This document shows positions 1 through 36,684 of a DNA stretch of 36,684 nt, one piece after another. The position numbers and the translations under genes are program-made. Origin of the DNA: a virus. Lineage: Duplodnaviria > Heunggongvirae > Uroviricota > Caudoviricetes. Positions within the stretch are counted from its first letter, which is position 1, and every line of letters starts with the position of its first letter. The notes under the pieces were generated by a model, which saw nothing but the letters and a program-made list of their open reading frames with translations, was not told where the DNA came from and ran no database searches. The stretch covers positions 1-36,684 of IMG/VR virus record IMGVR_UViG_3300031998_000033; one strand, given 5' to 3'.

Positions 1-318
1 GTCGTTAAATAGATTGAGCTTGCCCATTTTCGCAAGGGCGATCTTCAAATAGACTTTAGATATCTTGCGCGTCGCTTTAGGAACATCCTGCGCTTTGTTT
101 ATAACATAGATGATCTTGGCGATATGGTCGAGCTGGTATCTGTCGAAAACTTCAGTCTGGGTGGACTTCAGCTGAGGATGCACTGTCTTGATCGCATACC
201 ATCCTTCACGCTGGTATACCGGTCCGATCGGATTTGGCACCGATACGCCATCGATTGTCAAAGCGTCAGGCGCATATACAAGCTTATCGTGCTATATCTT
301 TCCGTAGTTGGTGTTCAT
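1..318 (-). CDS. hypothetical protein, probably virion-associated (3'-truncated by window edge)
   Basis: ATG at 318 after AAAGGA; MNTNYGKI(TAG)HDKLVYAPDALTIDGVSVPNP...; open to position 1 when TAG is read as Gln; lies directly downstream of tail-like genes. Confidence 0.6.
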
Positions 319-363
319 TCAGCAAATTTCCTTTTTAATACTATACAAATTCAAATTCAAACG

Positions 364-2175
364 TCAAGAGATTTTTGTTATTCTGACTGCGAACGTACTT
401 GAAGCAGCAAGTCTGTCTATCTCTACGCATTCTATCAGATATGCCCCGCCTGTTGTCAAAGATGAATTAGACGAAAACACTTTAGTCGTGACGCTTTCGC
501 CAGTCCTTTGAAATAAGAGATTCCAATTGCCAGGCTGCATCAGATAGATCCTGAACATTCTGGAACGCGAAGTGTTTCTTCTTCCTGTCTGCGGATCAAT
601 CCATGACATGGCTGGAAGATTGACTGTTAACGTCCCTCCGGACGACTGCTCATATACGTCGACCAGATTGACCGTATGATCATTTACCCATACGTTATAT
701 GCAGAATTGATTAAAACAGGAGACAGATTTGCCAATCTCCATGCGCCGTTGTTTTCTTCAAAATAGTCCAGAGTAACAGCGTCGCCAGAACTTAGAGGAT
801 CTGCGACATCCGTAATCCTGCCGCCAAGAGCGGAAAAATAGTCAGACGAGATCTTGTAGATCGCATTGTCTTTAAGCTGGTCGTCGGCAACCATTGCGCG
901 GAACTGGTTCATCGACGTCAGGCACAGAATCGACAGATCCGTCTATTCAGTCACGACGCCGCCGGCCTGATTGAAATGCTGTACAGTAACCGTAGACCCT
1001 TCGTCGAACGGATTGCCGTCAACCGCGTATATCTCGGTCGGAGAAAGCTGGTCGGCGGCGGAAAGCTCCATATACCTGGCCTTCGTAACGACGTTGACGA
1101 CAGCCGGCTGAAGGCTGGACGTGCCGTTCGAGCTCAAAAGATATTTGCCGGGCCGATTTTGCATTTCCTCGATATCGTCGAGCGTGGCGAGAGTCTTTAC
1201 GACGCCGCCGGACGAAATCTGCCCGTCGGCGCCTATGCCGTTGCCGGAACTGTCCTGTATATGGTCGACGTAGTCGCCGGATACGACATATAGCGCGTTC
1301 GAAAGAATACGGCCCTGCGCGACCAGGTCGTCGTAGTCTTCCTTCGACATGTGTATGATGCTAAGGTCCTGCGACTCGCCGTCAATGTATACCTGAGCTC
1401 CTATCGCGGAAATATCAGCCTTAAGATCTAATGCGGCGAAAATTTGGTCAGAAGACGATGTTTCAGTTTTCTTATAATAATTGTTAAGCGCAGACGAAAT
1501 GTCCGATTTAACCGCATAGCCTTCTGAACTCAGAGACGCCTTCGTATTCGCGTACGTTTTATACGTATTGGGAACAGCCGTCAGATAGCTTCCAACAGGC
1601 TGCTTGCCGTTAAGGGCCGACGATATCTGCTGCGCCGACGAAGTTTCAGTCTTCTTATAATACTGCGTGTCGTCGAAAAAGCTAGAAAGCTAGACGCTGA
1701 TCGGAGCGGTGCCGGAATCGGTATTGAACTTAAAAATAAGCTGAGTTCCGTTTAGCTCAGCGGATGAAAGCATGCCGTCTTTGATAAAATCAGAGCAGTC
1801 TACCTGTGAAACGGCTTCTCCAACAGAAAGACTCAACTTTTTCGTATTGGAATTATAACCGATCTTCACGCCGGTAAACCTACCGTCAACATATCCCTTC
1901 GTCGCGGCGTCCTACGCGTCCGTAGGATCCAGCACGTTTTTGATTTGCTGCCCGTACGCGTTGACGTAATCAGACGACACGACATAAAGCGTGTTCGGAT
2001 CGACAGTTTCAGTCGCGACAAGCGTCCAATAATCCGTATTGGATATATGGCGCATCTAGACATCGGCCAGCTGTCCGTCTACCGATATGGCGGATCTGGT
2101 CACATCTCTTACTTTGTACGTCTGGCCGTTGCTCGCTTTTATGGCCGACAATTCGTTACTTGCTAATTCTGCCAT
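364..2175 (-). CDS. tail fibre / virion structural protein with internal repeats (603 aa under code 15)
   Basis: Single frame from ATG 2175 to TGA 364 with 4 in-frame TAGs, joining track ORFs 943-1350 and 364-912. Contains the phage tail motif IKNVLDPTDA(TAG=Q)DAATKGYVD, DCSDFIKDGMLSSAEL, two YYKKTETSS repeats and four Y/F-x-x-L/M-V/S-A...L/I-Y-x-V/I modules. Confidence 0.7.
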
Positions 2176-2182
2176 ATCTAAT

Positions 2183-2188
2183 ATTTTA
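2183..2188 (-). promoter_or_regulatory. putative -10 hexamer (TAAAAT) 7 nt upstream of ATG 2175
   Basis: Minus strand reads AG-TAAAAT-ATTAGAT-ATG with no Shine-Dalgarno. Confidence 0.35.
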
Positions 2189-2213
2189 CTAAAATACCTT
2201 CTGTTTCGAATTA

Positions 2214-2332
2214 GCCTGATGCGGCTTAAACCGCATCAGGCCGCTCCACGCTGCACCGCGTAGAAGTCGAAACTTCTCCCGACGCGGGCAGTTCGCGGCC
2301 AGACGACGCTTGCGAATCGCACCGCCGGCCGC
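2214..2332. other. GC-rich structured intergenic element with three consecutive hairpins
   Basis: Perfect 11-bp stem GCCTGATGCGG/CCGCATCAGGC (2214-2241); long bulged stem closing a TTCG loop on the minus strand (about 2251-2290); GCGGCC/GGCCGC stem enclosing a small TGCG/CGCA hairpin (2295-2332). Confidence 0.55.
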
Positions 2333-2342
2333 TTCAATTCCG

Positions 2343-4208
2343 TCAGCCTTCCACTGGCGAGGTGAACGGATATACCATCCAGTCCGCAGATGTCCCGGTA
2401 AACAGGGCGTCGTGCGTGTGGGCGGAAATTTCCACCAAACCGGAGATATCGCCGGTAGGACTATAGGTTCCGGAAAGAACCGTTCCGGTAGGAGCCTTCG
2501 CCGTGCCGTTGAACTGCGCGGTGACAGATGCCTCCGTTCCGGTGAATACGGCCGTCGGTGTGACCTTGCCGGTAGATATAGGAATCGTAACATTCGTTTT
2601 GTTGATCTCGATATCGCCGGACGGCGCGTAGGTCGTCGTGAGGACCTGGCCTGTCGGATTTGTCGTCTCGCCGATGAAGTCAGCTTTGACCTGGCCGGCC
2701 GCGATGGTGCCGATCGCGACGGTTTTCGCGACGTTCGTGCTGGAAAGCGCGATTTCTCCCGCGGCGGTAAAGTCTGTCTTATTCTCAGTTCCGGTAGGAG
2801 CCTTCGCAGTGCCGTTGAACACAGCCTCCGGCGTATAGGAACCGATCGCAACCGTCTTCTCGACGCTGCTGAGTTCGACCGCCACGCCGCCTGCCGGAGT
2901 AAAGGCGTCGATAACGACGCTGCCGCCGGTAAGAGCAGTGCCGGACGCCGAGATTCCTATAGGCCCGATTTCGGTCGTCTGGCTGGAATACGCCACATTA
3001 ACATGCTGCTTCGCCGCCCCCATGCTGGAGACCACAGTATTGAAATTGAACTTCAGCACGTTCTACTCTACATACGCGTTTCCGGCGACAGTAGACTCGG
3101 ACGAAACCTCCGTCACGTAGTCGACGTCGTTCGCGGATAGGACCGGAAGCTCGGTAAGCTTGCCCGTAAAGGTCGTCTAAGCGGTCTAACCCGTAAACGT
3201 ACCGGTCGGAGTCACTTCCGATCCTGTGAATTCAGCGGACACGACTTCCTTGACGGTAACAGACTTATCGCCGATATCGATCGCGGCGCAGCTTACCTGG
3301 CCTTCTGGCGTATACGCGGCCGGCGTGTAGCCGGTCATTACGTTTTCAATGGTGTTGCCGGAGAACGTGGCCGACGTGACTTCCGTCACAGTGACGGACT
3401 TGTCGCCGATTTCGATGGCGCCGACGCTGATCGCGCCGGACGGAGTATACGCCGCGGGCGTATAGCCGGTCATGACGGTCATCTCGGTTCCGCTAAATAC
3501 CGCCTCTCCGACCTGCTAAACGGTAATGTCTTCGACGCCGATGCTGATTTCGGCGCAGCTAATCGTGCCGGCCGGAGTAAAGGCGTCGACAACGACGCTG
3601 CCTTCCGGCGTATAGTCGTCAGGCGCGTATCCGGATACGACATTGACGCTGTTCGTCGCCGTGAATGTCGCGGTGACATCCGCAGACTGCGAGGCGGTTG
3701 GAGAGATACTGACCGTGCCGCCGGGCTTTACGTTGACAATGCCTTCGTCCGCGAACGCGAACGACTTAAGCTGGGACGCATTGCCGAACTCGTTCCATTT
3801 TTCGCCGTCCCAAATGTATTCGCGGTCTTCCTTGCCTGTCAGCGTGCCCGGGACGATGACCATATCGCCGCCCTTGCCGGCTACTACGGTAAGCGTAGTC
3901 TCGTCGGCCATGGTGATGGTCGTCGACGTAAGGCCATCTTCGATCGTCTGACCGGTCTTGCCGCGGTAGCTTACGCCACCGGCCACAATACTGCCGAGCT
4001 TCGCGACTTCGGCGGAAATCACATCGGCGTCGCCGCTGAGTTTGTCTATGCGGACACGGTTGTCGAACACGCCTAGGCGCGCCGTACCGTCGGCGATATC
4101 GTACCTACGGTCGAGCTCGACCGCGTTGATGTCGCTGCTTACTATTACCAGATCAGCCGAAAGATCGGCTATATTGTCCCATCTTGGATCGGGATTGATG
4201 TCAGCCAT
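2343..4208 (-). CDS. Thr/Gly-rich beta-strand repeat protein, probable tail fibre/spike (621 aa under code 15)
   Basis: ATG 4208 with AGAGG RBS; 4 in-frame TAGs join track ORFs 3516-4208, 3186-3482 and 2343-3059; ends TGA. N-terminal GDMVIV...KEYIWDGEKWNEFG-like module, then about 10 (Y/F/V)TPxG-type repeats. Confidence 0.7.
2482..2820. repeat. 33-nt direct repeat (2482-2514 and 2788-2820, 1 mismatch) encoding FNGTAKAPTGT
   Basis: gttccggtaggagccttcgc(c/a)gtgccgttgaac present twice within the fibre gene. Confidence 0.85.
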
Positions 4209-4308
4209 GTGTACCTCTTTTATTAATTAGCGCGTTAATTCGTTGTTGAAGCATTTGTATTGCGCCGGATACGCATGCTTTATTCTAGTATTAAATTCGT
4301 CCATTCCG

Positions 4309-4722
4309 TCAATCGTCCGTCGAAAGTATGAGGGAATTCTCATTGACGTACGCCTTTACCCTGTTGTTAAGCCTGCTTATTATGGCAGTAAGCTGCTAAT
4401 CCAGATTTTCCTTGAACTGGTTGAAAGTCCGCGTCCTGACGAACTCATCCTGGCCGATCTGCTGAATTACGGCGTCGACAATCTGCTGAAGCGTATCTGG
4501 ATCGGTGACGAACGAAAGATCCGCCGAATCGGCCCACATACTATAATTGTTCTCACCCGTCGCGCGGCCTATTTTTATTTTGAAATTGTATTTTTCATCG
4601 GCGTCCGTTACTGGATTATGACGGACGTCGTATCCTATGCCGACTTCGCCCTCGTACAAAGGCGTAAGTGACCTTCTCCAATTCGAATAGGTATCGCACC
4701 TAAGTTTTATTCTAGCCGTCAT
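4309..4722 (-). CDS. major tropism determinant N-terminal (Mtd_N)-like tail protein
   Basis: MTARIKLRCDTYSNW...LYEGEVGI...FKIKIG matches the RxxTxxNW...L..GE.G...KxKIG pattern; extends through TAG 4396-4398 to TGA 4309. Confidence 0.6.
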
Positions 4723-4730
4723 AACGTTAT

Positions 4731-5072
4731 TTACTCCCCGGGATCTTCCTCGGGATCTGGACCGAGCTCTCCGGCGCCGCCGGCGTCTATGAAATAGTCG
4801 TGTTGAACGACGGCGTCGAGCAGGTCGGCCACGTCTTCCGGATGGTCCTTCACGATGTCCATCACATAGACGGACCAGCCCTGCTTGAAATCGTCGCTGG
4901 AAAGAATTGTTTTATTCGTATACCGGACCATTTGCTACATAGTCATCTTCTTCGACTTGTAGCTTTGCCCGTTTTCTGCCTCTTTGTCGGATACGAGGAG
5001 CAGATCGTCTTCGCTTATGTTCGAGCTCGAGATTTCATCGAGCTGCGACAGTTTGGTAGGGTTAACAGCCAT
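4731..5072 (-). CDS. small virion/tail-associated protein
   Basis: ATG 5072 with AAAGG RBS; MAVNPTKLSQLDEISSSNISEDDLLLVSDKE...SKKMTM(TAG)QMVRY, a KxSEL...DDLLLV...SKK-type N-terminus common in phage tail proteins; ends TAA. Confidence 0.55.
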
Positions 5073-5426
5073 CGGTTCCGCCTTTCGCCTGGATCAAAAC
5101 GCGGGCGGCGGCACGATCGATGTAAAATTTTGAAAAACGGTAATTTTTAATATAGACGCATGTCTTTTCGATATGCGTCCTAGAAATTCCGTATGTCAAA
5201 TATTCTGTCATGTCAGCTGGCCGTCGTCCTTATTTTTATTTACTAATCCAATTACGGTAATTTTGTATTTGTTAAAAACTTCAGGTAAAATATAATCTAA
5301 ATCGGTTAGCTGATTCATTGCTGTACCGCAATAGGCAGTATGCTGTAAAATTGAATTGGCATAATATCTTGATGTTCCACGAAGATTACGGCAGTCAATC
5401 AACCAATCAGTTAATTTAAAATAAGT

Positions 5427-6785
5427 ATGAATAAACGAACAATTAGCGATTTTTATCAGAAAGACGTACCTGCGTACGCGTCATATGACAATCTCCGCAA
5501 ATTATGCGGGATAGACGGACTCAAGCTGTCCCAAAGGAAGATCGTATACACGGCGTTTAAAAGGTGCCGGAATGACTGGATAAAAACGGATACAATGTGC
5601 GCGCAGACGCAAATTGATACTAATTACATCCATGGCGCCGCCAATCTGGAAATCGTGATAGACGGCCTGGCGGCGTCGTATGTCGGGTCCAACAACTTTC
5701 CCCTTCTGACGGGCAACAGCGGCGGTTTCGGCTGCCGGATATCGCCGAGGCCGTCGGCGGGGCGCTATACCAGGGTAAAACTGTCCGATGTCAGCAAGAT
5801 GCTGTTTTCTGAACCGGACGAGCATATTCTGGAAAAACAGTTCTTTGAAGGCCAATACATTGAACCGAAGCACCTCTTGCCCGTATTTCCTGTCATGTTC
5901 CTGAACGGGGCGGAAGGCCTGAGTACGGGATTCAGCCAGAAGATATTCCCTAGAAATCCGGACGAGGTGATAGAGTATGTGAAGAAAAAGTTGTCCGGCA
6001 CGGCGAATCCGCGCATGGCGCTGCTTCCGTGGTTCAGGGGCCATCTCGGAAAAGTGGCGGTGAACCCCGAGACGAACATAGCCGAAAGTTTCGGCGTCGT
6101 AACCAAAAACAACATGAATTCGTACACGATAACCGAGCTTCCTATCGGGACAGACTACCAAAAGTATATCGAGCAGCTCGACAAAATGTGCGAATCCGGC
6201 CTGATACAGGACTATTTCGACAAATGCGACTCGAAGACCGACACGATACTGTTCGAAATCAAAACGACACGCGACTTCACGAGGTCTCACGACACGGAAC
6301 GCAAGCTGTACGACGCGCTGAAGCTCGTCAAGAGCCTGCCCGAGACGTACTGCTGCATCGACGAGTCCGGACGCGTCAGGGAGTTTTCGTCGGCGAAAGA
6401 AATACTCGACGCGTTCATAGACATGCGCGTAAAATACTATTCCGCCCGCCGCGACTACCTGCTAGCGTCGATAAAGAAGAACATCGAAATCCTATTGTCG
6501 AAATACCTATTTATCAAGGCCATAATAGACAAGACGCTGAAGATATCCAACCGCAAAAAGGCCGACATCGCCGCCGACATAGCGAAGATAGACAGAATCG
6601 TGAAAGTGGATGATTCATACGACTATCTTCTCGCCATGCCCATCCACCAGCTCACGAAGGAGAAACTGGACGAACTGAAGTGCAAGATCAACGCGGCGAA
6701 GGATGAATTCAAGAAGACCAAGGAGACGGCGCCGGCGGACATGTGGCTCGCGGACATGTCGCCTCTGCGGAAAATCCTGAAGTAA
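5427..6785 (+). CDS. type IIA DNA topoisomerase, DNA breakage-reunion subunit (T4 gp52 / GyrA-ParC-like)
   Basis: DGLKLSQRKI, YIHGAANL, catalytic SAGRYT, PVMFLNGAEGLSTGFS, ITELPIG; 452 aa with no GyrA C-terminal pinwheel, as in phage gp52. Confidence 0.92.
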   Translation: MNKRTISDFYQKDVPAYASYDNLRKLCGIDGLKLSQRKIVYTAFKRCRNDWIKTDTMCAQTQIDTNYIHGAANLEIVIDGLAASYVGSNNFPLLTGNSGGFGCRISPRPSAGRYTRVKLSDVSKMLFSEPDEHILEKQFFEGQYIEPKHLLPVFPVMFLNGAEGLSTGFSQKIFPRNPDEVIEYVKKKLSGTANPRMALLPWFRGHLGKVAVNPETNIAESFGVVTKNNMNSYTITELPIGTDYQKYIEQLDKMCESGLIQDYFDKCDSKTDTILFEIKTTRDFTRSHDTERKLYDALKLVKSLPETYCCIDESGRVREFSSAKEILDAFIDMRVKYYSARRDYLLASIKKNIEILLSKYLFIKAIIDKTLKISNRKKADIAADIAKIDRIVKVDDSYDYLLAMPIHQLTKEKLDELKCKINAAKDEFKKTKETAPADMWLADMSPLRKILK

Positions 6786-6839
6786 GGAACCCGCCGGACG
6801 CGAAGCCGCTTCCGGCATAAATACATCGAAAGCAAAGAC

Positions 6840-7049
6840 ATGGACAAACAAACTAGAAGTAGCGGCGGAATAGGGTGCCTGACGGTAATAGGCATAGTGT
6901 TTCTTGTGTTGAAAGTGCTCGCGATAGAGCCCGTCGCGCACTGGCCGTGGATATGGGTACTATGTCCGTTCTGGATACCGCTCGCGCTCGGACTGCTGGT
7001 TATGATAGGAGCCGGCATAGTGATGGTTATGTTCGGCCCCTGGAAATAA
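6840..7049 (+). CDS. small two-TM membrane protein
   Basis: GGIGCLTVIGIVFLVLKVL...WPWIWVLCPFWIPL, a hydrophobic Trp-rich small protein type frequent in phages. Confidence 0.7.
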   Translation: MDKQTRSSGGIGCLTVIGIVFLVLKVLAIEPVAHWPWIWVLCPFWIPLALGLLVMIGAGIVMVMFGPWK

Positions 7050-7073
7050 AGGCTGGAACACGGCGTTTTCAGG

Positions 7074-7109
7074 ATACCGCGCGGGTTTTCCGCGCGGTAT
7101 AATTTTTTT
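7074..7109 (+). terminator. putative Rho-independent terminator hairpin overlapping a -10 box
   Basis: Perfect stem ATACCGCGCGG/CCGCGCGGTAT (7074-7100) followed by AA and 7 T; TATAAT at 7098-7103 lies 6 nt before ATG 7110. Confidence 0.55.
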
Positions 7110-7724
7110 ATGAAAATAAGATCGGATTTTGTCTCTAATAGTTCCAGTTCAAGTTTTGTCGTACGTGCGGACGAAAATACTCCGGATATTTTCAAGCAGG
7201 AACTGTTGTCTGCGTCGAAATTTTTTCAAAAATTCTTCATACGCGATACGATAGACGCTCTTTCTTGGACTTTATGGAATACCGACATGCCTTATGCCGA
7301 TGTGAAAATAACGTTCGTCACACCTGAAAAATTCATTTCCGAATATTTAAACGGCGCCAGTAAAGACGAATTTTCGAGAAAACGCTATGTACTTGAATCT
7401 GATCGGCCTATCGCGGCAAAATTCATGGCATACCTGGAAGAACTTGATTGCCTTAAATTTCCGGACATTGAAATCTACCGCGCAGGGAAACTACGGCGGG
7501 ACTACCGCGTAAACGTTGTCAATGCCCTAGACAAAATAAGAGATAAAATCGAGCGTAAGGCCGAAAAACTGCTCTACCGTATGTCCATGAATATGAAAAA
7601 AGAACTTAAAGGCATGATGTCGGACTGGAAATTCTGGTACGCTGAAATAGAAGACCGTAATGAACCCGCCGGATGGAAATCGATTAAAAAACTGAAATGG
7701 GGACGCGTTTTCAACAATCATTAA
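7110..7724 (+). CDS. hypothetical protein, 'MKxRxDFVSNSSS' phage family (copy 1)
   Basis: N-terminus MKIRSDFVSNSSSSSFVV; ends TAA. Confidence 0.75.
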   Translation: MKIRSDFVSNSSSSSFVVRADENTPDIFKQELLSASKFFQKFFIRDTIDALSWTLWNTDMPYADVKITFVTPEKFISEYLNGASKDEFSRKRYVLESDRPIAAKFMAYLEELDCLKFPDIEIYRAGKLRRDYRVNVVNALDKIRDKIERKAEKLLYRMSMNMKKELKGMMSDWKFWYAEIEDRNEPAGWKSIKKLKWGRVFNNH

Positions 7725-7734
7725 AGGCGGCCAT

Positions 7735-8055
7735 ATGACGAAAAAGCAGATAGTTTCGAAATTCCTCGACTGGGCGACGAAAAAAAACCTAACGCCTGAA
7801 ATCGGATATCTTGACCGGAACGGGAAAAACAGTGGATACAAGATATTCCGCCTTATGGAATATTTAGACGGAATGCCATGGACTACTGTATGTTTCGAAA
7901 TATTTCCGCCGGGCACGACGGAAATGACCGGATGGTATTCGATCATAAAGCGCAAATGCGCGGACACGCTCACCATAGACCAGTTCTCCGAGGTCGGAAT
8001 AGGCAAGTCCGCCTCGATAGAGGAATTCATGCTTAAACTGGAAATAGCCGGTTGA
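7735..8055 (+). CDS. hypothetical protein
   Basis: 106-aa ORF packed in operon, AAAGG RBS, ends TGA. Confidence 0.6.
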   Translation: MTKKQIVSKFLDWATKKNLTPEIGYLDRNGKNSGYKIFRLMEYLDGMPWTTVCFEIFPPGTTEMTGWYSIIKRKCADTLTIDQFSEVGIGKSASIEEFMLKLEIAG

Positions 8056-8067
8056 AGGAGACACGAC

Positions 8068-8751
8068 ATGCATATGTTTTTAGTAAGAGGCATTCCTGGT
8101 TCAGGTAAGTCGACGTTTGCAGCCAAGATGTTCCCGGGCGTATTCCATATCGAGAACGACATGTTCCATATTAAAAACGGCGAATACAGATTCGACGCCG
8201 GGAGACAGAAGTCCGCCGTGTCATGGTGCATGGACATGTGCAGGACGGCGCTTGCGAACGACATGGACGTCGTCGTATCCAATACGTTTACGAAGCGGCG
8301 GTATGTCAAGGCGTATATGCTGATGGCGCTCGAAGCCGGCGCCGAATTTACCGTCTACAAGATGAACGGGTCGTTCGAAAACTCCCATTCCGTGCCGGAA
8401 GACGTCAAGAAGAACATGGCGGCGGGCTGGGAGGACTGGAACGGCGAAATCTGCGTCTATCCGAACATGAACTTCGACAAAGACGATCCGGCATGCAGAC
8501 TTTACATGCTTACGAAATTAAAAGTCGGCGACCATGTCCTGGCGGAGCGTCGGATCGGGGGAATCGACGTCGTGCATATAACGGCCGACGACCCGTTGCC
8601 CGAAATGGAAAAAGCCGAAGCCGTGGTAACGGACATTCGCCAAGGAACATACGACTATCTTAACGTCTACCTTAAATTTCTCGACAACGGCAAAGCCGGA
8701 ATCGCGATGTCCGGGGATCTGGAAAAAATCCCGACTGGCCAAAGTAAATAA
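8068..8751 (+). CDS. P-loop kinase (AAA_33 / N4BP2-like polynucleotide kinase fold) with C-terminal extension
   Basis: LVRGIPGSGKST Walker A, VVVSNTFT, NSHSVPE; AAGGAG RBS. Confidence 0.8.
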   Translation: MHMFLVRGIPGSGKSTFAAKMFPGVFHIENDMFHIKNGEYRFDAGRQKSAVSWCMDMCRTALANDMDVVVSNTFTKRRYVKAYMLMALEAGAEFTVYKMNGSFENSHSVPEDVKKNMAAGWEDWNGEICVYPNMNFDKDDPACRLYMLTKLKVGDHVLAERRIGGIDVVHITADDPLPEMEKAEAVVTDIRQGTYDYLNVYLKFLDNGKAGIAMSGDLEKIPTGQSK

Positions 8752-8794
8752 TTCGGGAAAGACCGTATTCGTCATTGCGGTCTTATGGGCTGTA

Positions 8795-9682
8795 ATGAAA
8801 AAAATCTGTATATTCGCGCTGGCTTTTCTGCCGGCTGCGTCATGGTCGTTGGAAACTTATTTAACGTTGGAAAACGACACGTTCATTCCGCACGGGGGCG
8901 ACCATGACTACACGCACGGTACCGGACTGGAAATAGTCGACTAGCCGTGGCATTACAAGCTCGGCTAGAACATATATACCCCGTCCGACCTGCGCCCGTC
9001 GCAGCATATAAAAGGTGACAGGCCGTATGCCGGAATACTCTATGGCGGCATAGGATATGAATTCTTCATGGATCCGAAATCGCCGTGGACGCATTACGGC
9101 GAGATAGACTTCGGACAAATAGGCCCGCATTCGTATAGCGAGCAGTCTTAGAAGATAATCCACAAATGGCTTGGCTGCAAATACCCCAACGGCTGGGACA
9201 ACCAGCTGCACGACGAGTTCGTCGTCAATGGGCAGTGGTGGACGAAGTACAACTGGTACCTATGCGAATATGTCGCGCTCGTGCCGCGCGGAGGGGTTTT
9301 GGCCGGAACGGTACAGGACGCGGCCGAAGTCGGATGCGACCTGAAGGTCGGATGGAACATGAAAAACGACGTCGGGAACCAGATAATGTTCTCCGCCCCG
9401 GCGAAACGGTCATGGCTCGACGACCTTAGCGTATGGGCGTTTGTAGGATGCGACGAGCGGTACTACCTGTACAACCACTTCCTAGAAGGAAGCTTGTTCA
9501 ACGACAAGGACGAAGACCTGAAAGTCGATATCGAACCGTTCGTATTCGAATGGCGATGCGGCGCGGCGCTGAGGTACAGATCGTTTTTCGCCCATTACTA
9601 TGCCGTATTCCGGCAAGACGAATTCAAGCATTAGAAAAATTCCCCTGACTACGGGGGAATCTGTATAGGCTGGACGTTCTAA
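8795..9682 (+). CDS. lpxR: lipid A 3'-O-deacylase LpxR family outer-membrane beta-barrel (DUF2219), 295 aa under code 15
   Basis: Signal peptide MKKICIFALAFLPAASWS; ENDTF, DYTHG, G(TAG)NIYTP, GDRPYAG, GQIGP, S(TAG)KIIH, PNGWDNQL, EFKH(TAG); C-terminal IGWTF beta-signal; ends TAA; 4 TAGs. Confidence 0.8.
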
Positions 9683-9703
9683 TTCTCTAAAATGAATTTA
9701 GAA

Positions 9704-10498
9704 TTAATTTAAAATAAAAATAGAGTCGGGATTCGTCCAATACATGTTTCCGTCCCACATTACGCGAGTCCATGGACCGCCGTAGAAATTGACGTAATTC
9801 TCGGTGATGACTATCATGCGCGCGCCTGCTGGAATGTTCGGGTATTTTCTAGCCGATTGCGTTTTCCAGTCTTCGTCGTAGATTTCACGGAGCGCGACCG
9901 CCAGCTTCGCGCAAGGATTCGACGCAAGCCCGATTACAAGGCTTATGTCTTTTTCCTGGAATACGTCAAGCCCGTTCCGAAGCGCCGTATCCAGCTCCAG
10001 ACGCGCGCCGTTCGACGTTTCCCAGCCGTCCAGCATGAGGATTGCCGAACAGGCCTTTTCAGTTACCTGCTGCTCATTTACCATCCGCGCGAAAACTGAC
10101 TTGTCAGCAAGGACGCGTTCTTTCTTATATTTGCGGCATATGTCGACTGGATTGACGACGTCTACGCCGGCACGTAAAAGCCTATCCGCGACGGCGTCGA
10201 ACTTCTTGAAATTGAAATTCTCATACCCGGTCATAGGACCCGACAAAAAGACTTTTAACTTCTTGCGTTCCGACTTCAAAGGCGTTTCCGACCTGCCGAA
10301 TTCGAAATTAGAGCAAAACATCCTGTAAAGCCAGTCCTATTCCTCCCGATCAGAGCGGAAAGGAGACGCCGCGCAGTCGCTTCCGCATTTTTCGCATTTA
10401 GAATAATATCCCGCGGGACTATATTCTACGCGTACATCTGCTCCGCAATTTCTGCAAATCGGCTGCGACTTGAATTTATATGTGATGTCTTCCGCCAT
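9704..10498 (-). CDS. Zn-ribbon + DUF4406 (nucleoside 2-deoxyribosyltransferase-like) protein
   Basis: ATG 10498 with GAGG RBS; CRNC...CEKC, one TAG at 10337-10339, then VFLSGPMTGYENFN...VVNP...ILMLDGWETSNGARLE (DUF4406 signature). Confidence 0.75.
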
Positions 10499-10597
10499 GA
10501 AATACCTCTTTAATAATTATGCCGTGCCAAGCCTCTGCTTCCGCTCGTACATCTCGTCAGGCTTCATGTTAGATACGGCGTCACAGGACGTCTGCAC

Positions 10598-10774
10598 TTA
10601 TTGCACGCTCGGCTTGAACACTGCCGCCGTCTTAAGGATCGCGGCGCCCAGATACTTCCTGGACATCTCGCTCTGGCACTGGTCGTAGTCGGCCAACATC
10701 TTCTCGATTTCGTCCAGGGTCGCCCTGACGTGCGCCAGCATGCCATTCAGTGTATTCCTCTGCTCTTCTGTCAT
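10598..10774 (-). CDS. small hypothetical protein
   Basis: AAAGGA RBS, MTEEQRNTLNGML..., ends TAA. Confidence 0.5.
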   Translation of the reverse strand: MTEEQRNTLNGMLAHVRATLDEIEKMLADYDQCQSEMSRKYLGAAILKTAAVFKPSVQ

Positions 10775-10785
10775 AATCTTTCCTT

Positions 10786-11283
10786 TCAGCTCTAAGAAAT
10801 AACGGCCCTGGCGTCCATAAGCGCCTTGCCGAGGAGGTTCTGGCCTTTCCAATTGGCCTTGTCGCGTATGCCGGAATCGCCTTCGGCCAGGCCGATCCCC
10901 CAGATTTCGTCAACGGGAGACGCCTCTACCAGTTCCGCGCCGCCTGTCGAAAGCAGGAATTCCTTCAGTTTCGAATCCTGCGAAAACTTGGCGGTATTGC
11001 CCTTGACAACTATGCCGTATTTGACAGCGTCCCACTTCGCCGGATCAAAACCCCTGACTTCGCGTCCCAGATTTTTTATGACGCGCGGTTTGTCGGACGC
11101 CAGTATCTTCTCCAGCGTCTCGCCGTCGCCGAACGTCCTGGCCTTTTCCGCCATCATGTACTGCTCTGCGCAGTTGTACCTGACGCCATCGATCTCGAAC
11201 GAGCACGGCCACCACTGCGACAGGCAGCCCTTCTGCACGGTCTTGACGTCGCCGATCCCCCAGAAAAACACGAAATCGCCCAT
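10786..11283 (-). CDS. NADAR (YbiA/DUF1768) ADP-ribose/N-glycosidase family protein
   Basis: LSQWWPCSF, AEQYMMAEKARTFGD, KNLGREV, GNTAKFSQ, LVEASPVDEIWGIG, GQNLLGKALM; reads through TAG 10792 to TGA 10786. Confidence 0.9.
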
Positions 11284-11286
11284 GTC

Positions 11287-12057
11287 TCAGCCTTTCATTA
11301 TTGCGGCATAACGCGCCTTCATCTTGTCGAGCGACCAGCCCTTGAAGATGCAGTTCTCAATCCTCTTGCCTTGGCTGCAGTGGCCGAGGCACGGCTGGAC
11401 GCAGTCAGGGACAAAGTACTTGGAAAGCTCAGGGAACAGTTCCTGGATCTTCATGTAGATCAGCATGGAGCAATAGTTGATTTCAGTCGTGTTGACCCCG
11501 CACAATCTGAGGTTCAAAAAATTCTTCAGCGCACGGAGATTGACGGTCCAGATGATGGTCGACCTGAACGAGTTCGGCAGGGCATCGCGGGCGACTTCAC
11601 ACTTCTGGCCGGCCTTGATGAGGTCACAATAGTTCTTGATGGAATGAACGCAACTGTCGTAGTACGCCTTCCTAACGTCCTCCGGCGCCTCCATTATCTC
11701 AATCGGCGTGACGAAGTACTCCGTCGGGTTGCTCAGCGCCGAGCTGTAGTCAATGTAGTGCGTGCTGGAGCACGTGTAGGAAGACCCGACGCGGTGACGG
11801 ACCCACTAGACCTGGCAGGCGCGGGACACGTTCTAGATGGCGAACGTAAGGTTGATGTGCTCGAGCAGCGTCGTGTGGTTAAACTTAAGCGTATTCTCGG
11901 CAATAGCTGTCGTCGTCTTGTCAAGGTCTACAAGCTAAGCCGCGACGTCGTCAGAATTCGCCAGCTTCTTGCTGAACGTGAGCTTAGTAATCGAGCTGAC
12001 GAGCCGTTCGTCGCAGATTACAGGTTTATTGATAATGCTTACCTTAATTTTGTCCAT
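11287..12057 (-). CDS. thyX: flavin-dependent thymidylate synthase ThyX (divergent)
   Basis: ATG 12057; NHTTLLEHINLTFAI(TAG)NVSRACQV(TAG)WVRHRVGSSYTCS (RHRx7S), VARDALP, NLRALKNFLNLR; 3 TAGs, one at the conserved Gln of Q-x-V-RHR. Confidence 0.85.
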
Positions 12058-12071
12058 GTTTACTCCTGAAG

Positions 12072-12581
12072 TCAGTCGTTTTCTATCTCAGCAAAGACGC
12101 CGAGAGGCGTGTCACCTGCCATAAAGTCGTATTCTACCAGGTTCAGCTTCGAATTAAGCAGAACCCTCTTATATTCGTAACGAAGCGCCGCAAGCTCTTC
12201 GATAGACTTGAACTCGGTCTTTCCCTCATCGCATATCCTCCGCCAATTCGATTCCAGGTCGGTCTGGCAGTATACTACGGCGGCGTTCGGGTCAAGCTTG
12301 AGCAAATCGTCTTCTATTTCGTTCATTCTCTCGATCGTCATGTCGGTAGGCCTGCCGTAGTGCTTTGAATACGCGAACTCGCAGTACATGTACCGGTCTA
12401 TAACATATTTCCCGCCGGGATCCCCTTCGGCCGCAAGCCAGTCTGCGTATTCCCTATACTCGGAATAGGGAGACTTCTTCGGAGGATCGAAATGCCTGTA
12501 TATCCAGCCGGCTTTTATGAATTCGTCCGTCAACGTAGACTTGCCCGTACGGTCCGCTCCAACTATAATCGCTATTCTCAT
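12072..12581 (-). CDS. deoxynucleoside monophosphate (thymidylate-type) kinase
   Basis: IIVGADRTGKSTL P-loop, VIDRYMYCEFAY (DR motif); adjacent to thyX. Confidence 0.75.
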   Translation of the reverse strand: MRIAIIVGADRTGKSTLTDEFIKAGWIYRHFDPPKKSPYSEYREYADWLAAEGDPGGKYVIDRYMYCEFAYSKHYGRPTDMTIERMNEIEDDLLKLDPNAAVVYCQTDLESNWRRICDEGKTEFKSIEELAALRYEYKRVLLNSKLNLVEYDFMAGDTPLGVFAEIEND

Positions 12582-12588
12582 ATTGAAT

Positions 12589-12594
12589 ATTATA
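12589..12594 (-). promoter_or_regulatory. putative extended -10 (TGnTATAAT) 7 nt upstream of kinase ATG
   Basis: Minus strand ACTGA-TATAAT-ATTCAAT-ATG with no SD. Confidence 0.45.
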
Positions 12595-12599
12595 TCAGT

Positions 12600-13184
12600 T
12601 CAGGCTTTATAGTAGTCTTCTAGTTGTGAAGAATATCTATGTTTGTCCCAGTCGTATTCATCGTCGTCGCGTCCGCCGTTGTCATTCGAGCAGTCGATAT
12701 ACGATCCGTCGTTTAGCAGAAAATCGCGCAGCGTCTTTTCCGTCTCGAACATCCTTCCATTGGTCGGTTCCTCGCCGATATTGCTCTGGTGGTCTATATA
12801 TCCGCCGTGCTCGTCATCCGCATAGTCTTCATTCAGGATTACAGTTATGTTTTTAAACCCGATATCTGCACATACTTTCATCAAGCGGCCGAGCATCGCG
12901 TCAGATCTGAACCACGGTTTGGAAACCTGCTCCTTCAGTGTTTCGTCCGGTGTGTCGTATTTCTCCTGATTGTACTTGGTCCTAATGACTATTGCGCACC
13001 AGTTAAGCTTGGACCAAAAGTCGTAGTATTTCTCGGTCTGCCACCCGAATTCTATTTCGCCGAGCTCGCTGTCTGGAAGCACAATATCGCCGTCGCCTTG
13101 AAACCGGGCTTCCTTTCCGGAATCGGTTATCACTATAAAGCTGGCGCTGGAACTGTTACTTACAAAATCAATTCTTGTTTTCAT
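12600..13184 (-). CDS. hypothetical protein, 'MKxRxDFVSNSSS' family (copy 2)
   Basis: MKTRIDFVSNSSSASF...GYIDHQS; ATG 13184 overlaps the upstream TGA (ATGA). Confidence 0.75.
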   Translation of the reverse strand: MKTRIDFVSNSSSASFIVITDSGKEARFQGDGDIVLPDSELGEIEFGWQTEKYYDFWSKLNWCAIVIRTKYNQEKYDTPDETLKEQVSKPWFRSDAMLGRLMKVCADIGFKNITVILNEDYADDEHGGYIDHQSNIGEEPTNGRMFETEKTLRDFLLNDGSYIDCSNDNGGRDDDEYDWDKHRYSSQLEDYYKA

Positions 13185-13570
13185 TCGTCGCATGCCTCCG
13201 GCAGATCGTCCATTACCGTCAAATGGGCCTCGTTGTCCGCATACAGTTGGAACTTATGTTCGCCTTCTGTGAATAAGTCTTCCATGAGACGGTACCTTTT
13301 TTCGTAGAACCGGTCATGGTCTTCGCCGGAATCGCAGAGTATAAAACAGCCGGGAACAAGTGCGTTCGACATCTGCTCGCTCCCGTCGAATGGCGTTCCG
13401 TACCACCGGTCGTTCGCTTCGGCCAGGTTCCAGAACACCTGCATCTAAACATTCTGCTTCTTCAGTGCGTCGATTCGGCGCCTGAACTCCTCAACGTCCT
13501 ATGCCGTCCCGAGCGAAACGAAAAACGAGCATGAACTGGAATTGCTGACAAAATCACTTCTTGTCTTCAT
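13181..13570 (-). CDS. hypothetical protein, 'MKxRxDFVSNSSS' family (copy 3)
   Basis: MKTRSDFVSNSSSCSFF, visible only with read-through of 2 TAGs; joins track ORF 13181-13444. Confidence 0.72.
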
Positions 13571-13664
13571 GAAATAACGCCTTTTACTGCTCGTACTTGG
13601 CCTTAAGCCTTCTAAGCGGAACCGGCGAACTTTTTTCCATCGTCTTTCTTTATCTGTATCAGTC

Positions 13665-14057
13665 TCAGTCGAGAGATATGCAGCCGTCGGCGTCGACGCC
13701 CTTTATAAATTCGACTTTAGACGGGCCGTCTATGGAAATTCCGTAAGACTTCAGCTTGTCGGCAACGCGCGCCTTGAACTCCTTAAGCGTCTCGTTGTCC
13801 TTCATACACGTAGGAGAAAGCCCGAACGCTATGAAATTATCATCATATCCGAACACGTATTCATCGTACGGAATATTCCTACTGTTGAGAAACTCCTCTA
13901 TATCTTCATTGACGTGGTCTTCTCCGTCATCAGGCCTTGCCGGAACCAGCCCCGCGTCGCGCAGCTTTTCCACGAGGTTATCCGTATCGAAACTAACACC
14001 CCACAGGACAAAGCTGCTGGAACTAGAATTACTGACGAAATCAGCGCGTATTTTCAT
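13665..14057 (-). CDS. hypothetical protein, 'MKxRxDFVSNSSS' family (copy 4)
   Basis: MKIRADFVSNSSSSSFVLWG; AGGAG RBS. Confidence 0.75.
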   Translation of the reverse strand: MKIRADFVSNSSSSSFVLWGVSFDTDNLVEKLRDAGLVPARPDDGEDHVNEDIEEFLNSRNIPYDEYVFGYDDNFIAFGLSPTCMKDNETLKEFKARVADKLKSYGISIDGPSKVEFIKGVDADGCISLD

Positions 14058-14631
14058 TGTTGTCTCCTTGTATAAAATTGTTTATCAGTTCTTTTAACGG
14101 CCGCCCGTTAAACGTAAAATCGTCCGCCGGGATTACGCTTATGTCGTCGCCTGGCTTGCCGCCGCCTTTATACCCGAGCAGTACATAGTCGGACGCCGTG
14201 ATCTGCTCCACTTCCACGCCGGCCTGCTGCAGCAAATCCAGCCCGGTTTTCTCGCCGTTCCAATAAAGCTCCTTGTAGACGACACGCTTTATCCCGGACT
14301 GGATAAGCCCGAGCGCGCAGTGCTTGCACGGGCTAAGGGTCGTATAGCAAGTAGCGCCGTCCGTTATTATCTCCGTCCTGGCGCACCAGTACAATGCGTT
14401 CGCCTCGGCGTGTATGACGGTGTCCTTTGTCTTGATCTCGCCGTTTTCGTCAGTATATTCGCATACATTGTCCATATGCGCCGGCTGTCCGTTCCAGCCT
14501 GCCGCGATAATATGGTTGTCACGCACTATGACGCACCCGACTTTCCGTTTTTCGGCGTAGGACATAGCCGCCGTCCGCTCGGCTATGTCCATGAAATACC
14601 GGTCATACCTGGCCCGCTTACTCTCCGTCAT
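14041..14631 (-). CDS. dCMP deaminase
   Basis: RKVGCVIV, GWNG, HAEANAL, TLSPCKHC zinc-binding motifs. Confidence 0.92.
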   Translation of the reverse strand: MTESKRARYDRYFMDIAERTAAMSYAEKRKVGCVIVRDNHIIAAGWNGQPAHMDNVCEYTDENGEIKTKDTVIHAEANALYWCARTEIITDGATCYTTLSPCKHCALGLIQSGIKRVVYKELYWNGEKTGLDLLQQAGVEVEQITASDYVLLGYKGGGKPGDDISVIPADDFTFNGRPLKELINNFIQGDNNENTR

Positions 14632-15424
14632 GCTGCGGCTCCATCGACGCGAGCTTGACTTGCATCAGGCGGGCACGCTCCTGGTCGAACTGCTTGTCGG
14701 CCGCAAGGTCGTTGATCTGCGTCTCGGCCTTCTCGAGCTGCTCTCCAGGCTGCGCCATGATAAGCTTCGTCTGCGCATCCACCAGCTTTGACCAGTCAGA
14801 CTTCTTGAGCCCGACGGGGTTGGAGTTCTTTTCATACACTAACTCCACCGGTACGGCCGTCTCGAAAATCCCTTCTGCGAACTCCCGCGTATCATTCTTA
14901 ACCTGTTCGCGCACATTCTTGCCCGCCATGAATATTTCGGTAACGTTCTGCTTGACGCGCTCGTCGGCCCATACCTCGGACTTGTCCTCAAGGCGCAAAC
15001 CGGTGGCAAGCGTTATGCCGCGGCGGCTGAATTCGTCTTCCAGCTCGTTCGCGCCGATGTACCGCAGATAGTCGAGCGCTAATGCAATCTTGTCGACGAG
15101 CTTCTGTATCTTCGTCTGCTTACCATCTTCGACTTCCTCCGGCGTAATGTAGTCGCAGACCAGCTTGTACGCGCGGGATACGTTCTTCTTGAACGCCTTG
15201 AGCCGCTCGTTCTCCTCGTCCGTGCGGTTCCGCTTCCTCTTACCGAGGATCGCGTTGATTTCCATGTTCGCGCGAAGAGCTGTCGCATAGAACTGCTCGA
15301 AATTAGTCTTGTCGCGTTCCTTATACGTAGTAAGGATGGTTTTCTTGATCTCCGCCGCCTCGCGAAGCGCCTTATCCATATCTTGGCCCGTAATGAGCTC
15401 TTCCCTGCTGGTGTTATCTGCCAT
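14618..15424 (-). CDS. hypothetical helical/coiled-coil protein
   Basis: 268-aa ORF with AAAGGA RBS and typical codon usage, ends TAA. Confidence 0.65.
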   Translation of the reverse strand: MADNTSREELITGQDMDKALREAAEIKKTILTTYKERDKTNFEQFYATALRANMEINAILGKRKRNRTDEENERLKAFKKNVSRAYKLVCDYITPEEVEDGKQTKIQKLVDKIALALDYLRYIGANELEDEFSRRGITLATGLRLEDKSEVWADERVKQNVTEIFMAGKNVREQVKNDTREFAEGIFETAVPVELVYEKNSNPVGLKKSDWSKLVDAQTKLIMAQPGEQLEKAETQINDLAADKQFDQERARLMQVKLASMEPQHDGE

Positions 15425-15467
15425 GTCTTTTTTTCCTTTATATTGAAATTATACTTTTCCCGAAAAC

Positions 15468-15504
15468 CGAAAATAAAAAACCGAACTGAATTCAGTTCGG
15501 TTTT
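15468..15504 (-). terminator. Rho-independent terminator downstream of dUTPase
   Basis: Perfect palindrome AAAACCGAACTGAATTCAGTTCGGTTTT (15477-15504) followed by a T-rich tract on the minus strand. Confidence 0.75.
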
Positions 15505-15525
15505 CCGCCAGGATATCCCTAAGAC

Positions 15526-16065
15526 TCATTTCTTGTCCGTAGACCCAAAAGCGCCTTCGCCCCTGACCGACGCGACGTTCTTGAACAGCTCGTCTTCCGG
15601 CACCTCCATGACGTCCGGATACTCCGTCTTGTACATGACGAACTGCGCGATCTTGTCGCCGGCTTTGACCACTGCTGGAACCTTCGACGTATTGTGCAGG
15701 TCGATATGCCATACGCCCTGGTAGTCTGCGTCGATAAGCTACGCGCCGGCGATCAGCCCGCGCTTCATCGCGATACCGGACTTGTTGTGGAACTCCATGC
15801 AGTATCCGCGCGGAAGCAAAGCCTTGATTCCTGACGGAATGCACGCGCTCTCTCCCCAGCCGATCGTCATCTGGGTCACAAACCCGTTTTCTCCGGTTTC
15901 ATATTCTAGCACATGCCCTGTCTTATCGAACATCGCCTCCATGTCGGAAACCGTCAAGTCTTCCGGCACGTAAAAATCAAGGCCGCTTGCCAGCGGAGTT
16001 CCGCGCGTTGGGGTCTTGACGTTCCTGGTCTTGCTTATCTTTATCGCTCCGATGCACTCACTCAT
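15526..16065 (-). CDS. dut: dUTPase (trimeric)
   Basis: ASGLDFY, NKSGIA, GA(TAG)LIDADYQG motif III, GDKIAQF, RGEGAFGST motif V; ends TGA 15526. Confidence 0.93.
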
Positions 16066-16324
16066 GTCTCAGTTTTCCTATGATGTTGCCATATAAAAAT
16101 ATATGATACGTCTTTTCATCCGACTTGAACATGTTTCCGGTAGAATTGCAAATAATTATGTCTCCTGGAACAACTTTGGGCTCAATCGTATCTGATCCGG
16201 TTTTCAAAACCTTATACATCGGCAGCCTGTCAGTGTTCTAGTAAATGACCACGCCATTTTCATCCTACTTGTCCGGAGCAGGCTCACATAATACGGCATC
16301 GCCTTCTGGAATAAATTCTTTCAT
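16058..16324 (-). CDS. GroES/cpn10-like protein (88 aa; missed by standard code)
   Basis: MKEFIPEGDAVLCEP...NGVVIY...YKVLKTG...VVPGDIII...YHIFLYGNIIGKL; 2 TAGs; GroES-like spacing of P.GD.VL, G.II, V..GD.V and C-terminal I.G motifs. Confidence 0.55.
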
Positions 16325-16338
16325 ATTTTGCGCTCGTC

Positions 16339-16920
16339 TTATGCATCCTTTTCTAAAACCTTGCATACAATCATGTCATGCTTGTAAATATAAAGAGTCC
16401 TGTCTCCGATTCTAACGACATCAGGACCTTTTGTCATTATAATGCGATCTCCTGTCTTAAAACTACAGGTTTTTTTCGTTTCCTCGTCAAGGTTTTCAGC
16501 AGTAATCCGTCCGATATTCAGCCTTTCAGCATAGTTTTCAACATAGACCCCGTCGACATTCGTCACATCGCCTTTTTCGTCCATTTCCGCGAACAGCATG
16601 TTACGAAGCGGATAATAGTCCGTCCTGTCCTTATCGGTAAGACAGATCACATTGTTGTACCTGCACATACAAATAGGCGCCGTATGGGCATAAGTCGAAA
16701 GTCTGTCTATCATGACATAGTCACCGACTTTGATTCCATATTCGTCCGCAGCCTTAGAACCGACATCTTCTATGACGCAGAACGCGAGACGCGAATTGGC
16801 GCAAACCGAATCCGGAAGCCAAACGCCGCCCAGCTCCATGTCTTCGAGATTATCAAGAATCCTGAGCGCTACGAACTCCGGACCGCACTGCACTTTTTCA
16901 TTGAAATTTATCGTATTCAT
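16339..16920 (-). CDS. tandem double GroES/cpn10-like protein
   Basis: Domain 1 GPEFVALR...GGVWLPD...VIEDVG...GIKVGDYVM; domain 2 YPLRNMLFAE...GVYV...GRI...FKTGDRII...YIYKHDMIVCKV. Confidence 0.6.
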   Translation of the reverse strand: MNTINFNEKVQCGPEFVALRILDNLEDMELGGVWLPDSVCANSRLAFCVIEDVGSKAADEYGIKVGDYVMIDRLSTYAHTAPICMCRYNNVICLTDKDRTDYYPLRNMLFAEMDEKGDVTNVDGVYVENYAERLNIGRITAENLDEETKKTCSFKTGDRIIMTKGPDVVRIGDRTLYIYKHDMIVCKVLEKDA

Positions 16921-16963
16921 AATTTCCTCTGTTTATAATATCGCATTCTAGAATATTCCGCAT

Positions 16964-16997
16964 AAAAAATCAGGCGCCGGAACAATAATCCGGCGCC
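16964..16997 (-). terminator. Rho-independent terminator
   Basis: 9-bp stem GGCGCCGGA/TCCGGCGCC with 7-nt loop, followed by TGATTTTTT on the minus strand. Confidence 0.7.
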
Positions 16998-17036
16998 CGC
17001 GGAACCAAACAATATCAACATTAACCATTATTGATA

Positions 17037-17909
17037 TTATACTAAATCATTCGTTTTTTCAGAAACGGTCGGCAAAACCTTCGAGATTATCTTTTCAATC
17101 AATGCGTCAAGCGTCGTATCAATATTCATGTCCGGCGCATAGTCGATATTCATCTGCTTGAATTTCAAATCTTCTTCCTGCATCGTCTGCTACGTCGTCT
17201 GCTTGACGGGCTGAAGCGGAGGCGCCTGTAGGAATACGCCGTCTTCGGAATCCACAGTCAAATACTGGTTCATGAAAAACGGCTGGTCGGGCTTTTTCAG
17301 ACGGCGGCGGCGGGCGAGCAGTTCGACTATATAGTACATCGCGACAGTGAAATCTTCGCTGAAGTACTTCATTTCCGGCTATCCGCGCAGCGCTGTCATA
17401 TCATAGGCCATCCATGCCGTATTCGAATGGCTTGTAAGCGCAAGACTGTACTTTATTCCGGCCTTGACCAGCTCCGGCATGTCGTTCTTCAGCAGAACGC
17501 GCGGATTATATTTGTTATATACATAATTGCACGGATCTGTAACAGTCGAAAGCCATAACGGATAATCGAACTGCCGCATCATCGACTCCAGATCATCTAT
17601 AAAGTCAGAAGGATCTTTAAGAAGCTTTACGCAGTCAGAAACCACATGCAATATTCCGCCATAGCCTTCTTCCTCGTACAGCTTCAGCACCGCATTCCTC
17701 TTCGCCGTCTCGTTCCCGTCTTTACACGGAATCAGACGACTTATACATTTCGTCTGTTCATGCATAATATTGAATTCCGGAATCTCTTGTTCCGAAAAAA
17801 CAGCTATCTCCGAACACACGGAATTCGCCATGAAAACCTATACAGTATTGCGGACTTCCGAAAGCATACGGTCGTCCAACAGCATTATAGCTATTCGTCT
17901 ATCTGTCAT
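17037..17909 (-). CDS. hypothetical protein (290 aa under code 15)
   Basis: ATG 17909 right after upstream TAA; 3 TAGs join track ORFs 17379-17831 and 17190-17372; ends TAA 17037. Confidence 0.65.
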
Positions 17910-17910
17910 A

Positions 17911-19323
17911 TTATTTCAGTATGGATATGTTCTCGTTCTTGAATATTGTCTGCTCTGCTTCTGTTTTCTTACGCCGCATATACTGCTATATGGCGCCGGC
18001 TATCGAAAATTTGGCTGTTTTCGGACGAAGACGGCATAAATCTGTCCATATACCGAGGTTTTCCTCTAGCCAGAAGTTCCTAATATTGAAATCGCCTTCC
18101 CTGCATGGTGTATGGAACCACTTCCACTGGCGCTCGATAAGGCCCCTGTATGCCCCCGCCGACATGAATTTAAGCTTCTACAACATCTTCTTCAGTTGCA
18201 TACTGTCGGAAAAAAGCTGGTCTTTCGGCATGACTCTTGAATATGGCAGGCAGTCCGTAGCAAAACACGGTATTCCCATCGCGGAACATTCCATGTATTT
18301 GATAAAGCTCTTACAGTAATTGAACTGGATCGGATTTATCGGCGCGACAACGGCCTGCAAATTTAAGTTGTGAAAGCGCGACGCATAATTCTGGATCGGC
18401 GTTCCCGGAACGAACTCTATTTTCTTCTTGGCGACGAGATCGTTGAGTTTCGGCGGGCAGAATCCGAAAAACACCCATTGATAATCATCAACCGTGTCGC
18501 GTATGCAGTCAATTATGGCGTCGATATCGTCCACGATCTCGTGCATACGGTCTTCCTGAACAGTTTCGCCTTTTTCATTCTTCCAGACTTCAGAACCGTC
18601 CGGAAGCTTTTCTTTACGGCATACATAGCCGTTCTCGTCCTCGCGCACGCCGTCGACGTTATAATGCGAAAGCGATGACACAATCCCTATCCGCGGCTTT
18701 CTGGCGTTCTGCCTGAACTGCATTACTTTTTTATCAGGATCGTACTTATCGCCGAAAAGCGAATGCGGAAGCAAATTGGGAACAGCGAGAATGTTATCCT
18801 TCGGCACTCCGTATAGATCATGATATACGTCACGAAGATAATCTGTCGTCACGGTAACGAAATCAGCGGCGTTCAGCATCGTCTTGATCGCGCGCTGCGT
18901 CTCTTCTCCTTCGAAAGGACGCCGTCCCCTGTTGAACTTTGGAATCGACGCGTTGCGAAGATTGCCGTATTTATCCTCAAGCTCCTTCTTTTTCGCGTCA
19001 TCGGCATCGAGAAGCGTCCCGTCGAACATCAAATCGTCTATCTCGTAAATCGTCCAACCGCCGCGCTTGTCCATCAAAGGTTTGAACATCTTGCAGAATA
19101 ATTCACTCTGCTGCGGCGATATCCAACGCTGGACCGTAATCGAATTGACGTCTCTATAGTAATTCTAATCGAATACCGGCGTCTATGAATAGTCAGCCTA
19201 TATGTTTAAACCCTGCGAAATACAGTCTATCTGCTAAAGCGGCCATATCCTGCGCCACTTTCCTGTTCCAGACCTATCCGAAAGATATACTACATTCCGG
19301 AATAAAGGCTATTCATTACTCAT
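17911..19323 (-). CDS. GT-B type glycosyltransferase of large phages (470 aa under code 15)
   Basis: YLSDRSGTGKWRRIWP N-terminal motif, YEIDDL, ADFVTVTTDYL, VPNLLP, AVVAPINPIQFNYCKSFIKYMECSAMGIP; 7 TAGs; AAAGGAG upstream. Confidence 0.75.
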
Positions 19324-19390
19324 ATAATATATTCAAACTCCTTTAAATATATTATACTGAAATCGCGTCCGACGTGTCTAAAAACAAATA

Positions 19391-20155
19391 TCAATATTGC
19401 GGAGCCAAAAGCTAACTGTACTCCGTAATGCCATAGTCCGCGGCAAGAATATTCCGGAACTTGCCGAGAACCTTACGTCTGATTTCTGTAACGGTGCTCG
19501 GATCAAGTTTGTATTCGTCGGCGACATCCCTTGTCTTCTCATTGTCGACGAACAATTTGTAAAATACGCCCTTTTCTACGGCGCTAAGACTCGAATCGGA
19601 CTCTAATTTTGAATATAATTCAGCGCACAGCTCCGCATTCTCGTCAGCGGTTACCATTTCGCTGGTAGACCGTATCGTATCCCTATATGTAGGATCGACA
19701 TATTTATGCAGCGAATTCTCCAGAAAAGACGTATCATCTTCGGAATCACCGGAACCGAACACGGCCGGCTCGTCCAGCGAAGACGTTACCTGATCCATCT
19801 TATATTGGGATGTATAATACGGCATACTGAAATATTTGCGGATCCATATCGAAGCATACGTGCAGAACTTGATATTTTTATCCAGATCAAACCGTTTAGC
19901 CGCCTCCATTAATCCGAGCATGCCGTTCTGGACAAGCGAATCGAAATCCCTTGTCTTCGTAACATATGACTTCGCCATGCTGAATACCATCTTCACATTA
20001 TGCAGGCAAAGCAGCCGGTTCAATTCCGTCCTGTCATTCCTGTATTTTTCAATCAGTTCACGTTCCTCTTCTTTAGAAAGAACGGGGTATTGGTCTTTCG
20101 CGGTCTTTATCTGATTAATAAGTTTCGTCGTATTCGCATTCTCAAATGCAGTCAT
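19391..20155 (-). CDS. sigma-70 family RNA polymerase sigma factor
   Basis: LSKEEERELI region 1.2, HNVKMVFSMAKSY, LVQNGMLGLMEAAKRFDLDKNIKFCTYASIWIR region 2, SLDEP, C-terminal HTH; read-through of TAG 19412 to TGA 19391. Confidence 0.88.
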
Positions 20156-20298
20156 ACCAAATCGCCTTTATGCATGTTTAAAATAAACTACATGCAGATT
20201 ATACGGCAAAATATGATATACCGTATTTTAGGCGTTTTCTGAACTTAAATAAAATCCTAGCGAAATTCTGAACTGCTTCAGGGAAATCTTAACATATA

Positions 20299-20934
20299 TC
20301 ATGTTACCATAGACGCCGTATCCAGCCTGAAATGCCGTATGACAAAATCAGGAACGTCGCGCCCTGAACATCCGTACGCGCCTATCGGATCCTGCCATAG
20401 AAACGTATCCATATACTGCAGCCTATACCCCTCGAGCACGTCACGCCGCCTGAATCTTGTTTTCAGCGACTTCCACGGCAATACAAGATTCGTCTGTCCA
20501 GACGCGGGTAGATCTTCCGGAAGACGGACATCCCTGGCCCATTCCGTAAATTTAAACGCAGAATCCGGCTTCGGGCTTCGATATCGCCGTTCGTCAAACA
20601 GGATTTCGGCGTACGACAATATGTATTCTGCATGCTCGCGGCACATCCGCGTCCACCGGCTCGCTCTTGAAGTATAGTATTTCATCTGCGGATGTTTGCG
20701 AAAAGGCCAATCTGGAAACAGCCTGTCCATCGCATCGGCTTTCCGTTCCGGCGCGAAATAATATTGGTATGCCCGCTTGCTTCTTATCCCTGACGCATAA
20801 AACCTGACGTCGACAAGCGCCGCCATGCACCCTTCGATAGTCTTATCAAGCGCGGCGTCGCACAGGTATTCCGCCGACTTCCTTAAATCCCGGTCGAGAA
20901 ACCAGATCTAAACGTTCGCAGGCTTGAATTTCAT
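20299..20934 (-). CDS. pyrimidine-dimer DNA glycosylase / endonuclease V-like protein (divergent)
   Basis: With read-through the N-terminus is V(TAG)IWFLDRDLRKSAEYLCDAALDKTIEGCMAAL, resembling NIF.LD.DP..AA..hCDKHV.KMI.E; also KHP...W.R and YRLQY; ATGA overlap with upstream gene. Confidence 0.45.
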
Positions 20935-21992
20935 GCGCGTACGGCGTTCGCCCTGTCCGAAAATACGTTGCCGTCCCAATATGACATGGCCGTCGTAAAC
21001 CAGCGAAGCTGCTCCATGTTTATCGGCGCGAACCCGTGATAGTCTGTTCCGATATCAAAACCGTTGCGCTTTGCAAAATCGCGGCCATGGATATGTCCGA
21101 ACAAGACAATGTCGTCTTTGCCGGCGTCGATCGGAAAATCGTTAGGCTCGTGCACGACGACATACCGCCTGCCGTTGTCCGTAAACGAATACTGGCTCTC
21201 ATGAATTTCGATGTCGCGTCCCGATTCCAGCACAGCTTTCTGTATTTTGTCCAGACAGCCGCGGTCCCAGTTTCCGAGCACCCAATGCAGCTTTTTGAAA
21301 TTAAGGTTTCCGAGATACTCCGCCAGTTTGGAATCGACAAAAACCGGATCCATAAAATCGCCGCCGTGGACCACTATGTCGTTCATCGTGACACGCTTGT
21401 TCCAATTCGAGACGATCTCCATGTCCATTTCGTCGACATTCAGGAATGGACGGCGCGAAAGATCGAGCGTCCGCTTCTGGCGGAAATGGGTGTCTGACGT
21501 AAACCAGACGTTCTTCGGCGCATTAAGCGACAGAACCGCCGCGGCGAGAAGGCTTTCCAACGTGCAATGCCTGGATTTGCCGCAATTCGTGAGCTTTATC
21601 TGCATATATTCGTTATGCTCGGCGCCGTCCGGCCATCCGACGAATACATGCGGCTCCTTATACCATTCCCCGAATTCGAAATTAGTCGTCAGCGCGGGAA
21701 ACTTCTCGTTCCGCGGAACCCAGAATACAATAGCCGACGCAGTATGCAATGCGGCATTTTCCCATGCGACCTGCCTGCTCCTTACGGCGTCTTCGCCGAC
21801 TTTTGACAGTAAATGGCCATATTCCGCGTTAGTCGGATTCATGACGGCACCGGAAAAGCCGAGCCGGTCTAGTATCTCAAACGCCTGAAACCGCCAGTCG
21901 TCCGAATAATCCAATCTCGGACACGGACCGGCCAGAAAAATCGAATTACGCGCGTCGAGAAGACTCGCAAAAGGTTTTATTATATTTGCCAT
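20931..21992 (-). CDS. fusion: nucleoside 2-deoxyribosyltransferase-like domain + calcineurin-like metallophosphoesterase
   Basis: IFLAGP...DWR...NP...Q.AWE...IVFWVP...TNFEFG; then FTSDTHF, RPF..V.EM...NWN, GGDF, GNWD, HEP, GHIH, GFDIG. Confidence 0.8.
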   Translation of the reverse strand: MANIIKPFASLLDARNSIFLAGPCPRLDYSDDWRFQAFEILDRLGFSGAVMNPTNAEYGHLLSKVGEDAVRSRQVAWENAALHTASAIVFWVPRNEKFPALTTNFEFGEWYKEPHVFVGWPDGAEHNEYMQIKLTNCGKSRHCTLESLLAAAVLSLNAPKNVWFTSDTHFRQKRTLDLSRRPFLNVDEMDMEIVSNWNKRVTMNDIVVHGGDFMDPVFVDSKLAEYLGNLNFKKLHWVLGNWDRGCLDKIQKAVLESGRDIEIHESQYSFTDNGRRYVVVHEPNDFPIDAGKDDIVLFGHIHGRDFAKRNGFDIGTDYHGFAPINMEQLRWFTTAMSYWDGNVFSDRANAVRA

Positions 21993-21998
21993 AATTAT

Positions 21999-22004
21999 AT
22001 TATA
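21999..22004 (-). promoter_or_regulatory. putative -10 (TATAAT) 6 nt upstream of ATG 21992
   Basis: AAGA-TATAAT-ATAATT-ATG with no SD. Confidence 0.45.
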
Positions 22005-22353
22005 TCTTAACGGCGTCGTCTTCTGTCGGCTTTTCTTTTTCCATGCCCGTTATCTCCAGAAAATTCGCGCGTAAAAACGACCTGAATGAATTCTTTTCGA
22101 CGTCCCAATATATAAACCGTTTCGGGTTATACTTGGCGCGTCTCTTGACACGATATCTAGGCAACATATCCGGACGCAGCGTCCCGCGCGCGGTCCTTAC
22201 GGAATCGTCGGACTTCTTCCTGTATTTAAACTTGACAATGCCTTTTTTCAGCATCCTGCGCAGACGCTAAGACTCCGCCCCAGAAAGATCTTCGCACAAT
22301 GCGATAAGTCTTTCTATTTCTATCGTATCAAATATACCGTCCAAGTCGATCAT
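22000..22353 (-). CDS. SH3/WYL-like beta-barrel (DUF2693-type) phage protein
   Basis: GIVKFKYRKKSDDSVRTARGTL...YWDVEKNSFRSF; ATG 22353 via one TAG. Confidence 0.65.
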
Positions 22354-22388
22354 GTTATTATTTACTCGAAAACGGCATGCCGGCGGCG

Positions 22389-23063
22389 TCAATTATAGAC
22401 ACGGCGGCATTTGAATACGATACTCCACGTCCCATCTACGGCAGCTACGTCATCTACGACGTCCGTCGCGCCGTTTTTTCCTATACGCCTTGTCGGAGAC
22501 ACATCTCCGTACGCGCCGCATCCGCATCCGAACGTGCCTGCGGCCCTGCCGGACGCCCGCCGCAAATATTTCTTGGACGGATGAAATACACCGCGGCCGG
22601 ACGCCATTACGTAAAGCGCGTTGTCTTCGTCGAACTCGCCCATATTATAGCTTGGCTCGGCTTCGAAGTAAAAGCAGACACTGGCCGTGTCGAATTTCCC
22701 CGTCTTATTGTTTCCGATCGCGTTGAACCTCGGATATACGACGTCACCGAGCCTCGTGTCGGGATACGTCAGAAGCCGGCCGTCCGAAAGCCGGTGCGTC
22801 CTGTTAGTCATGCCGGCGAAAGCGATATCGACAAGTTCGCCGGCCATGTCATACCGTATCAGCATTTCGCCCGTTATCCGCTGCGTCTGATATACGCGAC
22901 GGCCAAGCGATTTCGCATTGTCATACACACGCGGAATCCTCAAGACCATCTTGAACTAATATGTGTCTTCGGTAACAAAACCAACCGGCGCGCGCGATGG
23001 ACCGGCGCCGAGTAAAAACAAACTGAAAACCAACAGGTATTTTATGTATTTTTTAGCCGACAT
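22389..23063 (-). CDS. secreted/periplasmic hypothetical protein
   Basis: GGAGG RBS, signal peptide MSAKKYIKYLLVFSLFLLGAG..., one TAG, CGCG motif; ends TGA. Confidence 0.65.
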
Positions 23064-23127
23064 TGCAACCTCCGTCCAGCGGCGCATACCGCATGTAAAT
23101 ATTTACCGGAGTTAGCGATGCCGACAC

Positions 23128-23880
23128 TTATCTGAAAATCGCAGTTGTCTTATCGCCAAAATCGCCGATTACGGTACAACAGACATTCTAATGCTTGGAC
23201 AAACGCTCATCGCTGGAAATTTTCTTCCAAACCTCATCGTACGTCAATGTATCCGCCGCATATTTACGAAGCGCTATCGTAAACTCGCCGCCGCTTGATG
23301 ATCCATAACTATATGAATTGTCCTGGCATCCGCTCCAGCATAGCATCCCAACCGACGAGCGGGCCTTTAATCCGGATTTAGCGGCGCCTGTCAGCCTTAT
23401 GCCGGGAGACCTAAACATCGTTTGGCTATGGCAGCAGTCGAATATGAGAAACACGCGTCCTTTCGCGGAACTTACGATATTCCAGATGTCGTTGTCCAAA
23501 ACGCCTTCATCATAGCAGCAGATGTATTCATCCCGGCCGTCGGTTTCGAACGGATCGGAGGACTTCATGCTTCCGCCATGGCCGCTAAAGTATATTATGG
23601 CGAAATTGGATTGTACGGCGTCTTTCATCGCAGACGTCACAGCCTTAGCCGTAGCCTTACTATCCTTCAGCAGCGTGATCTTGGACGAATACGGCTTAAG
23701 CGCCTAGACCATATCGTCGGCATCTTTCAACGTACCATCGCATTTCCCGGCGTATCCGTTTTCCACGCCAATAACAACGGCCGCAGCGCCATTTAAGTCC
23801 CCGCCAGTCCCTGGCTTAAAAATGTTAACACAACCGGCAACAAACATAATGATTGCCAAAATGCAGACAAAAAACTTCAT
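23128..23880 (-). CDS. caspase-family (peptidase C14, metacaspase-like) lipoprotein
   Basis: AAAGGAG RBS; MKFFVCILAIIMFVAG-C lipobox; VIGV, DADDM, AT, FSGHG (catalytic His), DE.ICCYD, LIFDCCHS (catalytic Cys), SGC.D..YSY, GGEFT; 2 TAGs; ends TAA. Confidence 0.8.
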
Positions 23881-23994
23881 GTCTTTTTTCTCCTTTACAA
23901 TATTTTATCTATGGTATTTTATCCGAAAAACCTAAAAAATTCTAATCCCAGCATATTCTGCTAAACAAGCTTCATATCTGCTTTTTTTGTTAAA

Positions 23995-24693
23995 TTATAT
24001 CTTAAAAATCAACTTGCTTCTATTCACATCAGTTAAAACAGTATTGGCTGGAACTAGCCATTCTTGCTCATCATATTCTATAGCTTCATTCACTCTGAAG
24101 TCTTTGACATCTCTATCATACTAATATTTTAGAAGTTCTTCATTTGGATAATTCTTGTAAACATATATATATCCATCAAGTAGTGCACCAAACCAGTTTT
24201 TATTGTGGTGGTCAATGCCATACTTATCGCAGATTTTATCCATATTGAAATCTGTAACTATCTATTCTATGACTTTTATAAAGTATGACAAATCAAAAAG
24301 CTTGATAGAACATGACTAGATAGTCATAACATAATCATCTCCATCAGCAAAATTTGAAGCTGCTACCCAATCTGTTGAAAATGATGATATATGTTTCAAT
24401 GCACATTTATCAAGTGCTAATGCTTTATTCTTCTAATCTCTGGTCAACCCTCTATAGAGTTTGCTTTTCACAAATGAGCCATATGCTTTTATTGCTTTGT
24501 CTAATAGCTTGTCGCTTATTCTATCATCACATTGGTATTGGCATAAGTCAGTGATGTCTTGCGCTGTAAGTGCTCTAGCAGAAAATAAAGCATTGTCTTT
24601 AACCATTTTGCATATAGCATCATAAATCTAATGATATATTTTGTAATATTCAACATTATCTATTATGTTTGGATAATATTTCTTAAAGCTCAT
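23995..24693 (-). CDS. T4 ModA/ModB-like NAD+:arginine ADP-ribosyltransferase (232 aa; absent from the standard-code track)
   Basis: ATG overlaps the nrdG stop (TGATG); open frame with 5 TAGs to TAA 23995; R-S-E class motifs LYRG, ISSFST, ASNFA and DEQEWLVPA. Confidence 0.75.
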
Positions 24694-25172
24694 CAGAAAT
24701 CTTCTCCTCTCTTCAAGATCCTCTGATTTCTGCTTCCTCTAAAAGGGATGCTCAGATCTTTCTGCTCTTTGACAAATGGCCCATCAACAAGCACATCAAT
24801 ATACTTCAAAATGTCTTTCATGCTGTCATCAGCCTGTATCTCTTCAAGAGTGTAGCCTGACCACAGCCACTGGTCTTTGTCTGGAAACCTCTCGCGGATC
24901 TCCTTCGCAAGCGCTATCACCTGCTTCCTGTTGTCCGACAGCCTAGACAGCGGCTCCCCGCCGAGGAACGATACGCCTCTGCACCACGGCTCCTGCATTT
25001 CTTTGAAGATCTTCTCCTTCGCGGCCTCGTCGAACGGCCTGCCGAACTTCTCGTCCTGCGCCTCGGGGTTGAAGCACCCCGGGCATTTCCTGGCGCACCC
25101 GCTGACGAAAAGAGAAACACGAAAACCCGTCCCATTGGCAATATCCGCCCTTGTTATCGAAGCGTAATTCAT
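24693..25172 (-). CDS. nrdG: anaerobic ribonucleotide reductase activase (radical SAM)
   Basis: NGTGFRVSLFVSGCARKCPGC (CxxxCxxC), LGGEPL, VLVDGPF, FRGSRNQRI. Confidence 0.95.
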   Translation of the reverse strand: MNYASITRADIANGTGFRVSLFVSGCARKCPGCFNPEAQDEKFGRPFDEAAKEKIFKEMQEPWCRGVSFLGGEPLSRLSDNRKQVIALAKEIRERFPDKDQWLWSGYTLEEIQADDSMKDILKYIDVLVDGPFVKEQKDLSIPFRGSRNQRILKRGEDF

Positions 25173-25174
25173 AA

Positions 25175-26263
25175 TCAGGCCTCCAATCCGTTGTGCTTGA
25201 CTCGATGCTCGACCTCATCCTGCTTGCCAAAGTTGAAAGCCGTCTTATAATCGCCAGTCAAGTAGCCTGTCACGCGTCTTAACCGCTGCACCTTCTCGCT
25301 TCCGCACTTTGGGCAAGGTCCTGGAATGTCGCCCTAAAACCCGCATTCCGTACAGAGATCGCTCGGAACATTGATCGCGAAATACGGAATGTCCTTGTCC
25401 ATCGCATAGTTGACGAGCTCCTCCAACGCATCTATATTGTTAACAGCCGCGGAATCAAGCTCGACGTATGTGATGCAGCCAGCGCTCGAATACCCCGTCA
25501 GCTTCGACTCTACATCTATCTTCTCAAACGGCGTCATCTTCTTCCACACCGGCACGTGTATCGAATTGGTGAAGAAGTCGTGGTCCGAGACGTCCTTGAT
25601 CTCTCCGTACTTCTCCTTGAACTTCTTCATAGCGGTGTAGCAAAGGTTCTCCGCCGGCGTGTAGTATACGCCGAAATTCAGCTTGAGCTCCTTCTTGTAC
25701 TTCGCGCACTTGTCCTTGAACAGCTGCTCTATCCTCTGCGCGAGCTCCATGCCCTTCTCTTCGACATGGTCGCATCCTATCAGGATCTGCAGCGTCTCCG
25801 CGAGCCCGAGCTGCCCGACGACGAGCGTACCGTGCTTCAGCGCCGACCTAATGCCCTCTTCCGGCTTATATCCGTATATCGTCCCATTCTCGTACATGAA
25901 CTTCGCGGACTTGGCCGGCTGCGAGCATATCCAGTCGAACCGCTCGAGCAGCATGTCCTTAGCCTCGCCGATCTTCTTGTCGAGTAGCTTCAGGAACTCC
26001 TCGACCGGGTCGGTCTTGTTCTTCTCAGCCTTCTCCATGGCCTGCATTGCAAGAGTTGGCATGATGATGGTGACGGGGCAGATGTTCCCGCGCCCGTCTT
26101 TTTGATTAGCGGAATAATAACCTGTATCGTTTCCATTCAAACAGTCTGAAACAACTTGCTTAATGTCGAAATTAACGTCCCACCCATTGTAAGTACGACA
26201 GCCCATTGTTGACGTAACATTAAGCGGACTTACGTAATTATCGACTAATACCACTTTTTTCAT
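25175..26263 (-). CDS. nrdD: class III ribonucleotide reductase, C-terminal half (NrdD-b)
   Basis: Own GGAGG RBS and ATG 26263; STMGCRT (thiyl Cys), DGRGNICPVT, YYTPAENLC, FTNSIHVP, CTECGF(TAG)G...CPKC Zn site, RRVTGYL glycyl-radical loop; ends TGA 25175. Confidence 0.93.
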
Positions 26264-27390
26264 TAAAAAGTTCCTCCATTTGGTAAATTGCCAAATAATT
26301 GAGATTGTTAAGTTTTGCTGTCTTCCGTTTTACGACATCACTTCCAGCCCAAACTAAAACCTGCTATTGTTCAATCCAATTCTTCGGATTAATTTTACAA
26401 TGTTCTAAGTGCTCGATATGAATTGGATTATTTTCATCAAAAGGCTCAATATAATGTGTCGGAAAAAGATTCAATTCAATAAACAAATCAAGTGATTTAA
26501 TATAAAAATCGCAATTAAACGGATATCTAACATCATCTCTAAACTATCTAATAACATTGTCTTTACCATATACATCGCACAAATATTCATAACAATCTGT
26601 TTCAGGTTTACTTGTATTAAATGTATGATTAACGCGTTTAGAACATTGAATCTTATCTTGTATGCTTTTATTATTGCGCATGCTGTTTATTTCGTCAGAC
26701 GCAAGATAAAATTGAACGTTATATCTTTCCAGCATAGTACGCTTTGCTTTCTCTCTATCTCCGCGTACGCCATTTCCGCCATAACGCTGCTTACACGTCT
26801 CAGTCGCCTTATGCGCGTTATTCCAATTATAGTCTCCATATTTATTCAGCTTAGTCTGTTTTATCGACTGCTGATGGTGAGGATCTATGCATCCACATCT
26901 ATGACAACAATGATCGTTGTAGCCATTCTCATTCAAACTGTGTTTCCCCAAAAACGGAATAAGCTTGCCGCAAACTGGACAAATTGGCTTTGATTTCATG
27001 TTGAATACCAACCAATAAACCCTTTCAACATCAGATTCAGCGTTTGGAAACATCTTACGTAAACTGTTAACCAAATGTATATTGCTTTTATTTCTGGTCA
27101 ACCACGTATAATAACCTTTCGGACTTGCCCAGAAACGAGCTATTATTTCCTATTTATATTGTTCTTTCATGATGCTTCTATATTATATTTACCAATATAG
27201 ATTAGCATAACTTACGCCAATTATTCATCTATAACAGTAAACCCGAAAAGAGCTGCCTCTTTAGGGTTCTTTTCTACCCATTCAACTAGTCGCTGCATAT
27301 CTTGTTTTGACAAAGAATCAAGATATTTCTGTTTTTCATTTCGGTCAAATTCGATTCCAGTAATATCATTACTCCAATTTGTCGATACGT
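26105..27390 (-). mobile_element. AT-rich homing-endonuclease cassette with flanking co-converted nrdD sequence (boundaries approximate)
   Basis: Abrupt switch from C/G-ending codons to A/T-rich sequence near LYPNY (about 27390) and back near KDGRGN (about 26105); endonuclease ORF in the middle. Confidence 0.65.
26238..27170 (-). CDS. free-standing putative homing endonuclease (Zn-finger + repeat domain + C-terminal PD-(D/E)xK/Vsr-like nuclease), 310 aa
   Basis: ATG 27170; CPVC...HCCHRC, K.T.L.KYG/RYG repeats, SKPE, VIR(TAG)FRDDVRYPFNCDFYIKSLDLFIELN, DVVKRKTAKLNNLNY; 3 TAGs; ends TAA 26238, overlapping nrdD-b start by 26 nt. Confidence 0.75.
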
Positions 27391-28573
27391 AGTTGGGGTA
27401 AAGGCGCAACGATGTGGACTTGAGCGCGAGGCGGAAAAGGTCGTAGTTAGGGTCACCCTCTTTGCGGTTGACGCCCTTCATACACTGGAAAATGCCGCAC
27501 GGGAATATCGCGGTCTTATGGAACTTGCCGCATCCTTTGATGCTGCCCTCGATCAAGGCCTTGGTGACCATCCGGCCTTCCGGAAGAGTGCATGTCCCGT
27601 AATTGATGGACGTGAACGGAAGCTGGCAGCCGCTGCGGCTCTGGAGCGTGTTGAGGTTGTGATACATCCCCTCCACGGCCTGGTTCAGCTCTTCGACGGT
27701 TTTTTCCATCGCGTATTTATACGCCGGAAGCTCGTGGTTATACCAGTCCGAATCGATAGAAAGCTACTTTATCTCGTCCCTGGACAAAGGCGACTTGCCA
27801 GAATGCTCTTCTTTAATCTTTGACTTGCTCATCAGATCAATGAACCGCAAACCATCGAAGTAGTGCTTATGAAAGCTAAGTCTTACGTACGGCACCATCG
27901 TCCAGTCGAGGTGTGTGGCCGCGACGCCGCCGAACTGCTGCAGGCTCTGGAGCTGGAAGATCACCGCGACGAGCTGCATCGCGGTATTGATAGATCCGGC
28001 CGGCCTGACGTCGGTCTGCCTCGTGTTAAAGCCCTCCGCGAGGAGCTTGTCGAACGGTATGGAAAGGCAATTATGATTGCCAACCGCATATGCGTCGAGA
28101 TCATGGATATAGATCTCGTTATTGTTGTGGTTATGCCTGGCCTTTGTCGAGATAAGATGCTCGAGCGCATAGCTCTTCATCACATAGCTCGCGGCTTCGC
28201 CAATGCGCCCGCCAAAGCTGAACTCGTCGACATTCGCGTTCTAGTTCTAAATGTTGGATGCGGTCAACTTCTCGGTCAAAGCCTTGCTGGTCCTAACGCG
28301 CTCTTTTTCATAACGGTATGTAATATACTGTTTTGCGACCTCGTATCCCTACGCTTCCATAAGCTTACGCTCGATGGCGTCCTCAAGCGCATCAATGCCG
28401 ATGGGCTCCTCCATCGCCTCACATGCCGCAAATACAGTATCAGTAATGCGCGTTATCTGCTTTTTCGTCAGTCTGTCTTCTTCTGCTACCGCCATATTGG
28501 CGTTGCATATCGAATCGAATATTTTCTTTTTTGTAAGCAGTTCTGTTTTGCCGCTCCTTTTAACCACATTCAT
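27221..28573 (-). CDS. nrdD: class III ribonucleotide reductase, N-terminal half with ATP-cone (NrdD-a)
   Basis: GGAGG RBS, ATG 28573; VVKRSG ATP-cone, ASNI(TAG)N(TAG)NANVDEFSFGGR, IYIHDLD, GNHNCLSIP, QFGGV, HNLNTLQSRSG.QLPFTSINYG, IFP..IF, LYPNY; 4 TAGs; ends at true TAA 27221. Confidence 0.93.
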
Positions 28574-28589
28574 AATATCCTCCGGCACA

Positions 28590-28610
28590 GGTCATGGCAA
28601 AGCCATGACC
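28590..28610. promoter_or_regulatory. hairpin immediately upstream of the nrdD-a RBS
   Basis: GGTCATGGC-AAA-GCCATGACC perfect 9-bp stem, no U-tract. Confidence 0.35.
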
Positions 28611-28626
28611 GACGATCATTTAAAAC

Positions 28627-29040
28627 TCAGTTTATAAAAACCTCCGGCTGCGGCACAAGATCGGGAACTTGGCATCCGTTAAGGTCGAACATGAACTCCG
28701 CTCCGGCGACAGTGTTGTCGCTCTTGCAAATGGACAGCCTGATCTCGGTCGGCTCGTCGTTTTTCACCGCATGCCTTATATAGGCTATAAGCTGCGCGAC
28801 CTAAGCCAGTACAGTACGATCTCCGAACATTTTGATTTCCGCGTCTGCAAGCGTAATATTGCGCAGTACGTTGTTCTTAATCTATTCGTCCAAATCGCTT
28901 GCGGCCATCTCCTGCTCTTCGGCCTTATCCATTTCGGCTAGGCTCTATCCGGTTACATCTATGTCCGCATCTATGTCTACTACGTTAATTTCTTCCGTTT
29001 CAGCCGCAATGGCATTCTTCTCAAATTCTTCATTATTCAT
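28627..29040 (-). CDS. acidic hypothetical protein (137 aa; missed by standard code)
   Basis: MNNEEFEKNAIAAETEEINVVDIDADID...; open frame with 3 TAGs, ends TGA. Confidence 0.65.
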
Positions 29041-29199
29041 GTTTTATATTATTCCAATCTAGACACACGGACCTGACCGAATGAACAAACACTTATTACT
29101 TACTAAGTCTTCAAACTTCTGTATCCTGTAATTTTTATTTAGAAAATTTCTAGAAAATTTAAAAATTCTAAAAACTCATATTCGATTCATATACAAAAT

Positions 29200-29898
29200 T
29201 CAGATTTCAAACGTAAACGGACTGTATCTGACGCAATATGACTCATCTACCCGCGATACGTTAACAACAACCGTATTCCAAAGCTTAAACGGCTCATGCG
29301 ATCCACTATGTATATGACCGCATACGACATACCGCGGTTTTTTGTCGAACAATGCATCAGAGAGTTCAACTGAACCGAATTTCCTCGAGTCTTTTCCGTA
29401 TTCAAGCGATACGTCTCCGAAATAGCCCGGAAGATTCGGAGGACTGTGCGATATCAGAATATCTACATTTTTCGGAATATCCGCGAACTTACGGCTAAGC
29501 GTTCTCGAATCAGCCTCGAATGCCCACTGTCCGTTTATGACCGGCACCCAGGGAACTCCGTAGAACCTTATTCCGTTCACAACGGCCTATGAATCACAAA
29601 GGTATTTTACATTACCGGGCCAGTCTATATGCCAGTCTATTCCAGGATATTTCGAAGTAACGGCCTTGTCCAAACACAAATCATGATTTCCCGCTACGAC
29701 GACAAATATCGTATCTGAAAACTAGCCTGCCCATTTTCTGAACTTATAGTATATCCAATCGCGCTAATCTTTCGTCTGCCATTTGCCAAATCCCGTCTAA
29801 CGCGTAAAATCTCCAGCTATGACGCATATGTCATATCCTGAGACGTCAAGGCCTTCAAGCATACCGTGCATATCGGATATAGCGGCTATCTTAATCAT
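29200..29898 (-). CDS. calcineurin-like metallophosphoesterase
   Basis: ISDMHG, IAGDF, AGNHD, LISHSPP, VCGHIH; 4 TAGs in the N-terminal half. Confidence 0.88.
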
Positions 29899-29944
29899 AT
29901 TTTTATTGCTTTTCGCGATTGCGATAATTCAAACCGCCGCGTTC

Positions 29945-30733
29945 TTACGACATTCCCCATTCGTCTCTGGCGTAGTTCGGCAGTTCCTTAAACGCCGGGC
30001 CCGGGATATTGACAATGTCCGTCTTGAATCGGTTCTTGATAAACCTGCCGTAAATTTCAGCATTAAACGCGACGTCTTCTACGTTCTGGCATCTGATAAG
30101 CCTGTCAAGCCGTTCATATGTAAAACCAAGCTTGTCTTCGTCTGAAAGCGGCTGTAGTCCGTCTACGGGCGTCTTGTCTGCAAGGACGTCGGGAATGCCC
30201 AGCCATTTTGCAAGCGACTTAACTTCAGTCTTGGTAAGGCCTTTTATAGGCGCATAGCACCCCATATTATCGCCTCCAAACGTGGAATACCCCACGACGT
30301 CTTCGCTAAGGTTGCACGTGTTGACGACGACACCTCCGAGACACTGCGCGACCGCGAACAAAACCGTCATGCGGATACGGGCCGGCATGTTAATCCTGCA
30401 TGCATCAGTGGCGTCGATCGCATTGTTCTCTACGCCGTTCATCAGAATATTGAACGCGTCTCCTATATCGATAGTAACGCGCCTGATTCCGAGCTTGTCG
30501 AACACCGCGTTTACATCCGCCATATCATGCTGTCCGTCGCATGGAAGCGACACGCCTACTATGCGGTTTCTGCCGAAAATCCTCACGGCGAGCGCGGCGA
30601 CGCATGTCGAATCGACGCCGCCGGAAATCCCCACCACGTAAACACCCGGCATGACCTCATTGTTCCAGGCTTTCCAATCGCGCTCGATTTCCGCATAAGC
30701 CCGGCTGGGTTCTATAAAAATATTTTTTTCCAT
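29945..30733 (-). CDS. nadE: NH3-dependent NAD+ synthetase
   Basis: VGISGGVDS, NMPARIRM, TCNLSE..VGYSTFGGD, PIKGLTKTEV, DEDKLGFTY. Confidence 0.9.
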   Translation of the reverse strand: MEKNIFIEPSRAYAEIERDWKAWNNEVMPGVYVVGISGGVDSTCVAALAVRIFGRNRIVGVSLPCDGQHDMADVNAVFDKLGIRRVTIDIGDAFNILMNGVENNAIDATDACRINMPARIRMTVLFAVAQCLGGVVVNTCNLSEDVVGYSTFGGDNMGCYAPIKGLTKTEVKSLAKWLGIPDVLADKTPVDGLQPLSDEDKLGFTYERLDRLIRCQNVEDVAFNAEIYGRFIKNRFKTDIVNIPGPAFKELPNYARDEWGMS

Positions 30734-30739
30734 ATTTAA

Positions 30740-30745
30740 ATTATA
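30740..30745 (-). promoter_or_regulatory. putative -10 (TATAAT) 6 nt upstream of nadE ATG
   Basis: AAGG-TATAAT-TTAAAT-ATG. Confidence 0.45.
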
Positions 30746-31904
30746 CCTTCGAGCCTAAAAAACGAACAGCGGTCTCCATGGCCGCCTTTACGGCGTCGTC
30801 CATGTCAAAATACCTATACATGCCGAGCCTTCCGCCGATAATAAGATTATTCCCGTATTTCTAGGCGGCATATCCGGCATATCTTGCGTACAGTGCGGCG
30901 CTTTCGGAATTGTTGACGGGATAATATCTTTCTTTTCCGACGGCCCAGTCGTCCGGGTACTCGCGCTGTATGACTGTAACGCCGCTTTCCATAACGGCGG
31001 AATCTTCCGGATGAAAATGTTTGAACTCATGAATGCGCGTAAACGGAACGTCGGCGTCTACGTAGTTTATCGTTGAGTTGCCCTGATAATCGCTGGCATA
31101 AAGCGTATCGGTCTCGAACCGCAGGCTTCTCCACGGCAAAGGCCCGAACCTATATCCGAAAAGCTCGTCAAGCGCGCCTGTAAAAATCACGGTTTTTCCG
31201 GTCTTTACGTCATTTTCAAGATCATCCTAACCGTATCCAACACCCAGTTCAACCCTTATGCCGGAATGATCGAGCATCCTGTCGAACATCCGTCCATATC
31301 CGTCGAGCGGAATACCCTGGTATCGGTCGTCATAATAACTGACATTGTAGTTGTACCTTATCGGCAGACGTCTGATAATGGACGCATCGAGCTCTTTTGG
31401 ATCGCGGTTCCACTGCTTCGCCGTATAATGCCTAACGAAAATCTCGTACAAATCCCGGCCGATCAGCGACACGGCCTGTTCTTCGAGGTTTTTCGGATTA
31501 GCCGGATCTATACCCATCGCCTTAACATCGGCTTCGATCGCCTCGGCCATAAATTTCTTCGCGTGCGCCGGCCCGTCTATGCCCTTGAAAAACCGCTCTA
31601 TTATGCCGAGGTTGAACGGCAGAAAATACTTTTTCCTGCCGTGCTTCGCGATGCAATGGTGCTGGTACTGGTTGAACTTCGTAAACCTTCCAGCGAAATC
31701 CCATACCGCGTCGTCGTCTGTATGGAATATATGGCATCCGTACCGATGAACCTCTATTCCCCTTTCATAGTATGTCGCGCAGTTCCCGCCTATGCAATCC
31801 CGCCGTTCCAAAACACTTACGCGGCGGCCGGCATCGGCTAGAATCCTCGCGCAAGTACAGCCGAACAATCCGGCGCCGACTATAACAACGTCTTCAGTAT
31901 CCAT
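30741..31904 (-). CDS. glf: UDP-galactopyranose mutase
   Basis: IVGAGLFG, IGGNC, HRYGCHIFHT, YTAKQW, RYQGIPLDGY, IFTGALDE, LPWRSLRF, TRIHEFKHF, YYPV, GGRLGMYRYFDMD; 2 TAGs join three track fragments; ends TAA. Confidence 0.95.
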
Positions 31905-31917
31905 CGTCCCCCTTAAA

Positions 31918-32664
31918 TCAGCAATATAACCATTTATAATCCGTTTTAATGGCATGCCAAAGCTGATTCCCGGCCAAAGCCTATCTAGACGGCGACTTTT
32001 TACATATGCTGTAGTCTGGACACAGCACGCCAAAATCCTTCAGATCACATATCATAAGGCCGTCCTTGACGCATGCGCTAATATACCCGAGTTCGCTGTG
32101 CAGGTTGGCCGTCTTGTTGAACTCTGCGAAAAACGCGTTGATAGACTAAGACGCCTTCTTCGAAAACCTTGCAATATTATGCAGGCATTGACGCCAGAAC
32201 GGCAGATTCTTGTCGCTGTCCAACCGCCTCCACCATATCCATCTGCCGTCAGGCTTTCCGGGAGAAAACATTTCCGCGATGAAATCGAATCCCTAGTCGT
32301 TGAACGGCATTCTGAAAAACGCATCCCATCCGCCGCTGAAACAGACATCGTATTCGATATGCCACATATAGCCGTAATCCGGAAACAGCTCGAAGAACTT
32401 CATAATGGGCCAGTTATACTTGAATAGATACGACGGTACGCCTCCAAGCTTCATACGGTCTTCAATGTCTTTTTCGCCATACCGCACGAAATCTATGCCG
32501 TCCGGCAGAACCTGATCGTTCTTACCCGTTACGTCGATAGCCCATTTGACGTCGTATCCGATTTTTTCGCATCCGGCCTGAATATGCCTGAACCGCCGTA
32601 TAACCTCTTCATCTACTATATGCGAATTGAACAAAACACATGTCTTCGCGCATATACCATTCAT
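31918..32664 (-). CDS. DUF3405-like putative glycan-modifying protein (paralog 1)
   Basis: YGYMWHIEYDVCFSGGWDAFF motif, C-terminal LWHAIK; 3 TAGs; in sugar operon. Confidence 0.55.
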
Positions 32665-32665
32665 T

Positions 32666-33451
32666 TTAAAATCCTCGGTCCTAAACGGTTTTCCATTTTA
32701 TATCGAACTTCACCGGATGATACAGCGTCCCGGGCTTGAAATCCGAAAAGTCTTTAGGCAATTGCGGCCTAAATATAAAGTAGTTGGAATCGGACTTCTC
32801 AATCTTCCAACCGCGTCTTGCGACGGAGGTCGGCCAAGCCATCTCGAAGAACATATACCGGTTGACGTTGAATTCCTCGTAGAAACGGCATATTTCGTCA
32901 AAAGTCCTGTCAGAAAGCCTGCTGCAGCACATCAGTCCTTCGCATACGCAGCCTTCTCCGACGAGTTTCTCCATTACGTTTTTGTCCACCTAGGCGTAAG
33001 CCCACCAGTCAGGATACTCGGCGTATAACTTGAACGATGGCGCGCTTGTAACCAAATCGGCGCAGTTTCCGTCATACTGTCTGAAAAACGCAGTCCAATC
33101 CAAACAGCATACGTCGTATTCGATAAGCCAGACATAGTCGAATTCGCCGGAATGGTCGTACCGGAATGGAAAGACAGCCATCGGCAAACAGTTCTTATAC
33201 GGATCCCGCTGCGGGTTATACACCACATGCGGGAAAAGCTTCTTGAACCTGTCGTATGAAAAACAGTAAAAATCGATCCCGGGACAAAGCCTCGGCTGCG
33301 CCGTGTTCCCGACGTCCAGCGCGTAATAGACAGAATACCCGAGCCCGCGCCCCGCGTCCCGGATGAGACTATATCTGTACAGCGATTCGTCGTCTATCTG
33401 ATGGTTAATAAACAGAACGGCGGTTCGTTTTCCTAAATGTGCGTCAATCAT
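32666..33451 (-). CDS. DUF3405-like putative glycan-modifying protein (paralog 2)
   Basis: FDYVWLIEYDVCCLDWTAFF, FFEMAWPT, LYHPVK; 2 TAGs join track ORFs. Confidence 0.55.
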
Positions 33452-34241
33452 AATACCCCTTGTTCGGCAGCTTGTCGCTTCCAAGCCCGTATTTATTTAT
33501 ACTTTCATGCATGGCGTCTTTCCATTTCTTATATCCGTCATCTTCAGTGTCGAAATGTACGATCATCCTGTCCGTGCAGCACAAGGCCTTTTCGGCGGGA
33601 AAAGTCATGAACAGCTTGTACTGGATGATGCAGTCATCGGCGCTGTAGATACATGCCGTCCGGTTCCATCCGCAGGTTTCCGAATATCCGCCGACAGCCG
33701 CATAATGATCCATGCGCATGGCCATGATTCCACCGCCGACGCCGTGCTGGTCTTTCAAGACGTCATAGTTGTATCCGCCGGCTTCGACAGTCTCGAACGG
33801 CCCATTGTTCTAATAGAAGTTTACAGTTTCATTAGTCATGGCCTCGTCCGAGAAAAACCTGTATCCGACGTATTTTGGATTATGCAGCTCGAATACGGCC
33901 CGCAGCTGGGACAGAAGCGCGGTATCCATTATCTGGATATCCGAATCCATATTGACCAGTATGTCGTCTGGCGCCGGGTTAAACATCTGCGACATAAGAT
34001 CGAATGTCCTGTTCATCCCGTACGCTTTGCCCATGTTCCGCTTCGACATCATAAGGAAATCCACCAGGCCCGACTTGTAATATTTAGACAGAAGCGAACC
34101 GGATTTGTCTTTCGACCCGCTGTCGTATACGCCTATGTACGTATCGGCGTCTTTTACGGACTTAAGCCGGCGTATCGAACTTTCCAGCGTCCCGTTGCGC
34201 TCGGCGTTGTAGTTGCATATCGTGAAAAATATTTTCTTCAT
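33444..34241 (-). CDS. GT2-like (GT-A fold) glycosyltransferase
   Basis: FTICNYN, VYDSGSKD, NMGKAYGMN, VNMDSD (DxD), GGGIM, GGY...YSADD; one TAG at 33810. Confidence 0.8.
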
Positions 34242-35863
34242 ATAGTCTTCTCTTTCTTATCGGTATCCGGCCTCTGGTACGGCGACGGGATATTGTATAC
34301 GTCGATGGCGGTATCTATCACCTTTGCAGTTCCGGACTCGCGCTTCATGTATATCCAAAAAGACGTCATGCGTTCCATAATGAACCCCATGCCGCGCTTC
34401 TGGTATTTGTCCCGCGAATCGAACTCGTTAAGCGAGAAAACGCCAAGTTCCAAGTCGATGCACTTTCTTAGAAATTCCCAGCATTCGAAAAACATGTCGC
34501 GATGCATGACGAATATCTCCATCGGATACGTCGTATTCTGATCCAAGAACTCCTTGAATTTACCGGCAAGATCCGGAAACGCCTCGTTAAAAGCCTGCGT
34601 AAACCTATCGAGGTCGGATTTTACATGGTACATCCTGTATTCTTCACCGATAGGCTTCGGTAATTTCCTGACTTCGCACTGTATAACGTCGGGCTTTAAC
34701 GCATACCTGTTATACTTCAAAACCCTTCTGTAATGGTCAAAACCGATGTATTCCGGATTTCCGAGGGCGGCGTAGTTAGAGTACGTCCACTGCATGACCG
34801 TCATCTCATTGATGTATACGTTGTACTTCGAAAGGCCTCCGTCGCCGGAATTATCCGTAAAGTCCATGCCTTCGGAAAAACCGCCGCCTCCGACCTTGAC
34901 GTATATGCCGCCCTTCCTAAACTCCGGCAGGATCTCCGTCGGAAACGAATAGCTGACAACGATCTTCAAATTGTCGGGATCGCCGACGCCGACGGACTCC
35001 GCGTAGCGCCCGAACTCCTTTCTCGTGTTCTCGTAGTTGACCTTCATCCAGGACTTGAACGGCAGTTGGAACTTCTGCCAGTCGAACCACCTGCGCTCCC
35101 ACGGCTTCGCGCCGACCATATGCTGGATGACGCATTTCTCGGCGAGGTCCATCTGCCCGGCATAGCCGCACATTTTCGCGAAATAACTGTACTGTTTGTA
35201 TCCGGCCATTATCGCCGACACGTTGTACCGCGGATCAACGAACACGACATTCCCCTTGAACGTCATATTCAATATCGACTGGTCTTCGTAGCCGCGCGTC
35301 AGCATAAACTCCGGCGGCTCCTGAAGAAGACGAACCATCTCCAAATCAAGGCCGTCCCTCGCTATGGCCTATACGTCGAACAGGATGACGCCCGCGTTGA
35401 AATACCTTTTCACTCCGCAGTCTTCAAGCTCTTTGCGGTTAAAGCACGCCATGGAAACGTCGTCGCATACGGCTGCGTACCGGCCCTTCAGATCAAGATC
35501 GTACAAGGCGTCTACGCCGAAATTCGTAACAAGTGTATCGCAGTCCAGATATAGGCATCTGCCGACACCTTCCTCTTTGAGAAGCAAGCAGAGCAATGTC
35601 CTTGCATACGTCATCTTAGACAGCGAAAGACTGTGACCTTTACTGAGAAGCCGGTCCAAGACGTCGGTTGAATATACAGTGAAATCCACATCCTTGAACT
35701 TATACCGGCCAAGTTCGGCACGGCACATATCCGCGCAGCCATCGGCCATCAAATGCACGTGAATGCGCTTCCTGCTGTATTTCCTGAGGGAAAATATAAT
35801 ATACAACGCATATTGGAAATAATCCTATGTGCATGCGAGGAATATATGCATAATATCATTCAT
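34238..35863 (-). CDS. bifunctional glycosyltransferase: N-terminal GT8 + C-terminal DUF4422 (GT111, Galf-transferase-like), 541 aa
   Basis: GT8: YARTLL, LYLDCDTLV, YFNAGVIL, DQSILN, HMVGAKPW. DUF4422: DNSGDGGLSKYNVYINEMT..QW, YIGFDHYRR, EIFVM, R..GFIMER. 2 TAGs. Confidence 0.82.
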
Positions 35864-35911
35864 ACGTTATATTATTGTATTTTATCTGACCATGTGTTAA
35901 CGGCATCCATG

Positions 35912-36684
35912 TCAAACCTCCGGCAAAATAACCTAGAGATTGCGCCATGAATATTTCTAAATGTAATTGACGAGATATACCCGCCATGAAGTAGCCATTT
36001 TTTTGTCGCATATGACCTGCATGTTGAGATTGCCATATAGCCTGTGTATCTCGTCTATATTTCCAGTAAAAGCCAATACATTGCCATGGTTTAAAAAGAA
36101 CTTAACAGGACTGTTGTCAAACACTTCAGACAGACGCCGCCCGTATTTTTCGTTTATACGCCTGTTATACCCTTCGATGGCGTTTTCTCCGTTGTTTACA
36201 TTGGACAGGTCTAAATTGGTGCGCTCAAGCTCTACGCCAACGTCAAGACCGTATGAATACGTATAATCCAATCCTATGCATGGAACGTAATTAAGCGTAG
36301 ACACAAGCCAAAACCACAGCTCATCGTGCAGCCCGTTCGTTATATACATCATCTCGTCATAGTCGAAAAGCATGTCCGTAAACGCGCGGGGAGGAAACAA
36401 ACATCCGTTAGACAAATATTTTCCGTATTCTATCTGATTCAATTTTACATCGACGATATTCTTGTATTTGATGCAGCCGTCAACGTCCAGCACCACAGGA
36501 TTCACCTCATGCGATATAATGCAGCCGGGCTGTCTCATCCACATCTAATAAAGCTGCTCGAGCGTCTCCGGCGGATATATCTTGTCATCGTCGAAACACG
36601 CTATAACGTCGTCCGGATGATCTTTATACACCCACACAAGCTTATTGCACGAACGCCACTTCGCCGGACAGGTTTTTATCCGTA
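35912..36684 (-). CDS. GT-A type glycosyltransferase-like protein (5'-truncated)
   Basis: KL..VYKDHPDDVIACFDDDKIYPP..LEQLY(TAG), NGCLFPP, HDELWFW; ends TGA 35912 after read-through. Confidence 0.65.

Follow-up and report, generated by a model that had tools for sequence, protein, structure and literature searches.

How are the many TAG triplets inside otherwise intact genes of this phage DNA read, and how would that reading affect the expression of the genes? We analyzed a stretch of 36,684 nucleotides (hereafter the window) lying on a 105,047-bp contig whose completeness is about 43%. The sequence evidence shows that UAG is translated as glutamine (code 15), and that TAA and TGA are the sole terminators. 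The complete explanation that we favor, with a probability of roughly 0.9, is that of a T4-like phage in which UAG encodes Gln and in which a code switch, inferred from published recoded phages, governs translation. It is a real and well-supported instance of the TAG recoding known from phages of gut and rumen, rather than a novel type of system.

In-frame TAGs are spread over most genes

Open reading frames were scored by codon usage to give a map of 46 genes comprising 11,697 codons. There are 75 in-frame TAGs spread over 31 of these genes, while the other 15 are TAG-free; 74 of the 75 fall inside the window because one gene starts beyond its end. The preliminary description had estimated about 70 TAGs in about 30 intact genes, none of them ending in TAG, at a GC content near 50%. 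These estimates agree with the map, in which every gene terminates with TAA or TGA, and with GC contents of 48.7% (window) and 49.5% (contig). TAG occurs within the last seven codons of four genes (2.1 expected by chance), and for the near-terminal TAGs of 19391-20155 and 35912-36883 the alignment with a relative, L006, extends beyond the TAG in both cases. The individual TAGs cited earlier are correctly placed, with 11806-11808 corresponding to ThyX aa 84, 28247-28249 and 28241-28243 to NrdD aa 114 and 116, and 1912-1914 to tail-fibre aa 88; those at LpxR aa 58 and 119 and at NrdD-b aa 310 are likewise present. The mapped features are as follows.

1-318, 4309-4722, 4731-5072, 20299-20979, 22389-23087: genes with a single TAG
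9704-10498 (DUF4406), 10786-11283 (NADAR), 22000-22392 (WYL_2): named genes with a single TAG
13181-13570: gene with two TAGs
364..2175, minus strand: tail-fibre-like gene, 603 aa (Pfam Phage_T7_tail); TAG at aa 40, 88, 162, 411
2343..4208, minus strand: 621-aa gene, top codon-usage score among overlapping ORFs, no match in Pfam or PHROG; TAG at aa 231, 341, 344, 382
4938..8939: island without TAG (1,152 consecutive coding codons), the longest such run, holding the only plus-strand operon
5427-6785, plus strand: topoisomerase II A-subunit-like gene (Pfam); the operon also has three small ORFs
8068-8751, plus strand: AAA_33 kinase-like gene (Pfam), in the TAG-free island
8795..9682, plus strand: LpxR-like lipid A deacylase, 295 aa (Pfam LpxR, E=4.6e-60); TAG at aa 50, 58, 119, 280
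11287..12057, minus strand: ThyX, 256 aa (Pfam Thy1); TAG at aa 41, 75, 84
15526-16065, minus strand: dUTPase (Pfam); TAG at aa 109
16058-16366, minus strand: weakly GroES-like gene, 102 aa (Pfam); TAG at aa 34, 43
16339-16920: better-supported GroES-like gene, without TAG
Within 17037..19323, minus strand: 290-aa gene; TAG at aa 24, 177, 240
Within 17037..19323, minus strand: glycosyltransferase-like gene, 470 aa; TAG at aa 5, 30, 42, 47, 53, 382, 446 (this two-gene stretch contains a phrog_7162 match)
19391..20155, minus strand: gp55-like sigma factor, 254 aa (Pfam Sigma70_r2); TAG at aa 248
23128-23880, minus strand: caspase-like gene (Pfam Peptidase_C14); TAG at aa 59, 231
23995-24693, minus strand: ADP-ribosyltransferase-like (ART-like) gene (phrog_832 RNA polymerase ADP-ribosylase, E=3.7e-6); TAG at aa 22, 87, 126, 144, 191
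25175..28588, minus strand: split anaerobic ribonucleotide reductase (Pfam NRDD positions 2-248 and 259-562; phrog_3339)
27221-28588, minus strand: NrdD-a; TAG at aa 80, 114, 116, 275
26238-27170, minus strand: homing-endonuclease-like ORF in the split NrdD locus; TAG at aa 7, 209, 269
25175-26263, minus strand: NrdD-b; TAG at aa 310
Within 28627..29898, minus strand: 137-aa gene; TAG at aa 32, 53, 80
29200-29898, minus strand: metallophosphoesterase; TAG at aa 34, 45, 59, 104
30741..36684, minus strand: glycan-synthesis cluster (Pfam)
In the cluster 30741..36684, minus strand: UDP-galactopyranose mutase (GLF); TAG at aa 269, 391
31918-32664, minus strand: glycan-cluster gene; three TAGs
32666-33484, minus strand: glycan-cluster gene; TAG at aa 165, 268
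33444-34241, minus strand: glycan-cluster gene; TAG at aa 144
34238-35863, minus strand: GT8 and DUF4422 gene; TAG at aa 13, 165
35912-36883, minus strand: glycan-cluster gene extending past the window end; TAG at aa 32, 113, 309, 317

Recoding is uneven along the genome

TAG makes up 20% of the Gln-type codons in the window (CAA 57, CAG 234, TAG 75). Recoding had been described as covering all kinds of genes alike, and TAG is indeed present in replication, nucleotide-metabolism and structural genes, but its distribution is not uniform. When the 75 TAGs of the window are placed at random, a TAG-free run as long as that of the island at 4938-8939 has P=0.03. On the contig, 50 genes are TAG-free where 34.5 are expected (P<0.0002), and another TAG-free block, of 12 kb, lies further along it; by gene count alone, the window's excess falls short of significance (p=0.10). 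The contig count and the window run both indicate that some genes are kept without the recoded codon beyond chance, which is a feature of mixed codes.

Searches for a tRNA(CUA) used ARAGORN, Rfam and a custom scan that recovers the suppressor tRNA of G002, a distant complete relative. On the 105-kb contig, about 43% complete, they revealed no tRNA of any kind, no tRNA(CUA) and no Rfam family, and no release factor, RF2 included, or GlnRS was found there. No tRNA(CUA) could be detected either in G001, a second complete relative, whose genes contain about 330 in-frame TAGs.

If the host bacterium itself used code 15, the phage would simply match its host and no code switch would take place. To our knowledge, no bacterium has TAG reassigned to Gln. 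The occurrence of TAG in all three functional groups of genes would suit such a host, as would the failure to find a suppressor tRNA on the contig or in G001, and the greater abundance of TAG than CAA (75 versus 57) suggests an old and thorough reassignment. Nevertheless, we judge a recoded host to be very unlikely, since the excess of TAG-free blocks fits a need for standard-code translation of some genes, and the hosts of recoded phages in published work use the standard code (bioRxiv 10.1101/2021.08.26.457843).

Residues opposite TAG point to glutamine

Tabulation of homologous positions, a check proposed at the outset, supports Gln as the meaning of TAG. Relatives carry Gln codons (CAA or CAG) opposite TAG at 33 of 77 positions for the window (43%) and at 43 of 142 for the contig (30%), compared with 39% opposite the true Gln codons of the phage and at most 4.2% opposite any other residue. 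Seventeen of the matching codons are CAA, separated from TAG by two mutations. Relatives also have TAG at the same position in 11 TAG/TAG pairs, and seven further pairs with L006 show CAG in the phage facing TAG in the relative. Of the TAGs in the 470-aa glycosyltransferase-like gene, L006 shares those at aa 42 and 47 and has CAG in place of those at aa 30, 53 and 446.

Several TAGs occupy conserved Gln positions, as originally proposed. At TAG84 of ThyX, the T. maritima enzyme has Gln, as do 133 of 150 representative and diverse homologs. For NrdD, Gln is found in 106 of 120 relatives at TAG114 and in all 120 at TAG116, and relatives whose DNA was read use CAG or CAA at both positions. TAG58 and TAG119 of LpxR lie opposite Gln in the Salmonella LpxR structure 3FID, and the codons of relatives at aa 58, 119 and 280 are CAA, CAG or TAG. 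Two other proposed examples are not broadly conserved as Gln: the tail-motif TAG88 lies opposite Ser in its sole, weak structural homologs (depolymerases), and the NrdD zinc-site TAG faces Gln in close relatives only, distant NrdDs having Glu or Thr there.

Could TAG instead specify another residue, such as Glu, Lys, Ser, Leu, Tyr or pyrrolysine? Some TAGs do sit at conserved positions that are not Gln, namely aa 275 of NrdD (Glu in six of six relatives), aa 109 of the dUTPase (Cys in three of three) and aa 269 and 391 of GLF (Glu or Asp in solved mutases). Also, the tRNA(CUA) of G002, the one suppressor tRNA detected among the relatives, has a long variable arm like those of Ser, Leu and Tyr tRNAs. 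However, in-frame TAGs of G002 are mostly opposite Gln, and this tRNA carries a U1-A72 pair, an acceptor-stem start typical of bacterial tRNA-Gln, and within its extra arm the sequence UUCUGAA, which matches a Gln CUG anticodon loop. An empirical likelihood for the meaning of TAG ranks Gln first, above Glu by 93 ln units, Lys by 107 and Ser, Leu and Tyr by more than 129. Given these values, the low frequency of Gln opposite other residues and the presence of TAG at the near-invariant Gln of the ThyX motif, a different amino acid is an even slimmer prospect than a recoded host.

Reading TAG as sense restores whole genes

Reading TAG as Gln rather than as a stop improves coding density, and the gain is larger for TAG than for TGA or TAA, as a comparison of tables 15 and 11 had been expected to reveal. 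Greedy ORFs cover 0.80 of the window under table 11, compared with 0.94 when TAG is sense, 0.84 when TGA is sense and 0.875 when TAA is sense, and the median gene is 241 aa long with TAG as sense, up from 148 aa. The corresponding increase in the codon-usage-scored map is from 0.76 to 0.89. We also counted stops flanked on each side by 40 open codons of the same frame, both sides scoring as coding. This test returned 23 TAG, 4 TAA and 3 TGA triplets in the window, so that coding-flanked TAG is 6-8 times commoner there than either alternative, and 61 TAG, 8 TAA and 17 TGA triplets on the contig. Moreover, Pfam domains span TAGs in ThyX, NrdD, LpxR, GLF, GT8, the metallophosphoesterase, the caspase, the dUTPase and the sigma factor. 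Code 15 is thus supported by the density gain, by the Gln-like profile opposite TAG and by the conserved Gln positions in ThyX, NrdD and LpxR.

That TAG is a stop, in genes broken by decay or misassembly or reliant on rare readthrough, is the least probable reading of all: table 11 pieces do end at TAG, public gene calls follow suit and the contig lacks a suppressor tRNA, but two genes in three would be cut short, among them NrdD, ThyX before its catalytic RHR motif and, outside the window, DNA polymerase, portal and terminase, whereas the sequence after TAG stays in frame, coding-like and conserved in relatives, TAA and TGA never break genes in like manner, and TAG positions are common to relatives from independent samples.

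Standard-code annotation fragments or hides genes accordingly. Code 11 calls on a 277,570-bp ENA contig reduce LpxR to a 111-aa piece and ThyX to a 135-aa piece. Of three genes said to be concealed in this way, LpxR and the ART-like gene with its five TAGs bear out the claim, but the better-supported GroES-like gene lacks TAG. The ART-like gene matches the RNA polymerase ADP-ribosylase family.

The window derives from a very large T4-like phage

Judged by its gene content, the window is a segment of a very large T4-like phage genome. This placement was read from the DNA polymerase (phrog_262), portal (phrog_213) and large terminase (phrog_2) on the contig, all T4-type hallmarks, together with the gp55-like sigma factor; the best cultured matches of the polymerase are gp43 proteins of T4-like cyanophages at 26-27% identity. 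The 277,570-bp public contig, which is the longest that carries an identical copy of the protein encoded at 5427-6785 with the same adjoining genes, appears to hold the same phage. Lak megaphages have genomes of about 540 kb and a Lak-specific hallmark gene phylogeny; beside them, the longest matching contig is 277,570 bp and the hallmark genes look T4-like. The source of the phage was probably a rumen or gut community.

A possible role for TAG early in genes

TAG is enriched about 2.3-fold at codons 21-60, a bias that CAA and CAG do not share. Among homology-covered codons, this bin, which was refined after an initial look at codons 1-60, holds 15 of 36 TAGs in the window (5.9 expected, p=0.0003) and 23 of 69 on the contig (10.0 expected, p=7e-5). 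The bias is present in G002 (30 versus 16.9 expected) and absent in G001 (23 versus 21.4 expected).

By analogy with published recoded phages, a Gln-charged UAG-reading tRNA, from the unsampled part of the genome or from elsewhere, would outcompete host RF1 once expressed. Since none of this machinery was found on a contig about 43% complete, we only infer it. TAG-bearing genes, two thirds of those mapped here, would then be made only after the code switch, while TAG-free genes such as the plus-strand operon at 5427-8751 and those of the 12-kb block could be translated by a naive standard-code host. Because TAG, unlike CAA and CAG, is enriched at codons 21-60, the ribosome of an unswitched cell would stop after a short, harmless peptide, and premature translation might be aborted by this means. 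It is conceivable, although rather unlikely, that TAG acts as an early translational gate beyond its use as a spare Gln codon, with a decoding factor that may be non-canonical or not encoded by the phage. The early-codon bias is possibly a new detail and, if general, would be a testable addition to the proposal, already published, that recoding sets the timing of gene expression.

Relation to known recoded phages

Code 15 has already been published for phages, T4-like jumbo phages included. A survey of TAG-recoded jumbo phages from rumen and gut (PMC13037316; Anim Microbiome 2026) uses as its illustration a T4-type Portal_GP20 gene, in pieces under code 11 but intact with code 15, and notes that not all such phages carry a suppressor tRNA. 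Like the phage studied here, they have in-frame TAGs in hallmark genes. Their recoding is confined to some regions and has no protein-type preference, whereas TAG is present in two thirds of the genes mapped here and supplies 20% of Gln-type codons.

Borges et al. (bioRxiv 10.1101/2021.08.26.457843) presented a code-switch model and clades of stop-recoded gut phages (Lak, crAss-like, Jade, Sapphire, Agate, Garnet, Amethyst and Topaz). Shared features are the reading of TAG as Gln by phages whose hosts use the standard code, variable use in replication genes, some genes left in the standard code and close relatives that differ in the extent of recoding. In contrast, no code-change module (tRNA, RF2) was seen on the present fragment, about 43% complete. 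The text of that study does not discuss intragenic position bias of the recoded codon. The same UAG to Gln reassignment has proteomic proof in Lak megaphages and crAss-like phages (PMC9523058); for the present phage the reading comes from its sequence. This phage has a GC content of about 49% and differs in its T4-like hallmarks, which include a T4-type portal and a gp43-type polymerase that is about 26% identical to cyanomyovirus gp43.

Since two thirds of the genes break under table 11, functional and ecological annotation of this clade of abundant phages, 250-450 kb in size, needs code 15. Its members are recoded heavily, lightly or possibly in a different way, which makes the clade a usable natural series for the study of stop-codon capture. 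The ENA labels of the relatives' records read as rumen metagenome studies.

Coding density and the gene map

Greedy tiling of the window with open reading frames (ORFs) covers 0.80 of its length under code 11, in which TAG is a stop, and 0.94 when TAG is read as sense, compared with 0.84 when TGA and 0.875 when TAA is made a sense codon instead. Median gene length increases from 148 to 241 aa when TAG is sense. A scored tiling, in which ORFs are ranked by codon-usage log-odds after training on long code 11 ORFs, gives a density of 0.89 with TAG as sense versus 0.76 under code 11. The gain expected by the preliminary description, which proposed that TAG encodes Gln (code 15) across the whole window, is therefore seen with both procedures.

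The scored tiling yields one coherent map, in which the minus strand carries the genes of 1-5072 and those from 9704 on, and the plus strand an operon at 5427-9682. Three further genes whose codon usage is unusual were added to it (one ADP-ribosyltransferase-like, one homing-endonuclease-like and one from the glycan cluster). This map was built here on a simple codon model, with each start placed at the first ATG, GTG or TTG past the upstream stop. In its final form it holds 46 genes and 11,697 codons, and 31 of the genes carry a total of 75 in-frame TAGs, which agrees with an initial manual count of about 70 in about 30 genes. The TAG coordinates previously assigned within the ThyX, NrdD, LpxR and tail-fibre genes are all correct. 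Within 30741-32664, the UDP-galactopyranose mutase ORF and the gene upstream of it share 116 nt when the first available start codon is used; since homology does not set in before Met44, translation probably starts near 31904.

Because the density of stop-to-stop ORFs without start codons discriminates weakly at 49% GC, a flank test was used together with the scored map. All three stops were treated alike: a codon is counted if the 40 codons on each side lack the other two stops in the same frame and both sides score as coding. The window has 23 such TAGs, 4 TAAs and 3 TGAs, and the 105,047-bp contig from which it derives has 61, 8 and 17, respectively. Recoding of TGA or TAA in this phage was rejected, given the smaller density gains and the small number of such codons flanked by coding sequence.

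The consequences for annotation are evident in the public record. A 452-aa topoisomerase-subunit-like protein (5427-6785) has an identical copy on a 277,570-bp ENA contig (sample ERZ27257204), where the neighbouring genes are also the same and which extends at least 4.5 kb past the left end of the window. This contig probably represents the same phage, and the real genome is thus probably at least 277,570 bp long. Its public code 11 calls include an LpxR of 111 aa and a ThyX of 135 aa, both truncated at a TAG. Standard annotation therefore breaks genes of what is apparently the same phage, as had been anticipated. The proposed Mod-like ADP-ribosyltransferase is likewise a reasonable reading, since this gene (23995-24693, five TAGs) has its match in phrog_832, a family of RNA polymerase ADP-ribosylases. 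The GroES-like gene said to be hidden by TAG was an overstated example: the real Pfam match (16339-16920) is TAG-free and its neighbour of 102 aa with two TAGs is only a weak Cpn10 match. These two adjoining GroES-like (Cpn10) genes span 16058-16920, and the 193-aa member has an N-terminal extension. A full GroEL-like Cpn60 gene is located close to NrdD in the metagenome relative L008.

Identity of the residue at TAG

Every mapped gene was aligned to six-frame ORFs from seven relatives, of which five are metagenome contigs (L005, L006, L008, L010 and L011) and two are complete distant genomes (G001 and G002). At 69 aligned TAG sites the relatives have 26 CAG, 17 CAA and 11 TAG codons, and every other codon occurs nine times or fewer. 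Gln codons account for 33 of 77 codons opposite TAG in the window (43%) and for 43 of 142 on the contig (30%). In the same alignments the phage's own CAA and CAG codons face Gln in 39% of cases, while any other residue does so in at most 4.2%. Gln is thus the most frequent residue at TAG, as had been predicted, and its frequency there is similar to that at true Gln codons. Since CAA is two mutations away from TAG, this pattern is not explained by mutational nearness to CAG alone. An empirical likelihood based on these conditional frequencies places Gln first, 93 ln units above Glu; this margin overstates the certainty because the aligned relatives are not independent, although the ranking is still clear.

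Several individual sites give independent evidence for Gln, in part from distant homologs. TAG84 of ThyX, just ahead of the RHR motif, has Gln as its partner in 133 of the 150 cluster representatives (50% identity) that were compared, and in Thermotoga maritima ThyX it lines up with the Gln of RQWFRHR. Both TAG58 and TAG119 of LpxR match Gln in Salmonella LpxR (3FID). Among 120 close NrdD relatives, Gln occurs at TAG114 in 106 and at TAG116 in all 120; in six relatives read at the DNA level these codons are CAG or CAA, except that one relative has Val at one of the two positions. The assignments to conserved Gln positions made earlier for these three genes are therefore borne out. For the TAG at the NrdD zinc site the assignment holds among close relatives, which have Gln, but not among solved NrdD structures, which have Glu or Thr. 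It fails for the tail fibre, where the sole structural matches, themselves weak, have Ser. Other partners are also found: TAG275 of NrdD faces Glu in six of six relatives, and TAG109 of the dUTPase faces Cys in three. Partners other than Gln are to be expected at some sites, given that even true Gln codons face Gln in only 39% of cases in these alignments.

The NrdD gene (25175-28588) is split in two by a 310-aa homing-endonuclease-like ORF (phrog_3339). An unsplit NrdD of 747-754 aa is present in L006 and L008, and other relatives carry a 450-aa NrdD-a like that of the window.

Judged from these alignments, Gln ranks clearly first as the predicted reading of TAG in this phage. There is ample documentation of phages that read TAG as Gln while infecting standard-code hosts (bioRxiv 10.1101/2021.08.26.457843), and for crAss-like and Lak phages metaproteomics has proven this reading (PMC9523058). 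[quoted passage not shown] Given these precedents from gut and rumen phages, the Gln-like partners and the density gain, the window phage adds a sound case of an already known phenomenon.

TAG near gene ends

By construction, the method lets mapped genes end only in TAA or TGA, as all of them do, and TAGs near gene ends were therefore inspected for use as terminators. Four genes have a TAG inside the last seven codons, versus 2.1 expected by chance. In two of them, the sigma factor gene (19391-20155) and the gene at 35912-36883, the alignment with L006 runs on through the near-terminal TAG. In the NADAR gene (10786-11283) a single codon separates a TAG from the TGA, and here TAG may act as a terminator. 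No evidence for TAG termination was found among the near-end TAGs of mapped genes.

Distribution of TAG among genes

Of the Gln-type codons in the window, 20% are TAG (75, with 57 CAA and 234 CAG), and TAG is commoner than CAA. Fifteen window genes are TAG-free versus 11.8 expected (p=0.10). The greatest uninterrupted stretch without TAG, 1,152 codons at 4938-8939, exceeds chance (P=0.03) and includes the following unit, which belongs to the only plus-strand operon in the window.

5427-8751 (within 4938-8939), plus strand: TAG-free operon with a topoisomerase II A-subunit-like gene, three small ORFs and an AAA_33 kinase-like gene

This operon may be an early unit that is kept in the standard code. 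Across the contig 50 genes are TAG-free versus 34.5 expected (P<0.0002), an excess due to a TAG-free block at about 61.7-73.4 kb. Recoding was originally described as covering replication, metabolic and structural genes alike; all three categories are touched, but not uniformly. Variable TAG use in replication genes, and genes left in the standard code, have been documented (bioRxiv 10.1101/2021.08.26.457843).

TAG is also distributed unevenly along genes (KS p=0.006), and its positions differ from those of CAA and CAG (p=0.004). The first 60 codons hold 30 TAGs versus 17.7 expected in the window (p=0.001) and 52 versus 37.2 on the contig (p=0.005). The excess is confined to codons 21-60 and is not seen at codons 1-20, so misplaced start codons do not account for it. 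When only homology-covered codons are considered, 15 of 36 TAGs in the window fall at codons 21-60 versus 5.9 expected (p=0.0003), and 23 of 69 on the contig versus 10.0 (p=7e-5, an enrichment of about 2.3-fold), while CAA and CAG occur there at expectation. Of the complete relatives, G002 exhibits the bias (30 versus 16.9, p=0.001) and G001 does not (23 versus 21.4). As the 21-60 bin was picked after a first look at the data, we regard the early-codon bias as a lead rather than a result. It has no counterpart in the literature searched: intragenic TAG position is not discussed in the text of Borges et al. (bioRxiv 10.1101/2021.08.26.457843), and a full-text literature search returned no match.

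Candidate decoding machinery

Neither ARAGORN nor Rfam identified RNA genes, tRNAs included, in the window or the whole 105,047-bp contig, and low-threshold ARAGORN gave spurious matches only. A purpose-built scan, which looked for a CUA anticodon arm together with a T arm and an acceptor stem, recovered the suppressor of G002, its positive control, and found no tRNA(CUA) in the contig or in G001. The RF-1/RF-2 domain (PF00472) and GlnRS (PF00749) are absent from the contig, G001, G002, G005 and G009. Because CheckV places the contig at only about 43% completeness, the lack of a tRNA, release factor or GlnRS on it says little. The closer relatives G003, G005, G006 and G007 are fragments without tRNAs, and the tRNA arrays of G001, G002, G008 and G009 (26-34 tRNAs) include no CUA anticodon.

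In-frame TAGs number about 330 codons in 119 of 435 genes of G001 and about 320 in 128 of 480 genes of G002, and in both their commonest partner is Gln; those of G001 fall for the most part opposite Gln in G002. Far from its 34-tRNA array, G002 encodes the following RNA.

G002:C1:410487-410576, minus strand: tRNA(CUA) of 90 nt that has a U1-A72 pair and whose CCA end is encoded

The extra arm of this tRNA (GCUU-CUG-AAGC) includes UUCUGAA, a match to the anticodon loop of tRNA-Gln(CUG). Since this distant relative carries a tRNA(CUA), a putative phage-encoded Gln suppressor is plausible for the window phage as well. In the published survey of jumbo phages (PMC13037316), no recognisable suppressor was present in about 40% of the recoded ones. 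A tmRNA gene (L120 10038-10370) lies within the G001 array, as does an unusual tRNA (L120 9854-9927) whose acceptor stem has 8 bp and whose anticodon loop has 6 nt; G002 encodes a comparable unusual tRNA that has a long arm (L121 9585-9681).

Genome and relatives

The window forms the first 36,684 bases of its source record, which is linear and has a GC content of 49.5% compared to 48.7% for the window. Outside the window it encodes a T4-type portal protein, a large terminase and a T4-type DNA polymerase (phrog_262), whose best cultured matches are gp43 proteins of T4-like cyanophages at 26-27% identity. A portal protein query against viral contigs gave no match. The polymerases of G001 (414,060 bp) and G002 (434 kb) are 38-40% identical to that of the window phage, and both of these complete genomes have direct terminal repeats. 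NrdD relatives of 65-87% identity occur on contigs of up to 455 kb. Close relatives come from ENA records labelled STEW19 and XIEF21, which we read as rumen metagenome studies. Three IMG/VR contigs of 112-135 kb and 28-31% GC (L017, L023 and L025) encode an NrdD 58% identical to that of the window, and in a simple, not decisive density test their coding density rises chiefly with TGA as sense, suggesting that these phages may be TGA-recoded.

Follow-up and report, generated by a model that had tools for sequence, protein, structure and literature searches.

Phages can reprogram host transcription and translation via ADP-ribosylation, and the classic example of this is the Mod and Alt enzymes. 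In T4, ModA targets RNAP alpha, and ModB targets S1, EF-Tu and trigger factor and also joins NAD-capped RNAs to proteins (RNAylation). Arginine-directed protein ADP-ribosyltransferases (ARTs) are marked by an R-S-E triad, while Tpt1/KptA lie on the H-Y-E side and carry no R-S-ExE motifs. T4 ModB (NP_049636) and ModA (NP_049635) are small single-domain proteins of ~200-230 aa, encoded in the srd-modA-modB early region; in the T4 record, ModA carries LWRG and DEQEVMIPA, and ModB carries LYRG, SFTT and REQEWMIP. The ModB substitution R73A inactivates ADP-ribosyltransferase activity, and in the form assayed, the double mutant R73A,G74A, both ADP-ribosylation and RNAylation were lost (PMC10468400). 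Here we examined a divergent candidate member of this family, likewise small and single-domain, in the window, a stretch of 36,684 nucleotides of phage DNA. Its gene lies directly after nrdG:

23995..24693, minus strand: putative Mod-family ADP-ribosyltransferase gene, 232 aa, a TAG=Gln ORF with 5 TAGs (hhalign, phrog_832, dN/dS, TAG alternation)
24693..25172, minus strand: nrdG, anaerobic RNR activase, intact, TAG-free and chimeric (Fer4_12, E 2.9e-48; phrog_626; shifts in GC3, CpG and nucleotide identity)

The phage record spans 105 kb, comes from a jumbo phage and is 43% complete according to CheckV. TAG is read as Gln throughout this record. In nrdD of the window, TAG aligned with Gln in 62 of 77 and 77 of 78 homologs at two sites, and a greedy ORF call (longest non-overlapping ORFs, some doubtful frames included) counted 205 in-frame TAGs across 113 ORFs of the record, where TAG-free and TAG-rich genes are mixed. 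Scans for tRNAs in the window and the 105-kb record found none, so the fragment shows no suppressor tRNA. Standard-code annotation is known to break genes in TAG=Gln phages of gut and rumen (PMC11210395); our phage presents the same invisibility under table 11 and nothing new about the code. Over the ART region, table 11 recovered only fragments of 40-57 aa, in line with the sequence-only reading, which had seen no meaningful standard-code ORF here. Translation with TAG=Q gave the single 232-aa frame with five TAGs that this reading had proposed under code 15. Its description of the gene as hidden holds for standard-code gene callers but not for the phage, to which TAG means Gln.

The TAG codons fall at residues 22, 87, 126, 144 and 191, and their density is the highest in the window, 21.6 per 1000 codons vs 6.2 in the record. 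Since standard-code callers yield fragments only (proteins P0007 and P0009-P0011), the frame could be taken for a dead gene or a non-gene whose TAGs are real stops, yet we regard this as vanishingly improbable given the reading of TAG as Gln in the nrdD alignment and the comparison with relatives. Across the whole frame, dN/dS in the family is 0.10-0.31. The TAG positions are either common to relatives or exchanged for CAG/CAA, with such exchange at three aligned codons, one of which is the Q of EQE in relative L005, and relative L004 carries a full-length ART gene with no TAG at all. The ART ORF is a real gene under purifying selection.

The three motifs named in the sequence-only reading were all located in the 232-aa frame:

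24448..24459, minus strand: LYRG, the R motif with the predicted catalytic Arg81, aligned with ModB L-Y-R73-G (L79, Y80, R81 and G82 invariant in 13 sequences)
24373..24387, minus strand: SSFST, the S motif of R-S-ExE, aligned with ModB D-S-F-T-T (S104 and F105 invariant)
24058..24072, minus strand: DEQEW, the ExE motif (E209, E211), aligned with ModB R-E-Q-E-W and ModA D-E-Q-E-V (E209, E211 and P215 invariant)

The putative catalytic Arg sits in a (L/W)-(Y/W)-R-G strand and has its counterparts in R73 of ModB and R72 of ModA. SSFST, the S-x-S/T motif that follows the second strand, covers residues S103-T107, with S104/S106 as the motif residues. The E-x-E is followed by (M/L)-x-P, so that E209-Q-E211-W-L-V-P215 aligns with E-Q-E-W-M-I-P of ModB. 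Thus, LYRG is identical to that of ModB, SSFS resembles SFTT, and DEQEW resembles REQEW (ModB) and DEQEV (ModA). In a joint alignment of 13 sequences the R, S, E and E residues are invariant.

Profile comparison extended this match well beyond the motifs. With hhalign, the profile of the protein's own family (A3, 7 relatives) aligned to a profile of T4 ModB, ModA and their homologs (A4) with a probability of 97.5% and E 5.6e-12 over 162 collinear columns, spanning 10-228 of the query and 11-185 of the template with the R, S and ExE motifs in register, which upholds the match to the T4 ModA/ModB signature proposed from the sequence. Similarly, phrog_832, the PHROG that contains T4 ModA and ModB, was matched by 6 of 7 family members (best E 8.7e-7; 3.7e-6 for the protein of the window), in the same register as for ModA/ModB themselves (1e-33 and 1e-41). 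BLASTP against T4 ModB gave 25% identity over 177 aa, collinear, with E 0.001 in a single comparison, and collinearity with the T4 proteins extends over nearly the full length. Seven full-length relatives share 46-90% identity. Relative to ModB the family carries two specific insertions, at ~residues 119-136 and 156-177 (~17 and 22 residues), and differs from ModA/ModB in these insertions, in the ~25% identity and in having no PF26816 listing. The R-S-ExE triad is common to T4 Alt and to the R-S-E ARTs DraT, C3, SpvB, VahC/VsdC, Vis and ExoS/T, but no solved structure shows significant sequence similarity to the protein, and unlike T4 Alt the protein has no large N-terminal region; it also has no secretion or immunity partner. 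On these alignments there is a solid case for a divergent member or sister subfamily of the T4 ModA/ModB family, not a new kind of system.

Domain databases largely pass over this family. The Pfam copy that we used had no match for the ART protein and nothing useful for two relatives, which is uninformative because T4 ModA and ModB also score nothing in that copy. In the precomputed Pfam column, PF26816.1 is given for all six ModB homologs and a dash for P0002-P0006; the family therefore lies outside Pfam's Mod boundary, which is an operational and not a biochemical feature. One relative had a weak DRAT match (E 7.6e-4), and for P0008, a relative in the protein atlas, there was a weak DRAT lead only (0.90). 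Searches of PDB sequences returned no relatives of the ART protein or its family profile, and the ModA/ModB profile found no solved Mod structure there. Among 1.84 billion representatives, phmmer recovered only the family and its standard-code fragments; tblastn of 50,697 phage records gave nothing significant, an IMG/VR scan with the family profile gave none, and a metagenome scan with the same profile added only L088 and L089. Within the phage's own record, neither a six-frame search with phrog_832 nor a search for the Gp23 capsid family, as a test for a T4-like phage, found a match on the fragment, and the controls of both searches were silent too. Only seven full-length members were thus found among billions of predicted proteins. 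The databases miss the family because standard-code calling fragments it and because it lies beyond the Pfam model. If the assignment is right, the range of Mod-type enzymes now includes uncultivated megaphages with TAG recoding (277 kb or more), and the family provides a naturally diverged set with an intact catalytic triad, useful for studies of target choice.

Structure prediction lent moderate support to an ART fold. AF2 models reached pLDDT 60.3 with 7 sequences and 65.6 with 13; in the first the catalytic regions fell below 50 and were unusable. Modelled strands coincide with LYRG, SSFS and EWLV. The sequence-only reading had suggested HHpred and Foldseek as a check, of which the profile side (hhalign) links the protein to ModA/ModB, whereas Foldseek with the low-confidence model had no match in the PDB at E <= 0.001, its top rows being nearly all ART toxins. 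With VIA-align, residues 75-224 of the low-confidence model aligned almost only to ART-superfamily structures, Tpt1/KptA at Z 7.0-7.4 (for 7.4, rmsd 2.4 over 72 residues; this Z is within the common-arrangement range) and R-S-E toxins at Z 3.5-5.

By homology, the 232-aa ORF, read with TAG=Gln, would encode a divergent R-S-ExE mono-ADP-ribosyltransferase of the ModA/ModB family that would contribute to host takeover by transferring ADP-ribose from NAD+ to arginines in host proteins. Such modification of host-protein arginines may be expected from the T4 enzymes; to name RNA polymerase, the ribosome or RNAylation as its targets would be pure analogy. The protein could also combine an ART fold with another chemistry or role, as a nucleic-acid-directed ART, an NADase, a counter-defence enzyme modifying a host immunity protein or an Alt-like packaged protein. 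Structurally it aligns best with Tpt1/KptA, enzymes that act on RNA/DNA phosphates, its two insertions are missing from ModB, and genes for a NADAR domain protein and NadE are present in the phage as well; moreover, many of the ARTs of phages are packaged or are rapidly evolving conflict enzymes (PMC9503650). The top TAG density in the window likewise argues against T4-like early expression. We nevertheless judge a different role unlikely, as the complete R / S / ExE triad is kept, the sequence homology is to ModA/ModB and not to KptA, and the KptA ranking stems from a low-confidence model.

Returning to a Mod-type enzyme, its expression would differ from that of its T4 counterparts. The nrdG stop and the ART start overlap as TGATG, with AGGAG 10 nt upstream inside the nrdG tail, an arrangement in which the gene is probably co-transcribed and translationally coupled with nrdG. 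The protein would be made only once TAG=Gln decoding is active, because five TAGs must be read through. Compared with T4 modA/modB, which lie in their early region, a gene with five TAG=Gln codons placed after nrdG is probably not early, and its expression presumably falls later. A code-switch model for stop-codon-recoded phages has reportedly been put forward by Borges et al. in 2022. The TAG richness raises the testable point that a Mod-type enzyme might be makeable only after the code switch.

Having placed the gene in a family, we turned to the base composition around it:

23836..24892, no strand: putative recombination tract, 1057 nt, GC 0.33, 4 CpG, CpG observed/expected (o/e) 0.15 (GC and CpG counts)
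23881..23994, minus strand: AT-rich spacer 3' of the ART gene; relatives cease to be similar at the stop codon, the left edge of the tract; no convincing terminator

Between ~23800 and ~24850, GC drops from ~0.52 to 0.29-0.34. CpGs are dense up to 23835, and only four (23924, 24228, 24513 and 24562) follow before the one at 24893. The latter falls within codon 94 of nrdG, which leaves the final 66 codons of the gene without any CpG. Over the whole record, CpG o/e averages 1.46 (sd 0.18), and among 2080 windows of tract size its minimum outside the tract is 0.84. A shift of this kind is far beyond chance. The sliding-window plot proposed in the sequence-only reading thus reveals a clear discontinuity, and the AT-rich, CpG-poor island that it described, including the 3' end of nrdG, is real. 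A promoter and terminator scan with folding of the spacer 3' of the ART gene gave nothing above shuffled background, and Rfam on 22000-30000 found no RNA family and no group I intron. Homing-endonuclease co-conversion was rejected as a cause of the tract: the only endonuclease-like ORF (26238-27170) is separated from it by 1.1 kb of native high-GC nrdD, and the island of that ORF is itself not CpG-poor.

nrdG is a chimera, with native composition in codons 1-93 and the composition of a low-GC clade in codons 94-159. Its GC3 is 0.78 in alignment codon columns 1-95 but only 0.48 from column 96 onwards. Nucleotide identity to the low-GC clade rises from 63-68% in codons 1-93 to 79-83% in codons 94-159, compared with 75-88% and 81-87% for the same parts among clade members, which bears out the earlier suggestion of recombination within nrdG from a lower-GC donor. 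At third codon positions, identity to the clade jumps at codon 94 from a saturated 28-39% to 59-64%, equal to the within-clade value. The donor-like relatives (L001, L003, L005, L013 and L088) have GC of 0.31-0.43, CpG o/e of 0.28-0.44 and in-frame TAG.

On this evidence, a high-GC, CpG-rich phage would have received nrdG codons 94-159 together with the ART gene from a member of a low-GC, CpG-poor, TAG-recoded clade of large phages, through a crossover within nrdG close to 24893 and a second one shortly after the ART stop codon. Among relatives, the ART gene lies directly after nrdG in L005, L088 and the P0006 contig, and with one intervening ORF in L003. Since nrdG followed by ART is the usual order in the donor clade, the event would be a homologous exchange and not the insertion of an AT-rich island, as had been assumed. 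The use of TAG had also been taken as evidence of the donor's code, but it says nothing about the donor because the recipient itself reads TAG as Gln throughout. No sampled genome is the actual donor, given a dS of 0.55 to the nearest relative (L001). We consider it probable that a ModA/ModB-family ART was acquired jointly with the nrdG tail from the low-GC clade. If so, the two-part nrdG records with unusual clarity a homologous exchange between phages that differ greatly in base composition, with a break point placeable to within a few codons.

Both the assembly and the composition itself offer other explanations. In L088 the ART gene is AT-rich as well (GC 0.25 vs 0.44 in its flanks), so part of the low GC may be a property of the gene and not a mark of recent transfer, and the nrdG tail, which carries the ART ribosome-binding site, could be constrained. 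That local selection or biased mutation, acting on the ART gene and on the regulatory region overlapping it, shaped the tract with no transfer is however highly unlikely: composition alone could not create the jump in third-position identity, the switch sets in ~120 nt upstream of the region with the repeat and the ribosome-binding site, and CpG is not depleted in the record's other low-GC islands. The chance that metagenome assembly joined two related phages inside the conserved nrdG seems very slim. This is an uncultivated viral genome record, the right-hand junction lies within a conserved gene, and the exact junction words are absent from all other IMG/VR contigs. Yet such an artefact requires two chimeric joints within 1.06 kb, the left one in non-homologous DNA, and identity of the nrdG halves to sampled relatives, at 63-83%, does not suffice for k-mer bridging. 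Neither the reading frames of nrdG and ART nor the TGATG overlap are broken, and in an ENA contig of 277,570 bp, whose reads are possibly non-independent, the chimeric NrdG is identical and the spacing of 813 nt before the next gene is the same.

Besides taking part in the proposed exchange, the end of nrdG recurs elsewhere:

24693..24769, minus strand: nrdG-tail junction repeat, made up of the final 25 nrdG codons with AGGAG and the TGATG at which the following gene starts (a single copy here; L001 and L003 have further copies at junctions that do not involve nrdG)

In relatives, this 76-nt end of nrdG is found at other gene junctions. There, full copies lie at the borders of unrelated accessory ORFs beside the ART gene: L003 has the order 243-aa ORF, repeat, ART, and L001 has a repeat, then a 289-aa ORF to which a second repeat is fused, then ART. 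The count of full extra copies (>=65 nt) is only three, in these two short contigs; partial copies of 13-27 nt in L001, L003 and L088 were left out because they may be just a local ribosome-binding consensus. Mobile regulatory cassettes termed PeSL mediate modular shuffling in T4-type phages (PMC2839356, PMC4122927), and the repeat resembles them as a short conserved expression-signal sequence that borders variable accessory genes and supplies the homology through which these can be inserted, deleted or replaced. PeSL, however, consist of a conserved early promoter and a stem-loop next to variable ORFs, whereas the nrdG-tail repeat consists of a coding 3' end, a Shine-Dalgarno sequence and a start codon. 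No signal of a promoter or terminator rose above shuffled background, and the resemblance would be an analogy of role only. Tentatively, and with more doubt than conviction, we propose that the 76-nt tail is a portable junction element of TAG-recoded megaphages at which cassettes are inserted, swapped and expressed via homologous recombination. Its cassettes may include Mod-like ARTs and the 'WFHG[ST]' protein family, and the ART gene of the window may be one such cassette, caught after transfer into a genome of foreign composition. If true, it would be a coding-sequence analogue of the T4-type PeSL cassettes, with a translation-initiation region borrowed from a core gene, and the repeated tail hints at a route by which accessory genes move in these genomes.

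Under the standard code (translation table 11), the region 23900-24890 contains only fragments of 40-57 aa. The sequence-only reading had claimed a 232-aa protein in code 15 here, and this was borne out: with TAG read as glutamine a sole 232-aa frame appears, with TAG codons at residues 22, 87, 126, 144 and 191. The start codon ATG overlaps the nrdG stop codon TGA by a single base (TGATG).

24693..25172, minus strand: nrdG
23995..24693, minus strand: ADP-ribosyltransferase (ART) gene, 5 TAG codons

The window covers the initial 36.7 kb of an IMG/VR virus record of 105 kb (CheckV completeness 43%), and an identical NrdG protein is encoded on a 277,570-bp ENA contig, indicating a jumbo phage. 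A greedy call of the longest non-overlapping ORFs, some doubtful frames included, placed 205 in-frame TAGs in 113 ORFs across the record, and at two TAG sites of the window nrdD glutamine stands opposite in 62/77 and 77/78 homologs. TAG is a sense codon throughout the record, and the ART gene is therefore hidden from table-11 gene callers only. Searches of 5.8 billion clusters and of 1.84 billion representatives found 7 full-length relatives at 46-90% identity, together with several standard-code fragments of the gene. Pairwise dN/dS values were 0.10-0.31, and CAG or CAA replaces TAG between relatives at three aligned codons. For example, the Q of the E-Q-E motif itself is encoded by TAG in the relative L005; the most distant one, L004, has no TAG in the gene and is still full length. 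Judging from these substitutions, the frame read with TAG as glutamine is evolving under purifying selection.

The ART protein found no match in our local Pfam copy, where T4 ModA and ModB were also without a match. It did match the PHROG family phrog_832 ("RNA polymerase ADP-ribosylase"; E 3.7e-6), as 6/7 family members do, in the same register as T4 ModA (1.7e-33) and ModB (1.1e-41). ModA and ModB sequences were taken from the T4 record, ModB homologs were gathered and profiles were compared. The alignment of the 7 relatives and that of ModB/ModA with homologs agreed with 97.5% probability (E 5.6e-12) over 162 collinear columns, query residues 10-228 against Mod profile 11-185. Invariant columns of the joint 13-sequence alignment are L79 Y80 R81 G82, S104 F105, A112, Y137, E209, E211 and P215, preceded N-terminally by M1, D46, Q54 and L64; the R-S-ExE clade's R, S and ExE positions are among them. 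In the report naming the R-S-EXE motif, ModB R73A inactivates ADP-ribosyltransferase activity, and the R73A,G74A double mutant loses both ADP-ribosylation and RNAylation (PMC10468400). The proposed likeness to ModA/ModB with this signature is thereby supported, and by these alignments the ART gene adds a new and divergent member to an enzyme family already known; it is homologous to ModA/ModB and keeps the triad intact. In contrast to T4 ModB, the family carries two insertions (approximately residues 119-136 and 156-177). In the precomputed Pfam column ModB homologs have PF26816 and the ART family has none, which places it outside Pfam's Mod boundary as a divergent sister subfamily. Since the Mod and Alt/VIP2 families are among the commonest viral ARTs (PMC9503650), it is expected and no surprise that a large phage should have a Mod-type enzyme.

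Structure prediction gave a mixed answer on the proposed ART fold. The catalytic regions of a first AF2 model, built on 7 sequences, could not be used; a second model, built on 13, reached pLDDT 65.6 with strands at LYRG, SSFS and EWLV. Foldseek returned no match at E <= 0.001, with top rows nearly all ART toxins. By VIA-align, model residues 75-224 superpose onto ART-superfamily cores, with Z 7.4 and rmsd 2.4 over 72 residues for Tpt1/KptA and Z 4-5 for R-S-E toxins. The predicted structure is consistent with an ART fold, short of proof.

GC falls from ~0.52 to 0.29-0.34 within ~23800 to ~24850, and CpG sites are frequent as far as 23835 and once more from 24893, with only four in between. 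The CpG o/e of this 1057-nt tract (23836-24892) is 0.15, against a record mean of 1.46 (sd 0.18) and a minimum of 0.84 elsewhere; the record's other low-GC islands, including an endonuclease island inside nrdD, are not CpG-depleted. The right edge lies at nrdG codon 94, and nrdG GC3 is 0.78 over codon columns 1-95 of the alignment but 0.48 from column 96 onward. The computed scan thus agrees with the AT-rich, CG-poor island suspected to reach into the 3' end of nrdG. For the record as a whole, CpG o/e is unusually high (1.47 at GC 0.495), and the nearest nrdD/nrdG relatives of the phage are CpG-poor (0.28-0.44; GC 0.31-0.43). This large split inside one phage group perhaps reflects different hosts.

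We compared nrdG with a TAG-recoded clade of low GC (0.31-0.43) and low CpG o/e (0.28-0.44), comprising the ART-gene carriers L001, L003, L005 and L088 together with L013, in one codon alignment split at codon 94.

Nucleotide identity of nrdG, codons 1-93 and codons 94-159
Window vs clade, all positions: 63-68% and 79-83%
Window vs clade, third positions: 28-39% and 59-64%
Within clade, all positions: 75-88% and 81-87%
Within clade, third positions: 55-75% and 58-73%

Over codons 1-93 the window is as distant from the clade as from outgroup phages (61-64%). The jump at codon 94 marks the window nrdG as a chimera with its last third from the low-GC clade, in support of the recombination from a lower-GC donor that had been proposed. 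DNA similarity to L001, L003 and L005 spans the ART gene and ends at its stop codon. The ART gene comes immediately after nrdG in L005, in the 432-kb contig L088 and in the P0006 contig, and one ORF separates the two in L003; the gene was found in none of 80 nrdD-related IMG/VR loci. An assembly chimera is unlikely: two false joints would have to fall inside 1 kb, one of them between non-homologous sequences, and at the nrdG joint the sequences are too dissimilar to be bridged by shared k-mers. A second assembly also has the identical NrdG with the same spacing. The simplest account of the chimeric nrdG and the ART gene, on these comparisons, is homologous exchange with a clade member, with one crossover within nrdG and another shortly after the end of the ART gene. 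With a dS of 0.55 to the nearest relative, the true donor is not among the genomes sampled. The L088 homolog (ODAI012083904.1, 432,079 bp; 8001-8500, 58% identity) likewise forms an AT-rich stretch, with GC 0.25 against 0.44 in its flanks and with nrdG unaffected, so part of the low GC may be intrinsic to the gene.

The last 76 nt of nrdG (window 24693-24769), coding its final 25 residues and including AGGAG and the TGATG overlap, recur in relatives at junctions away from nrdG.

L003 2450-2526: non-coding copy, with a 243-aa ORF on one side and the ART gene on the other
L001 485-560: copy upstream of a 289-aa ORF
L001 1354-1430: copy forming the C-terminal tail of the same 289-aa ORF, immediately before the ART gene

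Shorter matches of 13-27 nt may be merely local ribosome-binding consensus. Its placement suggests a portable translation-initiation junction where accessory genes get inserted or replaced, a reading kept as a lead because the sample is small. The role resembles that of PeSL cassettes of T4-type phages (PMC2839356, PMC4122927), but here a core gene's coding end supplies the sequence. The repeat-bracketed ORFs, a 231-aa ORF of L003 and a 397-aa ORF of L088 apparently share a 'WFHG[ST]...' N-terminal region; BLASTP supports two pairs only (L001 289-aa vs L003 243-aa, E 2.3e-6; L003 243-aa vs L088 397-aa, E 6.2e-5), the 231-aa ORF being assigned by eye.

L001 561-1430; L003 538-1233 and 1720-2451; L088 8737-9930: unannotated WFHG[ST] ORFs around nrdG and the ART gene

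The region's pattern, 'W-F/Y-H-G-S/T ... F-x-T ... A-x-x-Y', is reminiscent of the ART superfamily's H-Y-E side, with no library support.

Overall, the coupling of the ART gene to nrdG and a clean footprint of recombinational exchange are established, and the repeat may mark cassette junctions. By analogy with the R-S-ExE clade, its product would be a mono-ADP-ribosyltransferase that depends on NAD+, targets arginines and modifies host proteins during takeover. TAG density in the gene is the window's highest (21.6 vs 6.2 per 1000 codons in the record), with 5/9 Gln codons being TAG and none in nrdG. With five TAG codons, the protein would be made only while TAG is decoded as glutamine. Such code use suggests that it appears later than T4's early modA/modB products, which would leave room for an Alt-like packaged role.

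The neighborhood is one of nucleotide and NAD+ metabolism (NADAR, ThyX, split nrdD, nrdG, NadE).

10786-11283: NADAR domain protein (E 1.7e-54)
23128-23880: caspase-family protein, Peptidase_C14 (E 7.2e-17), just downstream of the tract
25175-26263 and 27221-28588: C and N halves of nrdD (within 25175-28588)
26238-27170: homing-endonuclease-like ORF (phrog_3339, DUF7487) parting the nrdD halves
29945-30733: NAD synthase NadE, TAG-free (E 2.7e-46)

NADAR, NadE and the ART gene could together form an NAD+/ADP-ribose toolkit. The endonuclease-like ORF lies on an AT-rich, CpG-normal island of its own; nrdD is uninterrupted in L013, L015, L008, L009 and L088, and Rfam found no group I intron. None of the 80 related loci has a counterpart of the Peptidase_C14 gene or of the four ORFs that follow it; the Peptidase_C14 protein has an N-terminal hydrophobic, lipoprotein-like leader. 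Finally, in two related loci the ART gene is followed closely by an ORF of 172-182 aa, which may be a second ART-superfamily gene beside it.

L001 2165-2683; L089 421-951: PARP catalytic domain, sub-threshold (E 0.031)

Follow-up and report, generated by a model that had tools for sequence, protein, structure and literature searches.

An nrdD gene in two pieces: a probable two-polypeptide class III ribonucleotide reductase, with a putative homing endonuclease gene between its halves, in a phage that reads TAG as glutamine

Introduction

Can a phage make an anaerobic ribonucleotide reductase from two polypeptides that divide its active site between them? The question is raised by a 36,684-nucleotide stretch of phage DNA (the window; positions 1 to 36,684 of IMG/VR virus record IMGVR_UViG_3300031998_000033, analysed as a whole), in which the gene for the class III ribonucleotide reductase (RNR), nrdD, lies in two pieces, nrdD-a and nrdD-b, with an endonuclease-like open reading frame (ORF) in the gap. 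Our answer is that this large gut or rumen phage probably makes its class III RNR from two separately translated, reassembling polypeptides, and that the cassette found at the break spreads by recombination. NrdD-a would bring the first barrel half with the ATP-cone, an allosteric domain, and the GNHNC cysteine; the second barrel half, with the loop of the thiyl-radical cysteine, the zinc ribbon and the loop of the glycyl radical, would come from NrdD-b. The halves would reassemble without a covalent join, NrdG would activate them, and the pair would act like a single-chain NrdD.

Results and discussion

Gene layout and genetic code

We re-read from the sequence all coordinates and features reported in an earlier, sequence-only reading of this DNA, and all were as it had described, which confirms the observation itself. 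The features of the locus are as follows.

27221..28573, minus strand: nrdD-a, 450 aa and then a TAA stop; ATG start; four in-frame TAG codons read as Gln
28301-28573, minus strand: ATP-cone domain of NrdD-a
28067-28069, minus strand: first active-site Cys codon, in the GNHNC motif of nrdD-a
26102..27387, minus strand: low-GC cassette of 1286 nt, with the tail, the endonuclease gene, the head, the codons of the thiyl-Cys loop and an insert after the Cys loop
27224..27364, minus strand: C-terminal tail of NrdD-a, 47 aa (ITGIEF...FGFTVIDE), protein-coding and under purifying selection
27221-27223, minus strand: TAA stop of nrdD-a, directly after ...GFTVIDE
27171..27220, minus strand: 50-nt spacer from the nrdD-a stop to the endonuclease ATG
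26238..27170, minus strand: putative homing endonuclease gene, free-standing, 310 aa, three TAG codons read as Gln
26272-26277, minus strand: GGAGGA, ribosome-binding site of nrdD-b, within the 3' end of the endonuclease ORF
25175..26263, minus strand: nrdD-b, 362 aa and then a TGA stop; ATG at 26263; one TAG codon read as Gln
26213..26263, minus strand: N-terminal head of NrdD-b, 17 aa (MKKVVLVDNYVSPLNVT), its start matching the second hairpin strand of the long form described below
26198-26200, minus strand: thiyl cysteine codon TGT, in the STMGCRT motif of nrdD-b
25304-25354, minus strand: zinc ribbon CTEC...CPKC, in nrdD-b
25259-25276, minus strand: glycyl-radical motif RVTGYL, in nrdD-b
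24693..25172, minus strand: nrdG activase, 159 aa, radical-SAM CxxxCxxC, adjoining nrdD-b with 2 nt between

As had been read, nrdD-a ends at a true stop, nrdD-b has its own start and a ribosome-binding site inside the end of the endonuclease gene, and the endonuclease ORF nearly fills the 957-nt gap between the two, with 50 nt on one side and, on the other, a 26-nt overlap of its 3' end with nrdD-b. The frame of this ORF differs from that of nrdD-a, while nrdD-a and nrdD-b are in the same frame in the window. The 50-nt spacer was searched on the gene strand for a terminator-like site and none was found.

Under the standard code all three genes are fragmented by in-frame stops (four in nrdD-a, three in the endonuclease ORF and one in nrdD-b), a point on which the sequence-only reading was silent. 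All eight of these stops are TAG. In the relative L003, which was translated with the standard code, CAA or CAG glutamine codons align with all three TAG codons of the endonuclease ORF, with one of the four in nrdD-a and with the single one in nrdD-b; the TAG positions in the nrdD halves also lie mostly opposite Q in unsplit homologues. Decoding of TAG as glutamine by the window phage, on which the reading of these genes depends, is well supported by these alignments.

Two complementary halves

The halves complement each other along the enzyme. Positions 2-248 of the Pfam family NRDD (PF13597) fall on NrdD-a, together with the ATP-cone, and positions 259-562 on NrdD-b, covering the barrel end to end; NrdD-b also matches Gly_radical (PF01228). 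In a phmmer search of solved structures the halves match residues 6-394 and 436-741 of the Prevotella copri NrdD (8P23). The motifs GNHNC, STMGCRT, CTEC...CPKC and RVTGYL, i.e. two cysteines, a four-Cys zinc ribbon and the glycyl-radical motif, all read as intact. We take the cysteines and the glycine to have the roles known for C79, C290 and G580 in T4 NrdD; the two active-site cysteines would then sit on different polypeptides (GNHNC in nrdD-a, STMGCRT in nrdD-b), as the sequence-only reading had held. Its view that nrdG is intact as well agrees with the match of the adjacent ORF (24693-25172) to Fer4_12 (E 2.9e-48) and phrog_626. A second nrdD, or a class I or II large subunit, was looked for across the 105-kb record (∼43% complete) and none was found.

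The same break in related loci

The same break was found in 10 related loci from independent assemblies. Among them, L003, from another sample, has the same a-endonuclease-b order, with an endonuclease orthologue sharing 76% aa identity with that of the window. At the split loci nrdD-a always ends in TAA or TGA and nrdD-b always has its own start, mostly with a purine-rich site upstream, while the frame of one half relative to the other is not conserved. Alleles that keep the break are 65-99% identical and come from many samples. In six of the 10 loci the gap is occupied by an endonuclease from either of two families, a GIY-YIG/NUMOD3 endonuclease being the content in some relatives, and the remaining four have a spacer of 24-49 nt with a ribosome-binding site. 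Comparison with unsplit alleles, proposed earlier as a check, found two kinds, a short form and a long form with a contiguous insert of ∼55 aa, and the break lies inside that insert.

These loci bear out a split nrdD with a free-standing endonuclease gene. The further claim that nrdD was split by this endonuclease is not established, because the same break occurs with another endonuclease or with a bare spacer. On this comparison, the break is independent of the window's endonuclease; the gap serves as a landing site, and it is the cassette as a whole that moves.

With the active site divided, nrdD might have been inactivated by insertion of the endonuclease gene, leaving the ORFs as decaying remnants while reductases of the host or of other phages are used instead. 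Phage nrdD genes in fragments, their status unknown, have been described before (phage phiAS4, PMC3653736), and, the record being incomplete, the genome could encode a further reductase outside it. We regard inactivation as unlikely, however, given that every catalytic motif is kept in both halves, that dN/dS is low in the core (∼0.12) as in the tail, and that the break persists over such a range of alleles and samples. The start of nrdD-b is kept in all loci, mostly with its ribosome-binding site, nrdG is intact and adjacent, and the 105-kb record has no other reductase.

A break in the turn of a hairpin

In an alignment with unsplit homologues, the 47-aa tail of NrdD-a and the 17-aa head of NrdD-b are missing from the short unsplit NrdD, while the near relative L095 has the contiguous ∼55-aa insert unbroken. 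An AF2 model of this long form (mean pLDDT 84.4) has helices at 176-194, 198-210 and 212-218, followed by a hairpin with strands at 220-223 and 226-229. The hairpin turns at DG, which is the exact stop...start site of the split forms, and a 33-nt in-frame indel separates L088 from L095 at this site. The NrdD-a tail corresponds to the three helices and first hairpin strand of the contiguous form. NrdD-a accordingly closes with this strand, its last residues being acidic, and NrdD-b begins with the partner strand (MKK...). As modelled, the break is the turn of a small beta-hairpin within a helical insert, just before the cysteine loop, and not an arbitrary point of the canonical enzyme.

Across loci the tail has no indels, its differences at the three codon positions number 760/384/959 and its dN/dS is ∼0.2 with dS saturated, a pattern that shows a conserved tail which by its substitutions is protein-coding and under purifying selection. 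Searched with the ∼65-aa insert, the protein representatives yielded four proteins, a number that is not a prevalence since the 50%-identity clusters pool split and unsplit alleles, and the same search found no detectable relatives of the insert outside this NrdD lineage.

Introns, inteins and a restored single chain

A single chain might still be restored from the two genes if a self-splicing RNA has gone unrecognised, if a degenerate split intein joins the proteins in trans, or if ribosomes bypass the gap. The shared frame of nrdD-a and nrdD-b in the window would allow it, a genuine group I intron lies 20 codons downstream of the break in relatives, and bypassing in T4 gene 60 has been tied to a similar mobile cassette (bioRxiv 10.1101/2022.08.31.505936). 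We nevertheless consider restoration very improbable. At the RNA level, a search with the Rfam group I intron family (RF00028) that admitted E values up to 10 finds nothing in 25900-27700, and the 105-kb record has no match either, while the same search detects the relatives' intron as a positive control (L092, 29.3 bits, E 6.5e-4); compared directly with that intron, the window has no similarity to it. The 957-nt gap of the window moreover holds a translated ORF in another frame, and in the four endonuclease-free relatives the 24-49 nt between a and b leave no room for an intron, while the relative frames of the two genes are mixed.

The relatives' intron lies in nrdD-b of L088, L009, L089 and L092, between the Gly and Cys codons (TMG|CRT). 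Suspicion of an intron had arisen from the relatives' differing endonucleases or an ORF-free gap of 340-411 nt. The idea that the break itself held a group I intron, its endonuclease ORF varying between relatives, was rejected; the relatives' intron is a second, separate element that lies 20 codons inside nrdD-b. Each of the four split loci that lack an endonuclease has a group I intron at that distance downstream of the break, so that none of the 10 split loci read at the DNA level is without a mobile element.

At the protein level, Pfam finds no Hint or Intein_splicing domain, and the tail and head (∼65 aa together) have no conserved Cys/Ser at the upstream junction, no conserved His-Asn and no Asn followed by Cys/Ser/Thr. 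No Cys is conserved anywhere in the tail, and it is a Met, Phe, Ala or Thr that precedes the conserved Ser-Thr of STMGCRT. The tail evolves as protein, and the contiguous form keeps the same ∼65 aa in a mature-looking, confidently folded insert. That neither an intron nor an intein is detectable at the break had also been read from the window by itself.

Fractured genes, reportedly described by Dassa et al. in 2009 as gene halves with split inteins and a free-standing endonuclease gene between them, have the same order of half, endonuclease and half, and reductase genes are typical targets. The window differs from them in that its extensions come to ∼65 aa, without Hint motifs or junction nucleophiles, and in that contiguous proteins retain the same sequence.

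An assembly or gene-calling artefact, such as a contig of chimeric origin or a genetic code read wrongly, is scarcely credible even for a metagenomic contig whose genes look shattered under the standard code, as L003, from another sample, has the same gene order under the standard code with an orthologous endonuclease, the break is common to nine further loci from different assemblies, and TAG as Gln is backed codon by codon.

Predicted assembly of the halves

A complex was modelled for the natural pair of halves of a standard-code relative (P0006 + P0129, ∼78% identical to the window proteins), using purpose-built alignments. The pair reached an ipSAE of 0.88 versus 0.00 for the best control, a mark attained by 58 of 80 solved complexes and by two of 110 mismatched pairs; this score may reflect likeness to solved structures, the halves being of the known NrdD fold. 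The model runs share at least 91% of contacts, with a partner pLDDT of at least 87, and the modelled interface takes in tail residues 405-450 and head residues 1-22. The model of the relative's pair thus supports assembly of NrdD halves, and we infer that those of the window would be translated separately, assemble and form an active enzyme.

The gap ORF and the mobility of the cassette

The gap gene is best described as a free-standing putative homing endonuclease gene under purifying selection (dN/dS 0.067 against the L003 orthologue). Its product combines DUF7487-type repeats and a zinc-ribbon motif with a C-terminal domain in which E..D..E..H..D..K are invariant, residues that fit a nuclease but are no proof of one. 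It matches phrog_3339 ('homing endonuclease') weakly (E 2.4e-6) and Pfam DUF7487 below the cut-off, a search of NCBIfam gave no match, and among PDB sequences the family profile found a zinc-ribbon look-alike only. A comparison with E. coli Vsr by hhalign was not significant (probability 0.07), for which reason 'Vsr-like' was dropped as a claim and is kept as a lead only. A single-sequence AlphaFold model of the ORF had a pLDDT of 32.7. The distribution of the gene is of the homing type, the gap being empty or holding another endonuclease in relatives and the cassette being bounded by steps in GC and identity.

The GC content of the cassette (26102..27387) is ∼0.35 versus 0.52-0.58 in the flanks, with sharp steps at 27388 and 26101, and the cassette has no DNA-level alignment to the unsplit alleles L007 or L095. 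On a tree of the NrdD-a core at least 20 changes of the split state are required, and starred branches force at least 10 of these; the nearest core relative is unsplit for 20 of 30 split alleles, at identities of up to 99.2%, and identical tails are found on cores only 73% identical. Between L089 and L094, sequences of 98.7% and 97% identity flank a replacement of 802 nt versus 208 nt. The split state is thereby shown to be scattered over the NrdD tree and the cassette to move laterally between nrdD alleles, because tail, endonuclease, head and thiyl-Cys codon share one low-GC block of 1286 nt. Tail, endonuclease gene, head and cysteine-loop codons spread as one unit by recombination. We infer a nuclease activity for the gap protein, and a target for it, and the spread would be endonuclease-driven homing with co-conversion.

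A further reading, which we hold to be possible but doubtful, is that the tail and the head, together with an additional helix that follows the cysteine loop, make up a portable 'protein staple' that travels as one cassette with the endonuclease genes and the neighbouring group I intron, the long forms being secondary fusions after loss of the endonuclease and not ancestral. If so, mobile elements would colonise the most conserved active-site DNA of nrdD without RNA or protein splicing.

Comparison with known split genes

The closest parallel is nrdA-a / mobE / nrdA-b of Aeromonas phage Aeh1, a class Ia reductase with its genes in pieces (Friedrich et al., 2007, as cited in PMC3045599; Crona et al., 2011, PMC3045599), for which activity and assembly have been demonstrated biochemically (PMC3045599). 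The sequence-only reading had drawn this parallel and it holds: there are two ORFs with their own stop and start, an unfused ORF between them, tails, and no intron or intein. In both phages a free-standing homing endonuclease gene (putative in the window) separates two halves of the catalytic subunit of an RNR, the break lies beside the active site with the catalytic cysteines on different polypeptides, each half bears a unique tail, C-terminal in the upstream one and N-terminal in the downstream one, and relatives have unsplit alleles. The window differs in having a glycyl-radical class III enzyme and a DUF7487-type endonuclease, in contrast to the class I enzyme and HNH MobE of Aeh1. Its tails are parts of an insert that is unbroken in a near relative and cut in a hairpin turn, its break occurs with two endonuclease families or none in dozens of alleles, and its assembly comes from the model of a relative's pair only. 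By this analogy the locus is a class III counterpart of Aeh1 nrdA/mobE, and it appears to encode a functional enzyme in two pieces, such as had been shown before for the Aeh1 aerobic reductase only.

The large subunit of T4 topoisomerase II is similarly split, by a MobA cassette, into genes 39 and 60 (bioRxiv 10.1101/2022.08.31.505936; PMC3045599). There too an endonuclease cassette splits an essential enzyme near its catalytic site, the products always keep C- and N-terminal extensions, and metagenomic relatives have the endonuclease swapped for other families or lost, with secondary fusions. The host gene and the endonuclease differ, however, and the window has no sign of a translational bypass element.

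In T4 itself, the group I intron of nrdD (sunY) encodes I-TevII (PMC2988022; T4 record NC_000866). T4 nrdD is thus interrupted by a GIY-YIG-bearing mobile element, and the window's relatives L088, L009, L089 and L092 have their own group I intron in nrdD-b, whereas the window has none. That the T4 intron shares the relatives' TMG|CRT site was ruled out, the T4 intron being near codon 180.

The Jug jumbo gut phages have nrdD in pieces with endonuclease genes between them, one junction being without RNA splicing (PMC12880540). The sequence-only reading was aware of no class III equivalent; such a case is poorly described, but not wholly unseen. The Jug phages use the standard code, their fragment sizes differ (230 and 91 aa are named), and their breaks are ascribed mainly to introns and inteins; tails, an allele series or assembly at the protein level are not described there (PMC12880540).

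Significance

Such split genes are easily miscalled as pseudogenes, above all in TAG-recoded phages, which matters for annotation. If the halves work together, the locus would encode a natural glycyl-radical enzyme in which two polypeptides, each with one of the two catalytic cysteines, build the ten-stranded barrel, and the 'molecular lego' solution of Aeh1 would reach from class I to class III. Close relatives provide an unusually complete allele series of short unsplit, long unsplit and split forms, the last without an endonuclease or with either endonuclease family, and with or without the neighbouring intron. This series makes it testable how homing endonucleases enter essential active-site DNA without killing the gene, and whether it was the mobile element or the host protein that gave rise to the tails.

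Organization and recoding of the split nrdD

Four genes lie head to tail in a tightly packed array on the minus strand of the window:

27221-28573 (-), nrdD-a, first part of the class III ribonucleotide reductase gene, ending in TAA after ...GFTVIDE
26238-27170 (-), middle ORF, a putative homing endonuclease gene of 310 codons in a frame different from that of nrdD-a
25175-26263 (-), nrdD-b, second part of the reductase gene, with an ATG start and GGAGGA upstream
24693-25172 (-), nrdG, the intact activase gene

The nrdD-a stop is separated by 50 nt from the start of the middle ORF, whose 3' end overlaps nrdD-b by 26 nt. Read in the standard code, nrdD-a, the middle ORF and nrdD-b are all shattered by in-frame stops, every one of them TAG (four, three and one respectively), and the whole-window gene map becomes tightly packed once TAG is taken as a sense codon, as it is all along the minus-strand gene array (window 1-36684). 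TAG aligned with CAA/CAG glutamine codons of the standard-code relative L003 at 3/3 positions in the middle ORF, 1/4 in nrdD-a and 1/1 in nrdD-b, and the nrdD TAG positions are mostly Q in an alignment with unsplit homologues. ARAGORN found no suppressor tRNA gene in the window. The coordinates and gene ends proposed in the sequence-only reading are exact, a match that depends on reading TAG as Gln. Beyond nrdG is a 232-codon ORF (23995-24693, -) with five TAG codons, in a stretch rich in AT (GC 0.37 across 24001-25000).

The two products are complementary. In Pfam, NrdD-a matches the ATP-cone and NRDD profile positions 2-248, and NrdD-b matches NRDD positions 259-562 and Gly_radical; PHROGs agree with this assignment, and residues 6-394 and 436-741 of the Prevotella copri NrdD, whose structure is solved, match NrdD-a and NrdD-b respectively. 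The motifs are divided between the halves (GNHNC on NrdD-a; STMGCRT, four zinc-ribbon cysteines and RVTGYL on NrdD-b), and all are present; nrdG is intact as well. In the 105-kb record containing the window, which CheckV rates only ∼43% complete, neither another nrdD nor a large subunit of class I or class II was found. The two-piece NrdD would presumably be expressed, with its parts translated separately, generate the radical and be catalytically active.

Nature of the break

The break in nrdD is very probably neither an intron, an intein nor a bypass. Rfam detected no group I intron between 25900 and 27700, even with E values up to 10 admitted, or in the rest of the record, and neither half contains a Hint or intein domain. 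The strongest argument against all three readings comes from the loci of relatives: the same break occurs in all ten that were read, from independent assemblies, where nrdD-a runs into a homologous C-terminal tail followed by TAA or TGA, nrdD-b begins with MK(K/R) and hydrophobic residues (a purine-rich site lying upstream in most), and the relation between the two reading frames varies. In four of these loci (L009, L088, L089 and L092) nrdD-a and nrdD-b are merely 24-49 nt apart, too short for a ribozyme. The original exclusion of intron and intein stands.

A true group I intron is nonetheless present in these four loci, as an element separate from the a|b break; it interrupts the thiyl-cysteine motif (TMG|CRT) 20 codons into nrdD-b, with the Gly codon directly on one side and the Cys codon on the other:

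L088:5447-6477, 1031 nt, containing a GIY-YIG endonuclease ORF
L009:2087-3112, 1026 nt
L089:5470-5791, 322 nt, without an ORF
L092:5572-5822, 251 nt, without an ORF

Their boundaries have U at the 5' exon end and G at the intron end, and the L092 intron matches Rfam at 29.3 bits (E 6.5e-4). Comparison with the window sequence shows this intron to be absent there; the T4 nrdD intron occupies a different site, near codon 180. Gene callers begin 'nrdD-b' at the intron's last ATG, yielding spurious MCRT... proteins.

Tail, head and position of the break

Comparison with relatives, as had been proposed, recovered split, short unsplit and long unsplit alleles. Common short-form homologues read ...YPNYANVDWSNAAGYDPENPCTYFSTMGCRT... 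at the break region, in place of which split alleles have a ∼45-aa tail on NrdD-a and a ∼17-aa N-terminal head on NrdD-b. The tail is real protein: it shows zero indels over ten loci, pairwise differences of 760/384/959 at codon positions 1, 2 and 3, and dN/dS of ∼0.2 versus 0.12 for the core, with synonymous sites saturated. Searches with NrdD-b also found proteins that have tail and head in one uninterrupted stretch. Among them, L095:3272-5767, from a near relative of this phage that is also TAG-recoded (78% DNA identity in the flanks), encodes a full-length single-chain NrdD of ∼813 aa with an unbroken ∼55-aa insert, given TAG=Gln; standard-code gene calling cuts it in two at its sole TAG codon.

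An AlphaFold2 model of the C-terminal 588 residues of the L095 protein (56-row alignment, mean pLDDT 84.4) folds the insert into helices 176-194, 198-210 and 212-218 and a beta-hairpin (220-223/226-229) with an Asp-Gly turn, the cysteine loop coming next. Stop and start in the split alleles fall exactly at this turn, where L088 and L095 differ by a 33-nt in-frame indel (GAG GAG TAA + 24 nt + ATG AAG versus GAC GGA AAG), and the cut ends bear opposite charges (..EE or ..DE before the break, MKK.. after it). Separately, there are many C-terminal NrdD pieces, 405-429 aa long (P0132, P0133, P0135 and others), whose first residue is the Met inside ...EGRMV(I/T)KAL, 83 residues ahead of MGCR; they may reflect either a further break site or standard-code gene calling that stopped at a TAG codon.

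Modelled assembly of the two halves

Complex modelling, suggested earlier for the window's own pair, was carried out on a natural standard-code pair, P0006 and P0129, ∼78% identical to the window's halves, with 28 and 30 split homologues in the respective alignments. The pair scored 0.88 and the best control 0.00; 58/80 solved complexes and 2/110 mismatched pairs reach that mark in the tool's calibration, which is only roughly valid here, own alignments having been used. Three runs gave ≥91% contact agreement and partner pLDDT ≥87, with a confident interface formed by tail residues 405-450, head residues 1-22 and NrdD-b residues 24-53. Since each chain is one half of a fold with known structures, the pass may reflect likeness to solved structures; the model supports, but does not show, assembly of NrdD-a with NrdD-b.

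Putative endonuclease genes in the gap

In six loci the gap separating nrdD-a from nrdD-b is occupied by an endonuclease gene, and these genes come from two unrelated families:

Family 1, window, L003 (76% identical), L090 and L093 (33-38% identical): zinc ribbon, DUF7487-type repeats, conserved C-terminal domain
Family 2, L004 and L091: GIY-YIG and NUMOD3

The gap is a landing site for endonuclease genes. Strong purifying selection acts on the middle ORF (dN/dS 0.067 versus L003), whose family counts at least 756 members among metagenomic proteins. It weakly matches a PHROG named 'homing endonuclease' and, below cut-off, Pfam DUF7487; there was no NCBIfam match and no significant similarity to E. 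coli Vsr, and a single-sequence fold gave no usable model. Its product is a putative nuclease, with a presumed cleavage activity and target. L091, whose gap holds GIY-YIG/NUMOD3, has a second DUF7487-family gene (L091:7936-8601) ∼600 nt downstream of nrdD-b, so the family occupies further sites near nrdD. In two relatives IS605/TnpB (Cas12f-like) genes or fragments lie no more than a few kb from nrdD/nrdG (L093:80-1354, L095:1400-1774), and in L089-L093, five relatives in all, ArdA-domain genes directly precede nrdD-a.

Known systems and mobility of the cassette

The closest parallel is, as first suggested, nrdA-a/mobE/nrdA-b of Aeh1, in which the endonuclease-borne tails are essential for activity (PMC3045599). 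Also close is the T4 gene 39/60 MobA cassette, among whose relatives the endonuclease is swapped or lost and the extensions retained (bioRxiv 10.1101/2022.08.31.505936). Surveys of interrupted phage nrdD list introns, inteins or unexplained fragments (PMC3653736). The supposition that a class III equivalent is undescribed needs narrowing: in Jug jumbo gut phages nrdD is fragmented in 95/104 genomes, the pieces being separated by endonuclease genes and one junction showing no splicing reads, where that 2026 paper stops (PMC12880540), but we found no description in the literature of a class III reductase divided between its two cysteines and assembled at protein level.

Mapped onto a tree built from 119 NrdD-a cores, the split state changes at least 20 times, at least 10 of these forced by well-supported branches, and the nearest core relative is an unsplit allele for 20/30 split alleles (core pairs reach 99.2% for P0030 with P0086 and 98% for P0037 with P0103). 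Identical tails sit on cores merely 73% identical, and tails 64% identical on cores 92% identical. Split L089 and short unsplit L094 share 98.7% DNA identity as far as ...YPNYAN, after which an 802-nt block replaces 208 nt, and 97% identity resumes from ...KLLDKKIGEAKD. The window's block 26102-27387 is unalignable at the DNA level with either unsplit form, with GC dropping at the upstream edge (0.56 outside, 0.33 inside) and climbing again at the downstream edge (0.37 inside, 0.58 outside); within it the tail stands at 0.35 and the endonuclease gene at 0.34; the contiguous L095 insert has the GC of its surroundings. The unalignable block and GC steps show that tail, endonuclease gene, head and even the thiyl-cysteine codon were imported together from a lower-GC donor. 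The split cassette moves between nrdD alleles.
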